From positions 1 to 64,000 of the IMG/VR virus record IMGVR_UViG_3300037455_000173: a stretch of DNA of 64,000 nucleotides. One strand, written 5' to 3'. Of this stretch, positions 1 through 64,000 are shown piece by piece. Origin of the DNA: a virus. Taxonomy: Duplodnaviria > Caudoviricetes. The position numbers and the translations under genes were made by a program. The notes beneath the pieces were generated by a model. That model saw nothing but the letters and a program-made list of their open reading frames with translations. It did not search any database and was not told the origin of the DNA. Within the stretch, counting starts at the first letter, position 1; each line of letters opens with the position of its first letter.

Positions 1-56
1 ATCTTTAACAAAGGGACCGGTATCTAGCTGATGCTACCGGTCCCTTTGTTAAAGAT
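1..56. repeat. 22-bp perfect inverted repeat at the window start (arms 1-22 and 35-56); possible fold-back assembly artefact
   Basis: ATCTTTAACAAAGGGACCGGTA / TACCGGTCCCTTTGTTAAAGAT are exact reverse complements. Confidence 0.85.
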
Positions 57-1046
57 AAACAAGGTAATATCAGTTCTGATTGGGAAGTTCTTGATTTTGA
101 TGCTAATGATTGTCGACCGGGTGATATCCGTGCTGCTAGTAGTCATAGTCATTGTGATATATTTGTAGCTTATAAGAACAATGATGCTTACGGTTTAAAT
201 TCAGGTGCGGTAAATGCTATATTAGATTCTTCTGCAGCTGGTACGAAATATCTACAAGACAACAATGAGGATGACCTAGCTGCAACCTGGACTATTCAAG
301 ATTCAGATACAGCTAAAACTCTACGGTATGTGCGAGGTAGTGACCAACCTAGTTCAGGTAACAATGTTATTGCTAATGCTGGAAACTCATTAAAGTCATT
401 AGACGTAGAATTAAAGTTTATCAGTCGTCTTACATTCGAATATCGACTAATGACTAATTTAGGTTCTTACCGGCAGAAGATACCAGGTTACTTTCCGGAC
501 GTTGCGTTGTATCCTACAACAGGTGGAACACACGCAAATGACCTATATGGTGATTCTTGGTTACATTTTATACCTACATATTACTATCGATGGACTGATA
601 GTGAACAAGATGCGGAGTGGCGTGCTGCTATTAGAGCTGGATTGATTATGCTATACACATTGGACAATTCAGACCCATTACAGTTCGGTAGAACTGCTTA
701 CCTACATGACGACGGTACTAATGACTATGAACGTTCGAAAGGTCTTGTTCCCTTAATCCGTACGCAATTTCCTGTACATTTTAGGGGTGTGCTTGTAGAC
801 TCAGACACTCGTGAAATAGTATATGGTAGAACCTCTGCTTGGTTTACAAATTCTACTGCAGAAGATTCTTATGCTAATCTTGACAATCTCTTAAAAGCAG
901 CCAGAAATTCTCAGTTTATATCGGATGCTTCTGGTAATAGCCCTGAAGCTGGTGATGCACACGGTTATCTATTTATAAATGATGAACAGACGACATATGA
1001 TAGAAGTGAATATACTACCTGGGTACAGGGAATAGAGGAGGAATGA
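24..1046 (+). CDS. 5'-truncated tail/baseplate-associated protein; the N-terminal part resembles the end of an NlpC/P60-type peptidoglycan hydrolase domain
   Basis: The frame of ORF 330..1046 is open upstream to the window start (…DCRPGDIRAASSHSHCDIFV…); no RBS before GTG 330. Confidence 0.5.
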   Translation, partial: LADATGPFVKDKQGNISSDWEVLDFDANDCRPGDIRAASSHSHCDIFVAYKNNDAYGLNSGAVNAILDSSAAGTKYLQDNNEDDLAATWTIQDSDTAKTLRYVRGSDQPSSGNNVIANAGNSLKSLDVELKFISRLTFEYRLMTNLGSYRQKIPGYFPDVALYPTTGGTHANDLYGDSWLHFIPTYYYRWTDSEQDAEWRAAIRAGLIMLYTLDNSDPLQFGRTAYLHDDGTNDYERSKGLVPLIRTQFPVHFRGVLVDSDTREIVYGRTSAWFTNSTAEDSYANLDNLLKAARNSQFISDASGNSPEAGDAHGYLFINDEQTTYDRSEYTTWVQGIEEE

Positions 1047-2992
1047 GTATGCCTAATGAATATAATAACGATAAGATAGTTCTGCGTGATACTTCAGGTA
1101 ATCAGATGAGTCTTCCTAGGTTCTTCCAATTAGCTTTAACCGACGGTAGTAACGGAACTACACCTTATGCAGGTCCTTCGCGTATGTTTAATACCTGGAT
1201 TATGGAAACTAATCTAAATAATACAGTACCAGTAAGAACACCGGTGTATGGTACTGTGTCGGATTGTGGTAGCGATAGTGTCCGGGGTACTTTCGTTAAG
1301 ATTGATGAAGGTAATGGACGTGTTCATCAGTTCGAAAGTCTAGCATCTGGTTCATTACAGGTTGTAGCAGGTGACCAGGTCAATCAAGGTGATATGCTAG
1401 GTTACATAGGAAATACTGGTTACTCTCCTGGTACTAATCCACACTTATCTTATGTCGTTCTTGACAGTGGTGGTACAGAACTACCAGACCCTATTAATGC
1501 TTTCGATAATACTACCCTGCCAGCAGGTTGGACTATGGACGGAGCGGCATCAGCTGGAAATTGGGATTATATACAGTTAGACCGTACAGCAACTGATTAT
1601 GGACCACCGGGTGGTGATGTACCAAGTGAGCCATTTTTTACCGACCAACCTTGTTATGATATTTCTCACCCACAAGGCGGTAACGCAATTAATCCGATTA
1701 TACAGTCGCAAGCTGGCGGTGTAATTATCGGTGTAGGTAGATTTGGTTGGGATGATGGTCAAGGTCATAGTGGTTCTGACGGTTATGTAGAACAAACAAC
1801 CTGGCCTACCGACATTGCTGCAGCAAAGGGTAATATTCCGTTCGGTTTATATTTCTATAGTTACATTAAAGCTTCAGAATATGAACAATATGGTTTTGAG
1901 CAGGGTTTAACTTCACTTCAAAATGCAGGAATTACACCGGCAGATGTATCGATGGGAATTTGGATAGACATTGAAGATGCGATTACAGTTACTACCGATA
2001 AAGCAAGAAACTTCGCTCTAGTTCAGAAATTCTGTAATACATTCTTAAACGCAGGTTACCCGTTGGTTGGATTGTACTCGATGGCTTCTGGTTTGCGAAA
2101 TTGGTATAATCAATCAGACTTAGCAGAGTTTCCATTATGGGCAGCAGCTATAGGTGATGGTCAAATCACATTTGCAAACGCTACTCGTGATAATCCATAT
2201 CTAACAAATTTTCTCCCGGAAGACTTGTACAAGAACGTATACCTATTTCAATACTCTTGGGTACAACGAGTTGCAGGTTATAATGATAACCTTGACGGAG
2301 ACCGAGTACTTCTACCTATGCCTACTGAAGGTGGTGGCGGAGGTGGTGGCGGAGGTGGTGACTACACCGAAGTCATCAATGTCACTGTTGAGGTAATTGC
2401 ACCTAAACGTATCTATTTCTCACCAAACCCTGGTATAATTCAGACTGAATCTGAATTATTAAGCGAACGTACTGCTACTATTGAAATTACCACTGACGCA
2501 GACAACGCATACCTTTATTATACCACTGATGGTTCTGCACCGTATCAATATACTCCTGTACTTGGGGGCGTGGTGAATGCTGTAGCAGCTAACGCATTGC
2601 TTTACGATGAACCGATAGTTATTAATAAAGATACACATATACGAGTGGTTGCTGTACCTGCAGGAAAAGAACCCGGTGATATATTTGAAAAACCGTTAGC
2701 TAAGGGTTCAGGTACATATCTATTCGAATATCACAATCTATCCCAAGAATGGGAAGAGGAACAAAAGTCATATGCTACTTCTGACGACAATACCTCATTC
2801 TTTGAAGAAAATCTACAAGCATTTCTACGTGTGCATGCTGAGCTAACCGAAGAGGAAGTGCTATACACAGATGTATATACGCATGACTCTCAGGTAGAAG
2901 AGGAAGACGCTAAAGATGATGCAAGTACAACCGATTCCGATGAGCCCATTCCTATTCCACCAGAGACTGAATCTGAACAGGTAGGTGATTAA
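1043..2992 (+). CDS. Multidomain peptidoglycan hydrolase: M23-like peptidase + GH25 muramidase + Fn3-associated/chitobiase-like domain + acidic tail
   Basis: M23-like GDQVNQGDMLGYIGNTGYS…PHL; GH25 motifs YDISHPQG, GLYFYSY, WIDIED, LWAA, FQYS, LDGD; LYYTTDGSAP…LYDEPIVI. Confidence 0.8.
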   Translation: MSMPNEYNNDKIVLRDTSGNQMSLPRFFQLALTDGSNGTTPYAGPSRMFNTWIMETNLNNTVPVRTPVYGTVSDCGSDSVRGTFVKIDEGNGRVHQFESLASGSLQVVAGDQVNQGDMLGYIGNTGYSPGTNPHLSYVVLDSGGTELPDPINAFDNTTLPAGWTMDGAASAGNWDYIQLDRTATDYGPPGGDVPSEPFFTDQPCYDISHPQGGNAINPIIQSQAGGVIIGVGRFGWDDGQGHSGSDGYVEQTTWPTDIAAAKGNIPFGLYFYSYIKASEYEQYGFEQGLTSLQNAGITPADVSMGIWIDIEDAITVTTDKARNFALVQKFCNTFLNAGYPLVGLYSMASGLRNWYNQSDLAEFPLWAAAIGDGQITFANATRDNPYLTNFLPEDLYKNVYLFQYSWVQRVAGYNDNLDGDRVLLPMPTEGGGGGGGGGGDYTEVINVTVEVIAPKRIYFSPNPGIIQTESELLSERTATIEITTDADNAYLYYTTDGSAPYQYTPVLGGVVNAVAANALLYDEPIVINKDTHIRVVAVPAGKEPGDIFEKPLAKGSGTYLFEYHNLSQEWEEEQKSYATSDDNTSFFEENLQAFLRVHAELTEEEVLYTDVYTHDSQVEEEDAKDDASTTDSDEPIPIPPETESEQVGD

Positions 2993-2993
2993 T

Positions 2994-4220
2994 ATGTATC
3001 TCATTAATGAGATTAGTAACCGCGATTTATCCCTATTGTATTCATATCGTATCTTAAGGCAGCCTTCTGATTTTATTTCAGCAATCTATTCGGGTGCAGA
3101 ACCGTTGGTTACTGAAATCTTTGAAGGTGAGAGTACGCAGTTCAAAGACGAAGACGACTCACCACTGTATGCATTTAATCTAGATATAAATCTAGACAAT
3201 ACTAAGATTCCTTATCTAGAATTCGATGCAACTACAGACTATGACAAGAAACACCTAGAAACATTACTCTATCTTGAAGATAATGTTATCTATGGTAAAT
3301 CTGCTTCCTTTTCCAAACCAGTTCAGGTAAAAATCTATCTGGTTGATTCTTTGGAAACTATCCGAAAAGCAATAGATAGTTATATCGAGGAAATTAGTAT
3401 GCTTGATTTATCTAAACTAAAAGAAGCATATGAACAGAAAAAGAATCAGCCTAAGGGTGTAGCCAATATTAATGGTAATGATTCCAATATAGTTCAATAT
3501 GCTAATAGCAACGGTAAATTATCAATCAAAGATACTGGATATACTATTACTTCAGCTTTAGACGCGCAATTGCTAGTAAACCCGAGTCAAGAACTGCTAA
3601 TGACCTTACCTAGTAAGCTAAAACATAATATCAACATATCCATTACAGACGGCGGTACCCGTTATTTATCTGCATTTTCAGGGTATACCATTAACATTAA
3701 GGGTAATGGTAATTGGGTTATGCGTGACGTAGATAGTGGTATTAATTTTGTAAATGGTAGTGGTAAGATATATCTATGGAATTGTAAGTTAGTTCATTTC
3801 AGAAATAGTATCGAGGACAATGCAAGTAGAGATGTCTATCGTTGTTCTTATCTGCACGCACACAGAAGTTTGGTTATACTAAACCAGGGTTCTATCGACG
3901 AATTATACCTGGTAGGCGGTAGTACCTTGATAGAGGTACCTCATCAGACTCCATCGATATCGTTAGGTACTAAGATAAATAAGGTCATGCTTATAGGGCA
4001 TGGCTGCGCATTATATAGCTGGATGTCAGCTATTGCAGTTGACCCTACTCACATATTAGGATTAGCTTGGTGGTGTAATATTACTACCAAAGATACTGTT
4101 CTATATGTAGCTGGTAGACGCATAGACGAAGTCAGCGGTGAACACGATGCAGAGTTACAACCTAGTCAGATTCTAGAGTATGATGTTGATAATATTCATA
4201 TTAAGTTAGGAGGTAGTTAA
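2994..4220 (+). CDS. Tail-tip/baseplate protein, paralogue 1 of 3 (beta-helix-like C-terminal half)
   Basis: Shared N-terminus (ISNRDLSLLYSYRILR, IPYLEF) with the next two ORFs; ATG 2994 follows an AGGTG RBS. Confidence 0.55.
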   Translation: MYLINEISNRDLSLLYSYRILRQPSDFISAIYSGAEPLVTEIFEGESTQFKDEDDSPLYAFNLDINLDNTKIPYLEFDATTDYDKKHLETLLYLEDNVIYGKSASFSKPVQVKIYLVDSLETIRKAIDSYIEEISMLDLSKLKEAYEQKKNQPKGVANINGNDSNIVQYANSNGKLSIKDTGYTITSALDAQLLVNPSQELLMTLPSKLKHNINISITDGGTRYLSAFSGYTINIKGNGNWVMRDVDSGINFVNGSGKIYLWNCKLVHFRNSIEDNASRDVYRCSYLHAHRSLVILNQGSIDELYLVGGSTLIEVPHQTPSISLGTKINKVMLIGHGCALYSWMSAIAVDPTHILGLAWWCNITTKDTVLYVAGRRIDEVSGEHDAELQPSQILEYDVDNIHIKLGGS

Positions 4221-4222
4221 CG

Positions 4223-5473
4223 GTGTTCTATGACATTGGTTCAATAACAAATCGGAATATACAACTTCTGTATGAATATAGAATACTGCGAGAACCCTCA
4301 GATAATCTAACTGCAATATGTCGGGATAGCACACCTCAGCATATTTCAGAATTACATTGGGTAGAGAGTGACCGAGAAATTGATGGTTTCGATACGGTGT
4401 ATGTAGCCAGACTTGAAGGAATTACACCAATCGACAATCTAGTACCATTTCTTGAATTTAATCCTACCAACGGTGTAGATTGGAAGTGGATTGCAGATTT
4501 TATCGATGTTGAAATTGTTGAGAATGTTGTTAATTTATATAGTAGCAGCAATCACCTAGACCAATTAGATACATCAATATACTGGTGTTATTCACTTCGG
4601 CATATAGATGCATTATTAACCGACATATTAGAAAACGATTTGAAGAAATTAATCGACGAGTATGACAAATTGGAAAATGAGATACGAAACTTTAAAGATA
4701 CTGGTAATTATCTAAAACGTCCTGAAGGATTAGTACCAAACCTTGTCAAGATACAGCAAGACAATAATGGTACGCAATTGGTAGATTCTTTATACAGAAT
4801 AATGACAGCTGAAAGAAATAGACTGTTCGTAAATTATTCTCAGGACAGCCTAAATCAATTTGAGCACATATTCAACGAATCGGTGGAATTTAGATTTATT
4901 AACCGAGACCATTATGTTCTTGATGGTTTTGTAGCACCTGTAATCCTTGTATCGGGTATAGGTGATTTAGTTCTAAAAAACCTATCTGGTCAAGTTCTAG
5001 TCACCCGTTGGTTGGGTACAGTTACGGTTATTAATTGTCCTGAAGTTCATCTAACTGCGGTAAACGCAAGCGATATATGTCAACTATCTACATTGCAGAT
5101 AGACCGAAATAGTACCGTGTATCTTGAAAATCAGGTTCATCAGATTATGGACATAAGAATGTATGGTAATAGTATCTGCCGTCATTGGCGAGCTAATGTA
5201 CGGTTTGTCAGCTACATAGGTCCTGGTTGTACATATTGGTGTTCAGCTCAGGTTTCAGTACCAGGCAGGGTACAATTACCCGAGGTGTATAACCTAAATT
5301 CTAATACGATTTTCGAGATTAGAGTACATGATATAATCGGTTCTCTCGTATCAGACTTTAATAATATACTAATCGTAGGTCAGAAAAACCTGACTCCTAG
5401 ATTAGGTAACTGTGATGCAGAACCCGAACCTGGTATGTATGTATCTTCTTGGAGAGCTGATTATAATCAATAA
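4223..5473 (+). CDS. Tail-tip/baseplate protein, paralogue 2 of 3
   Basis: ITNRNIQLLYEYRILR, VPFLEF; AGGAGG RBS. Confidence 0.55.
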   Translation: MFYDIGSITNRNIQLLYEYRILREPSDNLTAICRDSTPQHISELHWVESDREIDGFDTVYVARLEGITPIDNLVPFLEFNPTNGVDWKWIADFIDVEIVENVVNLYSSSNHLDQLDTSIYWCYSLRHIDALLTDILENDLKKLIDEYDKLENEIRNFKDTGNYLKRPEGLVPNLVKIQQDNNGTQLVDSLYRIMTAERNRLFVNYSQDSLNQFEHIFNESVEFRFINRDHYVLDGFVAPVILVSGIGDLVLKNLSGQVLVTRWLGTVTVINCPEVHLTAVNASDICQLSTLQIDRNSTVYLENQVHQIMDIRMYGNSICRHWRANVRFVSYIGPGCTYWCSAQVSVPGRVQLPEVYNLNSNTIFEIRVHDIIGSLVSDFNNILIVGQKNLTPRLGNCDAEPEPGMYVSSWRADYNQ

Positions 5474-5484
5474 GGAGGTGTAAC

Positions 5485-7869
5485 ATGATTTATCAATTAG
5501 GTCAGGTGTCTAATCGAGACACCCAGTTGCTGTATTTCTATAGAATATTACGCCACTCTTCTACGGAATTGTCAGCACTATATCGATATGATAATCCCGA
5601 TGTATTTCTTCTTGATAGTGCTAACGAAATCTATATAGACGATGAAGTTTGGTTTGAGTATAGACTGGCTTGTAGTCCTGTAGATAATCGAATACCATAT
5701 CTTGAATTTATCTGTGATAATGAGGTAGAGCTAAAGCATATAGAAGATTTAGTTGAAGTAGAAACTAAACCTAACGAATTAATTATTCGAGGTAGAACTG
5801 ATAAATTAACAGATGCCACTTCGGTAGCTGTCTATTGGCTTCCTTCACTGGCTTATATTGAACAGCTACAAGATAATATTAAGTCTCAAATAGATAATTT
5901 AAAAAATCGAGCTAAGGAATATCAAAATCTGATTAAGAACATTACCATCAGTTCTGATTATGTACTAAATCTAAACGGTAATGTTCCTAACCTAGTTAAT
6001 ATAGGTAAAGACGAGACTGGATTAATCTATGATGACTCTGGGTATATGCTATCAGGTTCGGTAGCAGAACAGACATTGATAAATCCGCCACAACGATTGG
6101 TATCAAGTCTTCTAAAATCTCATGTAGGTACGCTTACAATAAATGATGTTAGCACTGCTCAGAAAGTTTATCAAGGATTTTATGGTGGTTGTATAAAGTT
6201 ATCCGGTAACTATACAACACTGGTATTAAAAGATATTACCTCGATTGTATTATTAAATGGTATTAAAGCCGATACTGTTATTATTGAGAATTGCCCTGCA
6301 GTAATGTTCAGAAGAGATATAAGGTTTGAAGGTAGCTCTAAAGATATAGGCAGACTTGAGGTAAGAAATTCATACCTTACGATTAACCAAAGAATTAATA
6401 TACACGACATCTGGTGTTATCGTAGAAGTACCATAGTCTTGATGAAAGGTACTATACATACTGTCGGATTTGTTGAAGCGGGTTCTTCTTTAATTTATGA
6501 TACTCCTAATGAACACAACACGATTGAAGAAATCAAAACCAGTGCGCTTCAAGGTTTGTTCTATACCAGCAATGCACCGGAAGAGCAACCTTATCTTGAT
6601 GAGATATTTATGGCTCAGAAACCAATATCATTTCAGCGAGGTCAGGTTGATGACCCGGTACCTATATCTGAAGCTAATGTCAGCATTGAGCTAAAGCATC
6701 ATGGTAAACCCGGACCAGGACCTGGTCCTTCACCTGGTGGTAAGATATACTCTCCATTCACCGATTGGTACTGGTCAGGTGACTCAAGAACTGTTGGTAT
6801 AATCGATGCTACAGGTACCGACGGTAAGGGTTATGTAGGTGAATCATTACCTAAGCTACGTGAAGTACAAGGTGAAATTGAAAGTGAAGGTAACCAGCAT
6901 AATATTATACTATGGTGGGGTGTAAATGGATTAAGCTACGGTGCAAGCGACTATGCAGATGTTTATCGTGATATAGCTGATAATGTCGGAAGTAATGCCA
7001 TGGTATTTGTAGGTACAGTCGGACACTGTCCTGACGGTACAGGTAGTGGTAAAGTAGACGGCGGCGGTGGTCAGGACTTAGGTCCCTTTAACGACGAAAT
7101 AGAACAATTCAATGAGGATTTGAAGGCAGCTCTAGGAAATGTTGCTAATGTACACGTCCTAGACATAGACAGTTATATTAAAGAACTTGAACAGGATAAA
7201 GGTGCAGCCTGGTTAACGAATGATAACCTACACTATAAACCAGCAGCTTCACAAATGATTTACGATTGGGTTTGTAATCAGATTACAAATGTCGACCCTG
7301 GTGATTTTCCAGATGCCCCTACAGACACTAATGCAGGTAGAATTTGGAATTGGTTTAAGTATGCGAACATACCGAATGTGTCTAATAGACCTGAGTTAAT
7401 CGCAGGTATTATAGGTAATTGCCAACAAGAATCTTATAATGCTATCGACTTACTCGGTCAGAATGGTACCTATTACGGTCCTTGGTGCGAGTCTCAGGTT
7501 GGATTTAGAAATACAGTTACCGCTGCGGGATATTCATTCCATCAATATACACCGTCACCTGGTGACGATTCAGCGGCTATACCTACTATATTTACCTGGT
7601 TAACTCAGCAAAGTGGCAGTTGGGTTAATTGGCTTGCAGGTGTTATTGACCAAGTTTCAAGTCAAACAGGTGAAGCTGGTGCAAGAGCATTTGCTGAATT
7701 ATTCTGTGTATGTATAGAGAGATGTGTCGGAGGTGCGGATGCAGTAATTGACCCTGGTGTACACCAGATAATGGTTAATTATTATGGCGGTACTGTTTAT
7801 CTTTATCAAGACTTGGGTAATCGTCGAGACAATGCGGCTGCTATCTATCATCAGTTCATGGGTATCTAA
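5485..7869 (+). CDS. Tail-tip protein, paralogue 3, extended by an SGNH/GDSL esterase and a phage-tail-lysozyme-like domain
   Basis: VSNRDTQLLYFYRILR; PGPGPGPSPG linker; SGNH blocks GDSRT, WGVN, DNLH; lysozyme-like IAGIIGNCQQES…R..NA..IY. Confidence 0.7.
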   Translation: MIYQLGQVSNRDTQLLYFYRILRHSSTELSALYRYDNPDVFLLDSANEIYIDDEVWFEYRLACSPVDNRIPYLEFICDNEVELKHIEDLVEVETKPNELIIRGRTDKLTDATSVAVYWLPSLAYIEQLQDNIKSQIDNLKNRAKEYQNLIKNITISSDYVLNLNGNVPNLVNIGKDETGLIYDDSGYMLSGSVAEQTLINPPQRLVSSLLKSHVGTLTINDVSTAQKVYQGFYGGCIKLSGNYTTLVLKDITSIVLLNGIKADTVIIENCPAVMFRRDIRFEGSSKDIGRLEVRNSYLTINQRINIHDIWCYRRSTIVLMKGTIHTVGFVEAGSSLIYDTPNEHNTIEEIKTSALQGLFYTSNAPEEQPYLDEIFMAQKPISFQRGQVDDPVPISEANVSIELKHHGKPGPGPGPSPGGKIYSPFTDWYWSGDSRTVGIIDATGTDGKGYVGESLPKLREVQGEIESEGNQHNIILWWGVNGLSYGASDYADVYRDIADNVGSNAMVFVGTVGHCPDGTGSGKVDGGGGQDLGPFNDEIEQFNEDLKAALGNVANVHVLDIDSYIKELEQDKGAAWLTNDNLHYKPAASQMIYDWVCNQITNVDPGDFPDAPTDTNAGRIWNWFKYANIPNVSNRPELIAGIIGNCQQESYNAIDLLGQNGTYYGPWCESQVGFRNTVTAAGYSFHQYTPSPGDDSAAIPTIFTWLTQQSGSWVNWLAGVIDQVSSQTGEAGARAFAELFCVCIERCVGGADAVIDPGVHQIMVNYYGGTVYLYQDLGNRRDNAAAIYHQFMGI

Positions 7870-7900
7870 CTTCGAAAACATCGTGCTTTTCTGTTATAAT
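7868..7900 (+). promoter_or_regulatory. Class I promoter AACTTCG-N20-TATAAT
   Basis: Conserved bipartite motif; overlaps the stop codon of the upstream gene. Confidence 0.8.
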
Positions 7901-7928
7901 AAGTTTACAAACTTCAGGAGGATATATT

Positions 7929-8852
7929 ATGAAGGCAAATTACATGGTGGGTATTATAACGTACATACCCGAAACTGACCGTGGTAAGGCACGTATTCCT
8001 ATACATAGAACTCAGTTATCTTGGTTAGAAGAATTATCTACACAGGTAAGAGATGAGTTTGATGTGTATAGAGTAGAAAGTGCTTGGGGTCCGACTGCAC
8101 AGAAAGAACTTACTACCTCATTATCATTAAAACCTATAGTAGTTGATAAGCACACTTGCGCGGTCAATCGTAACTATCTACTGGAAGAGTTCTATGCATC
8201 TGATTATGATTGGCTATTTATGCTTGATGACGATAGAATCTTCTATGACCACTATCGTTACTCAGATTGGTTCGATGATTTATCATCACCAGGCGTAATG
8301 GAACTATGTAAACAAGGTTATATGATTTCTTGTATCTTACCTATGTATGAACCATTTAAGAAAGTAAATTATGAATGGCAATGGCATGAGACACATTGGT
8401 ATATGGGTAAAGACCCTATCAAGGGTAGTCTACAATCATGTTTTATCCCTAATATCAAAAAACATCAAGGAAAAGAAGTGTTTTTCGATAAAGAAACAGC
8501 AGCTCAACTTAATGAACCACCGGAGGATACCATGTTCCAACTAGATTGGATTAAAGCCGGCGGTCATTGCATTCGTAATCGTTTTCTGATAGGTAAAGAG
8601 ATAGGTCAATCAGCTGGCGAGAAAAGTATGATATATGAGTCCTTAGAAGAACGACGTAAGATAGAAGAAGGACATGAAATCTGGTTCGAGAACTACCTAA
8701 AAGAGCTTTATCCTAGAAATCCTAGATGCTGGACTAGACGTGGATTTAATGCTCAGTATAATCAGGAATTCAAAACACTCATTCCTAGAACAAATCATTA
8801 TGTATTTGAAGATAAGGATTTACCTAGAAACGTACTTAAAGCAAAGGATTAA
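7929..8852 (+). CDS. GT-A-fold glycosyltransferase-like protein, possibly DNA-modifying
   Basis: NRNYLLEEFYASDYDWLFMLDDD (DxD motif) and a later ED motif (PPEDTMF). Confidence 0.6.
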   Translation: MKANYMVGIITYIPETDRGKARIPIHRTQLSWLEELSTQVRDEFDVYRVESAWGPTAQKELTTSLSLKPIVVDKHTCAVNRNYLLEEFYASDYDWLFMLDDDRIFYDHYRYSDWFDDLSSPGVMELCKQGYMISCILPMYEPFKKVNYEWQWHETHWYMGKDPIKGSLQSCFIPNIKKHQGKEVFFDKETAAQLNEPPEDTMFQLDWIKAGGHCIRNRFLIGKEIGQSAGEKSMIYESLEERRKIEEGHEIWFENYLKELYPRNPRCWTRRGFNAQYNQEFKTLIPRTNHYVFEDKDLPRNVLKAKD

Positions 8853-8858
8853 TAAGCT

Positions 8859-9686
8859 ATGATATTTAGCGCAGATTGGTATCCTACCGACGCAACTACT
8901 GGTTGGAAATTAGATGGTGCAGAAATAATTTTCGACGAAGCTCTGGTCAATAAGATACAAGAATTTAAGAATAACACTGGTGTCTACCTAACATTACATT
9001 CACCTATGTCAGTAGCAATTGGCAGTAAAAAACCAGGAGTAAGGTTTATGAGTACAGAAATTATCTGTACTCATTTACTTGCTTTGCGTAGAATACAACC
9101 TAATGTTACTAACCGGATTGTAGTCCATGCTGCTAATTTCTCAGACCGTTCACCTGAAGAGGTGTATGAGATACAAAGAAAAACGCTATGGTCTCTGTGG
9201 TATAAGATGAAGGAAAAAGGTCTGTTAGATAGTTCACTAATCTGTATTGAAAATCTAGGTAAGATAAGTCAAGTCGGTGACGTGGCAGATATAATAAGAC
9301 TTTGCAATCTTACTGATAATTTTATTCCATGCATCGATTTCGGTCATTTACACGGTAGGACCCTAGGTAAATTACTAAACACCAAAGAAGAATTTGAAGC
9401 GGTATTCAACCAGCTTTATGCAGGATTACCTGCTTGGAAAGTGAATTATATGCATATTCATTTTTCTAAACTTGAATATACAGATAAGGGTGAAAAAAGA
9501 CACGTACCGTTTTCAATACGTGAAGCGGGACCTAAACCCAGTCTATTCTTACGCTCGTTACCAGCACGGCAAGATTTTAATCCAGTCATTATATGCGAGT
9601 CACCGAATTCATACGCAGACGGGCGACGTTTGCAGAGAAATCATTATGCGAGATTACAATCTATGCAAGATGAAATACGGTTGTAA
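8859..9686 (+). CDS. Endonuclease IV-like / AP endonuclease family 2 TIM-barrel protein
   Basis: Metal-ligand motifs LHSP, VVH, IENLGK, CIDFGH, HIHFS, RH, IICESP. Confidence 0.8.
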   Translation: MIFSADWYPTDATTGWKLDGAEIIFDEALVNKIQEFKNNTGVYLTLHSPMSVAIGSKKPGVRFMSTEIICTHLLALRRIQPNVTNRIVVHAANFSDRSPEEVYEIQRKTLWSLWYKMKEKGLLDSSLICIENLGKISQVGDVADIIRLCNLTDNFIPCIDFGHLHGRTLGKLLNTKEEFEAVFNQLYAGLPAWKVNYMHIHFSKLEYTDKGEKRHVPFSIREAGPKPSLFLRSLPARQDFNPVIICESPNSYADGRRLQRNHYARLQSMQDEIRL

Positions 9687-9699
9687 TGTACCTACATTA

Positions 9700-9732
9700 A
9701 ACTTCGTGTGCGTGGTTTTAATATGTTATAAT
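9700..9732 (+). promoter_or_regulatory. Class I promoter AACTTCG-N20-TATAAT
   Basis: Motif match followed by ATAGGTACAGTAA. Confidence 0.85.
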
Positions 9733-9793
9733 ATAGGTACAGTAAAACACAACACAGGTTTATAAAAACCAGAAAGTAACAGGAGGTAATTTT

Positions 9794-10687
9794 ATGCCAA
9801 GAGCAACTACATGGTCAAGCGTAGGTACAGACGTTTCAAGCCAGACAACTGTCGACGAGATACTTAGACAGGCTGGTCTTGATTACACCGTAACGAAGGA
9901 ACCTGTATACCTTAGAGACGGTATACTCGTACCAAGCCGTATAGCAACCCTCAAAGAAGAAACCAGAGAGCCTATAGGTCTTGTGTCAGACCGCTACGAG
10001 ATTTATCAGAATGCCGATGCGTTCAGCTTCCTTGAGGAAATCCCAGACATTAAATTCGTACGTGCAGGTGAGACGTATAATGGAATGGTTTATATCATAG
10101 GTAAGCTCCCGTCACTTAAGGTACTTGACGACGAGTTCACACCGTATGTAATCTTCCAGACAAGTCATAACGGTTGGTTCTCACTTAGAGCTACAATCTG
10201 CCCTCTTAGAATTGTTTGTCAGAATCAGTTCGCAATGTCATTTAAGAATATGACGAACACGATTTCCATCCAGCACTCTAAGAGAATGGAAGGTAAGATT
10301 ATGGAAGCTCAGCAGCTTCTTAAGGACACAGCACTCTATATGCGTGGGTTTACAAACACCGCAGAAGAGCTGGCATTACTCAAGATTACAGATACAGACC
10401 GTAGCAAGATATGTGATGCGTTCTTTGAGAGCACAAAGGCAATCACAGAGCGTCAGCAGGCAGCACTTGAGGAGAAGAAGTATAGATTTAATCTGTGCTA
10501 CAATGACGCAGATAATTCTAACTTCCGCGGTACAGCGTGGGGCTTAATCAATGCGCTTACAGATTACGAAACCCACAAGGAACGCAAGCAGACAGAGCAC
10601 TCAGCAGATACAGCATTCCTTCAGGTTACATTCGACCCGGGTGTAATGACCAGAATGCTTAACATTATCAGTAATACAGTTAAGTAA
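9794..10687 (+). CDS. DUF932/DUF945-family phage/plasmid protein
   Basis: AGLDYTV.KEP, GLVSDRYEIYQN, TSHNG, PLRIVCQN, RGTAWGLINALTDY. Confidence 0.85.
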   Translation: MPRATTWSSVGTDVSSQTTVDEILRQAGLDYTVTKEPVYLRDGILVPSRIATLKEETREPIGLVSDRYEIYQNADAFSFLEEIPDIKFVRAGETYNGMVYIIGKLPSLKVLDDEFTPYVIFQTSHNGWFSLRATICPLRIVCQNQFAMSFKNMTNTISIQHSKRMEGKIMEAQQLLKDTALYMRGFTNTAEELALLKITDTDRSKICDAFFESTKAITERQQAALEEKKYRFNLCYNDADNSNFRGTAWGLINALTDYETHKERKQTEHSADTAFLQVTFDPGVMTRMLNIISNTVK

Positions 10688-10736
10688 TGCTGGAACAGCA
10701 TTTTAGTAAATCGTAGGTAAGTAAATCATAAGTTAG

Positions 10737-10770
10737 AAACCGTAGCGTACTACTTGTATGCTACGGTTTT
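10737..10770 (+). terminator. Rho-independent terminator
   Basis: AAACCGTAGCGTAC-loop-GTATGCTACGGTTTT. Confidence 0.75.
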
Positions 10771-10798
10771 CCTGTAAGACAATTATGTTATAATATAG

Positions 10799-10839
10799 TT
10801 ATACATAAAATATAACCATGTGGTATGCGTTAGCGTGCT
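10799..10839 (-). promoter_or_regulatory. Class II motif AGCACGCTA-N24-ATGTATAA, copy 1
   Basis: + strand TTATACAT-N24-TAGCGTGCT; identical halves and spacing in three intergenic places. Confidence 0.65.
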
Positions 10840-10851
10840 GTGTGATTATAC

Positions 10852-10885
10852 AACTTCGTTTTTCACAGCATGTCTGTGTTATAAT
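10852..10885 (+). promoter_or_regulatory. Class I promoter AACTTCG-N21-TATAAT
   Basis: Motif match upstream of the sbcD-sbcC operon. Confidence 0.8.
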
Positions 10886-10917
10886 AGTGTTACATAGAAA
10901 ACGTAAGGAGGTATAAT

Positions 10918-11085
10918 ATGCTGCATATCAAATTCAGGTATAGAGACCAATATACTAAGGGCGATGCTTGGTCTGAGCAAGAATGTGTCATGGATAGCAT
11001 TAAGAAATGTATCGAATGGTACGGGCTTGACTACCCTGATGTAGAATACCAGATAGTCAGCGTAGAAGAAGTTAATAATGGGTAA
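10918..11085 (+). CDS. Hypothetical protein, 55 aa (MLHIKFRYRD…), absent from the ORF track
   Basis: AAGGAGG RBS; first gene after a promoter; translated by hand. Confidence 0.75.
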   Translation: MLHIKFRYRDQYTKGDAWSEQECVMDSIKKCIEWYGLDYPDVEYQIVSVEEVNNG

Positions 11086-11299
11086 ATTATCAGCATCTGA
11101 GTTAGATGAGAAATTCTATAATAACTATCGAGCTATCTATGAAGGCGATGAGTATGAATACCACGCAGTCTCTGTTAGACAGGCGTGGTATTTGGCATTT
11201 GAGCACTTCGGTGATGAATGCTTAGACTATCTAGCAGAGATTGACCAAGACGGTAACGAAGTAAATGTAATATTAGATAAGGAGGACGAAATATATTGA
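11078..11299 (+). CDS. Hypothetical protein
   Basis: Overlap-coupled ORF in the operon. Confidence 0.7.
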   Translation: MGKLSASELDEKFYNNYRAIYEGDEYEYHAVSVRQAWYLAFEHFGDECLDYLAEIDQDGNEVNVILDKEDEIY

Positions 11300-12381
11300 A
11301 AGTAATACATCTAGCAGATTTGCACCTGGGTAAACCATTTCACAAGAAGAGTCTTGCTACTGATCAAGAATATATGTTAGAGCAGGTTAGAGACTTAATG
11401 GAGGAACAGAAAGCGCATTTGGTTATTGCAGGTGATGTCTTTGATTCAGCTAACCCATCGATTGAAGCGCAGGAACTATTCGTATCATTTATAAAAGGAA
11501 TAATGGCTGTATGCAATAGATATGAATTAACAACGATTATCACGGTGGGTAATCATGACTCCAATCGACGTTTGGCATTGTGGTCTGACTTCGTAGGAAC
11601 TAGAGTACATATTGTGAACGATGAAGAAACTATTTACATAGAGGGTATTCCATTTCATGCGGTATCGTTCGTTAAACCTACAATCGCACAGACTAAATTC
11701 AATAAACCATTTGAGACGTACAATGAAGCGTTCGAAGCATATCTACCAGAAGAAAACCGTGCTAATACGATTCTTATTGCTCACCAGACTTTTGAGGGTT
11801 GTACAACCGGTTCTTCTGAAGCGATGTCGTTCTTTGATGATGCAGTTAGCAAGAATGTTGTAAAGGAATTTCCTATCGTGCTTGCAGGTCATATACATAA
11901 AAGACAGTGTATAGACAACATATATTATCCTGGTAGCTTAATGCCATATGCTTTCGGTGATGAGTACGCTGGTGGTTTTACAGTCTGGGATATTAAAAAT
12001 TCTGATGGTGCATTTCTTGCAGTTCCTGAGGTGTATCCTGTACATCTTTACCGTGAATTCCAGATAGTACGTGGTGACCTTAAGCATTGCTTGGAGATTA
12101 TAGATGTAGGTAACTATGTAAAGGTAGAGCTAATCGATGAGAATGTACCATTAGACGTAGCTTTACCGCAACTTCAAGACCATTTTAAGAACATGGTTAC
12201 TGCTGTGTCTAAGATTACTGACGATTGGGAAGCTGACTTGAATAAGCCAATGGTTCAATTCGATTCTATTGAATCTGCATTAGACAGCTTCTGCAATCAA
12301 ATCGAGGTACCTGTTCTAGAATCTAATCAATTAAAGTTAATTCAGGAGGTTGTACATGAGATTACAGAAACTTCAGATTAA
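11296..12381 (+). CDS. sbcD: SbcD/Mre11-like nuclease
   Basis: HLADLHLG, AGDVFD, GNHD, AHQ, GHIH, YPGS. Confidence 0.95.
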   Translation: MKVIHLADLHLGKPFHKKSLATDQEYMLEQVRDLMEEQKAHLVIAGDVFDSANPSIEAQELFVSFIKGIMAVCNRYELTTIITVGNHDSNRRLALWSDFVGTRVHIVNDEETIYIEGIPFHAVSFVKPTIAQTKFNKPFETYNEAFEAYLPEENRANTILIAHQTFEGCTTGSSEAMSFFDDAVSKNVVKEFPIVLAGHIHKRQCIDNIYYPGSLMPYAFGDEYAGGFTVWDIKNSDGAFLAVPEVYPVHLYREFQIVRGDLKHCLEIIDVGNYVKVELIDENVPLDVALPQLQDHFKNMVTAVSKITDDWEADLNKPMVQFDSIESALDSFCNQIEVPVLESNQLKLIQEVVHEITETSD

Positions 12382-15073
12382 GAATTTTATCAGTATCAAA
12401 CAAGCATCAATCGATTTTGAAGAGCTGAATGATGGTGTATTTCTTATTTCAGGACCTACAGGTTCCGGTAAATCATCGATGTTAGATGCTATCCACTGGG
12501 CATTATTTGGTAAGACACTGAATTCAAATAGAGCAACTATGAATAAAGAAATTCGTAGTACCTATGCTCCCGCTAATGAGGATACAGTGGTAACATTAAC
12601 CTTTAATCAGGATAAGGTAGATTATAAGGTAATTCGTACCTTAAAGAAAGACGGAGGTACAGCTGTTCAGCTATTTGCACCTGGTATTATCTATGATAAG
12701 GTTAAAGAAGCAAACGAACATCTAGAGAAGATAATCGGTCTTACCGTTAAACAGTTTGACCAGATGGTTATGCTAGAACAAGGTAACTTCTCAAAATTCC
12801 TGTTAGCAGACTCACGCACTCGAGCTGAGATTTTACGTGATATATTTGATACACAACTGTTCAAAGACTTAGAGCTTAGATTTAAAGATAGATGTTCTGA
12901 TTTGAAAACATTAATTCTTAATTCTACAGAATTAGAACAAAATTTATTACAGGGTGAGATGCTAGAAACTGTAGAAAGTCAGATTGCACTCACCGCAGAG
13001 ACGATAACAGCTGAGCAGGCACGTCTTGACGATTTAAAAGCAAGACAGAAAGAAGCAGAGTCAAAACTGCCTGAGATGATAGCATATGACCAAGCTTATG
13101 CTGTATATATTAAAGCACAGACAGAGTTAGAACAACTCGAACAGTTAAAAATCGAGGTAGACGCGTTATATAAGAAACGTGATGTATTTACCAACTACTC
13201 TAGCGTGCTTGATTGGTATGATACCTATAACAAGACTAAGGCGGATATTGATAAATGTAAAGCCGACGCTGAAGATTATAGAAAGCGTATAGCTGACATA
13301 GTTGTAGATGATGAACTATCGAATAAGGTTTCAGCTTTGCAGAGCAGACAAACCGAGTTGAGTCAGCTTCTAGAAGCCTTCAGTCAGGTTGAGCGTTACA
13401 AAGAACAGCTTTCGGGTTACGATACCGAAATAGCAGACCTGAACACCGAGAAGGAATCTTATACTAAGGTTAAGGATTCCTATGAGGAAGACAAGACTGA
13501 TTTACAGCAGAGACTAGATAACAGACGTGCCTATGACCAACAGCGAGAAGCAGTACTTCAGCGTGATGTTGAACGCACACGTATGCAGCAAGATATAGAA
13601 TCTCTTGAGGCATTTATCGAAAGTAATAAAGCAGCTTATTCTAAAGTGCTAGTTCGCAAGCTGTTGGATATGAATGAACCTGGTACGTGTCCTATATGCG
13701 GTGCGCCATATACTGATGAGCACACAGACGCAAGCCAAGCTATAGACAGTATGGATTCAGAACAGCGTCAACTTGAAACAAAGAAAAATCAGCTTGAAGC
13801 ACTTAAGGTACAATTAGAGAAACTACCTGCTCTGTTAGAACCTGATTGTACTGAAGCAACACCATTTTCTGAATTAACTACCCAATGGAACAAGGTTATG
13901 TCAGGAATTAGCGATATGAATATGAAGATATATGATATCGATAAAAAACTTCAGACTATTACCGGTTCGATAAGTGTAGCTAAGGGAGAATTAGAAAGAC
14001 TTGAACCTACCATAGAGGGTAAGGATAAGGAAGCTCTTGAACAGGAACTTAACCAGGTTAAGGCTGAATATAGCGAATTATGGGCAAAGGTAGACGACAA
14101 TGAAATGGCTAAAAGAAGTCGTAATCTGTTAGAAGGATACCTGAATAGTGTTCTTGAGAAAGAAACAAAACTTAATCAAGACATGGAACATATTATGCAG
14201 CAGCCCGATGCACAAGCTGATAATGATACACTAAAAGCAGCTTTACAAGCTAGAAGTGAAATAGATGATTATCGTATCCATATTAACGATTATCTATATA
14301 AAATTCAGCAGTATGAAATGCTCAGAGATAATCTAATGTCAGTTACCAAACCAGAAAATCCATACCCAGGTCAAACGGCTGATAGCATTAAACAGATTAT
14401 TTCGGATGCTAATATAGGTATAGAAGAAGCTATAAGTCGTATATCAGAAGCTAAAAATTCACTTGAATCTAGAAAAGAATTAGTGAAGCGCATTCAGGAT
14501 ATCAGAAAAGAAAGACAAGCGAACACAGCAAAATATGACCAGCACACCTACCTGTATAACCTATTATCAGGCAAGAACAGCGCTAAGATTTCAGTCGAAA
14601 CCTTTATATTACACAGACAATTAGAATGGATACTGCAATCGAGCAATCAATATCTACACACATTGTCTGCAGGTCAATTCGAGTTACAAGTCAAATGGGA
14701 GTCCTCAGGTAGAGCTCAAGGTGGTCTTGAAATTAACATTACAGACCACTTCACCGGAAGCACTCGACCAGCTCAGACGTACTCTGGTGGTGAATTATTC
14801 ATGCTTAGCTTAAGTCTTAGCTTAGGTTTAATGACTGCGATAGATTCATTATTCACAACCAAAGACTTAAATCTATTGTTTGCCGATGAGGGATTTGGTA
14901 CACTTGACCAAGAGTGTTTATCTAGAACATTGCTTACATTAAATGAATTAAAGAACATCCGTAGCGTTGGTATTATATCGCACGTACAAGAACTTATCGA
15001 TACTATACCTCAAGGATTTGTCGTTGAGAAAACAGCTTCAGGTTCTAGAATAAAGATGTTCAAGAATATATAA
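12356..15073 (+). CDS. sbcC: SbcC/Rad50-like SMC ATPase
   Basis: Walker A GPTGSGKS, Q-loop LEQG, Zn hook CPIC, YSGGE, Walker B FADEGFGTLD, ISH; ATG 12356 has an AGGAGG RBS. Confidence 0.95.
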   Translation: MRLQKLQIKNFISIKQASIDFEELNDGVFLISGPTGSGKSSMLDAIHWALFGKTLNSNRATMNKEIRSTYAPANEDTVVTLTFNQDKVDYKVIRTLKKDGGTAVQLFAPGIIYDKVKEANEHLEKIIGLTVKQFDQMVMLEQGNFSKFLLADSRTRAEILRDIFDTQLFKDLELRFKDRCSDLKTLILNSTELEQNLLQGEMLETVESQIALTAETITAEQARLDDLKARQKEAESKLPEMIAYDQAYAVYIKAQTELEQLEQLKIEVDALYKKRDVFTNYSSVLDWYDTYNKTKADIDKCKADAEDYRKRIADIVVDDELSNKVSALQSRQTELSQLLEAFSQVERYKEQLSGYDTEIADLNTEKESYTKVKDSYEEDKTDLQQRLDNRRAYDQQREAVLQRDVERTRMQQDIESLEAFIESNKAAYSKVLVRKLLDMNEPGTCPICGAPYTDEHTDASQAIDSMDSEQRQLETKKNQLEALKVQLEKLPALLEPDCTEATPFSELTTQWNKVMSGISDMNMKIYDIDKKLQTITGSISVAKGELERLEPTIEGKDKEALEQELNQVKAEYSELWAKVDDNEMAKRSRNLLEGYLNSVLEKETKLNQDMEHIMQQPDAQADNDTLKAALQARSEIDDYRIHINDYLYKIQQYEMLRDNLMSVTKPENPYPGQTADSIKQIISDANIGIEEAISRISEAKNSLESRKELVKRIQDIRKERQANTAKYDQHTYLYNLLSGKNSAKISVETFILHRQLEWILQSSNQYLHTLSAGQFELQVKWESSGRAQGGLEINITDHFTGSTRPAQTYSGGELFMLSLSLSLGLMTAIDSLFTTKDLNLLFADEGFGTLDQECLSRTLLTLNELKNIRSVGIISHVQELIDTIPQGFVVEKTASGSRIKMFKNI

Positions 15074-15093
15074 AGCAGATGCGCGTACACTGA

Positions 15094-15126
15094 AACTTCG
15101 TGGTGTACGCGCAATTATGTTATAAT
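15094..15126 (+). promoter_or_regulatory. Class I promoter AACTTCG-N20-TATAAT, within an 11-bp stem-loop (15080-15113)
   Basis: Motif match; TGCGCGTACAC/GTGTACGCGCA stem. Confidence 0.85.
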
Positions 15127-15154
15127 AAATTGTAATTATTTAGGAGGTAATGTT

Positions 15155-17431
15155 ATGCCAAGACGTAGAATTGGACTGCCCCAGCGTGACACCGCTCCTG
15201 CAGCTCCTATCGAAGTACCAAAGTCACTACAGAAAAAAGCCAAACCCGTTAAGGACATGGAAGCTGTTATTGCACAGGCGAAAGCCATGTCCGAGAAGTA
15301 TGCAGGTCAATATGAGTATATTGTTGATAAAGATAAACTCATATACTACATAGATAAGATAATCGATAACAGAAGGGCCGGAGTCGATACAGAAACAACC
15401 GGTCTCGATATATTCCATGACGAGTGCGTAGGATTCTCACTATCAACAGCGAGTGAGAAAGCAGTATACATACCAATGAAACATCTATCTAGATTCACTG
15501 GTCAGGTTGATACTAATCAATTACCTGTAGAATTCTGTGCTCAACAACTTGCTCGTCTAAAAGACATAAAGGATTTAGAGTTAAATTATTTTAACGCACA
15601 ATTCGACTTGAACATATTCTTCTATTCTATGGGAGTTGACCTTAGAGATATAAGAACGAATGATGCATTCTTAATGATGCGTATGCTTAATACAGAGCGA
15701 CACAGAAACAATAACTTGAAGGATTTGCACGCAGACTTCTGTTCTCATACAACCAGAGGTCCTAGATTCGGTGAGTTGTTCCCACCTGGAACATTTAATC
15801 GTTGTCCTTATATGTATAGTGCAGCGTATGCTGCTCGAGATGCTGAGATGGCTGACGAATTAGTAGAGTATGGATATACACAGCTTAGAAAGCCTGAGAA
15901 TGCAGGTTTATTGCGTGTATATGAGGACATAGAAAGACCACTTATTCCTGTACTACTCAGAATGAGAGAGCGTGGTGTCCTTGTCGATGAAGCTAAACGA
16001 GCTGACCTGACTGTAAAATACAGGGCAATCCAAGCTGAAGCTGAGCAAGAAGTAATTCATGAGTATGAACCTTATATACCAAAGATTAATCAATGGCGTA
16101 TGAGATTCGGTAGAGCTAAAGGTAAAACTATCGATATGCCGGTTAAGATTGGTTCTGAGTCTCAGCTTAAAATATTATTGTTCGATATTATGGGATTACC
16201 TAGACCAGAGTCAGGTAAGGTTGATAAAGAAGCATTAAAGGGGTTGAATGTACCGATTGCTAATGCAGTGCTAAAATATCGTGAAGCGTCCAAGTTATTA
16301 TCTACATACCTAGAGGGTCTTGATAAGTTTATACAGAAGGACGGCTGTGTTCATGGCGGTATAAAGCAACTAGGTGCAGATACGGGAAGAACCAGTGCGT
16401 ATGACCCGAATATGCAGAATATTCCTTCTCACAACAGAGAGATAAGAACTATGTATATAGCACGACCTGGTCGTTATCTCATATCTTGTGACTACTCAGG
16501 TCAAGAGCCTCGTCTAACTGCTTCACTATCTAAGGACCCGAAAATGATTGAGACCTATCAGAAAGGTCAAGATTTATACTCGATGATTGCTGCAGTTGCG
16601 TTTAATACAACCTATGAGGAATGTCTGGAGAAACGACCTAATGGTGAACTTTATCTAGAAGGTAAAGAACGTAGAGGACAAGCTAAGACAATCGTATTGG
16701 GAATTTGTTATGGTAGACAAATCCCGTCTATTGCAGAGCAATTAAAATGTTCGGTCGACGAAGCACAGCTGATATATGATAAAGTAACCAAGAGTTTCCC
16801 CGGTCTTCTTAAAGCGCAAGATGAATCAGCTCAGATGGCACATGACAAAGGCTATGTCGAGACTCTTTGGGGTAGACGTCGTCACCTATCGGTTATGATG
16901 CATGACCCATATGAATTCAGATATAAAGACGGTTGTAATCCTGACTTTGACCCCTTTGATTTAGATGGTTCGAACAATACTAATGAGGTATCAGAAGCTA
17001 ATAAGAAGAAGTATACCAAAGACTTAATGGGATTTAAGTGGCGAAAAGATAAAACCGAATATATTAATGGTTTAATTGCTCAAGGTATCGAGGTAACTGA
17101 CTATTCATACCAGATTTCCGAGCAGAGCAGAAAATGTCTAAATGCTCGAATACAAGGCAGTGCAGCCGATATGAGTAAGCTAGCAATGATTGCTATAGAC
17201 AATGATGAGCGATTGAAGAAACTTAATTGTTATCTATTGTTGATGATTCACGATGAGGTTATTTGCGAATGCCCTATCGAGAATCACAAAGAAGCAATCC
17301 AATATATCAAGGAAGATATGGAAAAGGTAGCATCACACCTACCAGTACCGTTTAAATCAGACCCTGAAACGGCAGTATGTTGGTATGGAGCTGAAGTTGA
17401 TATCGAGGATGAAGAAGAGGAGGAAGCATAA
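15155..17431 (+). CDS. polA: DNA polymerase family A (3'-5' exonuclease + polymerase; no 5'-3' exonuclease)
   Basis: DTETTGLD, NAQFD, YAARD, TGRTS…PNMQNIP, DYSGQEPR, RGQAKTIVLGICYG, IQGSAAD, IHDE. Confidence 0.95.
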   Translation: MPRRRIGLPQRDTAPAAPIEVPKSLQKKAKPVKDMEAVIAQAKAMSEKYAGQYEYIVDKDKLIYYIDKIIDNRRAGVDTETTGLDIFHDECVGFSLSTASEKAVYIPMKHLSRFTGQVDTNQLPVEFCAQQLARLKDIKDLELNYFNAQFDLNIFFYSMGVDLRDIRTNDAFLMMRMLNTERHRNNNLKDLHADFCSHTTRGPRFGELFPPGTFNRCPYMYSAAYAARDAEMADELVEYGYTQLRKPENAGLLRVYEDIERPLIPVLLRMRERGVLVDEAKRADLTVKYRAIQAEAEQEVIHEYEPYIPKINQWRMRFGRAKGKTIDMPVKIGSESQLKILLFDIMGLPRPESGKVDKEALKGLNVPIANAVLKYREASKLLSTYLEGLDKFIQKDGCVHGGIKQLGADTGRTSAYDPNMQNIPSHNREIRTMYIARPGRYLISCDYSGQEPRLTASLSKDPKMIETYQKGQDLYSMIAAVAFNTTYEECLEKRPNGELYLEGKERRGQAKTIVLGICYGRQIPSIAEQLKCSVDEAQLIYDKVTKSFPGLLKAQDESAQMAHDKGYVETLWGRRRHLSVMMHDPYEFRYKDGCNPDFDPFDLDGSNNTNEVSEANKKKYTKDLMGFKWRKDKTEYINGLIAQGIEVTDYSYQISEQSRKCLNARIQGSAADMSKLAMIAIDNDERLKKLNCYLLLMIHDEVICECPIENHKEAIQYIKEDMEKVASHLPVPFKSDPETAVCWYGAEVDIEDEEEEEA

Positions 17432-17568
17432 TGAAACATTATTGTGATTATGCTGAGGGCTGTGAATTCTACGATGATGGATACTGCTGGGCTCACGAAC
17501 GACCAATCGACGAGATAAGTCTACCATGCTGGGCAGACGAGACCGACGCAGAACTTAGAGATACCTAA
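17431..17568 (+). CDS. Small Cys-containing hypothetical protein, 45 aa (MKHYCDYAEGC…)
   Basis: TAATG coupling to the polA stop; GGAGG RBS; translated by hand. Confidence 0.6.
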   Translation: MKHYCDYAEGCEFYDDGYCWAHERPIDEISLPCWADETDAELRDT

Positions 17569-17580
17569 GGAGTTGATAGT

Positions 17581-17808
17581 ATGAATTCTGAATGGATTTC
17601 CGTTAAGGAACGATTACCAAAATTACATCAGAAAGTTCTAGTTTCACGAATAAATCCACAAGGTGACCGTACTTACGATATAGCTGAGTATAGTTTTAAG
17701 CGTAAGTGGTTAGACTGGAAGCATTGGGTTTACCTTTCAGGTAAGATAACTCATTGGCAAGAATTACCTGAACATCCTGATGTTGATAAGGAGACAACTA
17801 ATGAATAG
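17581..17808 (+). CDS. DUF551-family protein
   Basis: EWISVKERLP…ITHWQELPEHP. Confidence 0.85.
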   Translation: MNSEWISVKERLPKLHQKVLVSRINPQGDRTYDIAEYSFKRKWLDWKHWVYLSGKITHWQELPEHPDVDKETTNE

Positions 17809-18166
17809 TACCTACGCAATAATACGTTTCGATGATAACCTACTAATGTTCGGATTATATGATTTGAAGATTGGGTATGTCTGGGCTCCTATATTCCGTC
17901 CGACAGAATTGACAGAAGCAACCTTAGAGGAAATGGAAAAGCTTATATATCACAGAATGGTTCAAGGTGATGTTGCCTATTTACCTGAAGATGAATCTGA
18001 TGTAGATATCTATATAGAGTGTGAAGACGGCATATATTGGAAAGGCAAAGCCAGCAAGTCCGGAAAGATTATAACTTCTGGTGCTTCTTCAACAAATTCT
18101 AATCGAAAATATGGAACACCAGATTGGGTAGCTGAGTTTCTAAAGAAAGGGGGTTTTACGCCATGA
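17801..18166 (+). CDS. Hypothetical protein
   Basis: AAGGAG RBS before ATG 17801 (MNSTY…). Confidence 0.65.
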   Translation: MNSTYAIIRFDDNLLMFGLYDLKIGYVWAPIFRPTELTEATLEEMEKLIYHRMVQGDVAYLPEDESDVDIYIECEDGIYWKGKASKSGKIITSGASSTNSNRKYGTPDWVAEFLKKGGFTP

Positions 18167-18312
18167 AATGGATTGAAGATATCTATACAGACGGTTTTCA
18201 TTGTCCACATTGTGGTATGATGGTGCCTGAAAACGGCTATGGAGGTTGTGATTATGAATACTGCCCGTATTGCAGTGAGGAAGTAGAACCGGTAACAGAA
18301 AAAACAAAATGA
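18163..18312 (+). CDS. Zinc-ribbon protein, 49 aa
   Basis: CPHC…CPYC; ATGA coupling; translated by hand. Confidence 0.7.
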   Translation: MKWIEDIYTDGFHCPHCGMMVPENGYGGCDYEYCPYCSEEVEPVTEKTK

Positions 18313-18322
18313 GGTGAGTATA

Positions 18323-18463
18323 ATGATTTTTGACTGCGAGAATATAGTGAACATAGACGAGTGTTGTCTATATCATTGCGAATGTAATGGCTGCATGGAG
18401 TGCGCAGATTATAAACCAACACCAACATGGGAAGAAATGTGTAATCAGGGAGAAAATGAATGA
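18323..18463 (+). CDS. Small Cys-rich protein, 46 aa
   Basis: GAGGTG RBS; MIFDCENIVNIDECCLYHCEC…. Confidence 0.6.
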   Translation: MIFDCENIVNIDECCLYHCECNGCMECADYKPTPTWEEMCNQGENE

Positions 18464-18696
18464 AGAACGAAAGATTAACCTATAAAGAATTTCAGGAATG
18501 GTGTAATCAACGCGCTGCTGACGGTTGCTGGGGTTCATCAGTAGCTATTATCTGTATACACATAATCTCGACAATGCAGAATACGCATTGGTGGAATCGA
18601 AAGAAACGCTGGAAGGAATTCCTAGGTGACGGTACCCTAGAAGAGATAATCGAGATGACTGATAAGAAACGTGAGGAATGGCAGAAAGGAGAGTAA
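18460..18696 (+). CDS. Hypothetical phage protein
   Basis: TYKEFQEWCNQRAADGCW; coupled ORF. Confidence 0.7.
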   Translation: MKNERLTYKEFQEWCNQRAADGCWGSSVAIICIHIISTMQNTHWWNRKKRWKEFLGDGTLEEIIEMTDKKREEWQKGE

Positions 18697-18697
18697 T

Positions 18698-18913
18698 ATG
18701 AGATTATTAGATAGAGATAAGCTTGAAGCAAATCTAACCAAGCAAATGCAGAGTGCTAGGTTTGCGCATCAGCAACTTGTTAAAGCTATGCAGGAAGCTG
18801 GTTCTGAAAGTGAAAGGCAAGCGTTACGCCAAAGAATGCAGGATATAGACTATGAAGCTCAGGTGGCTGAAGAGCTTATACATCGACTAGACGATTTCGA
18901 AGTCAAGATGTAA
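18698..18913 (+). CDS. Hypothetical coiled-coil protein
   Basis: AAGGAG RBS before MRLLDRD; ends just before a terminator. Confidence 0.65.
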   Translation: MRLLDRDKLEANLTKQMQSARFAHQQLVKAMQEAGSESERQALRQRMQDIDYEAQVAEELIHRLDDFEVKM

Positions 18914-18916
18914 TAG

Positions 18917-18952
18917 AACACGGTAGTGCCAATAACGACACTACCGTGTTTT
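18917..18952 (+). terminator. Rho-independent terminator
   Basis: AACACGGTAGTG/CACTACCGTGTT stem followed by a T run. Confidence 0.8.
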
Positions 18953-19026
18953 AATTTATAATGTATCTTGTTAAATGCACGTGGTACGCTAACGATTTGC
19001 TTATTAGCAACAATTCTCACATAAAC

Positions 19027-19067
19027 TTATACATGGTTTGCAAACCGTTGGTATACGTTAGCGTGCT
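19027..19067 (-). promoter_or_regulatory. Class II motif AGCACGCTA-N24-ATGTATAA, copy 2
   Basis: TTATACAT-N24-TAGCGTGCT on the + strand. Confidence 0.65.
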
Positions 19068-19918
19068 TAATTCTGTGGTTGGTAGGCTACAGATACAGCG
19101 TCTCCGGTATCGTTTACGGTACAATTCGGATAAATATCGGGTAGATATTGCTTAATGAGATTATCAATCCAAGGTGCTGCTTCTGCTGAGCTTTCACCAG
19201 GAAAAGGTATTATCTGGATAGTATTACCCTTCTTTTTAAAATGACCTACTTTATATCCCGGACATAGCCGACGCCAGGCTTCGATTATCGACTTATCGTC
19301 TATAGAAACTTTCTTATCACCCTTAAAGGTATTTAATCCCCTGAGTAGCATGTCCAGCCGCTTCATATCCCAAGAGCTATCAGACACCTTATTTGCAGCA
19401 CCTTCCTGCTGCACTCTTAGTGTCATGAAAAATACCTTCTGGTTTTCCATATCAGCTGTACGATTACCTTTGCGAACTGGTGTTACATGATTACCGTAGA
19501 CTTCACCACGACGTTCTGTAATCTTTAGATTATCGATTATTTTAAGACCATACATAGCACCCATAACCTTAAAATTCGGAGTTGAAGCCCATTTATCCAT
19601 TATAGATGCAGGTGATGGATTCTTACGCCGTTCTTTTCTGATTTCACTGGGTAGTATTATATTACCTGTTTCGTCATATTCTAAATCGTCATTCGCAATT
19701 GCAGTTCTGTCTCTGATGTTATCCCATTTTCTATCTAATTGTTCTGAATCTGTATAGTACCAGGTAATTTTATAGCAATCTCTACTTTCAGTAGTGGTTT
19801 TATATCCTACATCATCTCGACTAGAAATCTTATTCAAGGTATCGGTTACTGCTTTTGCAAATTCTTGAGCTGGGGTATTTCTAGAGCAAGATAATTTCAA
19901 TTTTATCATAGATTTCAC
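19067..19918 (-). CDS. Hypothetical basic protein, possible head cargo (N-terminal LSCS motif)
   Basis: Long ORF at the end of the late operon. Confidence 0.7.
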   Translation of the reverse strand: MKSMIKLKLSCSRNTPAQEFAKAVTDTLNKISSRDDVGYKTTTESRDCYKITWYYTDSEQLDRKWDNIRDRTAIANDDLEYDETGNIILPSEIRKERRKNPSPASIMDKWASTPNFKVMGAMYGLKIIDNLKITERRGEVYGNHVTPVRKGNRTADMENQKVFFMTLRVQQEGAANKVSDSSWDMKRLDMLLRGLNTFKGDKKVSIDDKSIIEAWRRLCPGYKVGHFKKKGNTIQIIPFPGESSAEAAPWIDNLIKQYLPDIYPNCTVNDTGDAVSVAYQPQN

Positions 19919-19929
19919 CTACCTATAGA

Positions 19930-19958
19930 AACACCGGGTATATTAAGTACCCGGTGTT
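19930..19958 (-). terminator. Terminator-like hairpin
   Basis: AACACCGGGTA/TACCCGGTGTT. Confidence 0.7.
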
Positions 19959-19969
19959 ATTATTTCGAT

Positions 19970-21862
19970 TTAGTTAAGAACTAAATAGTTACCTGTTGCG
20001 TTCTCAGCCTTAAATGCTTGAATGTCTTCTATAGGCTTCCAGTCTACGAATGTACCGTCGTTAGCAAGAAGCATCTGCATGAGAGTTTCTTTTGCTATCT
20101 CCTCTGTCTCACCAGGTACGACAATCCCGTCAAAATCGTCTTCTGGTAACATACATTCAGCAACGAAACCAGGTCCCTGAAGTGTTGTATCAGCAAGCTT
20201 CTCGTATCCCGTAGCATATGGTGCAAAGTCGCCTTCCTCGAAAATGTGACCTGAAGCGGATTCAGGAGCGAGTTCGCCTGAGCTGTTGAAATCACTATTG
20301 AAGCTTAGAGAAGAGTTCAGTCCAGCAGTTTTCTTAATGTCAGCAGTTTTCTTTTCAATCTTCTCTGTTGCTTTATCGATAGTCTTTTCGTTCTTCTTAG
20401 CATTAGACTGGTGTTTAGCAAATGCTTTCTTAACCTTAGAAAGTACGCTGTCATCGTCCTTAGAAGCAGCAAGTTCAACATCTTCATTAGGATTTACAGA
20501 AGCGTCTAGGTCATCCCAGTTGACATCTTTGTACTTTCTTGCGATGTACTTCTGAATGTCTGGCTTAACCTTCATTGCTTCCGCCCTACCAATGTATTTG
20601 TTGAGGAGTAACCAGGTTACGATAGAAGCGTCTAGCTTATAGGCTTCCTGAGGTGTGATAAGTCCTTGTTCAACCAGTGGCTGAAGAAGCTTAGGATTCT
20701 TACGATAAGCGTCTGTTGCAGTAAATGTACCGTTCTTTACGCCTTCGATAATAGCATCAGCATCATCAGGTACATTCTCAGCTACCTGATAGAGACCACG
20801 TCTAATAAGCTTGTCCTTGATAGCAGGGTCAATCTTAACTGCATAGTCAGGTGAGATGTACTTATTCTGAACGAGCCAGAATAGAAGTTCAGGAACTCTA
20901 CGTGCTACTACCTCAGGTGTAATATACTTATCACGAACAAGGTCCTTAGCCAGCTCAGGCTTAATCTTAAGAACCTTTTCAACATCGACAAGATTACGTC
21001 TGATAAGATTCTTTAGACCAGGTTTGCTCATACTATCAAGCTTAGACTTAGATATACCAGCAGTACCGTCTGCTAAGAATAGATGATATACTCTAGCAGG
21101 TGGGTCTGTCATAACAGTATCCATTAGGTCTGAGAGTAGTCCTGCTAGCCAATAAGCTGCTTTTCTATCTCTCTTGTCTGCAGTATCACCTTCTGCTGTA
21201 TAGTTATACTGACCGTTCTCGATGTCGAGGAAATGACCTTCTCTATGCTTTAGGATAGTACCTTCTGACTCTGGGTCATGATTAGGTCTAAATGCCCAAT
21301 CATCAACACCAGGTCCATCTACTGGTGCTTCAGAATCATCACAGGAAAGTGAAGACTTAATAATCCAGAGCTCTTCATTCATCTTCTGTGACCTGTACAT
21401 AAGAGTACTTACGACAGAATCATAAACCTCTCTAAAAGCTGTATAGCGAAATCCTGGTGGTAAGTCTACAGCTGACTGAGCTGCCTTAAATACATTCTTA
21501 ATTCTAGATGCTAGATTAGGGTCTAGCTTAGAATTAAGATTGGTTGATTGACCAGCAAGTGATGCATAATAAGCATCGATACGTCTGCAGCAGTCGAGAC
21601 TTTCATCAAGCCAACAACCTAGGTCCTCTGCGCACATATCAGGGCTTTCGATATCGTAATCGGGTACGTATGCGAATCCCTCTTCTGCTGCTTCACTTGT
21701 TTCTGATGGTGTGTAGATTTCTACAGCAGTTCCATCAGGAAGTGTGATACAAAAACCTACCTTAGAATCATCTATGATAGTACCTTCTGTTCTGCAGCAA
21801 TTAAGTGTATGAGCATTAGGAATGCCCATAGTCTTACAAACTTCTGAAATGAATACGTTCAT
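19970..21862 (-). CDS. Putative internal head protein with ~22-aa helical repeats and several LNS/LNC motifs
   Basis: Repeats LVRDKYITPE / LVQNKYISPD / LVEQGLITPQ / LLLNKYIGRA. Confidence 0.65.
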   Translation of the reverse strand: MNVFISEVCKTMGIPNAHTLNCCRTEGTIIDDSKVGFCITLPDGTAVEIYTPSETSEAAEEGFAYVPDYDIESPDMCAEDLGCWLDESLDCCRRIDAYYASLAGQSTNLNSKLDPNLASRIKNVFKAAQSAVDLPPGFRYTAFREVYDSVVSTLMYRSQKMNEELWIIKSSLSCDDSEAPVDGPGVDDWAFRPNHDPESEGTILKHREGHFLDIENGQYNYTAEGDTADKRDRKAAYWLAGLLSDLMDTVMTDPPARVYHLFLADGTAGISKSKLDSMSKPGLKNLIRRNLVDVEKVLKIKPELAKDLVRDKYITPEVVARRVPELLFWLVQNKYISPDYAVKIDPAIKDKLIRRGLYQVAENVPDDADAIIEGVKNGTFTATDAYRKNPKLLQPLVEQGLITPQEAYKLDASIVTWLLLNKYIGRAEAMKVKPDIQKYIARKYKDVNWDDLDASVNPNEDVELAASKDDDSVLSKVKKAFAKHQSNAKKNEKTIDKATEKIEKKTADIKKTAGLNSSLSFNSDFNSSGELAPESASGHIFEEGDFAPYATGYEKLADTTLQGPGFVAECMLPEDDFDGIVVPGETEEIAKETLMQMLLANDGTFVDWKPIEDIQAFKAENATGNYLVLN

Positions 21863-21876
21863 ATCGTTCTACCCCC

Positions 21877-22425
21877 TTAAGACATAGGTCCGAGGTAGAT
21901 TGCACGAGACACTTCAAGAGTGCAGTTGAATTTAACGATATCCGATGACTTGTAATCCGCATCACCGAATCCAAGTGAAGAAATCCATACACCTCTCCAC
22001 TTCCATATACGAGAGAAGTTCGGGTCACCATCGCCAGAATCACGAAGAACATAAGCATCCTTCATATAACGGCTTGGTCTTCCAACCTTTTCTGTAGCAC
22101 TGTCGAATACCTGTCGGTCGAGGTCGACCAGAGCCTGCTGGCTGTCTAAACCGACATAGCCCTTGATAGTCCAAGAAACATTCTGGTATGTAGGCTTACC
22201 TGCGAACTTTAAGCTGTCGTTGCCATAGTAGTCCTCGATTACGCCGTAACCTTTCTTGAACTCACCCAAGGAGTCTGTAGACAGCGTTAAAATATCTGAG
22301 AATGAAGCAAGTTCAGAAGAATTTACGTTGTAAAGTCTAATCTCAAACTTGTCTTTCAGATATGGCATGTAGTCGTCCTGTCCAATCATATGGTCAGTAC
22401 CGTAATACATTCTGTCCATCCACAT
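21877..22425 (-). CDS. Tail tube protein (T4 gp19-like)
   Basis: Size, position after the sheath gene, KFAGKPTYQNV…WKWRGVWISSLGFGDADY…. Confidence 0.8.
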   Translation of the reverse strand: MWMDRMYYGTDHMIGQDDYMPYLKDKFEIRLYNVNSSELASFSDILTLSTDSLGEFKKGYGVIEDYYGNDSLKFAGKPTYQNVSWTIKGYVGLDSQQALVDLDRQVFDSATEKVGRPSRYMKDAYVLRDSGDGDPNFSRIWKWRGVWISSLGFGDADYKSSDIVKFNCTLEVSRAIYLGPMS

Positions 22426-22457
22426 AGACTCGTCCTCCTTTTTCTTACTTTATAACT

Positions 22458-22527
22458 GTTTTGCTTAACTGCGTTTGTATACCGTGTAAAACTGTATACA
22501 CTACATATAGCAGCAGTTAAGCAAAAC
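22458..22527. repeat. 70-bp nested inverted-repeat element, copy A
   Basis: GTTTTGCTTAACTGC-N40-GCAGTTAAGCAAAAC with an inner TGTATAC/GTATACA stem. Confidence 0.8.
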
Positions 22528-22536
22528 CGTTGTGCT

Positions 22537-22812
22537 TTACTTATTTACACGCTCTTTAAGCTTATAGCTTGCTTTGAACGCGGGTGCCTTACTAGCATTT
22601 ATATCGATAGGTTTCTTAGTCTGAGGATTTACACCCACACGAGCTGCACGGTTACGTACCTCGAAAGTACCGAAAGACTGTACAGTAAGAGAATCACCTT
22701 TCTCGAGCAGTTCAGCAATAACGTCAAATACTCCATTAAATGCCTTGTATGCCTGGTCATTAGTAAAGCCTGTCTTTGCCTTTAGCGCAGAAATAAACTC
22801 TGCTTTATTCAT
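22537..22812 (-). CDS. hup: HU family DNA-binding protein
   Basis: MNKAEFI…FGTFEVRNRAARVGVNPQT…PAFKAS. Confidence 0.97.
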   Translation of the reverse strand: MNKAEFISALKAKTGFTNDQAYKAFNGVFDVIAELLEKGDSLTVQSFGTFEVRNRAARVGVNPQTKKPIDINASKAPAFKASYKLKERVNK

Positions 22813-22903
22813 AATATCAAACCTTTCTGTGATAATTTAGTGAAGTGCGTCTGAATTTAGCACTTTACGTTCTAATATACAGACGCACATCAGTATCACG
22901 GTA

Positions 22904-25543
22904 TTAGTCGTAGGTCTCCTGGAAGCCTGTTGGTGGGAGCAGGAACAAGTCAACATCGACAGTGTCGATTACACCTGCAACTGCAAGCTCAACCTTACCT
23001 ATGACAGTATTAGCATTAATTCTGTCAAGGTTAATAATATCAGGATTCATAATGATACGATAGCCCCAAGGATTGTACTCATTACCAACGAGCGCGCCTA
23101 CTGAACGCATCTCATCGAGTAGTGGGCTGAGTCCAGCATAGAAGTGTGAATAAGCATCTTCATTATTGTATCTAAACAGAATCTGAAGTGCTGTATCCCA
23201 GATACGCTGCTTAACTCTATTTGTAAGGAATCTGGTTGACAGATTCTGAAGTGCATTATATGTGCCAAGTGGCTTATCCCAGAGTGTGCTGTTGCCGAAG
23301 CAAGTAAAGCCCTTTCCAGGAACTTCCATGAGTGGATTGAGGCAAACGCCTTCATCGTGGTCCTGAATAAGGTCAAGATATTTCTTCTTAATCTTATATT
23401 CAGGAGTGTGAACTACACCGGTACCGAGCATTCCAGCAGGAACCATCCACCATTTATTCATACCACCTACACCCTTAGCGTTGATGATAAGAAGTAGATG
23501 TGCGATTTCAGGTGCAATCCAAGAATTAGCTCCCGAAAGTGCCAGAGTGGTCTTGCACCAAGGACCTACAACTTCACCGAATGTTGAATATGTCGGACCT
23601 ACTGCTTGAGATACCATATCCTTATACTTTAGAGCACCGGTCTTTACAGTGTAAGCACCAGAACCTGTTTGGATTCCTCTTGGCATACCAAATGGTGTAC
23701 CGATAAGTGCAGCTCCACACTTAGAGTTAGCAGCAACTTCAACCATCTTAGTAACAAGTGTCGATACTGCATACTCCATTGTAAATGTAGGAGTGTTATC
23801 GATATAGGACTTAGGTACATACTGGTCATCAGCAATACCTTGTACCAGAGCATCCCAATCATAAGAAATTGGGTCTGTAAGTTCACCTACACACTTAGCA
23901 AATCTGCTGTAAAGCATCTGCTGATTATATGTGCGAACAAGGAAATCCTTATCAGCATTGGTAAGTATGCTTTCCATATAGTTGTAATAGCTACTCTGAG
24001 TATCAAATCTTTGAGCTACGATTTCGAGTATATCAGCCTTAGTAATATCGGAAGTACCAAGTTTAGTAGCATAGTCAGTACCGCGAAGAAGTGAAACAAC
24101 TTCAACACCTACAGGATAAGCCGAAGGTGAAAGTTCTGTTGTTCCACTATATTCTGCGAAGACTGGTGTAGATAGATTACTGAATGTTGCTTCTGTGATA
24201 AGTGGTCTGCTGTCTGTAGCGGCATCCTCATCGAATGCTACAGGAACCAGTTCGAGTAGCTGGTCTGTAGATACGATTTCATTAGGATGGTCGTTATATC
24301 CGTTATTATCGAATACTTCAACAGTACCTATCTTGAAGCCATCAGCATTCATACCACACTTAACTCTAACCTTAAGGTTATTACCGAAGCTACCGGGATA
24401 TTTAGCGGAAATGTTAAATGTCTGTGTATTTGCTGCTATAATAGCCGCAACACTACCACTACCACTACCGTTACCCTTTAGATAAACCGTAGAAGTTGCA
24501 GGGACAGCGCTTTCAAAATCGTCCGCTTTACCTAGTTCAAAAGTAAATAAGCCGTATGAAGATACAGCTGCTGTGCTAGCAAATACGTAAGAATCACTAG
24601 GTGTAGTCGTAGCCTTTAATGTAAGCATTGCAGGAATCTCGTGAATCTGAATGTAGGTAAATTCAGGTGAAAGGACTGATGTTATAGTGATAGAGGCATT
24701 AGTACCATCATCACCTGCAGTTGGATTGTATGTAGAAACTTCTGTAAGTGTGATATTTCTACGCTCCAGCAGTGCACCGTCATCTGTAAATACCGAAACA
24801 GTAACAGTTCCAGTAAGCTTAACCTGCTTCTGTCTACCCTCGATATTATCGATAGTTACCGTAGCGTCTTCATAATTGGAAACCTCGGTAGTAATTACAT
24901 TAGGCTTGCTAAATGTAACAATATATGAACTCTGGGTAGCTACCTTAGCAGTTATGCGGAACTTATTAGAATTAGTAGCAGGTACCCACTTATTTGCTGC
25001 AGCATCATACTGAGAATGAGTTACCTTATACTTCATCTCTGTTGCGTCTGACTCAGTGCCTACAGGATATCTCCAGACAATAGCACCACCTGCAACATAT
25101 GGTAGGTACAGTCTGTACGGCATGTCTCCGTACTCATATGTAGTTGAGTTGCTTGCTGGATATAACACTAGATTAGTAGCCGCTGGTGTGGGTTGTGTAC
25201 CGCCTTCTGGAATAATAAACTTATTCGCATAAGCCTTAGCACCAAGTCCGTCCACTCTTTTTACAAGAATGTCATAACCAGAAGCTAGAAGCTTTAAGGC
25301 GTAGTCGAATGACTTCTCACGAGAACCTAGATATGTGTTAGCACCTCTAAATGTCTGCATGAAATCGGTTGTGCCTCTGTATCCAGAGCTAAAGTGTACC
25401 CAATCAGGGTTCGAGTCCTCATCGCCTTCTACGTAGGTAGGACCCCAGATTGCTGCAATCGGAAAAGCTATAGTAGCATAAGAGTTATTCTTAGTCTGGT
25501 AGCTATAAGTTTCCGAGTGCTCATAGATATTAATTCTCGGCAT
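22904..25543 (-). CDS. Tail sheath protein with a large inserted domain
   Basis: AKYPGSFGNNLKV, WWMVPAG, LNPL…FGNSTL, LSTRFL, RINANTVIGKV; likely start MPRINIYE. Confidence 0.9.
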   Translation of the reverse strand: MPRINIYEHSETYSYQTKNNSYATIAFPIAAIWGPTYVEGDEDSNPDWVHFSSGYRGTTDFMQTFRGANTYLGSREKSFDYALKLLASGYDILVKRVDGLGAKAYANKFIIPEGGTQPTPAATNLVLYPASNSTTYEYGDMPYRLYLPYVAGGAIVWRYPVGTESDATEMKYKVTHSQYDAAANKWVPATNSNKFRITAKVATQSSYIVTFSKPNVITTEVSNYEDATVTIDNIEGRQKQVKLTGTVTVSVFTDDGALLERRNITLTEVSTYNPTAGDDGTNASITITSVLSPEFTYIQIHEIPAMLTLKATTTPSDSYVFASTAAVSSYGLFTFELGKADDFESAVPATSTVYLKGNGSGSGSVAAIIAANTQTFNISAKYPGSFGNNLKVRVKCGMNADGFKIGTVEVFDNNGYNDHPNEIVSTDQLLELVPVAFDEDAATDSRPLITEATFSNLSTPVFAEYSGTTELSPSAYPVGVEVVSLLRGTDYATKLGTSDITKADILEIVAQRFDTQSSYYNYMESILTNADKDFLVRTYNQQMLYSRFAKCVGELTDPISYDWDALVQGIADDQYVPKSYIDNTPTFTMEYAVSTLVTKMVEVAANSKCGAALIGTPFGMPRGIQTGSGAYTVKTGALKYKDMVSQAVGPTYSTFGEVVGPWCKTTLALSGANSWIAPEIAHLLLIINAKGVGGMNKWWMVPAGMLGTGVVHTPEYKIKKKYLDLIQDHDEGVCLNPLMEVPGKGFTCFGNSTLWDKPLGTYNALQNLSTRFLTNRVKQRIWDTALQILFRYNNEDAYSHFYAGLSPLLDEMRSVGALVGNEYNPWGYRIIMNPDIINLDRINANTVIGKVELAVAGVIDTVDVDLFLLPPTGFQETYD

Positions 25544-26147
25544 CTTCAATCTCCTCCTTTACATTATTATACAGGTTGGAATCTATACTCCACTCCAGAT
25601 AACGTAGATTTTTTCTCCTGATGTCGATGATGTTAGCTCCTAACACTCTAATCGGAATTATCTGCTGGTATAGAATACCTGTTACAGAGAATTGGTCATT
25701 TCCAGAACTGTTCTGAAAATCTCCATTTATCATTATCTGACCGTGAATTGACCGGTCAGAACCATAGGGTAATAAAACCGTTAGTCTAGGTTTATTCAAG
25801 AACAAGAACGTCATCTCACTTGTCAGCTCATCGATGTCATCTTGAGTAGTAGCTAATAGCGTTACAGTATAATCTACCTGTACCGGTATTGCTTGCTCAC
25901 TTATTTTCTTATGCTCTTGAACTCTATCGATTCTACCTTTACGAGCTATCGGCCATGATTGTAACTGACGCTCGGGAGTCCAATTAGTTCTAAATAGAAC
26001 TATTGCAGGCAGTTGTAATCGATTTTCCCTATGCATAGCGGTTACATTCCAGTAATCTTTTACCGGAACGATTGCTACTTCACCTTTTACATTTTCTGTG
26101 AAATAATGATGAAGTGCGGTGTCATATAGCTGTATCACTTGTCTCAC
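25530..26147 (-). CDS. Tail terminator/completion protein (T4 gp15-like)
   Basis: LQLPAIVLFR, IPVQVDYTVTLLATTQDDIDEL; synteny. Confidence 0.65.
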   Translation of the reverse strand: MRQVIQLYDTALHHYFTENVKGEVAIVPVKDYWNVTAMHRENRLQLPAIVLFRTNWTPERQLQSWPIARKGRIDRVQEHKKISEQAIPVQVDYTVTLLATTQDDIDELTSEMTFLFLNKPRLTVLLPYGSDRSIHGQIMINGDFQNSSGNDQFSVTGILYQQIIPIRVLGANIIDIRRKNLRYLEWSIDSNLYNNVKEEIEDAEN

Positions 26148-26466
26148 CTACTCCCATTACATCGGAAGCTGCAGACGACTGAGTAGGTTCAGAACTGCCA
26201 CCAGCATCAACACTTGATTCACCAGCATCGATGTCTATATCGTCACCTGAACCGGTAGCTTCAGCATCGAAATCACCGTCTTTCAGAGTGTCTTCTTCTA
26301 CTTTATACAGAAGTCCTTCGGGTATATCAAATAGACCACCGCAGAGTGGACACTGACAAGCATAAGGAAGACTTTCGCCGTTAATCTCGATAAGCGTCTT
26401 AGGTGTTGACTCTGGCATTGCTAGACCAGAATTTGTAATGTTCTCAGGAAGTTTCATTCTAATCAT
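26122..26466 (-). CDS. Hypothetical protein (CxCPxC, acidic tail)
   Basis: ORF in the structural operon. Confidence 0.6.
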   Translation of the reverse strand: MIRMKLPENITNSGLAMPESTPKTLIEINGESLPYACQCPLCGGLFDIPEGLLYKVEEDTLKDGDFDAEATGSGDDIDIDAGESSVDAGGSSEPTQSSAASDVMGVGETSDTAI

Positions 26467-26474
26467 ATTCTCAC

Positions 26475-26963
26475 CTACTTTAAGAACCTTCTTGGTTCAG
26501 AATTTTTCTTAGCAATATCTCTTTCAGTCTGCTCTGTTAGCGGTCTTGTGTTACCAACCAATGGAACAATCTGACAGATAATATGGTCAGGGCAAACCAA
26601 CCCAGTTGATAATTGCGTAACCTGAAACGTTCTTGTCTCGATTGATGTAATTTGACCGTCTATTTCGAAAAGACAACCTCTCTGAATATGTGGTACATCA
26701 AACGGTACATGAATAAGAAAGGGCAGGTTGTCAGTTTTTTCGACAACCCACCCTAGATTCCTATATGTCGTCAGTTTGGGTTCTCCCTCGAAAATGCCGA
26801 ACACTGGCATACGCTCAGAATACCCATCAGGAGCAGGTTGATTGAAGAAATCGATATTGTTATTGAGTGGATATCTGTACTGGAATTGTACACCAACTTC
26901 TTGTACAGTATTCTTGAAGTGTTCTCGTAGGTATTCGATTTCTTCTGGGACGATTAAGCTCAT
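26475..26963 (-). CDS. Head closure/neck protein (gp14-like)
   Basis: Synteny, size and beta-rich pattern. Confidence 0.55.
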   Translation of the reverse strand: MSLIVPEEIEYLREHFKNTVQEVGVQFQYRYPLNNNIDFFNQPAPDGYSERMPVFGIFEGEPKLTTYRNLGWVVEKTDNLPFLIHVPFDVPHIQRGCLFEIDGQITSIETRTFQVTQLSTGLVCPDHIICQIVPLVGNTRPLTEQTERDIAKKNSEPRRFLK

Positions 26964-26987
26964 AGCTGCTCCTCCCTTACATTAAGA

Positions 26988-27320
26988 TTACTCTATCTCA
27001 GGCTCGCCGCCAACAGCAGCATCCTCTTCAGCAAGAGTTTCTGTATTGAGGTCAACCTCAACCGTATACTCCTCGCCAGCCTCAGGTACGCAGTTAAGAA
27101 TAACACCTGTATCTGATGGCTCGATAGAAATGCTAATGCTAGGGTCAGTAGACATCTCAGCCAGAATAGACTGTACGATTGTCTCGACATCCTCGATGCT
27201 GTAATATACAACACCGTCCATCTCCTTAGAAGAGTTGAGGTTTGTTTCACCGGTCTCCTCTGTCTTCTTAGAGCTGTTCAGGTCAAGCTTGAGAAGCTTT
27301 CTTTTAGCATCCTTTGCCAT
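26988..27320 (-). CDS. Acidic putative core/scaffold protein with two LNSS motifs
   Basis: LDLNSSKK, TNLNSSKE; AGGAGG RBS. Confidence 0.65.
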   Translation of the reverse strand: MAKDAKRKLLKLDLNSSKKTEETGETNLNSSKEMDGVVYYSIEDVETIVQSILAEMSTDPSISISIEPSDTGVILNCVPEAGEEYTVEVDLNTETLAEEDAAVGGEPEIE

Positions 27321-27342
27321 AACGGATTACCTCCTATTAGAA

Positions 27343-28047
27343 TTACAACACTATCTGAGGTGTGTTGTTCTGTACCAAATATTCCCTTACGTTCTTGAGT
27401 TCTTCTAAACCTTCGGATAAAAGCTGCTCACCGTCAAGCTGAACGGGACTATTTGGTAACCTAACCTTACGACGCTTGCTTCCTACATATATCTTCATGT
27501 ATGCAACTGCGAGTTTACGCAGTTGACTTTGAGCAAAGCTAGTCTTTAATTCTGACGGGTCATCATACTCTGGAATATAAGTAATGGTGACATATGTCGG
27601 CTTAGGGACGTTAGCTGCTACATATAGATATTGATTCTGCTGGTCATAAAAATATTGTAAGTCCTCTGATACTGTATTCTTGAGCGTTTGGCACAGCATC
27701 AGCTGAACATATCTGTCGAAATATGCGTGATAAGCACCGGAATTAGGAACAGCCGCCATTCCTGCAAGCGAAGTAAATACGTTACCAACGCTGGTATTAT
27801 CAACATTCAATCCTGCAGGAACAGTAGCTCTCCTTACACTAAGAAAGTCCTTGACCTTCAGGTCACCAACATAGATGCGCTGTTTATAAGGTACTGTTAA
27901 GTCGGCATACTCATGAAGTTTCTCTTTCAGCTCACGAAAAGCTTTCATGAGAATCTTCATGTCGTCGCCTTCCTTGATTTCCTCTTTTGTCCAAGGGACT
28001 TCAAGATGCATATCATCGAGATATTCCTGAATTGTGGGGTTTAGCAT
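27343..28047 (-). CDS. Neck/head-tail adaptor (T4 gp13-like)
   Basis: LAVAYMKIYVGSKRRK…VQLDGEQLLSEGLEEL. Confidence 0.75.
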   Translation of the reverse strand: MLNPTIQEYLDDMHLEVPWTKEEIKEGDDMKILMKAFRELKEKLHEYADLTVPYKQRIYVGDLKVKDFLSVRRATVPAGLNVDNTSVGNVFTSLAGMAAVPNSGAYHAYFDRYVQLMLCQTLKNTVSEDLQYFYDQQNQYLYVAANVPKPTYVTITYIPEYDDPSELKTSFAQSQLRKLAVAYMKIYVGSKRRKVRLPNSPVQLDGEQLLSEGLEELKNVREYLVQNNTPQIVL

Positions 28048-28070
28048 ATACTATCCCCTCCTTCGGGTTA

Positions 28071-28580
28071 TCAGCCGCCCTCGTTCTCGTTAGCAGCCTC
28101 AGATGTAACTGTAAAGCCGTAATCCTTTAGAGCAGCACCAGCCTGAACATAGAATGATGCTTCAGCCTGTGTGTCAACTGCGAAAGTATTTGTAACGCCG
28201 TCGAGCTCAGCTGTCATCTTGAATGTCTGCCATGCTCTGTAAATCGGAATCTGAGGAATGAGATAAGCCTCAAGAATATTCATGAGGTCCATTGCAACAG
28301 ACTGCGGCCATCTCTTCTGAGCAGAAGTAAGTAGGCTGAGATTTGCGATGCCTGTGATAGCACCGTTGTTGTTTGTGAAGAGATTGTCCTTATTGTACTC
28401 AGCAGCTGTAGCATCATCAGCAGCATAAAGATATGGCTTAGATGCGCTGGGCCACTTGCCAGGCATTGTGCTGGAAGATAGACCAGGAATAGGAGCTACT
28501 GTCTTCACATTAGGTGTCTGCTTATCCATATTGTATATGTCGTTAGCAGCTGTGTAGGTAATAGTAACATTGTAACTCAT
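28071..28580 (-). CDS. Putative virion structural/decoration protein
   Basis: Directly downstream of the capsid gene; strong RBS. Confidence 0.55.
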   Translation of the reverse strand: MSYNVTITYTAANDIYNMDKQTPNVKTVAPIPGLSSSTMPGKWPSASKPYLYAADDATAAEYNKDNLFTNNNGAITGIANLSLLTSAQKRWPQSVAMDLMNILEAYLIPQIPIYRAWQTFKMTAELDGVTNTFAVDTQAEASFYVQAGAALKDYGFTVTSEAANENEGG

Positions 28581-28602
28581 AGCATTATTCCTCCTTTAAG
28601 AA

Positions 28603-29973
28603 TTAATATACCAGGTTGGTAACAACGCCACGGATGAATGCCTTCGGATTAACCATCTTCATTGCATTTGATGTTGCGAAGCCCTGCTGACCTGTGAATG
28701 TAGCATCCATAAGAGCAGCTGTTGCTGTAACAGGCATATATGTGCCGAATACATAAGAAGGCTCAACATCGTTAGAAGAAACGTGACCGAGAACATACTG
28801 GTCGTGAGGAATACCACCACGGAAGCAGTAAACCTTCTTATCACCAAGTTCGCCGGCATAGTAAGAACCAGTTGTCTTCTGAGTGTTAGCAGCTTTGAAC
28901 ATAGTCATACCCTGAATAACAGTCATAACGCTGGAACCAACGAGCATGAAGTTAGGACGAATACGACCGGTTGCGTCGTAAATTCTCTGAGAACCTGCGT
29001 TAATAGCTCTGATGAAAGAGTTATCGTGTGCAAGGTCACCAGCTTGTCCCTGACCGATAGGAGGTGTAGCGCTCCAAACAACAGGCTGACCTGCTGCTGC
29101 GTTCATCCACATATCGTGAGCAACCTTTGTGTTGAGTTCGTTTACGATAGTTGAAGTTGCCTGCTCCTCGAGCATCTTAGGACCATCAAGACCATACTGC
29201 TGTTCCATATCGTAAGCAGCTGCCTGTGACCAACGTGCTGCTAGAGTATTGTCCTCTGCAACAAGGTCGAGCCACTCAAGAGTGCTGTAGATAGGAGGTG
29301 TGTTAGCAGAAGCTGAAATGTTATCAACTCTGTAAGAAGCAAGTGTAGTAGCAGCTGCTGTTACACCTGTGATAACACCTGTTGCATAGTCGATAGTACC
29401 TGCATCAGTAATAGTTGTACCATTTAGATACTGAATCTTACCTTCGCCATCATCGAAATATGTGTTGCCAGCTTGCTCAACTATTCTAACAGTTGTAGGA
29501 ACAACAGGAGCACGGAGGAAGAGGTCTGTTAGAGGTTCATTATTCACGTCACTACCTGAATAGTTCTCTGTACCTCTTGCGAGCTCGAATGGGCTTGCAG
29601 AAACCTGTCCAGCCTTTACTGTACCCTTATCCTCACCGAAGTGGAAAAGAGTGTAAGGAATGGAAGTATGTCTGCTAGACATTGGCTGCATGGTGCAGAA
29701 CTCAGGAATGAGCCAATCAACGAGTGTTGCACGAAGAACATTCATATAAGTTGTCTTCTGGAGCACATCACCCGGCTGAGTAGCGCTTGGAATAATAGAT
29801 GTAGGAAGGAGACTCGAGTTGAGTGCTCTCTTCTGCAGTGCGTATGCGTTATTGAGTATCTTCTGAGCCTTTGAAAGCCCAATAGCGTCATACTGACTTA
29901 GTCCTTTGGCAGTACGGCTGGAGTTCAGGCTCTGAATGCCAGACTTGCCTGCGTTTGTGTACGGCTTAAGCAT
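28603..29973 (-). CDS. Major capsid protein (T4 gp23-like)
   Basis: MQPMSS, LAARWSQAAAYD…YGLD, ELN, PNFMLVGS, YMPV. Confidence 0.9.
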   Translation of the reverse strand: MLKPYTNAGKSGIQSLNSSRTAKGLSQYDAIGLSKAQKILNNAYALQKRALNSSLLPTSIIPSATQPGDVLQKTTYMNVLRATLVDWLIPEFCTMQPMSSRHTSIPYTLFHFGEDKGTVKAGQVSASPFELARGTENYSGSDVNNEPLTDLFLRAPVVPTTVRIVEQAGNTYFDDGEGKIQYLNGTTITDAGTIDYATGVITGVTAAATTLASYRVDNISASANTPPIYSTLEWLDLVAEDNTLAARWSQAAAYDMEQQYGLDGPKMLEEQATSTIVNELNTKVAHDMWMNAAAGQPVVWSATPPIGQGQAGDLAHDNSFIRAINAGSQRIYDATGRIRPNFMLVGSSVMTVIQGMTMFKAANTQKTTGSYYAGELGDKKVYCFRGGIPHDQYVLGHVSSNDVEPSYVFGTYMPVTATAALMDATFTGQQGFATSNAMKMVNPKAFIRGVVTNLVY

Positions 29974-29987
29974 AGTATCAATCTCCT

Positions 29988-30590
29988 TTAGCTAAAGTTT
30001 TTGAAATGCGAATTATATAATAACTCACACAAAGCACTCTTACGTAACATTGCCAGTTGACGGCTGGTATTAGTTAGTCTGAGATTGCTCTGTGGGAGGT
30101 TTCGCCTAGAGGCTGCAAGCTGAACCGGAACAGCGTATTTAAAAGCCGGTTGAGCAACAAAATCAAATCCAAAGAAATCTATTGGACCTGTTGTTTTGCC
30201 AGGTACTGTACCTGTGTCGGTGCATCCGTTAGCTCGGATACTTACACCTGGTTTAATACCGTGCATATAAAGGTCTTTAATGTAACGACCTTCTTCGGTA
30301 GAATCCAGAAGCTCTATCTTACCCTTTAGCTTATTACCATCTCGGTAGCACTCTATAAGGAATCCTGCCTCTGTCTTTCTAAATCCTGGTGTATTATCTG
30401 TTGGATGCTCGATGTATGCAGGGTAGACCCTACGTGCTAGACAATCCTTAAATGTTTCATCATTCAGTAGCCAATCAATAGTGGCACTTGAAAAAGTTAA
30501 TCCGTCCTGATTTGGTATATCTATATCTAGAAAATCACCACCCACGACGAACCTACCTGTGTCTTTGTTACGGGTCATTTCTGTTTCCAT
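29988..30590 (-). CDS. Prohead protease (T4 gp21-like, Ser-His)
   Basis: EHP, GKIELLDSTEEGR, GVSIRANG, FDFVAQPAF. Confidence 0.9.
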   Translation of the reverse strand: METEMTRNKDTGRFVVGGDFLDIDIPNQDGLTFSSATIDWLLNDETFKDCLARRVYPAYIEHPTDNTPGFRKTEAGFLIECYRDGNKLKGKIELLDSTEEGRYIKDLYMHGIKPGVSIRANGCTDTGTVPGKTTGPIDFFGFDFVAQPAFKYAVPVQLAASRRNLPQSNLRLTNTSRQLAMLRKSALCELLYNSHFKNFS

Positions 30591-30677
30591 CTGTATTCAC
30601 CTCGCTTAAATAGACTATGACTACTTGTCTATTCACTCTACATTATATACTCTAATGTCAGGATTGCCTGCTGACAA

Positions 30678-32258
30678 TTAGACAAACGGGTTTTCTTCTG
30701 TCTGAGGTTCTTCTGGAGCCTTAATGTCTATCTTATTCAGCATGCTGTAGATTGCAGGGTCGATGACATCAAGTTGACCTTTAATAGCTTTAACTTTAAC
30801 CTCAGAATCGGTTACTCCGATGTTTTCTAGTAGAGCGATAATATCATTAGCCCTAGCTACTGCATTAGACTGTAATTCAGATTTTAACTCATCTTCAGGA
30901 CCTACAGGTGGCTGCATCTTAACTTCAAATCTATCTTTATATTGAGATAGGTCATTCTTTACAAAGTAGGTATTTAAAGCTTCACGAATACCTTCACTAT
31001 AAGCGTGCTGAAGTCCTATAATCTTACGATAAAGTCTGATATTATTTTGAGTTAGTATAGTAGCACCGCCGGTACCTTCTTCATCGGTAGATTGACCTAG
31101 GTTACCTGGTGATACATCGGTAATTGAAGTAATCTTCTGCTTATACCAATCAAGGTCTACTATATCACGTATATTTACATCGCCGCCGAGTGTTTCTAGA
31201 TTGATTACACCTTTACCATCTCGAGTAACTGTATAAACAATCTTTTCTAGTGGACCGGGGTCTGCGTATGAAGAAGCTGTACCTGTATTAGTATCACCAG
31301 CTAATTTATGCTCCATCTGGCGTTTAAGCTGGTCAAGTAATCTACGCTCTTCTTCTGGCGAACAATCACCTACTTCAAGTTGAAGTATACGGAGTAATGC
31401 GGATTTAGTAACTCTATTAGCTACGATAGCATCTTCAAGGAGTGACAATATCTGTGCAGGTATATATGCATCTACAAATAGTGGGTCTCCCTGATAGATT
31501 GTATACGGTGTGATACCCTCAGCATCCTCTACCTCGATTTCTGTAGGATATAGAGACAGATTGTAGACAATATGGATTACAGAGTCGCTAGACTGTACAG
31601 ACCAAGGTTTATTCTTAATTCTGCACCACTTATCGTAGGTAGTCTCGCTTACGTTATCTTGCAATGAAAAATCTACACAGAACGCTGACGGCTCGTCGTC
31701 GTGTCTAAGTTCATAGATAATAGCTGGACTAATTGCTACGTCAGGTCGTACATCCCAGTGTTCATTGGGATTTCTTTGATTTAAACTTAACACACCTGGA
31801 CTATCGTCCTTTGCTCTAGGAGTAACGAATTCTGTTGTTTTTAGGTATAGATTTGAATAGGTAACTAACTCAATCATATGGCTGTACGCACGCCAATTCA
31901 GTTTCCAAGCTTTCATACGCTCATTAGCAGCTTTAGCTGCTAAGATAGATTTCTCATCGTCATTAATAGGAACAGCCCAGATTACGTCACCATCTGCATT
32001 TGCACCTGTGGCATTAGTTGCATAGATTTCAATTGCAGGACCGATAATTGCGTCTGACTTGAGCTGTGTCATTGCATTATACATAGTTGCTCGGTCTTTC
32101 AACGCAGTTGTAGATTGTTTAATCTGGTCTAAGTCAGTTAAAGCACCTGTTAATACACGATAATCAATATCATATACATCTTTCTTTTGCTTGACCTCAT
32201 TGGCAGGTACTGCGTTATTGGCTACTACCTGCTTCTTTTTTCTATTAAAGAGTCCCAA
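30678..32258 (-). CDS. Portal protein (T4 gp20-like)
   Basis: LLEDAIVANRVTKS…RILQLEVG, ETLGG.VNIRDIVDLDWY. Confidence 0.9.
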   Translation of the reverse strand: MGLFNRKKKQVVANNAVPANEVKQKKDVYDIDYRVLTGALTDLDQIKQSTTALKDRATMYNAMTQLKSDAIIGPAIEIYATNATGANADGDVIWAVPINDDEKSILAAKAANERMKAWKLNWRAYSHMIELVTYSNLYLKTTEFVTPRAKDDSPGVLSLNQRNPNEHWDVRPDVAISPAIIYELRHDDEPSAFCVDFSLQDNVSETTYDKWCRIKNKPWSVQSSDSVIHIVYNLSLYPTEIEVEDAEGITPYTIYQGDPLFVDAYIPAQILSLLEDAIVANRVTKSALLRILQLEVGDCSPEEERRLLDQLKRQMEHKLAGDTNTGTASSYADPGPLEKIVYTVTRDGKGVINLETLGGDVNIRDIVDLDWYKQKITSITDVSPGNLGQSTDEEGTGGATILTQNNIRLYRKIIGLQHAYSEGIREALNTYFVKNDLSQYKDRFEVKMQPPVGPEDELKSELQSNAVARANDIIALLENIGVTDSEVKVKAIKGQLDVIDPAIYSMLNKIDIKAPEEPQTEENPFV

Positions 32259-32352
32259 TATCGCCTACCTCCTTATTGTATAAATAACAATACCACAAAA
32301 CTGCGTACACTGTGCGTTGGTTTCGTGGTGGTGCATAACTACATAATAGTAA

Positions 32353-32393
32353 TTATACATACACAAAAGTAAACAAGCATGCTGTAGCGTGCT
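32353..32393 (-). promoter_or_regulatory. Class II motif AGCACGCTA-N24-ATGTATAAT, copy 3; candidate late promoter for portal-protease-capsid
   Basis: Exact motif about 95 bp upstream of the portal ATG, on the same strand. Confidence 0.7.
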
Positions 32394-32479
32394 ATTTAGT
32401 TCGTATATCTTATAGTACACCGTTAAATCAAGATAAAGAAGCACATCAGAATACTGAAATCCTAATGTGCTTTTATACT

Positions 32480-35400
32480 TTATCTACCTGATTGTGTTAT
32501 TCTTTCAAGGAATTCCCAATCGTCAGGTCCACGCTCGAAAGAATTTTTATCATATGGTTGTAGGCCACCGAATAGCTTGTTGGTTAGTGATGCAGGCATT
32601 CGACTTTCTGGTTCATGCGAATACATTCTGAAATCATGGAGTACAGGTGCATAAGGCAGTAAGCTTAAATCCCATACAGCACCAGCTAGGCTATCGGAAA
32701 TATCCTTACTATTGTGAACAAATACGCCACAAGCTAATGCGAAGTTGGGATTATCTTCTATTGTAAGGTCATATACACGACTAGGTTTATCGATAAATTC
32801 TACAGAAACCACCTTATGGTTTCGATTAAAGGTTCTACCTCTTCTGTAACCCTCAGGAGGTTGCTCATAAGCCTTGATGTACAGGTTTTCTACACCATTT
32901 GTCCACCAAACTCTTCCTGAAATCGCTTCGTGTGCTTTCTGGAACTTACCTTCCTTATGCCTTTCTGATAACGATTTAGAAGTACGCTGCAAGATAGTAG
33001 GGTCTTTACGTCTTGCAAGTTTATTACCCAACGCATTTTTCTCGTCTAATGTAAGAGTATTCCAATCTATATTAAACTCTTTTTCAATCTCCTTGATGTG
33101 TTCTTGTTTACGAACTACTTCAGGCTTATAATTGTCAGTCTTGGTTGCATAATAATTATACAATGACTGTCTCGTCTTCTCAGAACGCGCTTCATAAGCA
33201 GCGGTACCTCGATTATCTTCATGCCACTGTCTGATAGTGGCTGATAATTTTTTATAGTCTTTAGTATTTAGATTATGGATTCTGGTATGCTCACTCTGGG
33301 TAACTAATTGTAGATTAGTTGGTGTATTATCATGTTTCTTAAAGTTTTTATGATGTACTACCTTACCACAACCCGGTTCCCAACCAGGACAGAACGTGTG
33401 ATATTCCAATTCCCATGTTTCGTAAGCGGGTTGGTATAGACTGTGATATTCGGTATCTTTAAATTCATGATATAATGGCATTAATGAACTACCGGTAGAT
33501 AAAGTCTGAGCTTCTACATAAGTACCGTCTCTTAGCATAAATAGATGTTCAGGAGTGCAGGTAATACTTTCACCGTTATCTAGTGTAATTCTAACTAGGT
33601 GTTTAGTTATCTTGGTCTGATGTGCTTTCAGAATGCGTTTCGGTTCAATGCGAAGAGTATCCTCATTTACAGTATATACCCAGTTAGTTCTATACTCCTG
33701 TTCACGAACTAATTCTTCCATGGTAAGTACTCGACCGTCTGTAAGTTGTACTCTAGTGTCGCCAGTGAAACAACCATTAGCTGGGTGGTCCAGCTTACCT
33801 GTATGCGTATCATGCTGAAGATATATTAATTCATTTTCTAATCTAGCGTAATGAATTAGACTTATACGTTGCTCCATCATTGCATCACGTAGAGTTTTGT
33901 AGCCTTCTGGTGTACGGTCAAGTGAACGAATAGCAGTGGTAAATCCCTTATCACGCAATATCTGATGTGATTCAGCTGTCTGGAACGTATCAGTACTGAT
34001 TATAGCAATGTGAAATCCCATACTCCTAAGCCAGTAGATAAAACGTCTGTTCTTAGCTAAGCTTATCTCAGTACCAGGTGGTGCTTTGATACCTACCGAG
34101 AATACCTGCGCATATACACGTTTTTCAATAGTACCGTCGTCTGTATCAGCTAAGACGTTATCTACATAGCACGCACCAGATATACCTGTAATATCGTTCT
34201 TTAACGAAGTATCCAGGTGAATAGCCATTGGTCGTGAGAAATACTCTTTAGGTACCTTTTCTAGGTCAAAAAATTCTTGGTATTCCATATGGTCATTGCA
34301 ACCTATTTCAAGTACCTCAGCTGAGAAGGGATTTGGTCGTTCTGTATAACAAGAGCTAATAATTTTATAGCTAAAGTAACTGGTTGTACCTGGTAATGCT
34401 TTACCAGCAAGGTCCTGTAGAGCAGTTATGATATTAAATCGGAAATCTGACTCCATTTCGACGGGAACATCAAGTATCTCATAACCGAGTACCTTCAGAG
34501 CTTCAATATCCTCGCCTTCCTCAACAACTCTAGGAGTTAGCTGTTTTGCGCCGTAAGCTACTTTGAACATTTTACCAGAATATGTATCTGATGGTTTTAC
34601 AACCCACAACGGTTCATCTACGATAAACAGTTTATCCGCGTCTTTTTCTTTTCTACGTTTATCTAGATACACCTCAAGAAAGTCATCTTCTGCCTTCTTA
34701 GACGAAACCAAGAACATCTTACCGAGGAGTTTTCCATTTCGAATAAAACGTGATTTAATTCTGGCTTTAACTGAAGAATAAGTCTGCATAATCTTAGACT
34801 TTTCCATAGTTGTATTAGAACCAGGTGCGAAGTTAACCTCATCGAGGAATCCACAGAATATTTGCTGACCTAAACCGTGACTTGCTTTAGAACCGGCTTT
34901 AATAGCAATATGCTTACTAGGTACATAATAAGGATTAGACGCTGAACCCGCAACTGTTCCATGAGCCAGGAACCAAGGCGATTCCATCAGACACGCATGA
35001 AGTCTACCGTATCCAACACTTTGAGCAAGTGCAACAGTAGCATTGAAGAAAAATATCGCAATTTCATCTGTGTCTGCAAATCCAAAATATCGCTGAGGAA
35101 ACCGTAGACAGAGTAGACGATAGGTCAGATATGCGATTGCGTAAACCGCGATGGCAGTCTTGCCAATTCCAATTGCACCTGTAAAAGCAATTTCTTCATA
35201 TTCTGTATCACCGCCTGCAAATATCTTTCTTAATTGTTCTCTCCAAAATGGGTATATCTGATTTCCTAGATTAGTGGCTTTACCTAGATATTCAGGGTCT
35301 TCTAGGAAAGTATCGATATCTACAGGTATTTCCTCATAATCCTCTAACCATACTTTTTCATAGGTTTCGCTTTCACCTGTTTCGGACAATTCTTGAAGAA

Positions 35401-35494
35401 TTTGTCTCATTACTTCCTGTTCTCTATCCGTCAATGAATTATAGATACTTTGGAATCGTTCAGGTGACAGCATAACCAGATTGGCAGCGGTCAT
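32480..35494 (-). CDS. terL: Terminase large subunit, interrupted by an intein
   Basis: Walker A GAIGIGKT, Walker B FLDE, HLDTS, STDTFQ, LDHP-[intein]-SKDISDSLAG. Confidence 0.92.
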   Translation of the reverse strand: MTAANLVMLSPERFQSIYNSLTDREQEVMRQILQELSETGESETYEKVWLEDYEEIPVDIDTFLEDPEYLGKATNLGNQIYPFWREQLRKIFAGGDTEYEEIAFTGAIGIGKTAIAVYAIAYLTYRLLCLRFPQRYFGFADTDEIAIFFFNATVALAQSVGYGRLHACLMESPWFLAHGTVAGSASNPYYVPSKHIAIKAGSKASHGLGQQIFCGFLDEVNFAPGSNTTMEKSKIMQTYSSVKARIKSRFIRNGKLLGKMFLVSSKKAEDDFLEVYLDKRRKEKDADKLFIVDEPLWVVKPSDTYSGKMFKVAYGAKQLTPRVVEEGEDIEALKVLGYEILDVPVEMESDFRFNIITALQDLAGKALPGTTSYFSYKIISSCYTERPNPFSAEVLEIGCNDHMEYQEFFDLEKVPKEYFSRPMAIHLDTSLKNDITGISGACYVDNVLADTDDGTIEKRVYAQVFSVGIKAPPGTEISLAKNRRFIYWLRSMGFHIAIISTDTFQTAESHQILRDKGFTTAIRSLDRTPEGYKTLRDAMMEQRISLIHYARLENELIYLQHDTHTGKLDHPANGCFTGDTRVQLTDGRVLTMEELVREQEYRTNWVYTVNEDTLRIEPKRILKAHQTKITKHLVRITLDNGESITCTPEHLFMLRDGTYVEAQTLSTGSSLMPLYHEFKDTEYHSLYQPAYETWELEYHTFCPGWEPGCGKVVHHKNFKKHDNTPTNLQLVTQSEHTRIHNLNTKDYKKLSATIRQWHEDNRGTAAYEARSEKTRQSLYNYYATKTDNYKPEVVRKQEHIKEIEKEFNIDWNTLTLDEKNALGNKLARRKDPTILQRTSKSLSERHKEGKFQKAHEAISGRVWWTNGVENLYIKAYEQPPEGYRRGRTFNRNHKVVSVEFIDKPSRVYDLTIEDNPNFALACGVFVHNSKDISDSLAGAVWDLSLLPYAPVLHDFRMYSHEPESRMPASLTNKLFGGLQPYDKNSFERGPDDWEFLERITQSGR
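32711..33772 (-). mobile_element. Intein (354 aa) with an HNH-type homing endonuclease
   Basis: Starts CFTGDT; block B CTPEHLF; VVHHKNFKKHDNTPTNL; ends VYDLTI…VHN, followed by Ser. Confidence 0.92.
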
Positions 35495-35500
35495 CTATGC

Positions 35501-35695
35501 TCACCCTTTCTTTTTCTTTGCTAACTGCATCGTTTCTCTATCTAACCTCACTTCAGGCATCTTAACACCTCTCGTGATAGTAATGAATAAGGAGGACTCA
35601 TCATCTGGGTCCTCCTTTACATCTACAGTAAGCACATCCTGATAAAGAGAACGAGCAGCTTTTTCAGCCTCCCTACGCTCTTTCTTTGAAATCAT
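35501..35695 (-). CDS. Hypothetical protein
   Basis: Coupled ORF upstream of terL. Confidence 0.65.
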   Translation of the reverse strand: MISKKERREAEKAARSLYQDVLTVDVKEDPDDESSLFITITRGVKMPEVRLDRETMQLAKKKKG

Positions 35696-36012
35696 TTTGT
35701 TTCTACCTCAGGATTCAGGTAAGCATTAATATCAGCACCTATTGCATACAGGTCAGCTACCCAATCAAGTAACTGCTTTGTATTGTCCTGAGATTCACCG
35801 GAAGTTTCACTTACAGGTGTCTCTAGTCTAGCCTCAACCGATGCAGCAAGCTGCTGTGCTTGGTCAGTTAGATTTTGAGAAATAGTCAGAAGTAGTTCAC
35901 GGTCTACACCGATAGAACTATTCAGCTTAGTATTGGTTGTTTTCTGGGTTTTCGGATTGTAACGTACCATTATTAACGACCTCCTGTTCGATTTTAGGTT
36001 GACTCTGCTCAA
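35692..36012 (-). CDS. Hypothetical protein with an LNSS motif (likely start MVRYNP)
   Basis: AGGAGG before the internal ATG. Confidence 0.65.
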   Translation of the reverse strand: MSRVNLKSNRRSLIMVRYNPKTQKTTNTKLNSSIGVDRELLLTISQNLTDQAQQLAASVEARLETPVSETSGESQDNTKQLLDWVADLYAIGADINAYLNPEVETK

Positions 36013-36253
36013 CAGTGTCTTCCTTTATGTTTTCGATGTATTGATGCATGAAATTTTCCAGAGGTTCACATAATTTCTTATTACCTCTGAATGCATGATA
36101 CAAGTCTTCTAACTTATATATTATATTCTCGCCTGCAGCTAACGCTTTAAGACACTGACCAATCTGTATAGCTTGTGTCTGTGTAATTAACGACTGGTTA
36201 CAGGAGAAAATTCGGTACAGTTCATTGTACCAATCCTTTTGTGCGTAATTCAT
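35927..36253 (-). CDS. Hypothetical protein
   Basis: GGAGG RBS. Confidence 0.65.
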   Translation of the reverse strand: MNYAQKDWYNELYRIFSCNQSLITQTQAIQIGQCLKALAAGENIIYKLEDLYHAFRGNKKLCEPLENFMHQYIENIKEDTVEQSQPKIEQEVVNNGTLQSENPENNQY

Positions 36254-36548
36254 CTAACCACCTCCGTCTTAATACTTCTGGAGTCATTCCATCTGTGATT
36301 TCTTGTATAGCAAAATGATTAGACCACAGGACTTTTCGTGGATATGCTTTACAACAACCCCAGTAGCTCATTAGCTGTTTCAAAGCAGTATATGACATAT
36401 GTCTATAATATACCTTATCCTTATACACCCACTCTTCTTCAGGTGAATCTACGGTTACAATCAACTTATCGACGTAATCGAAATATTCATCTAGAACGTT
36501 GGTCGGCAATTGTCCTATCCAGTTTATCGTGGATATTCCTATAATCAT
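36222..36548 (-). CDS. Hypothetical protein
   Basis: AAGGAGG RBS. Confidence 0.65.
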   Translation of the reverse strand: MIIGISTINWIGQLPTNVLDEYFDYVDKLIVTVDSPEEEWVYKDKVYYRHMSYTALKQLMSYWGCCKAYPRKVLWSNHFAIQEITDGMTPEVLRRRWLDELRTKGLVQ

Positions 36549-36675
36549 CTTTAGACCCTCCTTCAGGACGTGTGCTCAGATATTTAGTACATTCGGTGAT
36601 GTAATCTTCTGAAGCATCTACTCTAGTCCTACTCAGTTGTAGGAGGGTTCTCAGAAGCGCATAGTCTGTCGACAA
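36487..36675 (-). CDS. Hypothetical protein (TTG start)
   Basis: AAGGAGGT RBS 8 nt before TTG; overlaps both neighbours. Confidence 0.45.
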   Translation of the reverse strand: MSTDYALLRTLLQLSRTRVDASEDYITECTKYLSTRPEGGSKDDYRNIHDKLDRTIADQRSR

Positions 36676-36985
36676 TTCTGTCTACCTCCTTTAATTGTAA
36701 AGAACCGAGTACCGATTTGGTAGCGTCAGCCCTTGACATTGTTCTCATCTTGATAACAATTTCTTTTGCTGCGAACACAGCAAGTAACTCAAATAACGAC
36801 GGGAATTTTACTGGTTGATTTGGGAATACAGCACAAAGATGTGTGAATCCTTGTACACCAACACAAGCAATTACCGGTGCCCAAGCAGACACATCAAGTT
36901 TATATTCTTCTGGTAGCGAACCTAATATTTCTATCAGGTCGTCTGCGCTCCAGTCTTCTGTGAATCTGTCGAGGTATTGGTACAT
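36629..36985 (-). CDS. Hypothetical helical protein
   Basis: AAGGAG RBS. Confidence 0.65.
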   Translation of the reverse strand: MYQYLDRFTEDWSADDLIEILGSLPEEYKLDVSAWAPVIACVGVQGFTHLCAVFPNQPVKFPSLFELLAVFAAKEIVIKMRTMSRADATKSVLGSLQLKEVDRIVDRLCASENPPTTE

Positions 36986-37506
36986 AGCTTTGCGAACTCC
37001 TTTGCAGCATCACGAATATGCTGACGCTCTTTAGACGATAGGTCAGTCTGCTGAGAGTCTTCAATCGTGTCAAATATAATAGCATCCTGAACATCGGTTG
37101 GTACATCGATGTTCTTGGTTGCTTGTTGAAGTGAAATAAGCAACTGAGTATACATCGGTATATACTGAGCGTCATGGTCAACATCTGATTGCATAAGAGC
37201 ATCTATTGCGTATTCTAGCTTATTGGTAAGTTTATCGGTAATCCTATTATAACGGAGCAGACGTAATTCCTTGTTTCGTTCTTTAAGCTGTTGGATTAGC
37301 TTCAACCTTGTACCAGGTTGAATAGCTCTTATAGCTTCTGTATCACTTATTAACAGATGGTATATGAGTTGATTGTTTCTTTCCACCCAAGCTTGTAGAC
37401 CTTGATACGATTCATCTGATTTGGGCAATTCAATCGGTTGACCAGTTCCATAGTTAAAGACGTCAGTATAATTCTTTACGGTTGCTTCATATTTAGGATT
37501 ATTCAT
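36934..37506 (-). CDS. Hypothetical helical protein, candidate terminase small subunit
   Basis: Size and position upstream of terL only. Confidence 0.4.
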   Translation of the reverse strand: MNNPKYEATVKNYTDVFNYGTGQPIELPKSDESYQGLQAWVERNNQLIYHLLISDTEAIRAIQPGTRLKLIQQLKERNKELRLLRYNRITDKLTNKLEYAIDALMQSDVDHDAQYIPMYTQLLISLQQATKNIDVPTDVQDAIIFDTIEDSQQTDLSSKERQHIRDAAKEFAKLCTNTSTDSQKTGAQTT

Positions 37507-37981
37507 CTACATCACCTGTATTACCATTATCGGTAGATGGTTCTGTATAAGAACCAGTTTCAATGTCGAAACCTACTCTTTTTCCTGATATTTCAGGATT
37601 AGTAAATTCTACATGACCTAGGCTATGAAGGATATCTTCAAGACGTTGAGCCGTCTCCTTAGATACCTTGTCTTCGAATTCGAAAACAACGGACTGGTCT
37701 TGATTTATGAATACTCGAGTCATCTTGGGTATATCACCGTGGATTCGCACATTATAGTATAAAGTGCGAAGCATAGTAGCATCAAAATAAGACGGATATA
37801 ATGCCTGGTGTACAGGAATAGACTCATGGAAATTAAAGTTAAGGCTAGAGTTTAATTTCGGAGCCTTACAATCAAGTCTTTTTATCTCATTCTGAGCTTT
37901 CTGACTAAAGAGCTTCATAAATTCGTTAGGGTTTACTCGATTCTGCCTTGCACAATCAAATCTGAGAATAGTACCGAACAT
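37499..37981 (-). CDS. Hypothetical protein with LDC/LNSS motifs
   Basis: ORF with RBS. Confidence 0.65.
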   Translation of the reverse strand: MFGTILRFDCARQNRVNPNEFMKLFSQKAQNEIKRLDCKAPKLNSSLNFNFHESIPVHQALYPSYFDATMLRTLYYNVRIHGDIPKMTRVFINQDQSVVFEFEDKVSKETAQRLEDILHSLGHVEFTNPEISGKRVGFDIETGSYTEPSTDNGNTGDVDE

Positions 37982-37984
37982 ATA

Positions 37985-38635
37985 TTAGTCCTCCTTTCGG
38001 TTAGTCTGAGCATCTAAGATACTCCGTATATTCATTGGTACAATTAACCAAGAAAAATCCAATGCAGTATTCTTAGCTAAATCTACTTCCATTATGTCAC
38101 CACCGAAATTCTTAATCGGAGGTGGATATTGCCTTAGTAATTCAGGCGTTTTATTCTCATCGAATAACACGACTACATGAGTATGTCTTTCCATACAGCC
38201 ACGAATTCGACAATTACCAGTCAATACAGTAGAATTAGACTGAACTTTGTGTTTCTTTATACACCACCGCACAGTAGTATAGCCTAATGCTAAAGCAGCT
38301 TCAAGGTACTTATAGGTTTCATCATTGATAATAGGATTAAGCTTAAATCTGATATCAAAACCCCATTGTCTTAATCCCTTTAGAATCTCTTCTGTAGTTA
38401 GAAACGCATCATCGTCGTAATCAACGATAGTTCCAGAAGCAGCTGTAAATGCAGCAAAGACTACACCGAAAGCGGGGTGTACTACTTGTATTCTACCGCC
38501 TTCTAGCACATGAGAATTAACGAATTGGGTATAGACAATTTTCAATGACTTATCTATATTACTAACGCAATTGGTAGCTTGTCTCCAACTGTCTATAGCA
38601 TAATATTTAGGTCTGAATTCGTCCATTCTTATCAC
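37985..38635 (-). CDS. Hypothetical protein
   Basis: Long ORF in the operon. Confidence 0.7.
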   Translation of the reverse strand: MIRMDEFRPKYYAIDSWRQATNCVSNIDKSLKIVYTQFVNSHVLEGGRIQVVHPAFGVVFAAFTAASGTIVDYDDDAFLTTEEILKGLRQWGFDIRFKLNPIINDETYKYLEAALALGYTTVRWCIKKHKVQSNSTVLTGNCRIRGCMERHTHVVVLFDENKTPELLRQYPPPIKNFGGDIMEVDLAKNTALDFSWLIVPMNIRSILDAQTNRKED

Positions 38636-38901
38636 CCCTTAGGTGCATATGAGCCGTCAGCTTGTAGACAATGGAAACCACCCGTGGTTTGAATTGGGAC
38701 TCCCATCCAGGTACCTTCCTTATCGTCCCAGAATACTAAGATAGTGCCAGCATTCGATAATACAGTAAAGGCAGTACCTAGCTTACGAAACTTCTTATAA
38801 TCAGGGCACGTCTTTAATATATTCTCTACCTCAACTTCTGACTTACCAGCAAGGTCTTTTGTATTTATCGTGTTATCAGAATTAAGCTGAACATTTATCA
38901 T
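38632..38901 (-). CDS. Hypothetical protein
   Basis: Coupled ORF. Confidence 0.65.
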   Translation of the reverse strand: MINVQLNSDNTINTKDLAGKSEVEVENILKTCPDYKKFRKLGTAFTVLSNAGTILVFWDDKEGTWMGVPIQTTGGFHCLQADGSYAPKG

Positions 38902-39317
38902 GGATTATTCTCCTCCTCTGGTAATATAGTAGGTAATGAAAACTCGGTCTTAGGAGTTACGAATGTCAGGGAATTAAAGTCCTTTAAGAGTAAACTTCTA
39001 ATTCTACCTGCTGGTATTGACTCAAGATACCAACCGTTGATTGCGGGATTATCGTCTACAGAATACCAACCCTTACAAACTCTCCAGCGCTGAATTGACT
39101 GATTATCTAGATATATTTCATCACCTACAGTAAGTGACTGGTCTAAATCAGGTACATACAGAAAATCACGGTCGGTTATTAAAGTTACGGTATTGCCTGG
39201 GTAGGTATTACCTTCACTATCATTAACCTGAGTGACTACGGTATTATCAATTACGATTGCGCTCATGTCTATCTGGGTTTTGGTATCATCAACGATACCA
39301 TATAGAACATTCTTCAT
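38898..39317 (-). CDS. Hypothetical protein
   Basis: AGGAGG RBS. Confidence 0.7.
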   Translation of the reverse strand: MKNVLYGIVDDTKTQIDMSAIVIDNTVVTQVNDSEGNTYPGNTVTLITDRDFLYVPDLDQSLTVGDEIYLDNQSIQRWRVCKGWYSVDDNPAINGWYLESIPAGRIRSLLLKDFNSLTFVTPKTEFSLPTILPEEENNP

Positions 39318-39337
39318 AGTATCCTCCTTTCAAAATA

Positions 39338-39589
39338 TTAACCTAAATCAGGCTGTCTGAAAGGACTAGGTAATGTACCAGAATTTAGTGATATCTGATT
39401 TTGAATTAAGCCAGGCGGTACACCACAGCCTGTAGCAATTTTATTCCTAATCTCATTCTGGTCTTTGAGATATTGATAAGCTTTAAGCTCATTGACAGCA
39501 TGCTCTAGGTCTTCTCTAGATACAATAGCAAACTCATCTTGACTTGCCTTAGCTTCTAAAGAAGCGATTAGCTGATTAAGACTTTTCAT
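39338..39589 (-). CDS. Hypothetical protein
   Basis: First gene after a class I promoter. Confidence 0.65.
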   Translation of the reverse strand: MKSLNQLIASLEAKASQDEFAIVSREDLEHAVNELKAYQYLKDQNEIRNKIATGCGVPPGLIQNQISLNSGTLPSPFRQPDLG

Positions 39590-39622
39590 CTGTACACACC
39601 TTTCTATGCTTTCTATAATTAG

Positions 39623-39655
39623 ATTATACAGAAATATGCATATGACATCGAAGTT
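39623..39655 (-). promoter_or_regulatory. Class I promoter AACTTCG-N20-TATAAT
   Basis: Motif match. Confidence 0.75.
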
Positions 39656-39685
39656 TTACTATTTATTCTAGTATATTGACTTATA

Positions 39686-40888
39686 TCAATTATAAGTAAT
39701 GCCGGTTAAATTAGGGTACTCAGCAATGATAGCATTTCGTTGAGTTTCACCGGACACCCAGATAGTACAATCGTTAGGTATCCCTGTAAATACATCGTCT
39801 TGCTCTATTAGTGGAATGTTACCAGTACCTACCTTAGTGAAGTCTATACTGGTTACATCGATTTCTTGTAAACTGGTGCAATTCTTGAATAAACCTTCAA
39901 TATTGGTTACCTGATTAAAACAGCACGCACTTAAATCTAAAGTTTCTAATGCAGTATCTCCTGCGAACATATAGCTTATATCGGTTGCATTATGTGTATC
40001 CATTAACTGTAAACCAACAATATTCTGTAGCAGCACGTTAGCTGCTAACGCATAACTAAAGGTAGTTACATTACCAGTGTAAATATGTGTTAAATTAAGA
40101 ACCGTAGCTTGCTGTTGATAAAACATATGAACTGCGGTGGTAAAATCAGAAGCGTCAGTTTTAGTCCGTAATTCACATTCCTTGTACCATGTATCAGCTG
40201 GTACCGCTTGTACAGATGTTATGTCAGCATAGTAGGTAGTTATAGGTGTTACACCTGCTGCACTATCATAACCAACTATACAATATGGTTGGGTTAATTG
40301 TCCATTATAATTATCTTCTAATTTTAATAATCTAGGTAAGATATCACCTGTCATTATTCCGGCTTTACCTAGAGTAGCTGCTGGTATATTACTTGCTAAC
40401 GGTGTATTCTGTCCGGTGACGGGATTTACAGAAGTTAGATAAGAAGTTAGCTGCTCATAACTTGCACCATAACCTAGTCCAACGCTAAATAATCGGTTAA
40501 GCGGTATAGCTAAATCTAATTTATTAAGTAACCTATATCTGATTCTGAAATCAACTGCAGGCACACTATTAGCATATAGATATAACTTACCGTCTGCAGT
40601 TTCAACTGCCTTAATAGTTCTAAATGCAGAATATTGAGCTTGTTTATCGGCTTGTGTAGCATTATATGAATATACCAGCTGTATCACTGGTACAGTTTCT
40701 GTATTAATATCATAATAGGTAGTTTCCCAACGATACTGCGTACCAGAGATAGACCAGTCTGTTCTATTTACATTAACATATACTAAACCACTGCTTTGGT
40801 GATATGATGGATAGACATTAATAAAGTCATCTGAATTGGCAAACACTAACTCTACTGATTGAGATATCTGGCTTACTGTAAAATACAT
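39686..40888 (-). CDS. Fibre/surface protein with C-terminal BspA/DUF285-like leucine-rich repeats
   Basis: DTHNATDISYMFAGDTALETLDLS…VTNIEGLFKNCTSLQEIDV; ATG 40888 has an AGGAGG RBS. Confidence 0.75.
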   Translation of the reverse strand: MYFTVSQISQSVELVFANSDDFINVYPSYHQSSGLVYVNVNRTDWSISGTQYRWETTYYDINTETVPVIQLVYSYNATQADKQAQYSAFRTIKAVETADGKLYLYANSVPAVDFRIRYRLLNKLDLAIPLNRLFSVGLGYGASYEQLTSYLTSVNPVTGQNTPLASNIPAATLGKAGIMTGDILPRLLKLEDNYNGQLTQPYCIVGYDSAAGVTPITTYYADITSVQAVPADTWYKECELRTKTDASDFTTAVHMFYQQQATVLNLTHIYTGNVTTFSYALAANVLLQNIVGLQLMDTHNATDISYMFAGDTALETLDLSACCFNQVTNIEGLFKNCTSLQEIDVTSIDFTKVGTGNIPLIEQDDVFTGIPNDCTIWVSGETQRNAIIAEYPNLTGITYN

Positions 40889-40943
40889 ATCTATGTACCT
40901 CCTATGTAATTGCTTAAATGCAGGCAACTGCGGTGTATATACT

Positions 40944-40971
40944 ATTATACGATTTCACAGCATGTAAGCAA
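40944..40971 (-). promoter_or_regulatory. Sigma-A-like promoter TTGCTT-N16-TATAAT
   Basis: Located upstream of the BspA-like gene. Confidence 0.45.
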
Positions 40972-40985
40972 TTCATGGTATAGAA

Positions 40986-41012
40986 AGAGGGCGATTAAGG
41001 TAATCGCCCTCT
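40986..41012 (-). terminator. Terminator hairpin
   Basis: AGAGGGCGATTA/TAATCGCCCTCT. Confidence 0.75.
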
Positions 41013-41068
41013 AATCTAACTTAAAGAATCTTTTTAGAATTTCTCTTTTAGCCGGAGTAACCAGATGA

Positions 41069-41500
41069 TTACTGGAAGAAGTCACCGGAATCTTCTGAAC
41101 CTGTGGTTTCACCCATTCTGTTGTCTCCTGATTCGGAGTCTGGTTCCCCTCCGGCGGATTCGTCAGATTCGTCTGGGATTTCTGGGATTTCTTCGGCTCC
41201 TTCTTCGGCTCCTTCTTCGGTCGACTCTTCGAATGACTCATCTTCACTCACCTCTGGTTTTTGTGGTGTAATGTTCAATGACGCAAGCTGGATAAAATCT
41301 TCTGGATAGGATTCAGAGTCACTTATCTGAACCTTTTTGGTTTTAGGATTATACAGCAGAACTGCTTTTCGTAAATCTAAAGAGCTACCGTCCTCTAGAG
41401 TAATGATTGAACCGACATCCTGCATAAACTGCTCATCGACGTCGTTCTCGAACTGACTGGGACTAACCTCAGCAGCAGAATTTAGCTTAAACTTTCTCAA
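41069..41500 (-). CDS. Acidic putative internal head protein
   Basis: AGGAGG + TTG start; FKLNSAA; domain similar to the C-terminus of 44529..45668. Confidence 0.65.
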   Translation of the reverse strand: MRKFKLNSAAEVSPSQFENDVDEQFMQDVGSIITLEDGSSLDLRKAVLLYNPKTKKVQISDSESYPEDFIQLASLNITPQKPEVSEDESFEESTEEGAEEGAEEIPEIPDESDESAGGEPDSESGDNRMGETTGSEDSGDFFQ

Positions 41501-41502
41501 AA

Positions 41503-41859
41503 TCAGTCACCTCCTAGGTCACGAAGACCTGAATAATGATTAAGTCTGTAGGTAAGAGAAGCAGTTAATCGTTGACATTGATACCTACGATTATTTCTTA
41601 TCTTCCTCCAGAAATATTTACCTTTAGAACCCGCATTATACAAACCCTTGGCAATATTCATGGGAACATCAAAGTAGGTATATACGGAACCGTCTTTAAA
41701 CCTAATCCAAAGTTGCTGTTTGTCTACCTTATATACCATACCGTCTATATTAGACGACTGAAAGTCGGTATACATTTTTTCCTTTTCACGCTCAGCACCA
41801 GGATGATTCTTGGTAAATGGATTAGCTTGAGAATTAATCTTGCAATTTAGTCTTAGCAC
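41503..41859 (-). CDS. KTSC-domain protein
   Basis: QSSNIDGMVY…LWIRFKDGSVYTYFDVP…LYNAGSKGKYFWRKIR. Confidence 0.9.
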   Translation of the reverse strand: MLRLNCKINSQANPFTKNHPGAEREKEKMYTDFQSSNIDGMVYKVDKQQLWIRFKDGSVYTYFDVPMNIAKGLYNAGSKGKYFWRKIRNNRRYQCQRLTASLTYRLNHYSGLRDLGGD

Positions 41860-42532
41860 CGTTACCCCTACTTCCTGTATAATCTAATGACTCTAAGTCA
41901 CCGTATTCTATTGTAGTTGCTTCCTCGAATGTTAGGTACTTCCAGACAAAATCATACGGACGAGCTACCGACGGTATTTTACCCATATTATAGATTTCAT
42001 CTTCCCAGAAATAATCGAAAGCGAATTGATTATCTGGTGCAACGTCCATCCAATGTAAACAGCACTGCCTAATTCGACGTTCTATACGCTCTTTACTGGT
42101 TGGTGTTCGAGCGCCTTGTACATCTGAAATATGGTCTTGGAAATACCAAAGAACCCACTCAGCAGCGGCTTCGAATGTCGGATATATCTGACGTAGATTA
42201 CCCCAAGGTGTATAGCGTCCTATAGGTCGATTGGTTATACGACGCATCGCTTCTTTATGAGCATCTTTATACATTTTCCAATGCTCAGTCTTATACTCCA
42301 GACGTTCTGGGATTTCAGGTTCATTACTGAAATCCCATTTAGATACGTCATAATTATATGTCAAGTCAGTAATACCAAGTATTTTCTGACGATAAACCTC
42401 ATTACGCAAACTAACGATATGTCTGCGATATTTCTGATACGGTGTAAGTTGAGCAAATCTTTCTGGATTCATCCAACGTAACTTCCACCGTATCTTATCT
42501 TTTTGAAGCGAATTACGCATCAGAGGTTGCAT
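41834..42532 (-). CDS. Basic protein with a NUMOD1-like DNA-binding module
   Basis: IGRYTPWGNLRQIYPTFEAAAEW…AFDYFW; TAATG coupling at 42532. Confidence 0.55.
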   Translation of the reverse strand: MQPLMRNSLQKDKIRWKLRWMNPERFAQLTPYQKYRRHIVSLRNEVYRQKILGITDLTYNYDVSKWDFSNEPEIPERLEYKTEHWKMYKDAHKEAMRRITNRPIGRYTPWGNLRQIYPTFEAAAEWVLWYFQDHISDVQGARTPTSKERIERRIRQCCLHWMDVAPDNQFAFDYFWEDEIYNMGKIPSVARPYDFVWKYLTFEEATTIEYGDLESLDYTGSRGNGAKTKLQD

Positions 42533-42849
42533 TAATCTTCCTCCTTGAGGTCCTTTCCAGGAATCTGCTCCATTTTCCACTCGTAGCCATATGCAGATTT
42601 AGTATCATCGCAACCATATACAGCAAATTGAATACGCTTATATATGCTTTCTTCTTTTGCTTTTGTTTTGCTGTGGTTTTTAACCCACTCAACAGCATCC
42701 CACATATTATCATATGTCTGTTTAACAACACCGTCTTCTAGACGTTGTACATGATACTCGGTTGTGCTATCAGAAATCTGCTCCTTGGTTTCTTCTGTGT
42801 GCTCGTGATTAGCAAACGAAGAATTGAGTGATTTAGTAATACGTAACAT
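42532..42849 (-). CDS. Small NUMOD3/NUMOD1-like DNA-binding protein with an N-terminal LNSS motif
   Basis: HTEETKEQISDS; QTYDNMWDAVEWV…SAYGYEWK. Confidence 0.6.
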   Translation of the reverse strand: MLRITKSLNSSFANHEHTEETKEQISDSTTEYHVQRLEDGVVKQTYDNMWDAVEWVKNHSKTKAKEESIYKRIQFAVYGCDDTKSAYGYEWKMEQIPGKDLKEED

Positions 42850-42858
42850 ATTATCACC

Positions 42859-44499
42859 TCAGTTTAGCATAGACTCATCGAAACCTAGAACGTTAATCAT
42901 TAACTTCTTAGCTTCTTCCTCGCTAACACCTAGTTCTTCCATGATAGCTTTCATCTCATGCTGTGTTTCGGTATCCCAGTTACCTGATACTGGTGTAGAT
43001 GATGAATATCTATCAGCTATCTCATAAAGTTTATCAGTATCGATAGATGAATTTAAGTCTTCACCTTCAGGGAATCTGAACTTCATATCCTGGTCGATTG
43101 CTTCTTTAGCTTCATCAACTGTCTTATATACACCTGGTAAGAAAGCACCATAAGGGCTAACGCATACATAACCTATCCTATCTGAACCGGATATAAAGTA
43201 ACCACGATATCTCATACCATCGTTCATCAAGTCAGGTGATTCAGGGTCGATGGTAGAATTATTCAAAGACACATCATCGACGATTATTGCAAAACCGCCT
43301 TCAAGTGGTTTAATTCCTGCTAGCTTAATACCCATTTCTTTTGCTAGAGGTTCTACATCAGCTGACTCCATACCGCGTACGATAATCTTGTAACCGGTTT
43401 TGCCATCTTCCATAGTCGGTACGGCACTAACCTGTTGAGCTGTTTGCTTGATTTTATCCACGAATACCTTAAGTGCAGGATTATCATGTACCGAACTATT
43501 TAGTTCAGATTTCTTGGAAGAATCCATCTTAACATTATCTTCCATATCGCAAATGGTTTCCCAGCTACAATTTGGATACTGTTCATCGAAACTATCAAGA
43601 ATAGCCTCGTATAACTCAATACCAGTTAAACCTGCCGGTACCTCGATTACAGCTGGTTCGTCTATTTCATTACCATTCTCATCTACATAGAATACCTGAT
43701 ATGCCTGATTAGCTTCAGCTATAGGTTCTTCCTCAGATAATGAACTATTAGTAGATGTAGTACTATTGAAGTTTGCAACGTCAGCTACAATCTCCTCGAT
43801 AGCACGGTCGATAACGTCTTCGTAACCATTTCCACCCTCAAAGCTAATCTGCATTGTAGTGGCGTTAGGACGTGCCAACTCCTTTACAGCTACCTCATAG
43901 CCCTTGTCGAATAACTCACCCTCGATGATATTCCGAAGGTCCATCAGCTGTGACTTTTCACGACCAAAATTCTCTGGTACGGTTACCTCACTAATCGAAC
44001 AGTTCAGATTACTGTCGATATCTGGTTCGTTACCTAGAGGATTGATTGCCATCGTATTCAGCACCTCATCAACAAGACCTAAATCTTCAAGTGCCTCTAC
44101 TACTGCAACTAGAGCCTCGTGCGTATCGATATCAGAAAGCTGCTCCCGTAGGTTAGAGCCTTCAGGAGCAGCTTCATCGTTGATTGCAGAAAGAACTTCA
44201 TCGGCTTTACCTAGGTACTCTATGCATTGAACTACATAAGTCAGAACGTCGTGTTCATCATCACCGGCGTCTGCAAGAACTTCCTTTATGTTTTCTGAAC
44301 AGTCTAGTTCATTCTTTTTTCTAGAGGAATCGAACTGAGATACATAATCATCGTAGTCACTTCCGTAGAGCAGCTTTTCTGACTCATCGATGAATTCAAC
44401 TGCATCATCAAGATTGTCGAAATCATAGTATTCACCTTCATAATTGATTAAGAAGGAGTCACCAGATTCACTCTGTTCGATAGTGTACCCATGGTACAT
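42859..44499 (-). CDS. Acidic multi-segment putative internal head protein; probably the -1 frameshift extension of 44529..45668
   Basis: No clear RBS; frame open upstream to the A8G tract; six or more LNS-like motifs. Confidence 0.7.
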   Translation of the reverse strand: MYHGYTIEQSESGDSFLINYEGEYYDFDNLDDAVEFIDESEKLLYGSDYDDYVSQFDSSRKKNELDCSENIKEVLADAGDDEHDVLTYVVQCIEYLGKADEVLSAINDEAAPEGSNLREQLSDIDTHEALVAVVEALEDLGLVDEVLNTMAINPLGNEPDIDSNLNCSISEVTVPENFGREKSQLMDLRNIIEGELFDKGYEVAVKELARPNATTMQISFEGGNGYEDVIDRAIEEIVADVANFNSTTSTNSSLSEEEPIAEANQAYQVFYVDENGNEIDEPAVIEVPAGLTGIELYEAILDSFDEQYPNCSWETICDMEDNVKMDSSKKSELNSSVHDNPALKVFVDKIKQTAQQVSAVPTMEDGKTGYKIIVRGMESADVEPLAKEMGIKLAGIKPLEGGFAIIVDDVSLNNSTIDPESPDLMNDGMRYRGYFISGSDRIGYVCVSPYGAFLPGVYKTVDEAKEAIDQDMKFRFPEGEDLNSSIDTDKLYEIADRYSSSTPVSGNWDTETQHEMKAIMEELGVSEEEAKKLMINVLGFDESMLN

Positions 44500-44528
44500 A
44501 TACAGACCGTCACCGGTCGATTCAACAT

Positions 44529-45668
44529 TTAGTTCTTTTTTTTAGATGAGTCGAGTTCTTCGTCACCCTCAGCAACTTCCTCTACCTCAGTTTCCTCTAC
44601 AGGAAGTGCAGGCTGAGTTGCTGTTGCGATTACAACGAATCCTTCAGGAATTTCCTCATCTTCATCTTCCTTAATGAAGAGTGAAATTTCGTTAGTTTCA
44701 GGATTCTGAATAATCTGAATGTCACTGAGTGAAATCTCATTACCGGACTCTGTCATGATTTTAGGCTCACTGTCTTCAGCACAGTTGAGCTCCTTGGAGC
44801 TAGCAAGGCTGCTATTAGCAGACTGAACATCCCACTCGTTGTAACTACCTGGCCAGGCCATAAAGAAGGAAGTAACTTCTGGTACATTTTGGCTAAGGTA
44901 CTGTTTGAGTGAGCGGACAAGACTTGGTAGGCAGCTATTATGAAATGCCTCCTCGCCTTCACCTGCAACTACATACTCGCCTTCTGAATCTCTAGCCTTG
45001 TCGTCAAACTCGATATTTAGGATTGTATCAGAACCACTACCAGGTTCGCCTACGCTCCAGCCCTGATTATCGACGTTTCTATCGACGCGCCAACCGGTGA
45101 TAGCTAAATCACTACCTATTTCAGAATTAGTGCTTGTAATCCAGTCTTCTACTATTTTCTTCGCGCCATCCATCTCCGGTGAAGACTCTTCATCAAATTT
45201 AGGCTTATCATTCTCGAAACCAAAATTGACACCACGGTTATCGCGTTGGTCAGCCAGTTCAACACCTAGAGAACCATCACTGTCGTAGTCATCTTCTTTA
45301 ACATACCAACCACCATTTCCGCGACACCAGAGCTGTGTAACGCCGTCTTTGGTAGCCCAGAATTCACCGTCATAGTTGTCAACTTCGTCGATAGTTGCAA
45401 GACGCTCAACTGTTGCACCAGTCCTCTCCTCGAATGCATCGATGAGCTCTTCAGCTTCTTCCTGAGTATAAATCTGCTCCTCGTTTACCAGCTGATTAAT
45501 CACCTCTTCACGACTACAGTTCAGTTTCTGCTTTCTGCGGTCTTTAATTGATTCTGGTAACTTCTTGGAGCTATTCAACGCCTTATTTCTAGGACGTCTC
45601 ATAGGTGCCTTCTCTTCTGTCTTTTCAGAAGACTTACCAGGCATGATGTTTCTGTTTACATTTACCAT
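44529..45668 (-). CDS. Acidic putative internal head/core protein
   Basis: AAGGAG RBS; ALNSS, KLNCS, ELNCA, ELDSS. Confidence 0.75.
   Translation of the reverse strand: MVNVNRNIMPGKSSEKTEEKAPMRRPRNKALNSSKKLPESIKDRRKQKLNCSREEVINQLVNEEQIYTQEEAEELIDAFEERTGATVERLATIDEVDNYDGEFWATKDGVTQLWCRGNGGWYVKEDDYDSDGSLGVELADQRDNRGVNFGFENDKPKFDEESSPEMDGAKKIVEDWITSTNSEIGSDLAITGWRVDRNVDNQGWSVGEPGSGSDTILNIEFDDKARDSEGEYVVAGEGEEAFHNSCLPSLVRSLKQYLSQNVPEVTSFFMAWPGSYNEWDVQSANSSLASSKELNCAEDSEPKIMTESGNEISLSDIQIIQNPETNEISLFIKEDEDEEIPEGFVVIATATQPALPVEETEVEEVAEGDEELDSSKKKN
44535..44543 (-). other. Slippery tract A8G (contains A_AAA_AAG), candidate -1 frameshift site
   Basis: TCT AAA AAA AAG AAC TAA; the -1 frame runs into ORF 42859..44499. 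Confidence 0.65.
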
Positions 45669-45807
45669 GATAGATTTCTCCTTTCGGTAGATAAATTTAA
45701 TAGTGTATCTCGAGATATACTATCTACAGACATACCAGAATATATCTGTATACCTTATTATACACGACTTTATCAGTATGTTCCAGATACACTTTAACTA
45801 TATTAAT

Positions 45808-45840
45808 ATTATAACATATTTCTATAAACGCTACGAAGTT
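45808..45840 (-). promoter_or_regulatory. Class I promoter AACTTCG-N20-TATAAT
   Basis: Motif match. Confidence 0.8.
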
Positions 45841-45847
45841 ATAAAAA

Positions 45848-45920
45848 TGGTTTTGTTTAACTGCTACATTGTGTAACCATACCAATATACACACAAATAC
45901 CACGCAATTAAGCAAAACCA
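45848..45920. repeat. 73-bp nested inverted-repeat element, copy B
   Basis: TGGTTTTGTTTAACTGC-N39-GCAATTAAGCAAAACCA with an inner TGTGTA/TACACA stem. Confidence 0.75.
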
Positions 45921-45927
45921 AATAGAA

Positions 45928-46362
45928 TTATTTTCCTGTTGAACCGAAACCACTCGCACCACGTTCTGTTTCTGAAAGTTCATCTACTTCCTCGAATTCT
46001 ACAGGTAAATACGGTAATACTACCAGCTGTGCGATACGGTCACCTGGTTCGATGATACGGTTCATATCGGTATCGTTATGTAGTGCCACGATATATTCAC
46101 CTCTATAATCCTCATCACATACACCAACGCAATTTGCAGGGCGTAGACCCTGTTTTGCTGCTAAACCACTTCTAGCAAATATAGCACCGAAATATCCTTC
46201 AGGTATCGCGATAGCTAAACCAGTTCCTATCTTAGTAGTAGTATGTGGCTTGATTAACACAGATTCCACACTGTCTGCATATAAATCATAACCAGCAGCT
46301 TTATCAGAGCCTCGAGTTGGTAATTTTGCTGTTTCTGTTAATTTCTTAATCTGAATTTTCAA
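45928..46362 (-). CDS. dut: dUTPase (trimeric)
   Basis: AAGYDL, ARSGLA, GVCDEDYRGE, GDRIAQL, RGASGFGSTG. Confidence 0.97.
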   Translation of the reverse strand: MKIQIKKLTETAKLPTRGSDKAAGYDLYADSVESVLIKPHTTTKIGTGLAIAIPEGYFGAIFARSGLAAKQGLRPANCVGVCDEDYRGEYIVALHNDTDMNRIIEPGDRIAQLVVLPYLPVEFEEVDELSETERGASGFGSTGK

Positions 46363-46643
46363 AACAAATCCTCCCTCGGGTTAAGTACCCGATTTAATAT
46401 ATCTTTAAGCTGCACTGACCGAACTTTAGCAGTTTCAGCTAAGGCACTGAATATTAGATATGTATCTAATTTATCACCGTCGAACGTTATAGCCTGTGTG
46501 TTACCCTGATTATCGGTAGTAATTACAGATATTAGACTAACTTCAGAACGTGCCGGTGACAGACCACCAAGCATATCGGTTAACTGCTCTAAACCGGTTA
46601 TACGCGCAGTTAGGTTTTGTATCTTAGATTCCTCTTCGGTCAT
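46359..46643 (-). CDS. Hypothetical protein
   Basis: Likely start MTEEES. Confidence 0.6.
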   Translation of the reverse strand: MTEEESKIQNLTARITGLEQLTDMLGGLSPARSEVSLISVITTDNQGNTQAITFDGDKLDTYLIFSALAETAKVRSVQLKDILNRVLNPREDLF

Positions 46644-46662
46644 ATACAGCCCTTCTTTCAAG

Positions 46663-46696
46663 ATAGATAGAAACATATGTCTATGTTTCTATCTAT
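46663..46696. terminator. 15-bp perfect hairpin downstream of the ligase gene
   Basis: ATAGATAGAAACATA/TATGTTTCTATCTAT. Confidence 0.6.
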
Positions 46697-46710
46697 AATA
46701 ACCTTTTATG

Positions 46711-48411
46711 TCATAGTGTCCTATCAGAGAATATCTCACAGATTCCTGCGATAACTTCCTGGATAAACGGTATCTGAAGTTGATTATAAACTGACTCACC
46801 CTTTGCTTTACCTATCAAGTCTTGTAGTGTAGCACACGGTAACTTAGCAAAACCATACAGAGCAGCTGAATAGGTAGAACCAGGATTATTGGTCTTAAAG
46901 TAGGTTTCTATACTCTGTGCTGCAGCTTGTGCTAGATTATTAATACCTAATCCTACAAGTATCTGAGCAAAGGTCATGTTCTTCTTAGATTCTTCTACTC
47001 TTTGTAGGTACGTATTCATCTTAGCTTTACCGCTACCAGGTAGAGTCATAATCTCGATAGGTTTTATCTTATAAAAGTCAGCAGGTACTCTGAGCTTACC
47101 ACGCTCATATAGAGCTTCTACCAGACTTCCCGCAACACCCTTAAAATTACCTATTTTCTTGTCAGTCCAACCATTCAATCTAGCGAGTAACTTCTCTCTA
47201 CACTGAATATTACTACAAATACCTAGTTCTGCATCCTCGGTAAGTGGTTCACCACAAGCCGGACATACCGTAGGCTTTTCGAACGGTATAGAGTCTTCTG
47301 TATGGCGAGTGGATTTTATAGCCGGTATGATATCGCCTGCTTTATACACTACTACCATATCGTTCTTTTGAACTCCTAGCTGTTTAATTCTTTCCCAGTT
47401 ATGCAGAGTTGCTTTGGAAATGGTACTACCCATTACAAGGACCGGTTCGAGTATAGCAACTGGGTTTAACCTACCTGTCGAACCTACCTGCCATTCTATA
47501 TCCTTCAGACGTGTTTCTTGTTCTTGTGCTGGGAATTTATAAGCAACTGCCCAGTTCGGTACTACACCATTGTCACCGACTGTGCTACGTCTATCGATGT
47601 TGTTGAACTTTACAACCATACCGTCAATCGGTATATCGAGTTCCTCACGAGAGTCTGAAATAGCCTTGAGGATATCTTCTAGGTTATCCCATTTATCTAA
47701 GACAACGTGATACACTACCGGAAAATTGTTGTCCATCAAGAAGCCCAAATCCTGCATTTGGGTGCGGCCTTCGACAGACTGTTGCATTTTATCGATGTTA
47801 TACGCAGAGAACGAAAGGTACGCTGCCCTTTCTAATTCATTCTGACGTTTAAATATACCTACAGCAGTATTTCGGGGATTAGCTTGTTTTCCATACTTCT
47901 TACAGTATTCCTCGAAACGAGATTTCTTCATGAATACCTCTCCATGTACAATGAGTTCCCAAGAAATGGGTATGGTCTTAGGAATATCAGCTATGTACTG
48001 AGCTGCCGCTATACACTCTACACCTATGTGACCGTCACCACGAGTAGACGCAGACACAAGCTTGCCGTCTCGATATATTAATTGTACCGATAAACCATCA
48101 AGTTTATGCTCTAAGCTAAATAAGGTTATTGCCTTGAACTTATCCATAAACGCTTGTGTATCGGTAATCGTGAATACATCTTTAAGGCTTAGCATAGGTA
48201 CGGGGTGAACCACATCACCACCATCACTGGGGTTTACCGAGCGAGTCGGGCTGTTTGTCGCAGCTCTGTTCCATTTCTCATATTCGTATATGTCGTTCAT
48301 ATACGAATCGTAGAGCTCGTCTGAAATGCCTGTATTAGCGCCTTGCATATACAAGGGTCTAGCCGCATTTACTACCTCGATTAATTCATGATATCGGTCT
48401 TTTGTAATCAT
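46711..48411 (-). CDS. ligA: NAD-dependent DNA ligase (no BRCT domain evident)
   Basis: ISDELYD, HPVPMLSL, KLDGLS, TRGDG, NPRN, IDGMVVK, AVAYKF, ATLHN, AGDIIP, CPAC…C…C. Confidence 0.95.
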   Translation of the reverse strand: MITKDRYHELIEVVNAARPLYMQGANTGISDELYDSYMNDIYEYEKWNRAATNSPTRSVNPSDGGDVVHPVPMLSLKDVFTITDTQAFMDKFKAITLFSLEHKLDGLSVQLIYRDGKLVSASTRGDGHIGVECIAAAQYIADIPKTIPISWELIVHGEVFMKKSRFEEYCKKYGKQANPRNTAVGIFKRQNELERAAYLSFSAYNIDKMQQSVEGRTQMQDLGFLMDNNFPVVYHVVLDKWDNLEDILKAISDSREELDIPIDGMVVKFNNIDRRSTVGDNGVVPNWAVAYKFPAQEQETRLKDIEWQVGSTGRLNPVAILEPVLVMGSTISKATLHNWERIKQLGVQKNDMVVVYKAGDIIPAIKSTRHTEDSIPFEKPTVCPACGEPLTEDAELGICSNIQCREKLLARLNGWTDKKIGNFKGVAGSLVEALYERGKLRVPADFYKIKPIEIMTLPGSGKAKMNTYLQRVEESKKNMTFAQILVGLGINNLAQAAAQSIETYFKTNNPGSTYSAALYGFAKLPCATLQDLIGKAKGESVYNQLQIPFIQEVIAGICEIFSDRTL

Positions 48412-48608
48412 TATTTACCTCCTAGGATTATATTTTCATGGGACTTTACCTTTTCAAGAATACAGTCCCACGATAATTCTTTTTCAGGATAACTGTCGAT
48501 GTAGAAATCTCTATCATTATAGATGTAGATGATATGATATATCCGTGACTTGGTAGCTTTACACCAGTGTGTCTTACAACGCCACGGACCTAAGCAATTA
48601 TCTTTCAT
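48411..48608 (-). CDS. Hypothetical protein
   Basis: Coupled to ligA. Confidence 0.55.
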   Translation of the reverse strand: MKDNCLGPWRCKTHWCKATKSRIYHIIYIYNDRDFYIDSYPEKELSWDCILEKVKSHENIILGGK

Positions 48609-48624
48609 TAGAACTCACCTTAAC

Positions 48625-49119
48625 TCACACCTCACCGGTACATATACATATTTCAAGGTCAGTATGCTTGAACACTTCCTTAATAAGGTCTGAAACATCA
48701 TGCCAGCTCCTTTTATCTAGACCACAAGCTATTCTTGGCATACCCAACCGTTTAACATTTTTATACGCCGAATTAGCCGCTAACTGTTCACGTAAAGCTA
48801 CCAACGATTCTCTAACGGTATTAAGGGTTGGTTTATTCCAGAAATTTTCTTTGGTTACTAGATTAGCTACACGATATACACCATTTTCTGGAGTATCCAT
48901 CTTCAGCTCTCGATTTAGATTAATTATTACACATCTACCCTTGCCTTCCCAGCCAAAGGTTGTTTGTGTCATACGTAACCACATATTCATCTTAAATCTC
49001 TTTCGGAATTCTCTAGCAATTCCTGCACCTAATACATAATCAGCTGAGATACAATGTGCTAATAGATATTCCTGAGGTAATGAAAATAGGTCAATCGGTC
49101 GTTCGATGTATATCATCAT
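48625..49119 (-). CDS. Macrodomain ADP-ribose glycohydrolase (Poa1p/TARG1/DarG-like)
   Basis: LAHCISADYVLGAGIA, NLVTK, KPT, MPRIACGLD…W. Confidence 0.9.
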   Translation of the reverse strand: MMIYIERPIDLFSLPQEYLLAHCISADYVLGAGIAREFRKRFKMNMWLRMTQTTFGWEGKGRCVIINLNRELKMDTPENGVYRVANLVTKENFWNKPTLNTVRESLVALREQLAANSAYKNVKRLGMPRIACGLDKRSWHDVSDLIKEVFKHTDLEICICTGEV

Positions 49120-49122
49120 GGT

Positions 49123-50358
49123 TCACTCCTTACCTAGTAACCGTAACGCCGCTTGCATATCTCGCCATACATATTCAGATTTATCTGTACAGGACTCCAC
49201 ACAGCACGCTACGTTTTCACCGCGATAGTGTTTACAACTTATACAACGTACGGTATGTATGTCTGCTACAGCATGCTGTAGCAACTCTTTGCACACACCG
49301 TTTTCTTTGTTGAGGTAACTACACGCATTTAATACTATTTCTAGTAAATCTTTTTCTAAGTGAGCACCGCCGGTAAGACGCATTACAGACTTACCAGTCC
49401 TATTATGTTCTCGCAAAATAGATAGTGCTTTCTCTAAAGTTACTTCTGTCATTAATGTCTCCTTATGCTGATACTAATTTGAGCTCCTTTGCTAGAACTA
49501 TTTCTAGATTATTCGCTAACCAATGAAATTCCCTTACGTCATCGGTAAGTTTCAGATTAGAACCATCTATAGGAATTAACTTCTTATCAGCATAGTAGGC
49601 GCCACCGATACATAGCTTTCGGTCACCGAAATACTCATAGATTAATATCGCTACATTGGTACGTAATCCAAGAATAGTATTTAGACTGTTTACATTACTC
49701 ATCTTTCTCGCCTCGTTTCTTGCGTAATACTAATCTATCATATGCTTGACTATCAAATTTACCGGTTTTACTGAAATGAATTAAGACCATTAAGGCATTA
49801 ACCAATTCCTGAGCTAATGCACCTAGATATGCTTCTTGCAGTAACTCTGTATCACCACCTAATATTATCGCACCTCTAGTACTGAAACAGATAAATCTAG
49901 GTCTATTTGGTAGCCCAAATCTAACTGTAATCTCGAATGGACCTTCATGATAAAAATCTGACTGCATAGTCGAATCTATTGTTACCTTAATATCGTTACC
50001 GTCTATCTGATTTGGTATTATATCGTCAACAACCTTAGCGGCTGATTTTACCAAATCCTTTAGATACGGATTATTCATATAAGAGTTGGTTACATGAATA
50101 CGCACTGATGGTGTTACGTTCATGTACATCTCGTACTTACCGTCTTCGTAACCGGTAATTATTTCATAATTCAGTTCCTCGTCCATATCCTGCCTCCTCT
50201 AGATATGCATTAATATCGTCTATCAAGCAACTACCGTCGCAATACGCTTCATCATAGAACACTGTCTCTGAAGTTAAATCTAGCACATAGTGACTTTCTT
50301 TCTGTTTCATAAGTAAATCACGAGCTGCTCTTAATAGAGTAATTTCACGCTTTTCCAT
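49123..50358 (-). CDS. Four hypothetical early genes (49123..49452, 49463..49702, 49695..50186, 50164..50358)
   Basis: Tightly packed co-oriented ORFs with RBSs. Confidence 0.65.
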
Positions 50359-50524
50359 TCTTCTTCTCCTTGAGTGAAATGGCATTATCTACGATAGCAG
50401 CTAAGGATTTATATGTTAAACCAGCATACATACCTAAATCCAACTGCTCTTCTGTTATGCCATGTGCTCGCAACTTTCTTTGTAGTTCCTGTATCTGTGT
50501 GTCAGATGCATCATATTCTCTCAT
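50345..50524 (-). CDS. Hypothetical protein, 59 aa (MREYDASD…), absent from the ORF track
   Basis: AGGAGG RBS; first gene after a promoter; translated by hand. Confidence 0.7.
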   Translation of the reverse strand: MREYDASDTQIQELQRKLRAHGITEEQLDLGMYAGLTYKSLAAIVDNAISLKEKKNGKA

Positions 50525-50561
50525 AGCAAACCTCCTGTATATTTACACAAATTATATCTAT

Positions 50562-50594
50562 ATTATAACACAAAACCACATGAGTTACGAAGAT
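50562..50594 (-). promoter_or_regulatory. Class I promoter variant ATCTTCG-N20-TATAAT, within a 14-bp stem-loop (50574-50610)
   Basis: AACCACATGAGTTA/TAACTCATGTGGTT. Confidence 0.8.
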
Positions 50595-50600
50595 GCTAAC

Positions 50601-50873
50601 TCATGTGGTTCTCATTGCTTTTACTACAAGCGGTGCTAGATAAGCAGCCACCTGATATATATTTGCCTTTCGCAGTACGCATTTATTCGTACAATCATAT
50701 ACCCTATAATAACAGTCTTTCGATTTACGTGCCGCTGCTTCTATACGGTAGTCCCAAGGTCTAGGTGAACCCTTTAATACACACCACCATTGCGGTATAT
50801 TTTGAGACCAGACTTTCTTTTCTATATACTTCGCTAAGTCTTCGATATGAAATTCGCCACGAGTACTGGTCAT
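50601..50873 (-). CDS. Hypothetical protein, paralogue of 57181..57498
   Basis: IEDLAKYIEKKVW…YRVYD…AAYLAP. Confidence 0.7.
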   Translation of the reverse strand: MTSTRGEFHIEDLAKYIEKKVWSQNIPQWWCVLKGSPRPWDYRIEAAARKSKDCYYRVYDCTNKCVLRKANIYQVAAYLAPLVVKAMRTT

Positions 50874-50883
50874 ATCTATCCTC

Positions 50884-51650
50884 CTATTCTAACGGGATGA
50901 CTAATGCTTCCGGACTCATTAAGCATGCCGAATTCCTATCTAGATTAATATGATTCGGCGGAAAATCACCAGGATGTTTAGCCCAATCATCAGGCAAGTC
51001 TATATTAGCTACCTTCGTACCACAGGTAGTTGCCCATCTGAATTTACTACCTACAGGTAATTCAGCAAATCTAACCTTATCTTCTTCCTTATCAAGAACT
51101 TCCGGTAGACATGGTATGCATTCTATAGGTAAATCTGTTCTAAGCATTACTCTATGCCCATTTATTAGATTTATCGCATTAGGTGTTGTAGTGCCGATTT
51201 TACTGGTTACTTCTACATTACTAATCTTCTTATAGATAACACCACTGGTTTGCATTTTAAAGCACTTACCTACAGCTAGGTCAGCTAATGTAGATACTTC
51301 ACCTTCTCTAACATGAGATTGACATCTACCAAATGCATAGCTTATTTCTGTCTCCTGACACTCACCATCCTGGTTATGGATACAACCAGTGTCAGCACAA
51401 TATACTCTTGGCATAACTAATCCTCCTAGATATTTAACCAACGATATAACTTGTTAATACAACCGAATAGACAGCACGTGACCATATATAGTAATACTAT
51501 CGGCCAAAACCAAACTACCCATCCTAGACAATTATTCGTTGGGTTGAACTTTTCATAAGCCATTCCAAAACATATTCCAAAGAATATGTAAGCACCTAAT
51601 ATACCAAATATCATTAATGCAGTTGCTATTCCTACACCTATAAAGGTCAT
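50884..51650 (-). CDS. Two early genes: a Cys-motif protein (50884..51441) and a small membrane protein (51426..51650)
   Basis: CADTGCIHN…C; two hydrophobic segments. Confidence 0.65.
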
Positions 51651-52135
51651 TCTAGCTCACCTTCTTCTGCAATATAGATTACATCGGCACCTGAGATAGA
51701 ATCATCTGTCGTATGTAGATATATCAGGTCAGATGGAACACGTCGTTTATATAGTTGAACTGGCTTCGCTACACCGGCACTGCTATATCCGCACTCTGTA
51801 GCTACATTAACCTCGCAATCAGCTATTTCTGGGTATGTATCACATAGTCTAACCAAGGCGTCCGCCAGTTCACGCAGAGTAATAATTTCGGACTCCTCGT
51901 CATTTTCTTCGCAGTCACGATTACCTTGATATATCTGACTCCAGCACTTATCACAATCACATGAAGTAGCTGTGTCTACTCCAGGACAGATTCGGTAAGA
52001 ATCATCGAAACCAGCATAATCCATAGGACATCCTATTACACCGCCAGCACAGGATACATCAAGCTTGCTGGGCTGAATTGCTCCTATTATATCACGTAAC
52101 GGTTTACCGATAAACTCTGATAACATGGCACACAT
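51647..52135 (-). CDS. Cys-rich hypothetical protein sharing a domain with 58071..58460
   Basis: SEFIGKPLRD…GCP…CDKCWSQ. Confidence 0.7.
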   Translation of the reverse strand: MCAMLSEFIGKPLRDIIGAIQPSKLDVSCAGGVIGCPMDYAGFDDSYRICPGVDTATSCDCDKCWSQIYQGNRDCEENDEESEIITLRELADALVRLCDTYPEIADCEVNVATECGYSSAGVAKPVQLYKRRVPSDLIYLHTTDDSISGADVIYIAEEGELE

Positions 52136-52167
52136 GCTATTAACCTCCTTGTGTTTATTATATCTAT

Positions 52168-52200
52168 ATTATAACACATATTGGTATTATTTACGAAGTT
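52168..52200 (-). promoter_or_regulatory. Class I promoter
   Basis: AACTTCG-N20-TATAAT. Confidence 0.85.
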
Positions 52201-52220
52201 CTGAGAACTATGCTTATCTA

Positions 52221-52427
52221 TTAATACCCATTATATGCTTCCTTATAATGGCAGGTTATGTAGTCATCGATATATTCTTTAGCATCTCCTAGCGTAGACT
52301 CGTAACTCATAAATGTACCGTCTGGCATTTCTACTGCCCAGGCATGCTGAAGTAGGTCATGGGTTATAGTCCAACCTCTATATAGATACACACCCATTTC
52401 TAGCTTCTTTGCTTTAGATACTGCCAT
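52221..52427 (-). CDS. Hypothetical protein
   Basis: AAGGAG RBS. Confidence 0.65.
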   Translation of the reverse strand: MAVSKAKKLEMGVYLYRGWTITHDLLQHAWAVEMPDGTFMSYESTLGDAKEYIDDYITCHYKEAYNGY

Positions 52428-52431
52428 ACGA

Positions 52432-52773
52432 TTACTCCTTCCCTAGCTGAGCTGCTAACTCTGCGTCTATGTCAACAAAACCGCAGTCATTAACATATAG
52501 AGTTCGTATCGAACCGTCCTCTTCTGTTATCTGGATTACGTCGCTTACGCTAAGGGAGTGTCCGTCAAAATCTGCTGGGTGATTACAATTAAACTCCCAA
52601 TAGATAGAATCCGGAGTAGCTTCTGATTTACTACGCATACCAGTATAGATATGCTCATACATTTTCGGGTCGATTGAACCGAACTCACGCTCGATAAATT
52701 CGTATGACTTGAACAGGCGTTCATCTGCTTCATCACTATCTTTAAGCTGCCAGATATCGATTCTCTTTTCCAT
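52432..52773 (-). CDS. YodL-domain protein
   Basis: IWQLK, YEHIYTG, FNCNHPADFDGHSLSVSDVI, YVNDCGF; true start ATG 52773. Confidence 0.85.
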   Translation of the reverse strand: MEKRIDIWQLKDSDEADERLFKSYEFIEREFGSIDPKMYEHIYTGMRSKSEATPDSIYWEFNCNHPADFDGHSLSVSDVIQITEEDGSIRTLYVNDCGFVDIDAELAAQLGKE

Positions 52774-52815
52774 AGGTACCTCCTTAAGATTTATGTGTTT
52801 GTTTATTGTACCTAT

Positions 52816-52848
52816 ATTATAACACATTAAGACGTGGGTAACGAAGTT
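52816..52848 (-). promoter_or_regulatory. Class I promoter
   Basis: AACTTCG-N20-TATAAT. Confidence 0.85.
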
Positions 52849-52849
52849 A

Positions 52850-54473
52850 TTAGTTACTCTTAAACATATAGTTGATAAGCTTAGAAAGACCTATACCGAT
52901 AGCAATACCAGCATACGCCATGAGAACACCTTTCGTTTCATAGTGGTCTCTGAGCTTATTAGCATCGTCCTTACTATACTTCTTAGCTTCCTTTACTAAG
53001 CTACTAAAGTTTCTGTCGTCGCTAGAATCAAAATAATTTCTAGACATATACATCCTCCTTTCTATTAGCAATGTCGTCTAAAGTCATAATAGGTATAATC
53101 ATCATCCAAGAACTTTGCTTCAGCCGCTGAGCGCCAATCATCGTTGGTTAGCTCATAACCGCTCTCACGCAATTCATCACTATCTTTCCCCTCACTGTCG
53201 AGATAATCCCAGACATCGTCCTCGTCAACCTGAACTTCACAGGTTACTTCATACCTTCTCATTATTCAATTCCTTTCATACATCTTACGTACCTTAACCA
53301 ATGTATCTGCCAGCATTTCCCAGTCTAGCATAGCTCTATGCTTTGTAGATTCACAGATTAAGGGCTTAACATGACACTCTGGGTTAAAACAACCAGCAAC
53401 CCAGACTTTCTTGTCTATATTCTGCATCTCGATTGGATAGTCACAGAGTGGGCACTTTCTATGCACCTCATAGCGAACCAGAACGTGCTCTTTTAATGTA
53501 GTATTAGTCTTATTCATACGCTAATCCTCAATTGTCGAGCTCATGATATAATTTATCAGGCGTAATTCCTAGACTATTAAGCCAATCAGCACACTCTTCA
53601 GCTATACGATAACTACTAAAGAATACTGTCGGGTAGGCTAATGTGTAGCAATAACTACTTGAATATTTTTTCTCATCAACACTATATAACACATAATGCT
53701 TCTGGGCATGGCTATTAGTCCAATCAGGACAATAATCGAGGTCATAAGCAGCTTTATAGGCTAACAGCATGTCATTAAGTTTCTTGTTAGCATATGCTAA
53801 TTTAGCTAAAGATTGGTTTACATAATACTGATAGGGATTTTTCTCATTCTCAGTGAACTCAAAACTACCATGTCCTATCAGACAAGACTGGTTGAGAAAA
53901 TAAGAACGAGAATTATTAATCTTATTGATATACTCGATGGGAGCAATTTCTGGTTTCTCCTCGACCGTGTCGCACTCTTTCTCGATTTCCGCAAACCGTT
54001 TCAGATATTCCTCTGTTAATGCTTTCAATTTTTCTGCCTTTGTCATATAACTACCTCCTAGATTTGGCTTAGTCGCCATAATAACCTATATCATACAAAT
54101 CAGATAATCTAACCATATGTAACCCATCATTTTCGTCTTCAACTACCCAGATAGAGTCTAGACTTGTAATAGCAAACTGCACCTCACCGATAAGCACTAC
54201 ACTACCAAATTTATCTGATGTAGCGCAATCACCTGGTTGTGGTTCATCAGTACGACTAACAAATGATGACATATTTTCTAACCTCGCTTTCTTTTGTTCT
54301 GCTAATAGCTTCCTGTACTCATCTTCTAGCTTTATAAGATGATTAAGTTGATTTATCAAGCTCAGCGTGAACCGTTTACCACAAGCACGCGAGGTTATCC
54401 ACGGCACATTATTGTGTATGCCTGCAGTTAACCCCTCGATTAGTTGTTGTGGTGTTAGAATCTCGTAAGGCAT
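52850..54473 (-). CDS. Five early genes (52850..53071; 53065..53262; 53266..53517 Lar-like Zn ribbon; 53528..54079; 54069..54473)
   Basis: Packed ORFs; CPLC…GCFNPEC in 53266..53517. Confidence 0.65.
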
Positions 54474-54504
54474 GCTAAATCATCTCCTTGTACAATATAT
54501 AAAT

Positions 54505-54537
54505 ATTATAACACATAAACACCACAGCAACGAAGTT
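54505..54537 (-). promoter_or_regulatory. Class I promoter
   Basis: AACTTCG-N20-TATAAT; abuts the upstream stop codon. Confidence 0.85.
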
Positions 54538-57104
54538 TATAACTTATCGATATCGTTTTTCACTCTATCGAGTATCGATATCAACTTGTGGCATATGTCC
54601 ATATCAGATATTGTATATAATAACCCTAACCTGTTGGCAGAATTGATATACGCAAGGAGTCGGATAATAAAATCCTCCTTCATGAATATATCTATATCGA
54701 TTTTATTACAATAATAGACAGCCTGGTCGCCTTTCATTCTGATGGCAGAATTAAATAGATATGCTGACTTGTCAGACAATATAGCACGCCATACCCAATC
54801 TAGAATAGCTGATTCTAAAGCGAATGTAGCTATAATCTCCTCTTCCTGAATATCGTTATATTCCATTTGATTATATTCTGACGCATGACGTAAGAATCGT
54901 TCTTTATGTGCTTCGTAATCCGTTCTTATCTTCTCTACCAACTGGTCAGCTAATTTTCTATGTTCTTCTTGATTTTCCCACATCGTTCAATCCTCCGGAT
55001 TTATTACCTTAGCTGCGTCCTCTTCAATCTGTATCATAGTTAGTTGAAGAGTATTCAGTTCGGTTTGGAGGTCATCGATAATCTCAGGTAGATATTCCCA
55101 ATAGCCTTCATCGTGAAGTCGATAAATACCCTTACCTCTTAGTCCAGTTTCCCAGCCCATCTCTTCATATAGGTACTGAGCCACTTCTTCAGGATTGTCT
55201 CTAATAAGCATATAGCAATATGAATTAAACCTATCTTGGTTAATTCTATTGAGATTCTCGTCATAGACAAGAAAACTATGCTCCCGCCTTTCGATTTTAG
55301 CTTCGTGTGCTAAACATTCTTCTTTCGTGTCGAATACTTTACCGTCATCTGCTAGATATTTCATTATTTACTCCTTCTTTGCTGTAGGAAAATAAGCTCC
55401 TACCTTACGTCTTATAGGTGAATATTCATATACAACATAAGCAAGCAAATGTCCTTCGAACTCACTAGAAGTAATGCTTACTACCTTATAATCACGATTA
55501 TCTTTTAGATAGTCATTGATGTAATCCCGAATAGCTAAAGGACTACCTCCATACACTTCTACGAACTGTCTAGCTTGATACGAACGTAACTTAAAGACTA
55601 TCGTAGATGAACAATGCCAATCTAATCTTTGCAAATTCTTATCTATCAACTCATATTCTGGATTGTCTTCTAAGAAATCAGCAATATAGTCGTCTATCTC
55701 TTTTTCAGTACCCATGTACTGCATGGTAATAATTTCTTGTTTATTCTCCACCGACTTACTCCTCCTCTGTGTACGTTCCGTCGGTATTCTTCTTAAGATG
55801 AATACCCGCTGCTAGAACGTCCTTGATAGTAGCAAGTCTAGACTCCTCATTAACCTGTATTACGAAGTCTAATAGAGACTCACGAGTTAAATCTGGTCTA
55901 TTTTTAAGTAATATTTCGATTACCTTTTCTTTAATCCTAGCGTTACCTTCAACCAAACCATATTTAGCAAGTGCTGTTCGATAACCGTTAAAGAAGTTCT
56001 GTATTAAATTAGGTGACATTACCTCTCTAAACCATAATAGTTGTGCTACCTGCACAGAATCTAGTCTTTTTCTCATATTAAGCAGTGCTTCCATACCGAA
56101 CAGCTCTTCCTGAACAGCAAAATCATCAGACTTTACTAGCACTGACAAACATAGATGTAGAAAAGTCATATCAGCAGTCCAACGTTCGTTCATTTTCAAT
56201 CCTCCTTATCCCGGTCGTATAATCTGGCTTTTTCTTCCACTTCTTCAGCTTTTCTATCCCAGCCGTATAGTCTAGCTTTTTCTTTCAATTCTTCAGCTTT
56301 TCTTAACCGTTCTGCTTTAGTCTCTATGCTATCGCGAACTGTCATATAACCTGCGAAAAGACAGCCAGCTGCAATTATAATTTTATGTCCTTCTTTATTC
56401 TTTAGAATAGCGATAAGACATAATGCGGTAGCTAAGATGCAATTGATAACACCGAGAATAAATTTCGGTAGATTAATTATCTTCATTCTTCGCACCGTCC
56501 TTTCTTTCTCGCAGCTGACCACTTTTAGATTCTATTTCTTCTGCGGCTTCATCAGATACCAGTTGTCCTGCCTCTACATGCGTGTTGCACGTATCACAGC
56601 AACCACTAATATCAGATGCATCCATTCCGATATAACCCCCGCAGTTCGGACAAATCATTATAAATCCTCCTTGAATGGTTTCTTGTCGAGACCTGCCATC
56701 TTATAGATTTCTTCAGCATTTATCCTAGGCCAGTATTCTCGTTTTTCGCACATATCAATAATCTGTTGAGCAGTCATATGCTTATCTGCAGCTTCTAACG
56801 CCATACGGAGTGTTTCGATAGCTTTTTCTCCTGCACCTTCACCATTATCTCTATCATAGAGACTTGTATCGATAATATCAGGTGCGATATCTATTTTCAT
56901 TACCTTACCATTAAGATAGTCGAAATAGATTTCTTCTTTACCGTTCATTCCTATATGACGAGCTTGTTCGATACACTTCTTAGCTTTCTGAATATCCAGG
57001 TCACCCGTATAACCTAAGAAACTCATGCCCTGCATTTTTGAAGCCTGCCAAAGTGCTACCAACACCTTTGACTTATCCAGTCCGGTGATATCTACTATTG
57101 CCAT
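54537..57104 (-). CDS. Seven early genes (54537..54983; 54987..55364; 55368..55751; 55756..56199; 56196..56522 membrane protein; 56473..56658 Zn ribbon; 56658..57104)
   Basis: Packed ORFs with RBSs; start of the last corrected to ATG 57104. Confidence 0.65.
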
Positions 57105-57147
57105 AGATAATTCCTCCTTTGTGGTTACCCACATCATATTGTACCAT

Positions 57148-57181
57148 ATTATAACACATTGCGACATATTATCACGAAGTT
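57148..57181 (-). promoter_or_regulatory. Class I promoter (N21 spacer)
   Basis: AACTTCG-N21-TATAAT. Confidence 0.8.
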
Positions 57182-57498
57182 TATCGAATGTGTGACGCTT
57201 GCCAACGCTGTAGCCAGATAAAGAACAAGATGGTTTCAAATTCTTCCTTCTCTCTAAAGGCTCTCAGTATGAACGGCGAAAGGTACGCCGCTAATCCATG
57301 TATAGTTACACCACGTATCAAGCAGTTATCATGAGCATCGTAAAGACGGTATGAATAACTATGCTCATTGTAATACTCTAGCTTGAATTTTAGATGAATC
57401 GGACCAGTTATCGAGTATAGCTCTGCAAACCAAGGCATCGGCCATGCATTCCATATCTTAGGTTCGAGATACTCAGCTAACTCGTCTATGCTAATCAT
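57181..57498 (-). CDS. Hypothetical protein, paralogue of 50601..50873
   Basis: IDELAEYLEPKIW…YRLYD…AAYLSP. Confidence 0.7.
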   Translation of the reverse strand: MISIDELAEYLEPKIWNAWPMPWFAELYSITGPIHLKFKLEYYNEHSYSYRLYDAHDNCLIRGVTIHGLAAYLSPFILRAFREKEEFETILFFIWLQRWQASHIR

Positions 57499-57516
57499 AA
57501 TATCACCCTTGCTTGA

Positions 57517-58896
57517 TTATAGATTTTTAAGTTGCTGTTCAGCATCATACAGTTGCCGTTCAAGGCGATATCGTATCTCATTAAGGATAAGATTACGAAC
57601 ACACCCGACGGGAACGGTTACATAGGATTCATAAGTCTTGCGACCGTCTTTAGCAGCTATGCTTACTTCCGGTGCTTCTTGAATATATGTTAGGTCATCT
57701 AGCATTCTTTTTAATGCCTTAATTTTATCAGATAGCCTATTAGCTTCCTCAAGTCTTTCTAGAGTCACGACGTCACCTCATCTCTGAGCATCTAACCGAG
57801 CTCTTCTCTTGATATAACAGCTCGGACAAGTGCATTTGCCTTCCAGCCAAACCATATCGTCATAGTTGACTGACTGCTGACAGTCCGGACAAAGACGATA
57901 GTCCTCTCTGTGCTCTGAAGATAGATTAACCCCAACGGTATAAGGCTGCTGAGCATCGTAAGATGCACAGCTGTCTGAATAGGGGTCGTCAATCGAAAGT
58001 CTTCCGAGTGTACAGACGTGACCTTCTGAGTGGTCACAGAATCTACAAGTTATACAATGATTATCCATAATTAGTCCTCCTTATGATATCCGGTATATAG
58101 CTGGTCCCAGCAGTCTGAGCAATTGCCACCTGAAGCATCACATAGACAATAGTCACGACTAAAGAGTGTATAATGATGTGGACACCCAGATACTCCGTAA
58201 ATGTATGTATCACCTGTCTTCCTGGGATATATAGCGTTAACAAGGTCTCGCAACGGTTTGCCTATATATTCTGAAAATTCTTTAGGTTTATTAGCATGAC
58301 GTTTGATTTTATTCTTATCAGTGCCATAATCCTTCGGTATGCTAGATACATCCTCGACAATGTCGTAGACGACCTTTACATCTGCAAGGAACTGAGGATT
58401 GTCTTCTAGAACAGTCGATAACTTGTCATACTCAGCTTGCGTACAAATTATCTTTGCCATAAGATTACCTCCTTGCTTGTTCGTCCGGAGTACGAAGCCA
58501 CTCATATCTTGGCAGCGTATCAATCTGTTCTGCTGTGAGATTACCCAGCAGAATTCTTCGAGCTGTATCCTTAGCGTTCGGAACCTTTCCAGCGAAACTC
58601 TCCGCTTTTCTAAAATAGTGATACTCTGCTTGCTCCAGGTCATCTGTATCCCTGAAAATACCGCTACCCACTTCTATCAGTGCCATATAAGTACCTCCTT
58701 ATCCTAATGCGTCCCAGAATTCTTTAGAAGTAATCTGGTAAATCTTCGTGGGGTCATAGGCATCTGCTATGATTACCTCACCATTCTGCTCGTACATCGA
58801 GACTATCACTCTTTTACCGTCACCGTGTTTACCAATTATGCTATCCTGTACTCGATTTTCTTCATTCAAGTCACGTTTTATGGATAAATCTTTCAT
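57517..58896 (-). CDS. Five early genes (57517..57768; 57778..58068 Cys-rich; 58071..58460; 58465..58686; 58699..58896)
   Basis: RBS-supported starts; two starts corrected from the ORF track. Confidence 0.65.
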
Positions 58897-58932
58897 ACTC
58901 GGTCCCTCCTTGTGTTGTATTACTGTACCTAT

Positions 58933-58965
58933 ATTATAACATAAAACGGTACGAAACACGAAGTT
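58933..58965 (-). promoter_or_regulatory. Class I promoter within a 7-bp stem-loop (58947-58973)
   Basis: AACTTCG-N20-TATAAT; CGGTACG/CGTACCG. Confidence 0.85.
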
Positions 58966-59012
58966 GCGTACCGCCACTTTATGGTACATGAAGCACCTTC
59001 AGAAGTATAATA

Positions 59013-59504
59013 TCACCTCTCTATCTTCTCAAAATAGTAGTTCGACGGGTCCAGAACATTCCAACGTATTCTCTCCTCGAACTCATTACTCAGCTCATAG
59101 AAGTATTCACACTCAGATTCCTGAATTTGAATTATGTCATTGACCGAGTTAATAGCCAGCCAACAATGCGACGCAACAGGCTGTAGGTTTTCGTCCCAGA
59201 GAGGTATTTGACCTACCAACTGTATGTCTTCTTTCTTACGTTGTGCCATTATTCCAGGTCTAGGTGCGGCAGCCTTAACCACTTCTTGAGTTACAATGCG
59301 CAGAGCATCAGGTCTAACGTCATAGGTACGTCCTTGCCACTGAACGCGAGCCCAGACTCCTTCCATGTTCATCCAGAGCTTGTCGAAATGAACAGGACGC
59401 CCAGCTGGGATATTTGCATAACCACGAGCAAGCTGAGTTTTCCAATCTCCGTCGCTACATTCACGCTTAGTCGTAAAATTCCTGATTGTTTCTGCCATAT
59501 TCAA
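59013..59504 (-). CDS. Hypothetical protein with an SH3-like N-terminal part
   Basis: WARVQWQGRTYDV; GGAGG RBS. Confidence 0.6.
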   Translation of the reverse strand: MNMAETIRNFTTKRECSDGDWKTQLARGYANIPAGRPVHFDKLWMNMEGVWARVQWQGRTYDVRPDALRIVTQEVVKAAAPRPGIMAQRKKEDIQLVGQIPLWDENLQPVASHCWLAINSVNDIIQIQESECEYFYELSNEFEERIRWNVLDPSNYYFEKIER

Positions 59505-60123
59505 TCCTCCTCTCCCTTAGAGCTGCACGGAGTGCGCAGTATCTAAGTTTTGCTTCATTCAATTCCCTATTATCAGTAAGCCCTCCGGTATATCGTAAAT
59601 CTGCTAGCCATGACTTAGGTATAGCACGGAGATTGTCAAGGTTATAATTCATGATATCACCATCGAGATGAATCAGCTTCATGTCGTCAGACAGCTTACC
59701 ATTCGCACGCTCCCAGACAGCGGTGCTGGCATACTCAATGCGGTCGTCTAGTTCAACGCCAACATCACCGCCCTTATAGAATGCGGGTAGACCGTGGCGG
59801 ATAATCAGGTCACCTTCCTGATATTTCTGCTCAGCAAAAACCAAGCCGCCCTTAGACTTCTCCCAGCTTTCATCGGTGTAGTGCTTTCGATACTCTTCAC
59901 CTTGTAAACCAGTTTGCCAGGAGCGGTGACCATCCTTGAACCTACCGTCGTTACCGTTATGTAAACCTCGCTTGTTACACCAGCTGGTTACAGTTGTTTT
60001 CGCATACGATGTACCGAACGTAGCGTTGAAACCTTCAGCCAGCTGTGCTCTGCTTTCCTTCGGCGCGTGCTCACGCAGATAGGATTCTTGCTCCTCGGTG
60101 AGCTTGTGATGTGCAGATGTCAT
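59467..60123 (-). CDS. HNH endonuclease with an N-terminal HTH-like region
   Basis: VWERANGKL…IHLDGDIMNYNLDNL. Confidence 0.75.
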   Translation of the reverse strand: MTSAHHKLTEEQESYLREHAPKESRAQLAEGFNATFGTSYAKTTVTSWCNKRGLHNGNDGRFKDGHRSWQTGLQGEEYRKHYTDESWEKSKGGLVFAEQKYQEGDLIIRHGLPAFYKGGDVGVELDDRIEYASTAVWERANGKLSDDMKLIHLDGDIMNYNLDNLRAIPKSWLADLRYTGGLTDNRELNEAKLRYCALRAALRERRIEYGRNNQEFYD

Positions 60124-61484
60124 CCGACTATACGGTCGATACGGTCATTACGACCCGATAGCTTGTCCGCCCTCAAGATAACGTCTGAGTTATTTATCAT
60201 CTGTTTAGCGATTCTCGCAACCGCTTCTGCATTAGCCAAAGCCTTAGCATGCTCTTCTGGCTGCGTCTGGGTATCCAGTACATCGGAAAGAGCACGAGAC
60301 AGGCAGTCCTGCAACTCAATCATAGTCATATTCTAGTCCTCCTTATTGAAAATCCGTGCTGCCTTCTCTGCGATTCGCGTTGCGGTTGGTAAACCTACTT
60401 CCCAGCCGATGTACTTTCTGTGGCAGTCTTCGCAGCCTTCGAACCGTTGCTCTTCATTACCACGACAGTTGTCGCAGTAGGCGTGGCGTAATTCATGTTG
60501 AATGAACTTAATCAGTTCTGTTTGCTTTTTATCATTCATGGTCATTCTCCTCTCCAATAAGCGCACGGGCTTCATCAGCGTAACGCCACTTAAAGCTGTC
60601 ATCGTAAGCACAGTTCTGTCTTTGTTTTATACACTCACTGCAATTATAATCTTCATCACACGGTAGAAACATATTCAGTACGTTTGCCGCAGATTTCAGA
60701 ATCCGCTTTGTTTCTACCAGCTCCGCTACTGTATCTCTCAGCATTTTATCACGCTTTTCGAGTGCTTTCTGATTTTCTTCTGCACAATCTTGATATCCTT
60801 GCAAATAGATAAGAGCCTGTTCATCGGTATACCCATACTTTTCTTTTATGCGGCTAAATATACCCTTTATGAGTTTCTGTAATTCGTTCTCAGCCATTTT
60901 CATCACCTCCTGACAAATAGCCTGTCATGTTTTTCAACAAGGTTTCTACTTCATGCCTTGTTGATGTGTTTTCAATTTCGCATTCGAGCAGATATCCTAA
61001 TACTCGGTTACACACTCTAATGATGCTTTTGGCTTCTTTCAACTCCGTCAACCACTCGGCAAGCTGTCTGTGGTCTGCGGCGCATTTTGTGCAACCCATA
61101 TCTTTGCCATTCTTTAAACTCATGCAATTTTTCATTCCGTCACAAGGGCAAGGACATAGTGAATATAATCTGCTCTGCTCTTCTGCCACTTCAAGGCAGT
61201 GAGAAATTGCTTCATCTATTGTCATTCAGCTCACCGTCCTTTTTCTTCCTAAAGACTATCTCATATTCCGAGTTAGGATAGCTAATAATTCTCTCTAAGC
61301 TTTGACCACTTTCAAGCTCTGTTTCTTCTGCGGATTCTTCATACTGCTCTTGCATCCACGCCCAAAAAGCGGCGACAACTTCATCAGTAACGTCAGACTT
61401 ATTAACCCACCGTTTCTTATCCTTTGTGAGCGTTCCTGCGTATATAACACCTGCAAAGCCTATACCAACATGATACTCTGCCAT
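60120..61484 (-). CDS. Five small early genes (60120..60329, 60333..60611, 60532..60906, 60890..61225, 61212..61484)
   Basis: Packed ORFs typical of Firmicutes phages. Confidence 0.65.
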
Positions 61485-61512
61485 TTTTCATTCCTCCCAT
61501 AAAAGTGAAATT

Positions 61513-61680
61513 CTATTCGTATCTCTTGCTGTCAGGACCATCTGCACATTGAATTATCATGTCGCAAGGATAGCCATGTAGTGGACAATATAATTCTGTT
61601 CCTCCTTGAAAGTCTTCTGCTTCTGTGGACTTAGAACATTTCTTACAACGTTCTAATCTTTGTAATTCTGAATCTGTCAT
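61513..61680 (-). CDS. Cys-containing protein, 55 aa (MTDSELQRLERCKKC…), absent from the ORF track
   Basis: ATGA coupling; translated by hand. Confidence 0.6.
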   Translation of the reverse strand: MTDSELQRLERCKKCSKSTEAEDFQGGTELYCPLHGYPCDMIIQCADGPDSKRYE

Positions 61681-63202
61681 TCTACATCACCTTCCTTTAA
61701 GTCCATCTTTGCACCACAGTTAGGACAGAAAGCATATGACGATACTCTGCCGAATTTGCTGTGTGTATCATTTTTACAGTTGGTACAATCAGCCCACCAG
61801 ACATCATCTTCTAGATATTCATTTACCCACCGTCCGTGGCATATAGTCTGAACATCTGCGGGAGGTATTTCCGATATTACAATATTAACAGCACTCTTAA
61901 GCCAAGCAATCAATTCTGGATACTTCCGCATATCATCAGCATACTTGCTATGCATAGCCTTTTCTACGTCTGATTTTCTTATATATCCATCAGCCATCTT
62001 CACTACCTCCCGTTATATCTACGCCTGTATCTTTGGCTTCGCTCTCTATCCAACTATCATAGATTTCAGTTTCTTCATCGGTAAGGCTTCGCATAGTATT
62101 GTCTGTATCTTTCCGTTCATCATAATAGGATATGGTTAGCCTATCTAATGAGATATCTGTACATAATCCAGATAGTAGTATTTCGCTTATATATTTCTGA
62201 CAGCAGTTGACGCCGCAAAACTCTTGATAATGCGTGTGATTATCAACAACGTCTTTAACCTTATACACTTTCAGAAATGAATTGTTCTTAGAAATATTTT
62301 CTTTTCTGCCTTTATATACCGCACCGCAATAGTCACAGGTAAATATTTCCCATTGTTCTCTCATTTCAATCCTCCATTGGGATTCTCCATCGGCTTAAAT
62401 TCTGCACCTTCATACTTAGGGGGTTCAGGAAGCGGTTGCCAGTGTGTGACTTCTCCCCATTCATACATGGTCTTATCATCATCAGTTGTCCAATAATTAC
62501 CATCTTCAGCATCATAGCAGTAATACGCAACAGCGCATCTACCATTGTCTCTCAGAATAAGAACTGATTCAGATGTCATACTTCTTCTATCTACTATAGG
62601 CGGTGGATTCTTTTGAGCATTTATCCACCTATCAACAAGCTGTACGTTTGTGGACTTCTTCTCGATACATTCAGTCATACAGTCAATTGCTACATTATAG
62701 CTTTCTGTTCTAATACAGTCAAGTCGCATGAAGTTATAGCTAAAATCACGCTGCGCTCTTTCTATATCGTCTACCGTCCAATTAAACTCAGCCATGTTCA
62801 TTCCTCCTTAGCTTTATACTCTGCAACGAGCCGTCTTAGCGTGTCGCAGCGTCCTGCCTCGATTTCTTTAGCACAGACATTGCAGTTTCCGGTACAGATA
62901 TCTGTACCGCAAAAGTTCTGTTTCCACTTGCAGTTCTTGACTGCTTCTTGCAGCATCTCTTCGGTTAATTCTGGCATAATAGTACCTCCTTTCGTATCGA
63001 ACACACTCGGTACGATTACAATAGCATCATCAGGTAATCCGCGTTGTCTCAGAACGTCATGCCACCCGTCAGGGTCGCTTTCATACTGCTTACGAGTCAG
63101 GAACAGATGTACCTTCTTCGGTTTGCCGGGGTCGTGGAACATTCTAGCAGCGGCTTCCTCGAGTGCTTTCTTGAGTCCTTCTTTATACTTCTTGCTAGAC
63201 AC
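61677..63202 (-). CDS. Four early genes: Zn-ribbon protein (61677..62003), CxxC protein (61990..62364), DUF551-like protein (62361..62801), 62798..63202
   Basis: HGRW…CTNC…FCPNCGAKMD; VTHWQPLPEPP. Confidence 0.7.
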
Positions 63203-63228
63203 GGTATCAACTCCTTTACTGTATCTAT

Positions 63229-63261
63229 ATTATAACATATTGCGGTGTGAATAACGAAGTT
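63229..63261 (-). promoter_or_regulatory. Class I promoter
   Basis: AACTTCG-N20-TATAAT. Confidence 0.85.
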
Positions 63262-63314
63262 GCGGTACGTATGATGTCTGGGATTTTGTGCAGAATCTGT
63301 GCTGCTGAAAAACC

Positions 63315-63348
63315 GGGAGTCGGGAGTCTGGGAGGTTTGGGAATCGGG
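63315..63348 (+). other. Potential G-quadruplex (five GGG runs, 4-6-nt loops)
   Basis: GGGagtcGGGagtctGGGaggtttGGGaatcGGG. Confidence 0.55.
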
Positions 63349-63357
63349 AACGACTAC

Positions 63358-63439
63358 CTGACAGCTGACAACTGACAGCTGACAACTGACAGCTGACAAC
63401 TGACAGCTGACAACTGACAGCTGACAACTGACAGCTGAC
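63358..63439. repeat. Tandem repeat (CTGACAG CTGACAA)n: 11 full 7-mers plus a partial
   Basis: Read directly. Confidence 0.95.
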
Positions 63440-63699
63440 GGTTCACAGCTTTACGGTTTAGTCAAACACCGATTTCTGGCGCTCAGCTTTCGGCTTCTAG
63501 CTCACAGCTTTAAGGTCCTGATTTCTAGCTCCCAGCTTTAAGGTTCAGGTAGCTGGATATGGAGACTTTTCTGAAAATTCCTGTCAGAGAAAAAACACAA
63601 AAAGCGGGTCCGTAGTATCGGAATACCGTTGAAAGGTATTTCAAAACCCGAATTTCTACCGGTATTTTCAGGCGGTTTTGCTGTGATATATCCGGTTAA

Positions 63700-63759
63700 A
63701 ACTTCGGTATCTGCTGCTAGATATGTTATATAACACATCTAGCACATATACTCGAAGCT
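63700..63759. promoter_or_regulatory. Two opposed class I-like elements sharing a palindromic -10 (AACTTCG-N20-TATATA-N20-CGAAGCT)
   Basis: Spacing counted on both strands; 30-bp near-palindrome at 63715-63744. Confidence 0.6.
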
Positions 63760-63770
63760 CCTATAGCCTA

Positions 63771-63797
63771 AAGGAAAGGGCAGCTACCTGCTGCCCT
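63771..63797 (-). terminator. Rho-independent terminator
   Basis: AGGGCAGC-loop-GCTGCCCT followed by TTCCTT on the - strand. Confidence 0.7.
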
Positions 63798-63803
63798 GCT
63801 AGA

Positions 63804-63998
63804 TTAATCGGGGTAGCACGCTGCCCTTCGAGCGTCGGACCACTTTTTATACAGGTCAGCATCCTGCACAGCACTTGGGCCGTAGGCGTTGACACTTTCG
63901 GCGTTAACCTTGCCAGGTGTCTCGGCACACAGCAGACAGATGTCAAAAAGCAGACCGTCGGAGTCACGCTTCCAGCACAAACGCACGTTGATTGAGGT
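63804..63998 (-). CDS. 3' end of a hypothetical gene that begins beyond the window
   Basis: Frame open to the window edge; followed by a terminator. Confidence 0.5.
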   Translation of the reverse strand, partial: TSINVRLCWKRDSDGLLFDICLLCAETPGKVNAESVNAYGPSAVQDADLYKKWSDARRAACYPD

Positions 63999-64000
63999 AG

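Follow-up and report, generated by a model that had tools for sequence, protein, structure and literature searches.

A four-residue L-N-S-S motif in late proteins of a cattle-gut phage as a probable cleavage code of its prohead protease

Late proteins of an uncultured cattle-gut phage (genome ~167 kb) share a short motif, L-[N/D]-[S/A/C]-[S/A] with the core L-N-S-S, by which the gp21-type prohead protease that the phage encodes probably recognises and cuts its substrates. This protease is encoded at 29988-30590 of the window, the whole stretch of 64,000 nucleotides that was analysed. In silico analysis showed the enrichment, conservation and placement of the motif, the relationship of the protease to gp21 by homology and fold, and two specificity classes within its family.

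Distribution of the motif

Exact LNSS was found 11 times in eight ORFs of the late region, the capsid protein among them, all on the minus strand and between positions 19970 and 45668. Ten of these copies, in seven ORFs, belong to a non-overlapping ORF set; the eleventh lies in ORF 35692-36012, which the ORF filter had left outside that set, and was added separately. Across the remaining 201 ORFs of the genome (166,592 bp), 42,432 aa in all, no LNSS was present. The first-pass annotation had reported a recurring motif in the late region, and all the examples it listed were found in the ORFs it named. It had also proposed a comparison of motif frequency between late and other proteins, which revealed a strong late enrichment: 2000 within-protein shuffles gave an expectation for the late set of 0.15 copies on average and 3 at most (Poisson P = 1.6e-15 for the late set against this expectation), and the late set likewise exceeded the rest of the proteome (Fisher P = 1.7e-8). 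The degenerate form L-N-[SAC]-[SAC] occurs 15 times in late proteins and five times elsewhere (P about 1e-8), and among all 4-mers of the proteome LNSS ranks third in frequency. The idea of a code shared by some 15 proteins held up as to the code, but the number of proteins with an orthologue-conserved candidate site is ~12. Weak candidate variants are LNSD in 38632-38901, LNSG in 39338-39589 and LSCS in 19067-19918.

Eight of the 11 copies fall at or before residue 51 of the protein that carries them (binomial P = 5.5e-5). Some N-terminal sites depend on uncertain GTG or TTG starts. Among the copies, Leu is encoded by five kinds of codon, Asn by both of its codons and Ser by all six. Thus, the motif is not a DNA repeat, and the signal acts at the peptide level. 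That the motif lacks a biochemical role, being a linker cassette spread by recombination or a chance product of composition, is extremely improbable. The linker [LMF]DSS[KR]KKxEL[ND][CS]S does recur as a unit, and the polyproteins described below are mosaic; however, the motif stands alone in the capsid, the protease and the single-domain proteins, where neither its flanks nor its codons are shared, and survives while its flanks diverge. Composition was excluded by the shuffling.

The protease, the capsid and two specificity classes

The protease gene sits between the portal and major capsid genes, as in gp21-type systems, and all three are on the minus strand:

30678-32258, minus strand: portal protein (context, without a candidate site; Pfam Portal_T4, E 8e-27)
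29988-30590, minus strand: prohead protease, gp21/S77-like, 200 aa (PHROG 207, profile and fold)
30108-30119, minus strand: L-A-A-S at the end of the protease domain, residues 158-161, conserved in relatives
28603-29973, minus strand: major capsid protein, 456 aa, Gp23 family (Pfam PF07068, E 4e-23)
29917-29928, minus strand: capsid LNSS site 1, residues 16-19, in the predicted propeptide, conserved
29812-29823, minus strand: capsid LNSS site 2, residues 51-54, conserved

The protease matched PHROG 207, "head maturation protease" (E 3.7e-9), and a profile built from this protein and 143 homologues matched T4 gp21 (5JBL) with E 2.5e-32. The single sequence had no match in Pfam, and its homologue P0063 matched PF03420 weakly. 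When an AF2 model (pLDDT 83) was searched with Foldseek, the top matches were chains A-C of 5JBL (E 5.6e-6, target TM-score 0.62-0.64), with proteases of herpesviruses next. H62, S117, R119, D143 and V145 are invariant in 144 protease sequences, S117 in the context G-[IV]-S-x-R-G; His62, Ser117 and Asp143 are the predicted catalytic residues.

At the end of the protease domain, LAAS is invariant in the relatives G001-G004 and L012 and reads IAAS in the distant relative L014. The class of homologues with a predicted small residue at P1 has [LIV]-A-A-S at this place (50 representatives), whereas the same column in the Glu-type homologues is E-S (88 sequences, context x-x-E-S). Since the Glu-type junction reads [LIV]-x-E|S, the same register here puts the cut between residues three and four of the motif, with Leu at P3, Asn at P2, Ser, Ala or Cys at P1 and Ser at P1' as the predicted subsites; it is from sequence that we infer both cleavage and the exact scissile bond. 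Past LAAS the model has a disordered stretch (164-169) and then a helix (175-197), and LAA|S is predicted to be a self-release site ahead of a 40-aa helical tail.

In the capsid protein, the two sites are both LNSS or both LNAS across 51 homologues (≥69% identity), and additional LN[AS]S copies occur within variable inserts of the homologues. Alignment to T4 gp23 equates residue 76 here with T4 residue 95. The T4 cut at 65|66 projects to about residue 47, and site 2 lies within ~7 residues of this point. Glu-type capsid relatives have L-x-E 9-13 residues downstream of site 2. The predicted capsid maturation cut is at S53|S54.

The motif could instead be an uncut binding or targeting tag, for instance one by which proteins dock on a chaperone, the portal or the inside of the capsid, and its leader and linker positions would suit docking too; in T4, leaders combine targeting with cleavage (PMC9958956). 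That it is a tag of this kind seems quite unlikely, because the motif closes the protease domain at precisely the point where the cleavage residue of Glu-type homologues lies, and is also found at the capsid propeptide boundary. Closely spaced copies, for example LDSS-KKKNE-LNCS, also suit dicing better.

Cleavage by the gp21-type protease with a small residue at P1 is consistent with the history of its family. In the protease tree, the small-P1 class is monophyletic, forming one clade of 53 tips (support 0.94). Arg31 is missing in all 53 and present in 90 of the 96 other tips. The lost Arg belongs to the T4 motif NRNKRLY, at which this phage has Leu31 and Phe33, and we read the replacement of a conserved Arg by a hydrophobic residue as the probable loss of a residue binding the P1 glutamate. 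The Arg-to-Leu change and the P1 switch lie on one branch and thus count as a single evolutionary event, their correlation being confounded by ancestry. The scaffold tails of the two classes carry opposite motifs: I.AS (74), V.AS (63) and I.SS (45) in the small-P1 class, L.ES (123) and L.EA (84) in the Glu class, the density of [LIVM].[AS]S being 16.6 per 1000 aa in the former and 2.6 in the latter. L014 and most small-P1 homologues have protease and scaffold joined in one protein, and the fused scaffolds carry [IV]-T-A-S ~45 residues before the C-terminus. The code of the large small-P1 clade is [IV]-x-A-S; in the lineage of this phage, P3 is fixed as Leu and P2 as Asn/Asp, and the fused scaffold has been lost from the protease.

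The code also differs between relatives. L014 has R-I-x-[SA]-[SAG] 13 times against 0.63 expected and contains no LN[SA]S, and there is no excess of I.S[SG] in the window. A relative at 36% identity has R-I-x-S-S in place of LNSS, and alignment places an IRSG in a distant relative's capsid ~4 residues from the LNSS site. L012 has four copies of LNAS and four of LNSS. The site-rich genes of L014 are placed between portal and capsid, matching T4 core genes. The first-pass annotation had suggested a gp21-like protease with Ser, Cys or Ala instead of Glu at P1, and this is supported in silico by capsid sites that are kept or change together, by [L/I]-A-A-S versus E-S at the domain end, by the opposite scaffold-tail motifs, by monophyly together with the loss of Arg and by the lineage-specific code of a relative.

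These comparisons also bear on a post-translational sequon, either N-x-S/T glycosylation or a Ser/Cys modification, which we consider very improbable. An N-glycosylation sequon has an obligatory Asn and a hydroxyl residue at +2. LNSS, LNAS, LNCS and LNST all match N-x-S/T, and a glycosyltransferase family match is encoded at 7929-8852, but the conserved variants LNSA, LNCA, LNCC, LDSS and LAAS violate the pattern, L014 uses I-[R/Q/K/N]-S-[S/G], including the IRSG near the capsid site, and a sequon would not need the invariant Leu.

It is unlikely, too, that another protease, from the host or the phage, cuts the motif, or that the motif cleaves itself at Asn-Ser or Asn-Cys. The code tracks the lineage of the phage protease (L/N here, I/x in L014, [IV]-x-A-S in the large clade), the protease bears its own copy of the motif, and profile searches of the late region found no second protease there. 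Inteins cleave at their C-terminus through an Asn with Ser or Cys after it, as in the motif; however, L014 dispenses with Asn, and with Ala, Gly or Lys allowed as the fourth residue there is no constant nucleophile. Also in favor of another cutter is the position of the protein at 19970-21862 among tail genes, beyond a head-confined enzyme.

Small late proteins and mosaic polyproteins

Predicted substrates of the gp21-type protease include small proteins with sites near the N-terminus:

26988-27320, minus strand: 110-aa protein with a basic leader and an acidic C-terminus; LNSS at residues 14 and 28 (nt 27270-27281 and 27228-27239)
35692-36012, minus strand: small protein, start probably Met15 (nt 35970); LNSS (nt 35914-35925) ends a leader of ~18 aa
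37499-37981, minus strand: 160-aa protein with two sites, LNSS at residue 43 (nt 37844-37855) and [F/L]-D-C-A at residue 8 (nt 37949-37960)
41069-41500, minus strand: 143-aa protein, very acidic at the C-terminus; one site, LNSA (residues 6-9, nt 41474-41485)
41503-41859, minus strand: KTSC-domain protein (Pfam KTSC, E 1.3e-19); two sites, LNCK (residue 4, nt 41839-41850) and LTAS (residue 98, nt 41557-41568)
42532-42849, minus strand: 105-aa protein starting MLRITKSLNSS; LNSS at nt 42817-42828

In at least eight non-capsid proteins the first site lies at residue 4-31, and the site is conserved while the leaders vary. In 26988-27320, the second LNSS is invariant in four relatives and the first becomes LDSS after a deletion. 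The LNSS of 35692-36012 is invariant in G001-G004 and L012 although the leader varies. Relatives of 37499-37981 have LNSS in three cases and LNAS in L012, with LDCA/LDAG conserved, while orthologues of 41069-41500 have VNAS or INSG in the LNSA position. LNCR is conserved in four relatives of the KTSC protein, and LNST takes the position of LNSS in relatives of 42532-42849, for which a domain search gave a weak hint of NUMOD3 and nothing more. The KTSC gene of L014 likewise adjoins site-rich genes.

Larger multi-domain proteins carry several sites each:

42859-44499, minus strand: multi-domain protein, 546 aa, six sites: FDSS 56 (44323-44334), LDCS 65 (44296-44307), LNCS 165 (43996-44007), MDSS 325 (43516-43527), LNSS 333 (43492-43503), LNSS 482 (43045-43056)
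44529-45668, minus strand: N-terminal part of the polyprotein, 379 aa, four sites: LNSS 31 (45567-45578), LNCS 49 (45513-45524), LNCA 294 (44778-44789), LDSS 372 (44544-44555)
19970-21862, minus strand: multi-domain protein encoded downstream of the tail tube gene, 630 aa, six sites: LNCC 20 (21794-21805), LDCC 89 (21587-21598), LNSK 109 (21527-21538), LDAS 452 (20498-20509), LAAS 464 (20462-20473), LNSS 515 (20309-20320)

All six sites of 42859-44499 lie within or adjoin low-pLDDT linkers of its AF2 model, which make up 16% of the chain. No 4-mer is commoner than LNSS across its 39 mosaic homologues, all 39 of which contain it (90 copies), alongside 43 copies of LDSS and 42 of LNCS. The sites of 44529-45668 are conserved in relatives. 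The 44529/42859 pair forms a single in-frame polyprotein in G001, G003 and G004, and in this phage the -1 frame past an A8 run continues into 42859-44499. The proposal that such proteins are cut into separate domains would fit both the linker placement in 42859-44499 and the fusion of the pair in relatives. Counting against a cleavage code, mosaic breakpoints between homologues of the polyproteins show no more than a weak coincidence with sites, 19% versus 10.5% lying ≤5 residues from one (overall P = 0.06). For 19970-21862, four relatives keep LNCC, LDC[CS], LNS[AK], LDAS and LNSS. This gene adjoins tail genes, and a head protease is not expected to reach a tail protein, which likewise counts against the code.

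Comparison with known systems and proposed order of processing

The nearest known system is the T4 core (gp21, the gp23 propeptide and the capsid-targeting leaders of IPI-III and Alt; PMC9958956, bioRxiv 10.64898/2026.03.04.709575), whose protease is homologous in profile and fold. As in T4, the protease gene lies between portal and capsid, P3 is hydrophobic (Leu/Ile), the capsid protein would lose an N-terminal propeptide at almost the same point, the protease is predicted to process itself, and small proteins have short N-terminal leaders ending in the protease motif. Packaging of these proteins in the head and their injection, which the first-pass annotation had put forward with caution, may be suggested by analogy with T4, by the shortness of the leaders and by the order of genes in a relative. 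Unlike T4, the code here is one of four residues, with Ser/Ala/Cys at P1, Asn/Asp at P2 and Ser/Ala at P1', the Arg of NRNKRLY is Leu, no separate gp22-like scaffold gene lies beside the protease, and long mosaic polyproteins are among the predicted substrates. The P1 Glu of S77 is replaced, as the sequence implies, by Ala at the domain-end junction and by Ser, Ala or Cys in the motif.

A predicted cut after a small residue and before Ser or Thr recalls herpesvirus assemblin (MEROPS S21; UL26/UL26.5), for which the pseudorabies virus sites are YLQA-T and VQA-S (PMC4498786). Assemblin cuts at (V/L/I)-x-A|S, with a release (R) site behind the protease and a maturational (M) site close to the scaffold C-terminus. 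The fold is related, and motif and layout agree in silico: a predicted R-like site closes the protease domain and, in L014 and most small-P1 homologues, the fused scaffold has putative M-like sites ~45 residues from the C-terminus. Unlike assemblin, the third invariant catalytic residue is Asp (D143) and not a second His; H62 is the only invariant His in the protease alignment, which thus lacks a Ser-His-His triad. Sequence and fold are nearer gp21, and the protease of this phage is a stand-alone enzyme of 200 aa with no fused scaffold. The system resembles phiKZ gp175 and SPN3US gp245, which cut after Glu at (S/A/G)-x-E, in that one short motif recurs in the capsid, at the C-terminus of the protease and in numerous head proteins that are internal or ejected (predicted ones in this phage), and in that propeptides hold several copies of it (PMC5694885, PMC10052503). 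It differs from these giant-phage proteases in the small P1, predicted here from sequence, in place of their Glu.

We propose that the C-terminal helical tail would bring the protease into the prohead, where it would free itself at LAA|S. It would then remove the 53-residue capsid propeptide, dicing it at 18|19, and trim leaders of 5-45 residues off about eight small proteins. The mosaic polyprotein 44529+42859, and perhaps 19970-21862, would be cut into single small domains retained in the head. T4 gp21 and all its characterised relatives cut after Glu in (L/I)-x-E (PMC5694885). If true, the small-residue code would depart from every gp21-type protease published.

LNSS-type sites in the late genes

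The window forms the first 64 kb of a single contig of 166,592 bp. The late genes are encoded on its minus strand between about 46 kb and 19 kb and, read in that direction, come in the following order.

44529-45668 and 42859-44499, minus: two large ORFs, which with a block of small ORFs come first in the late-gene order
32480-35494, minus: large terminase, interrupted by an intein
30678-32258, minus: T4-type portal
29988-30590, minus: head maturation protease, 200 aa
28603-29973, minus: Gp23-family capsid protein
after the capsid gene, minus: gp13-like neck protein
minus: presumed tail sheath, 881 aa, named from its position alone (a family search gave no match)
minus: tube protein, PHROG 4542
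19970-21862, minus: 630-aa protein, last in the order, after the tube gene

The terminase gene encodes 1004 aa here, as against about 650 aa in the close relatives G001, G002 and G004 and in the intermediate relative L012; the difference is due to an intein that carries an HNH endonuclease (Pfam Intein_splicing, 1.4e-22; HNH_3). The terminase of the distant relative L014, at 984 aa, likewise bears an intein. A 91-aa ORF between the presumed sheath and tube genes (22537-22812, minus) has, judged by eye, the look of an HU/IHF-type DNA-binding protein. Within the block of motif-bearing small genes, 39686-40927 (minus) encodes a 413-aa protein with DUF285 and leucine-rich repeats (BspA-like), which may be a surface or receptor-binding protein. 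On the plus strand, 7929-8852 encodes a glycosyltransferase-like protein (PHROG 842, beta-glucosyl-HMC alpha-glucosyltransferase family, E 4e-7).

The first-pass annotation had claimed that an LNSS-type motif recurs in otherwise unrelated proteins of the late region, and counting bore this out. In a whole-genome set of 234 non-overlapping ORFs (50,965 aa), LNSS was the third commonest 4-mer of the proteome, with 10 copies in 7 ORFs, all within 19970-45668; an 11th copy lies in ORF 35692-36012, outside the non-overlapping set. When residues were shuffled within each late protein, 0.15 copies were obtained on average (Poisson P 1.6e-15), and the remaining 201 ORFs (42,432 aa) contained none (Fisher, late versus rest, 1.7e-8). 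The variants LNCS, LNCA, LNCC, LDSS, LDCS, FDSS, MDSS, LNSA, LDAS, LAAS and LTAS were all found where they had been reported. Eight of the 11 LNSS copies lie no further than residue 51 into their protein (P 5.5e-5). A DNA-level repeat as the cause was ruled out: the codons differ at every copy, Leu being written with five codons, Asn with both of its codons and Ser with all six, which argues for selection on the peptide and not on the DNA.

Conserved candidate sites are present in about ten proteins beyond the capsid, which has two, and the protease tail. The smaller motif-bearing proteins, which have short leaders, are as follows.

42532-42849, minus: small protein starting MLRITKSLNSS
41069-41500, minus: small protein starting (M)LRKFKLNSA
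minus: KTSC protein starting (M)LRLNCK
35692-36012, minus: small protein starting MVRYNPKTQKTTNTKLNSS from its probable start
26988-27320, minus: protein with two sites
37499-37981, minus: protein with LNSS at residue 43

A short leader followed by a site is also the layout of T4 capsid-targeting leaders (PMC9958956; PMC5694885).

Conservation of the sites among relatives

We compared relatives at three distances: the IMG/VR genomes G001-G004, whose capsids are 91-96% identical to that of the window phage, the ENA contig L012 (72%) and the Logan contig L014 (36%). In the late regions of G001, G003 and G004, LNSS again ranked first among the 4-mers, and L012 contained four copies each of LNAS and LNSS as against 0.37 expected. 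Both N-terminal capsid sites were kept in the 51 (of 57) capsid homologues with an identity of at least 69%; the closer ones have LNSS at both sites and most of those at about 70-73% have LNAS at both, and additional copies of LN[AS]S were found inside otherwise unalignable capsid inserts. In orthologue alignments the sites stay while their flanks drift. The two large ORFs (44529-45668 and 42859-44499) keep LNCS and LNCA. The 630-aa protein keeps LNCC (residue 20), an acidic 143-aa protein [L/V/I]-N-[S/A]-[A/S/G] (residue 6), and 35692-36012 LNSS behind a variable leader. Their consensus is L-[N/D]-[S/A/C]-[S/A]. Among the late proteins, those with the motif, the capsid protein aside, diverge faster between close relatives than the others (Mann-Whitney P 0.015).

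L014 contained zero copies of LN[SA]S. Its top gapped pattern was I.SS, and R-I-x-[SA]-[SAG] occurred 13 times as against 0.63 expected (P 2e-13), mainly at residues 6-28 of proteins encoded between portal and capsid, with several copies in the protease itself. An excess of I.S[SG] was sought in the window and none was found. Two other readings of the motif were rejected on these comparisons. An N-glycosylation sequon (N-x-S/T) is excluded by the conserved non-sequon variants and by L014, whose I-x-S-[S/G] code leaves P2 free and accepts Gly at P1'. Self-cleavage, whether through Asn cyclisation or an N-to-O/S acyl shift, was rejected since the sites share no constant Asn and no constant nucleophile at the fourth position.

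In the capsid alignment, RIRSG of L014 lies four residues from ALNSS of the window phage, and Glu-type capsid relatives have MNE, LTE, LLE or MFE just before a conserved (A/T)TQ(P/A)(G/S)D, 9-13 residues further on. Thus the motif sits in the capsid maturation-cleavage region, and its sequence changes with lineage. T4 removes 65 N-terminal residues from its capsid protein (PMC9958956); with residue 76 of the window capsid aligned to residue 95 of T4 gp23, the T4 cut projects to about residue 47 of the window capsid, near the predicted S53↓S54 (the arrow marks the predicted scissile bond).

The protease and its predicted specificity

A whole-library HMMER search yielded 219 protease homologues, most of them protease-scaffold fusions of 450-550 aa with a coiled-coil scaffold part (L014:7142-8806 and library proteins P0062-P0208). 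The proteases of the window phage and L012 are stand-alone, with 200-212 aa and a 40-aa helical tail; since the window-phage enzyme is without the fused scaffold of most relatives, the scaffold function must be encoded elsewhere than in the protease gene. A profile of 144 homologues matches T4 gp21 (5JBL) at E 2.5e-32, the best match of an AF2 model of the protease (pLDDT 83) is 5JBL, followed by herpesvirus proteases, and His62, Ser117 and Asp143 are invariant among the homologues. The experimentally characterised gp21-type head proteases, those of T4, phiKZ, 201phi2-1 and SPN3US, all cut after glutamate (PMC5694885), and the literature searched yielded no report of a gp21-type protease that has a non-Glu P1. 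The window-phage protease thus belongs to the gp21 family by profile, fold and catalytic residues, but appears to depart from the family hallmark of Glu cutting (PMC5694885).

The protease domain is directly trailed by V-Q-L-A-A-S. The domain-end LAAS is invariant in G001-G004 and L012 and reads IAAS in L014; in the family alignment, this column reads [I/V/L]-A-A-S in 50 representatives (small-P1 class) versus [I/V/L]-x-E-S, the T4 consensus, in 88 (Glu class). Since Glu-type enzymes cut after the Glu, the register at the junction would be L(P3)-A(P2)-A(P1)↓S(P1') and, by extension, L-N-S↓S elsewhere. The scaffold tails of the two classes were compared for both kinds of site.

Top gapped patterns (counts) and motif densities in the fused scaffold tails of the two protease classes
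Small-P1 class: I.AS 74, V.AS 63, I.SS 45; [LIVM].[AS]S 16.6 per 1000 aa; [LIVM].E[AST] 4.9 per 1000 aa
Glu class: L.ES 123, L.EA 84; [LIVM].[AS]S 2.6 per 1000 aa; [LIVM].E[AST] 17.6 per 1000 aa

The motifs are reciprocal, so each class serves as a control for the other. Some 45 residues before their C-terminus, small-P1 tails also have a conserved [I/V]-T-A-S, and on a contig of the large [IV]-x-A-S clade the gene after the protease, presumably the capsid gene, encodes PVRAS, ITSS, PVKAS and IMAA in its first 70 residues. In a tree of protease domains, 53 of 53 small-P1 sequences fall into one clade (support 0.94), within which the window lineage and L014 are sister to the large [IV]-x-A-S group. 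A contig of that group encodes a dockerin-domain protein two genes upstream of its protease (L035:8426-9595), which hints at a cellulolytic Clostridia host.

The columns that best discriminate the classes are positions 31 and 33. Arg occupies position 31 in 82 of the 88 Glu-class sequences and Tyr position 33 in 87 of 88 (T4, NRNKRLY); the small-P1 class has Leu/Met and Ile/Leu/Phe, respectively, and the window phage Leu31 and Phe33. We propose, from what is a single evolutionary event, that the lost Arg bound the P1 carboxylate. The earlier suggestion of a gp21-like protease with a small-residue P1 specificity is well supported in silico by the junction, the scaffold tails, the capsid sites and the clade. 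The predicted small-P1 specificity and the R-site/M-site layout of the fused relatives resemble those of herpesvirus assemblin (PMC4498786). However, the window-phage protease has an Asp in place of the second His and is therefore not an assemblin.

Among cultured phages, the closest capsids are those of Bacillus HSE3, Listeria LIS04, Streptococcus GXN1 and Bacillus SP-15, at only 29-31% identity (SP-15 and LIS04 are of the genus Thornevirus); the two whose sequences were read, SP-15 and LIS04, appear Glu-type. A tblastn search with the protease against 50,697 phage records gave no match. Thus, we found no cultured member of the small-P1 branch.

Predicted cargo and implications

In G001, G003 and G004, a single reading frame covers what is split in the window into the ORFs 44529-45668 and 42859-44499. 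At the junction (44529-44560, minus) the upstream ORF passes a run of eight A and terminates as ...LDSSKKKN-stop, and the -1 frame reads KELNVESTGDGLY, on into the ATG of 42859-44499. These observations indicate that the two ORFs make up a polyprotein of about 930 residues. Either the frame changes during expression, by programmed -1 frameshifting or by transcriptional slippage, or the break is a homopolymer sequencing error. Between relatives whose capsids are 91-96% identical, identity in the polyprotein is 33-49%, and its 39 database homologues (307-880 aa) share only partial sequence. Their commonest 4-mer is LNSS (90 copies, in 39 of 39 members), then LDSS (43) and LNCS (42), and a recurrent linker unit has the form [L/M/F]-D-S-S-[K/R]-K-K-x-E-L-[N/D]-[C/S]-S. 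42859-44499 was modelled with AF2 (domains at pLDDT 70-86). Low-confidence segments, in total 16% of the chain, overlap with five of its six sites, and the sixth (residues 325-328) adjoins the segment 327-338. Mosaic breakpoints among the 39 homologues were weakly associated with the motif (19% versus 10.5% within 5 residues; Mann-Whitney P = 0.06), in a test blunted by BLAST alignments that continue across the conserved linkers. The G001 (L022/L023) orthologue of the 630-aa protein has an extra domain of about 100 aa which resembles, by eye, the C-terminal polyprotein domain of G002/G003, with which it shares the stretch ...GY(N/E)DN...VYV(T/A)..., and this suggests that domain cassettes may be exchanged between the two proteins.

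Searches with the cargo domains gave no Pfam or PHROG match and nothing in the ESM Atlas, and the model of 42859-44499 no Foldseek match at E <= 0.001. The 630-aa protein was considered as a tape measure or a head protein; it showed no long coiled coil and no family match. From its place after the tube gene it could be a tail protein, in which case its conserved sites would have to be explained otherwise. In T4, the tube gene too is followed by head genes.

Judged from sequence, small-P1 gp21-type processing with an L-N-S↓S code is well supported in silico; cleavage, packaging and injection are predicted. The system would then be like head processing in T4, phiKZ and SPN3US, with one protease motif common to capsid, protease and internal proteins. 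A fuller scenario, which we put forward as tentative and on balance doubtful, is that a gp21 branch lost the Arg that reads P1 Glu, moved to an assemblin-like Ala/Ser↓Ser specificity and, in the window lineage, tightened its code to the four residues L-N-S↓S. The tighter code would allow the phage to build polyproteins from interchangeable small effector domains, for loading into the head, dicing inside it and injection along with the DNA. Some host sensors bait Glu-specific head proteases, for example through the LPE motif in a CBASS CD-NTase loop (bioRxiv 10.64898/2026.03.04.709575); if the scenario is true, a non-Glu specificity could hide the protease from them.

These results suggest that part of the gp21 family, unlike all characterised members, apparently does not cut after Glu. 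As an in-silico case, a sister class cutting after Ser/Ala/Cys and before Ser brings the maturation proteases of phages and herpesviruses closer together, and the change of Arg to Leu/Met offers one candidate specificity residue open to mutagenesis. A compact, orthogonal pair of protease and site could serve as a tool. With a four-residue code, one can tell from the sequence of an uncultured gut phage which of its proteins probably lie inside the head and may be injected; in the window phage, the predicted set includes fast-evolving mosaic polyproteins, which are natural candidates for anti-defence effectors.

Follow-up and report, generated by a model that had tools for sequence, protein, structure and literature searches.

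In Escherichia coli, -1 PRF on the slippery heptamer A_AAA_AAG of dnaX gives tau and gamma, two products with a common N-terminus. IS1/IS3 elements use the same heptamer: the short product, OrfA, ends past the site, and the long fusion, OrfAB, is made by a -1 shift. A/T runs may also slip during transcription, efficiently at about 9 nt or more, which places A8 at the marginal, low end. A review of this field likewise treats A8 as short for efficient RNA-polymerase slippage and reports transcriptional slippage in place of the ribosomal shift for some IS elements (PMC5009743). Transcriptional slippage also occurs at an A9 run in Thermus thermophilus dnaX and at an A11 run in Citrobacter rodentium tssM1 (PMC4256274). 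In phages, a conserved programmed -1 shift in a late gene sets the ratio of the short and long tail chaperones G and GT (PMC5009743), and A-runs in T2 agt and T4 rIIA have been reported as contingency loci (bioRxiv 10.1101/2025.10.21.683753).

Here we analyze an A8G tract in an uncultured cattle-gut phage with a 167-kb genome (166,592 bp). The tract lies between two open reading frames, ORF-A and ORF-B, in a 64,000-nucleotide stretch of this genome, which we refer to as the window. An earlier reading of the window from its letters alone (the sequence-only reading) proposed that a -1 shift at A_AAA_AAG joins both ORFs into one polyprotein. We consider it likely that the tract is a selectively maintained, programmed -1 recoding site and that it joins ORF-A and ORF-B as a single gene for a modular, "beads-on-a-string" polyprotein.

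Layout of the junction

On the minus strand, ORF-A ends with GAC TCA TCT AAA AAA AAG AAC TAA (Table 1). The heptamer A_AAA_AAG (44541..44535) has the X_XXY_YYZ form in the correct zero-frame phase, and the same is true of all A8G relatives. One sense codon (AAC) past the tract, the zero frame is closed by a TAA whose letters belong to CTA AAT, the Leu-Asn codons of the linker motif in the -1 frame. Because a -1-frame TAA, made of the T of TCT and the following AA, sits immediately 5' of the tract, a shift is confined to 44543..44532. Stops in both frames bound this interval, and the zero/-1 overlap is limited to 44541..44532.

Past the A-run, the -1 frame has 558 open codons and runs through ORF-B; read from 44541, it gives KK-ELNVESTGDGLY-MYHGY. 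A long -1 ORF therefore overlaps the zero-frame end, and it has no conserved start of its own. The end of ORF-A, the continuation into ORF-B and the 936-aa fusion (378 + 558) described in the sequence-only reading were all reproduced, and the linkers that it had listed, MDSSKKSELNSS, FDSSRKKNELDCS and LASSKELNCA, are all present in the translations. The junction of the fusion, DSSKKK-ELNV, recreates the usual linker of the family.

The stretch between the tract and the annotated ATG of ORF-B (44500..44535), nominally a spacer, reads as coding rather than intergenic sequence when relatives are compared. A homologous peptide, PKVESVGNGLY-MYHGY, is in frame in P0030 (locus L026) and in L027; in P0030, the counterpart of the window's "intergenic" peptide is translated in frame as VESVGNGLYMYHGY.

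Table 1. Features of the window discussed in the text (position 1 is the first letter of the window)
Feature	Position	Strand	Basis or remark
Putative recoded gene, entire; predicted long product, 936 aa	42859..45668	-	ORF-A residues 1-378 + 558 -1-frame codons
ORF-A, short zero-frame product, 379 aa	44529..45668	-
ORF-B, C-terminal polyprotein modules, 546 aa	42859..44499	-
Slippery tract A8+G (AAA AAA AAG)	44535..44543	-	A8 = 44543..44536, G = 44535
-1-frame TAA immediately 5' of tract	44542..44544	-	sequence read directly
Zero-frame stop TAA	44529..44531	-
-1-frame stretch ELNVESTGDGLY, tract to annotated ATG	44500..44535	-	homologous in-frame peptide in relatives
Major capsid protein, LNSS at residues 16 and 51 ahead of conserved region	28603..29973	-
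Candidate prohead (head maturation) protease	29988..30590	-	phrog_207, E = 3.7e-9

Rarity and conservation of the tract

No homopolymer of at least 7 nt other than this A8 run occurs in the 166,592-bp genome, where a first-order Markov model predicts about 29 such A/T runs. It is also the sole long run in the loci of relatives (~166 kb). Each of five related whole genomes has the tract either as its sole run of at least 7 nt or as one of at most four, and the additional A8 runs of G004 are non-coding. Nucleotide-level conservation of the tract is strong, with A8 in the window and A8 to A10 in relatives. A8 is kept even in relatives whose flanking module is only ~47% identical, though AAG is the commoner Lys codon (1567 AAG versus 1218 AAA genome-wide); other DSS-K/R-K linkers have mixed Lys codons. 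The A8G tract is beyond chance occurrence.

Frame relation in relatives

Relatives yielded 17 distinct junction sequences, in which the tract is near-universal and the frame relation varies: nine types need a -1 shift, seven are in frame and one, a single lineage (L006-L008), needs +1. About half of the relatives need no frameshift. In all -1 types, the zero frame stops 0-5 codons past the tract, and the -1 frame opens with an ELN-type linker motif and runs for 87-558 codons. Seven of the nine retain the exact A8G, and their differences fall 3' of the tract. Several -1 junctions are identical in 2-4 independent samples. In a census of proteins, 14 clusters (90% identity) terminate within 5 aa past KKK. 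In the in-frame A8 relatives, both alternative frames hit stops within 1-3 codons.

The downstream ORFs of the -1 types have no conserved start codon; the Met or Val at which gene callers begin them lies inside a conserved module. Their substitution patterns point to protein-level constraint: dN/dS between broken lineages is 0.15-0.20, and in homologous modules of deep -1 lineages synonymous sites are saturated (pS 0.73-0.87) at pN 0.13-0.39.

Of the two properties that the sequence-only reading had proposed to compare among relatives, the tract is kept almost throughout, and the frame offset is -1 in nine of the 17 junction types. Single-ORF relatives, which that reading would have counted against recoding, exist in about equal number and with the same A8G. 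They fit the wording of that objection but not its intent; none is an A9 version of the window.

No second assembly with the window's exact junction was found, and IMG/VR pattern scans for GACTC[G/A]TCTAAAAAAAA returned known family members and unrelated phages, with zero new junction types. Alignment of the window junction to the in-frame L026 junction is ambiguous: an A9 minus one A and a 4-nt deletion both fit.

Possible routes of slippage

At a programmed site, most ribosomes would halt one sense codon past the tract and release the 379-aa short form, and a fraction would shift to -1 within the four available codons and complete the 936-aa form, so that the amount of the C-terminal modules would depend on how often slippage occurs. 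The shift may be ribosomal, by tandem tRNA-Lys slippage on A_AAA_AAG, and/or transcriptional, by RNA-polymerase slippage that adds one A to the mRNA, which would then be translated.

RNA folding revealed no significant, conserved or correctly spaced structure downstream of the tract (most lineages have z-scores between -1.4 and +0.6) and no significant or conserved structure upstream. Some relatives have a small GGCGAG/CUCGUC hairpin next to the tract, but it lacks significance, and the window does not have it. The window has no SD-like element 10-14 nt upstream of the tract, the nearest SD-like sequence, GAGGGTGA, being ~21 nt upstream. Neither a hairpin or pseudoknot at 5-9 nt nor an SD-like element at 10-14 nt thus accompanies the site, so that the folding results do not establish a -1 PRF cassette of the classical, high-efficiency kind. 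The phage genome encodes tRNA-Glu, tRNA-Gln and tRNA-Leu only, with no tRNA-Lys.

A proposed modular polyprotein and its putative processing

ORF-A consists of a conserved N-terminus (MVNVN...RRPRN.LNSS), variable modules, a conserved TESGNE/IPEGF module and the linker DSSKKKN*. The modules of ORF-B are connected by the linkers FDSSRKKNELDCS, DSNLNCS, NSSLSEEE, MDSSKKSELNSS and EDLNSS, and ORF-B is 95% identical to the C-terminal part of a single 792-aa ORF in L001. AlphaFold models predict multi-domain proteins: small domains separated by low-confidence linkers in ORF-A, and pLDDT <50 at the linkers in ORF-B, with the predicted disordered linkers coinciding with the motifs. Neither ORF had a family match in PHROG and Pfam scans. 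Searches of the region and both proteins against 50,697 records of cultured phages (megablast, tblastn), of ORF-B alone against IMG/VR, and of both AlphaFold models against PDB with Foldseek (E <=0.001) gave no match.

The prohead-protease motifs of T4 and phiKZ are Glu-based. In this phage, the motif L-N-[S/C]-S is common to the polyprotein linkers, the N-terminus of the capsid protein and several small late proteins. Its L[ND][SC]S form occurs 18 times versus 2.7 expected (shuffle maximum, 8) and is clustered in late proteins. LNSS-type sites are found at residues 16 and 51 of the capsid protein, whose homologues align only from residue 51-64 onward, and seven times in ORF-A and ORF-B together. 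A candidate head maturation protease gene adjoins the capsid gene, so that a cleavage-type motif enriched in head proteins is accompanied by a protease gene. Since its linkers share this motif with the capsid N-terminus and several small late proteins, the polyprotein probably enters proheads and is there separated into its modules by the prohead protease, which would act at the L-N-[S/C]-S linkers. The head-cargo label given to these ORFs in the sequence-only reading is an inference from the LNSS motif.

Alternative explanations

ORF-A and ORF-B could be two genuinely separate genes, split at a cleavable linker, with ORF-B translated from its ATG at 44499 or by termination-reinitiation. The ATG lies 30 nt past the stop, with a weak GGTGA upstream, and in L003, L004 and L018 an ATG directly adjoins the tract and shares bases with the stop upstream, a normal layout of coupled genes. 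Yet the SD match at the ORF-B ATG is weak where phage genes normally carry strong SDs (duplex -6.0 kcal/mol versus a genome median of -9.15; rank 125 of 176), which bears out the earlier remark that this start has no clear RBS. Moreover, the peptide encoded by the 12 codons ahead of the ATG is conserved in L026, the Met is a module-internal residue (cf. MYHGY and MRYRGY), and in other -1 lineages no ATG occurs within 10-50 codons, so that any start would truncate a conserved module. Separate genes would also leave the conservation of a unique homopolymer unexplained, and we regard them as quite improbable. The junction could instead be an artefact or a recent accident of this assembly, i.e., a homopolymer miscalled by one base, a fresh frameshift or a 4-nt deletion. 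The exact window junction is present in one contig only, and a 4-nt deletion between GAA repeats might have turned AAGAATGAACTAAAT into AAGAACTAAAT. Against this, A8G AAC followed by a stop, with a -1 ORF, recurs in many independent assemblies and samples (among them L002, five contigs; L052; L053/L054), L050/L051 from two samples, with ORF-A 98% identical, are also -1, and assemblers correctly reported A9 and A10 elsewhere. An accident of this kind is very improbable. Since A8G is conserved, is unique in a homopolymer-poor genome and recurs with the same -1 layout in nine junction types, a maintained site is favored over a one-base error, as the sequence-only reading had preferred.

The same reading had also named a phase-variable tract, and here the relatives give partial support. 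L010 (A9, broken) and L011 (A10, in frame) have two substitutions in the 1074 nt downstream; as these near-identical loci differ only in tract length, part of the variation is mutational, and DNA-level toggling occurs among relatives too. The tract might then be a contingency locus, a hypermutable A-run that switches the C-terminal modules ON and OFF, with the window in the OFF state and no recoding. Tract length also varies in L006-L008 (A9) and in P0050 (A10, inferred from the C-terminus KKKRMS), in-frame and out-of-frame states are both common, and T2 agt and T4 rIIA provide precedents; a frame-switching length polymorphism between near-identical genomes is seen in relatives only. However, no in-frame form that was observed could be turned into the window's junction, or into any of six other -1 types with the exact A8G, by a single change of tract length: neither an in-frame A9 "KKKEL" form nor an A7 form was found among the seven in-frame junction types and ~24 fused protein clusters. 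In addition, -1 states outnumber +1 states 9:1, and deep -1 lineages retain long, constrained downstream ORFs. A contingency locus as the sole explanation is, in our view, unlikely.

Beyond the programmed -1 site that we favor for the window, both kinds of change may be combined across the family. The tract could act as a dosage switch that works in two directions and can evolve, controlling a cargo polyprotein delivered by the capsid, a suggestion that we rate somewhat below an even chance. Slippage on an in-frame tract would give the short form, and slippage on an out-of-frame tract, as in the window, the long form. An occasional DNA-level length change or a recombination between linkers would flip the polarity of a lineage. 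With the rest of the genome purged of long homopolymers, slippage would be possible at this site only.

Implications

Recoding sites of phages are best known from tail chaperones and capsid extensions. If real, the present site would form a new class, one that governs the amount of a variable, multi-module cargo that the phage synthesizes and, presumably, packages. Gene callers would systematically split this gene in two, and in relatives the start assigned to the second ORF is often a Met inside a conserved module. A discovery rule may also follow, in which a lone conserved homopolymer in an otherwise purged genome marks a functional slippage site. Finally, the presence of both polarities in one family would offer a natural experiment on the evolution of recoding sites and on RNA-level slippage versus DNA-level phase variation.

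Comparison with known systems

IS1/IS3 OrfA/OrfAB share both the heptamer and the polarity with the window. They encode a transposase, whereas the gene here is one for a phage structural or cargo polyprotein; in addition, folding revealed no stimulatory hairpin or pseudoknot, and some relatives carry the same tract in frame. Relative to E. coli dnaX, the polarity of the window is reversed (the zero frame gives the short form), the proteins are unrelated, and the SD and stem-loop stimulators of dnaX are absent. The in-frame relatives resemble T. thermophilus dnaX, where stops in both alternative frames have been described (PMC5009743): stops 1-3 codons on would give a truncated product. The window resembles C. 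rodentium tssM1, a gene interrupted right past an A-run in which slippage restores the full length and gives two length variants, except that the run is A8 instead of A11 and slippage here is putative.

T2 agt and T4 rIIA have in common with this locus an A-run within a phage ORF, with reversible +/-1 changes there and a length polymorphism among near-identical relatives here. T-even phages have well over a hundred runs of at least 6 nt, as opposed to one run of at least 7 nt in this phage, and our tract differs from those loci in its strong -1 bias and in that its position, and for the most part its length, is conserved. With regard to head maturation, T4 internal proteins and SPN3US/phiKZ gp245-type substrates (PMC10052503) also share a motif between the capsid N-terminus and head-region proteins. 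Here the motif is L-N-[S/C]-S and the substrates are strung in one multi-module polyprotein, whose cleavage and packaging are putative. Tail chaperones G/GT differ in gene, location and protein, and their frame relation is conserved, whereas that of the present tract alternates between relatives.

Junction between ORF-A and ORF-B

ORF-A ends in GAC TCA TCT AAA AAA AAG AAC TAA. The -1 frame contains a TAA at 44544..44542, is open from 44541, and from the tract reads KK ELNVESTGDGLY MYHGY..., with 558 codons through ORF-B. The zero and -1 frames overlap only across 44541..44532, and the A-run is the sole place for a frame change. The fusion of the two ORFs is 936 aa long. The sequence-only reading had joined ORF-A to ORF-B in the -1 frame through a run of eight A residues (A8), and every detail it observed was found correct when the sequence was re-read.

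Features around the junction and in the head gene region, in minus-strand order
Feature	Position	Strand	Remark
NAD-dependent DNA ligase	46711..48411	-	
dUTPase	45928..46362	-	after DNA ligase
ORF-A	44529..45668	-	after dUTPase
A8 run	44543..44536	-	
ORF-B	42859..44499	-	after ORF-A
Small ORFs		-	after ORF-B; include KTSC- and DUF285-domain ORFs
KTSC-domain protein	41503-41859	-	downstream neighbor, kept with polyprotein gene across family
DUF285/LRR protein	39686-40927	-	downstream neighbor, kept with polyprotein gene across family
1004-aa ORF with intein	32480..35494	-	upstream of portal gene
Portal gene		-	between 1004-aa ORF and protease gene
Head maturation protease	29988..30590	-	adjoins capsid gene
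Major capsid protein	28603..29973	-	

The 1004-aa ORF contains an intein splicing domain and an HNH endonuclease (Pfam PF14890, PF13392) and is probably an intein-containing large terminase. In two related loci (L026, 1024-2265; L055, 1-1085), a gene for an IS605 OrfB/Cas12f-like TnpB lies between the dUTPase and polyprotein genes.

Rarity of the tract

The phage genome is a single contig of 166,592 bp, of which the window is the first 64 kb. The tract is its only homopolymer of at least 7 nt on either strand, against about 29 A/T runs of this length expected under a first-order Markov model. Across relatives' loci totaling approximately 166 kb, the same tract is the sole A/T run that reaches 7 nt (or G/C run that reaches 6 nt). 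A/T runs of at least 7 nt were also counted in five related complete or near-complete genomes (147-163 kb). The tract was the only such run in G003 (locus L024) and in G005 (L025), where it lies inside the terminal repeat; it was accompanied by one other in G001 (L017) and three others in G004 (L018), two of the three being non-coding A8 runs. G002 (L020) had none, its tract being AGA AAA AAG. AAG exceeds AAA among Lys codons genome-wide (1567 versus 1218), AAA-AAA-AAG is used in 1 of 11 Lys triplets, that of the tract, and other DSS-K/R-K linkers of the same proteins have mixed codons. The tract is kept in relatives whose adjoining conserved module is only 47-49% identical to that of the window. 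It is not a chance feature.

The extra A8 runs of G004 are located at about 110444 and 111731 (L057, G004:C1:109400-112800), one inside a tRNA-like element, followed by the GGTTCGATTCC T-arm, and the other between genes, directly ahead of an AGGAGG ribosome site. The window's genome is strongly purged of homopolymers in general, with no G or C runs of at least 6 nt and with far fewer 5-6 nt runs than iid and Markov models predict. The purge is shared by related genomes and could be due to the fidelity of the polymerase, modification of the DNA or selection against slippage.

Junctions in related phages

Relatives' loci were gathered by looking up exact proteins and by scanning for patterns anchored on the conserved TESGNE/IPEGF module, which immediately precedes the tract. 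The closest relative of ORF-B, 95% identical, forms the C-terminal portion of one 792-aa ORF (L001), at whose junction TCT AAA AAA AAG recurs and the frame continues into AAT GAA CTG AAC; ORF-A and ORF-B are thus parts of one gene family member. We distinguished 17 junction sequences: 7 in frame (L001; L005/L017/L041; L011, A10; L012; L013/L020, A6; L014 group; L026/L027), 9 that need -1 (window; L002; L003/L004/L018/L030; L009; L010; L050/L051; L052; L053/L054; L055/L056) and 1, found in three samples, that needs +1 (L006/L007/L008, A9). Of the two features that the sequence-only reading proposed to check in related genomes, the tract is conserved almost universally, and the -1 frame offset holds in 9 of the 17 types, the window's own included.

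In all -1 types, the zero frame reaches its stop 0-5 codons past the tract, and the -1 frame offers 87-558 open codons that begin with the family's linker motif (ELNV, ELTLNS, ELNTD, ELNCK, GELNC, EFNDELNC, DSLNC, MHELNC or INELNC). In L050/L051, the ORF-A C-terminal region is 98% identical to that of the window; the junction differs and the window's first ORF-B module is missing, but the -1 arrangement is still present. Approximately 24 protein clusters are fused across the linker, and 14 end within 5 residues after KKK, half of these (7/14) as ...SSKKKN, like the window. In relatives with A8 in frame, each of the two alternative frames meets a stop within 1-3 codons, so slippage would end the protein at the same linker and produce a short form.

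The downstream ORF has 9 synonymous and 7 non-synonymous changes between L003 and L018 (dN/dS 0.20), and 25 and 15 between L003 and L010 (dN/dS 0.15). These substitution patterns show purifying selection between lineages with a shared broken state. In deep -1 lineages, synonymous sites are saturated (pS 0.73-0.87), homologous modules have pN of 0.13-0.39, and no further stops were acquired.

Probable recoding and alternative explanations

Tract uniqueness, the recurrent -1 layout and downstream constraint make it probable, as the best-supported reading, that A_AAA_AAG in the unique A8 tract is maintained as a -1 recoding site, in keeping with the programmed frameshifting or transcriptional slippage suggested earlier. 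This assessment takes together programmed -1 recoding by ribosomes and at the RNA level. Two products would result from such recoding, a short form of 379 aa and a long one of 936 aa. We slightly favor ribosomal over transcriptional slippage, and the two may act together. Neither before nor after the tract was there an RNA structure that was conserved or significant, and the A9 +1 lineage is compatible with RNA polymerase slippage or a simple mutation but not with ribosomal slippage by -1.

The tract also changes length at the DNA level: L010 is A9 and broken, L011 is A10 and in frame, and their 1074-nt downstream ORFs are just two substitutions apart; the C-terminus of P0050, a relative's protein, indicates that the A9 lineage has an A10 sister. 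Such changes of run length are known from phage contingency loci (bioRxiv 10.1101/2025.10.21.683753). To this extent the phase-variable alternative of the sequence-only reading stands; as the whole story, a DNA-level switch is unlikely, because seven -1 types all retain an exact A8G but have different sequences after it, neither an in-frame A9 ('KKKEL') nor an A7 form was found among the collected junctions and protein clusters, and out-of-frame states are 9:1 in favor of -1. That ORF-A and ORF-B are two independent genes is less probable still; like the purifying selection on the downstream ORF, several features speak for translation of the downstream frame in continuity with ORF-A. The 12-codon stretch that separates the tract from the annotated ATG is conserved at the protein level in the in-frame L026, which reads KKKNPKVESVGNGLYMYHGY; the annotated Met lies in the interior of a small repeated module (MYHGY, MRYRGY); and the ATG, noted before as having no clear ribosome-binding site, has a weak SD, whereas genes of this phage usually carry GGAGGTG-type sites. 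In other -1 lineages, 10-50 codons pass before the first ATG, which falls within a conserved module, and gene callers start the ORF at such an internal ATG or at GTG. Least likely is an artefact or fresh mutation, as several -1 junctions are identical in two to four independent samples.

Nature of the protein and comparison with known systems

Neither ORF-A nor ORF-B matched Pfam, PHROGs, cultured phages or PDB folds. Their AlphaFold models are strings of small domains with low-confidence segments at linkers. The genome's ORFs contain the motif L-[N/D]-[S/C]-S 18 times, where 2.7 occurrences would be expected and shuffles gave at most 8, and 15 of these sites are on the minus strand within 19970-45668: 7 in ORF-A and ORF-B, 2 in the capsid protein (residues 16 and 51) and 6 in five other ORFs, one of them the gene that follows ORF-B. 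With capsid homologues from Firmicutes myophages, the alignment starts only at residue 51-64, as expected if the capsid N-terminus were a cleaved propeptide. Because the motif is shared with this N-terminus and the protease gene adjoins the capsid gene, the polyprotein would most likely be cut into modules by the prohead protease.

The product of the gene after ORF-B (42532-42849) begins with MIRITKSLNSSF, which suggests a short propeptide bearing an LNSS-type motif. The polyprotein (42859-45668, L001-L056) is a cassette system, in which modules between LNSS/LNCS linkers are gained, lost and swapped among relatives, so that the length of fused forms varies between about 580 and 880 aa; L026 has the first ORF-B module of the window (YHGYTIEQ...), which L001 and L050 lack. 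The linkers look like recombination points.

T4 internal proteins and SPN3US ejection proteins are cut by the prohead protease (PMC10052503), and we infer the like for the polyprotein. The slippery sequence and logic of the tract are those of IS OrfAB and dnaX. In dnaX, an SD-like element at 10-14 nt stimulates -1 shifting, whereas none lies upstream of the tract at this spacing in the window. In-frame A8 relatives have the same slippage layout as Thermus dnaX (PMC5009743). New here are the gene context, both frame polarities in one family, and a tract that is the genome's only long homopolymer.
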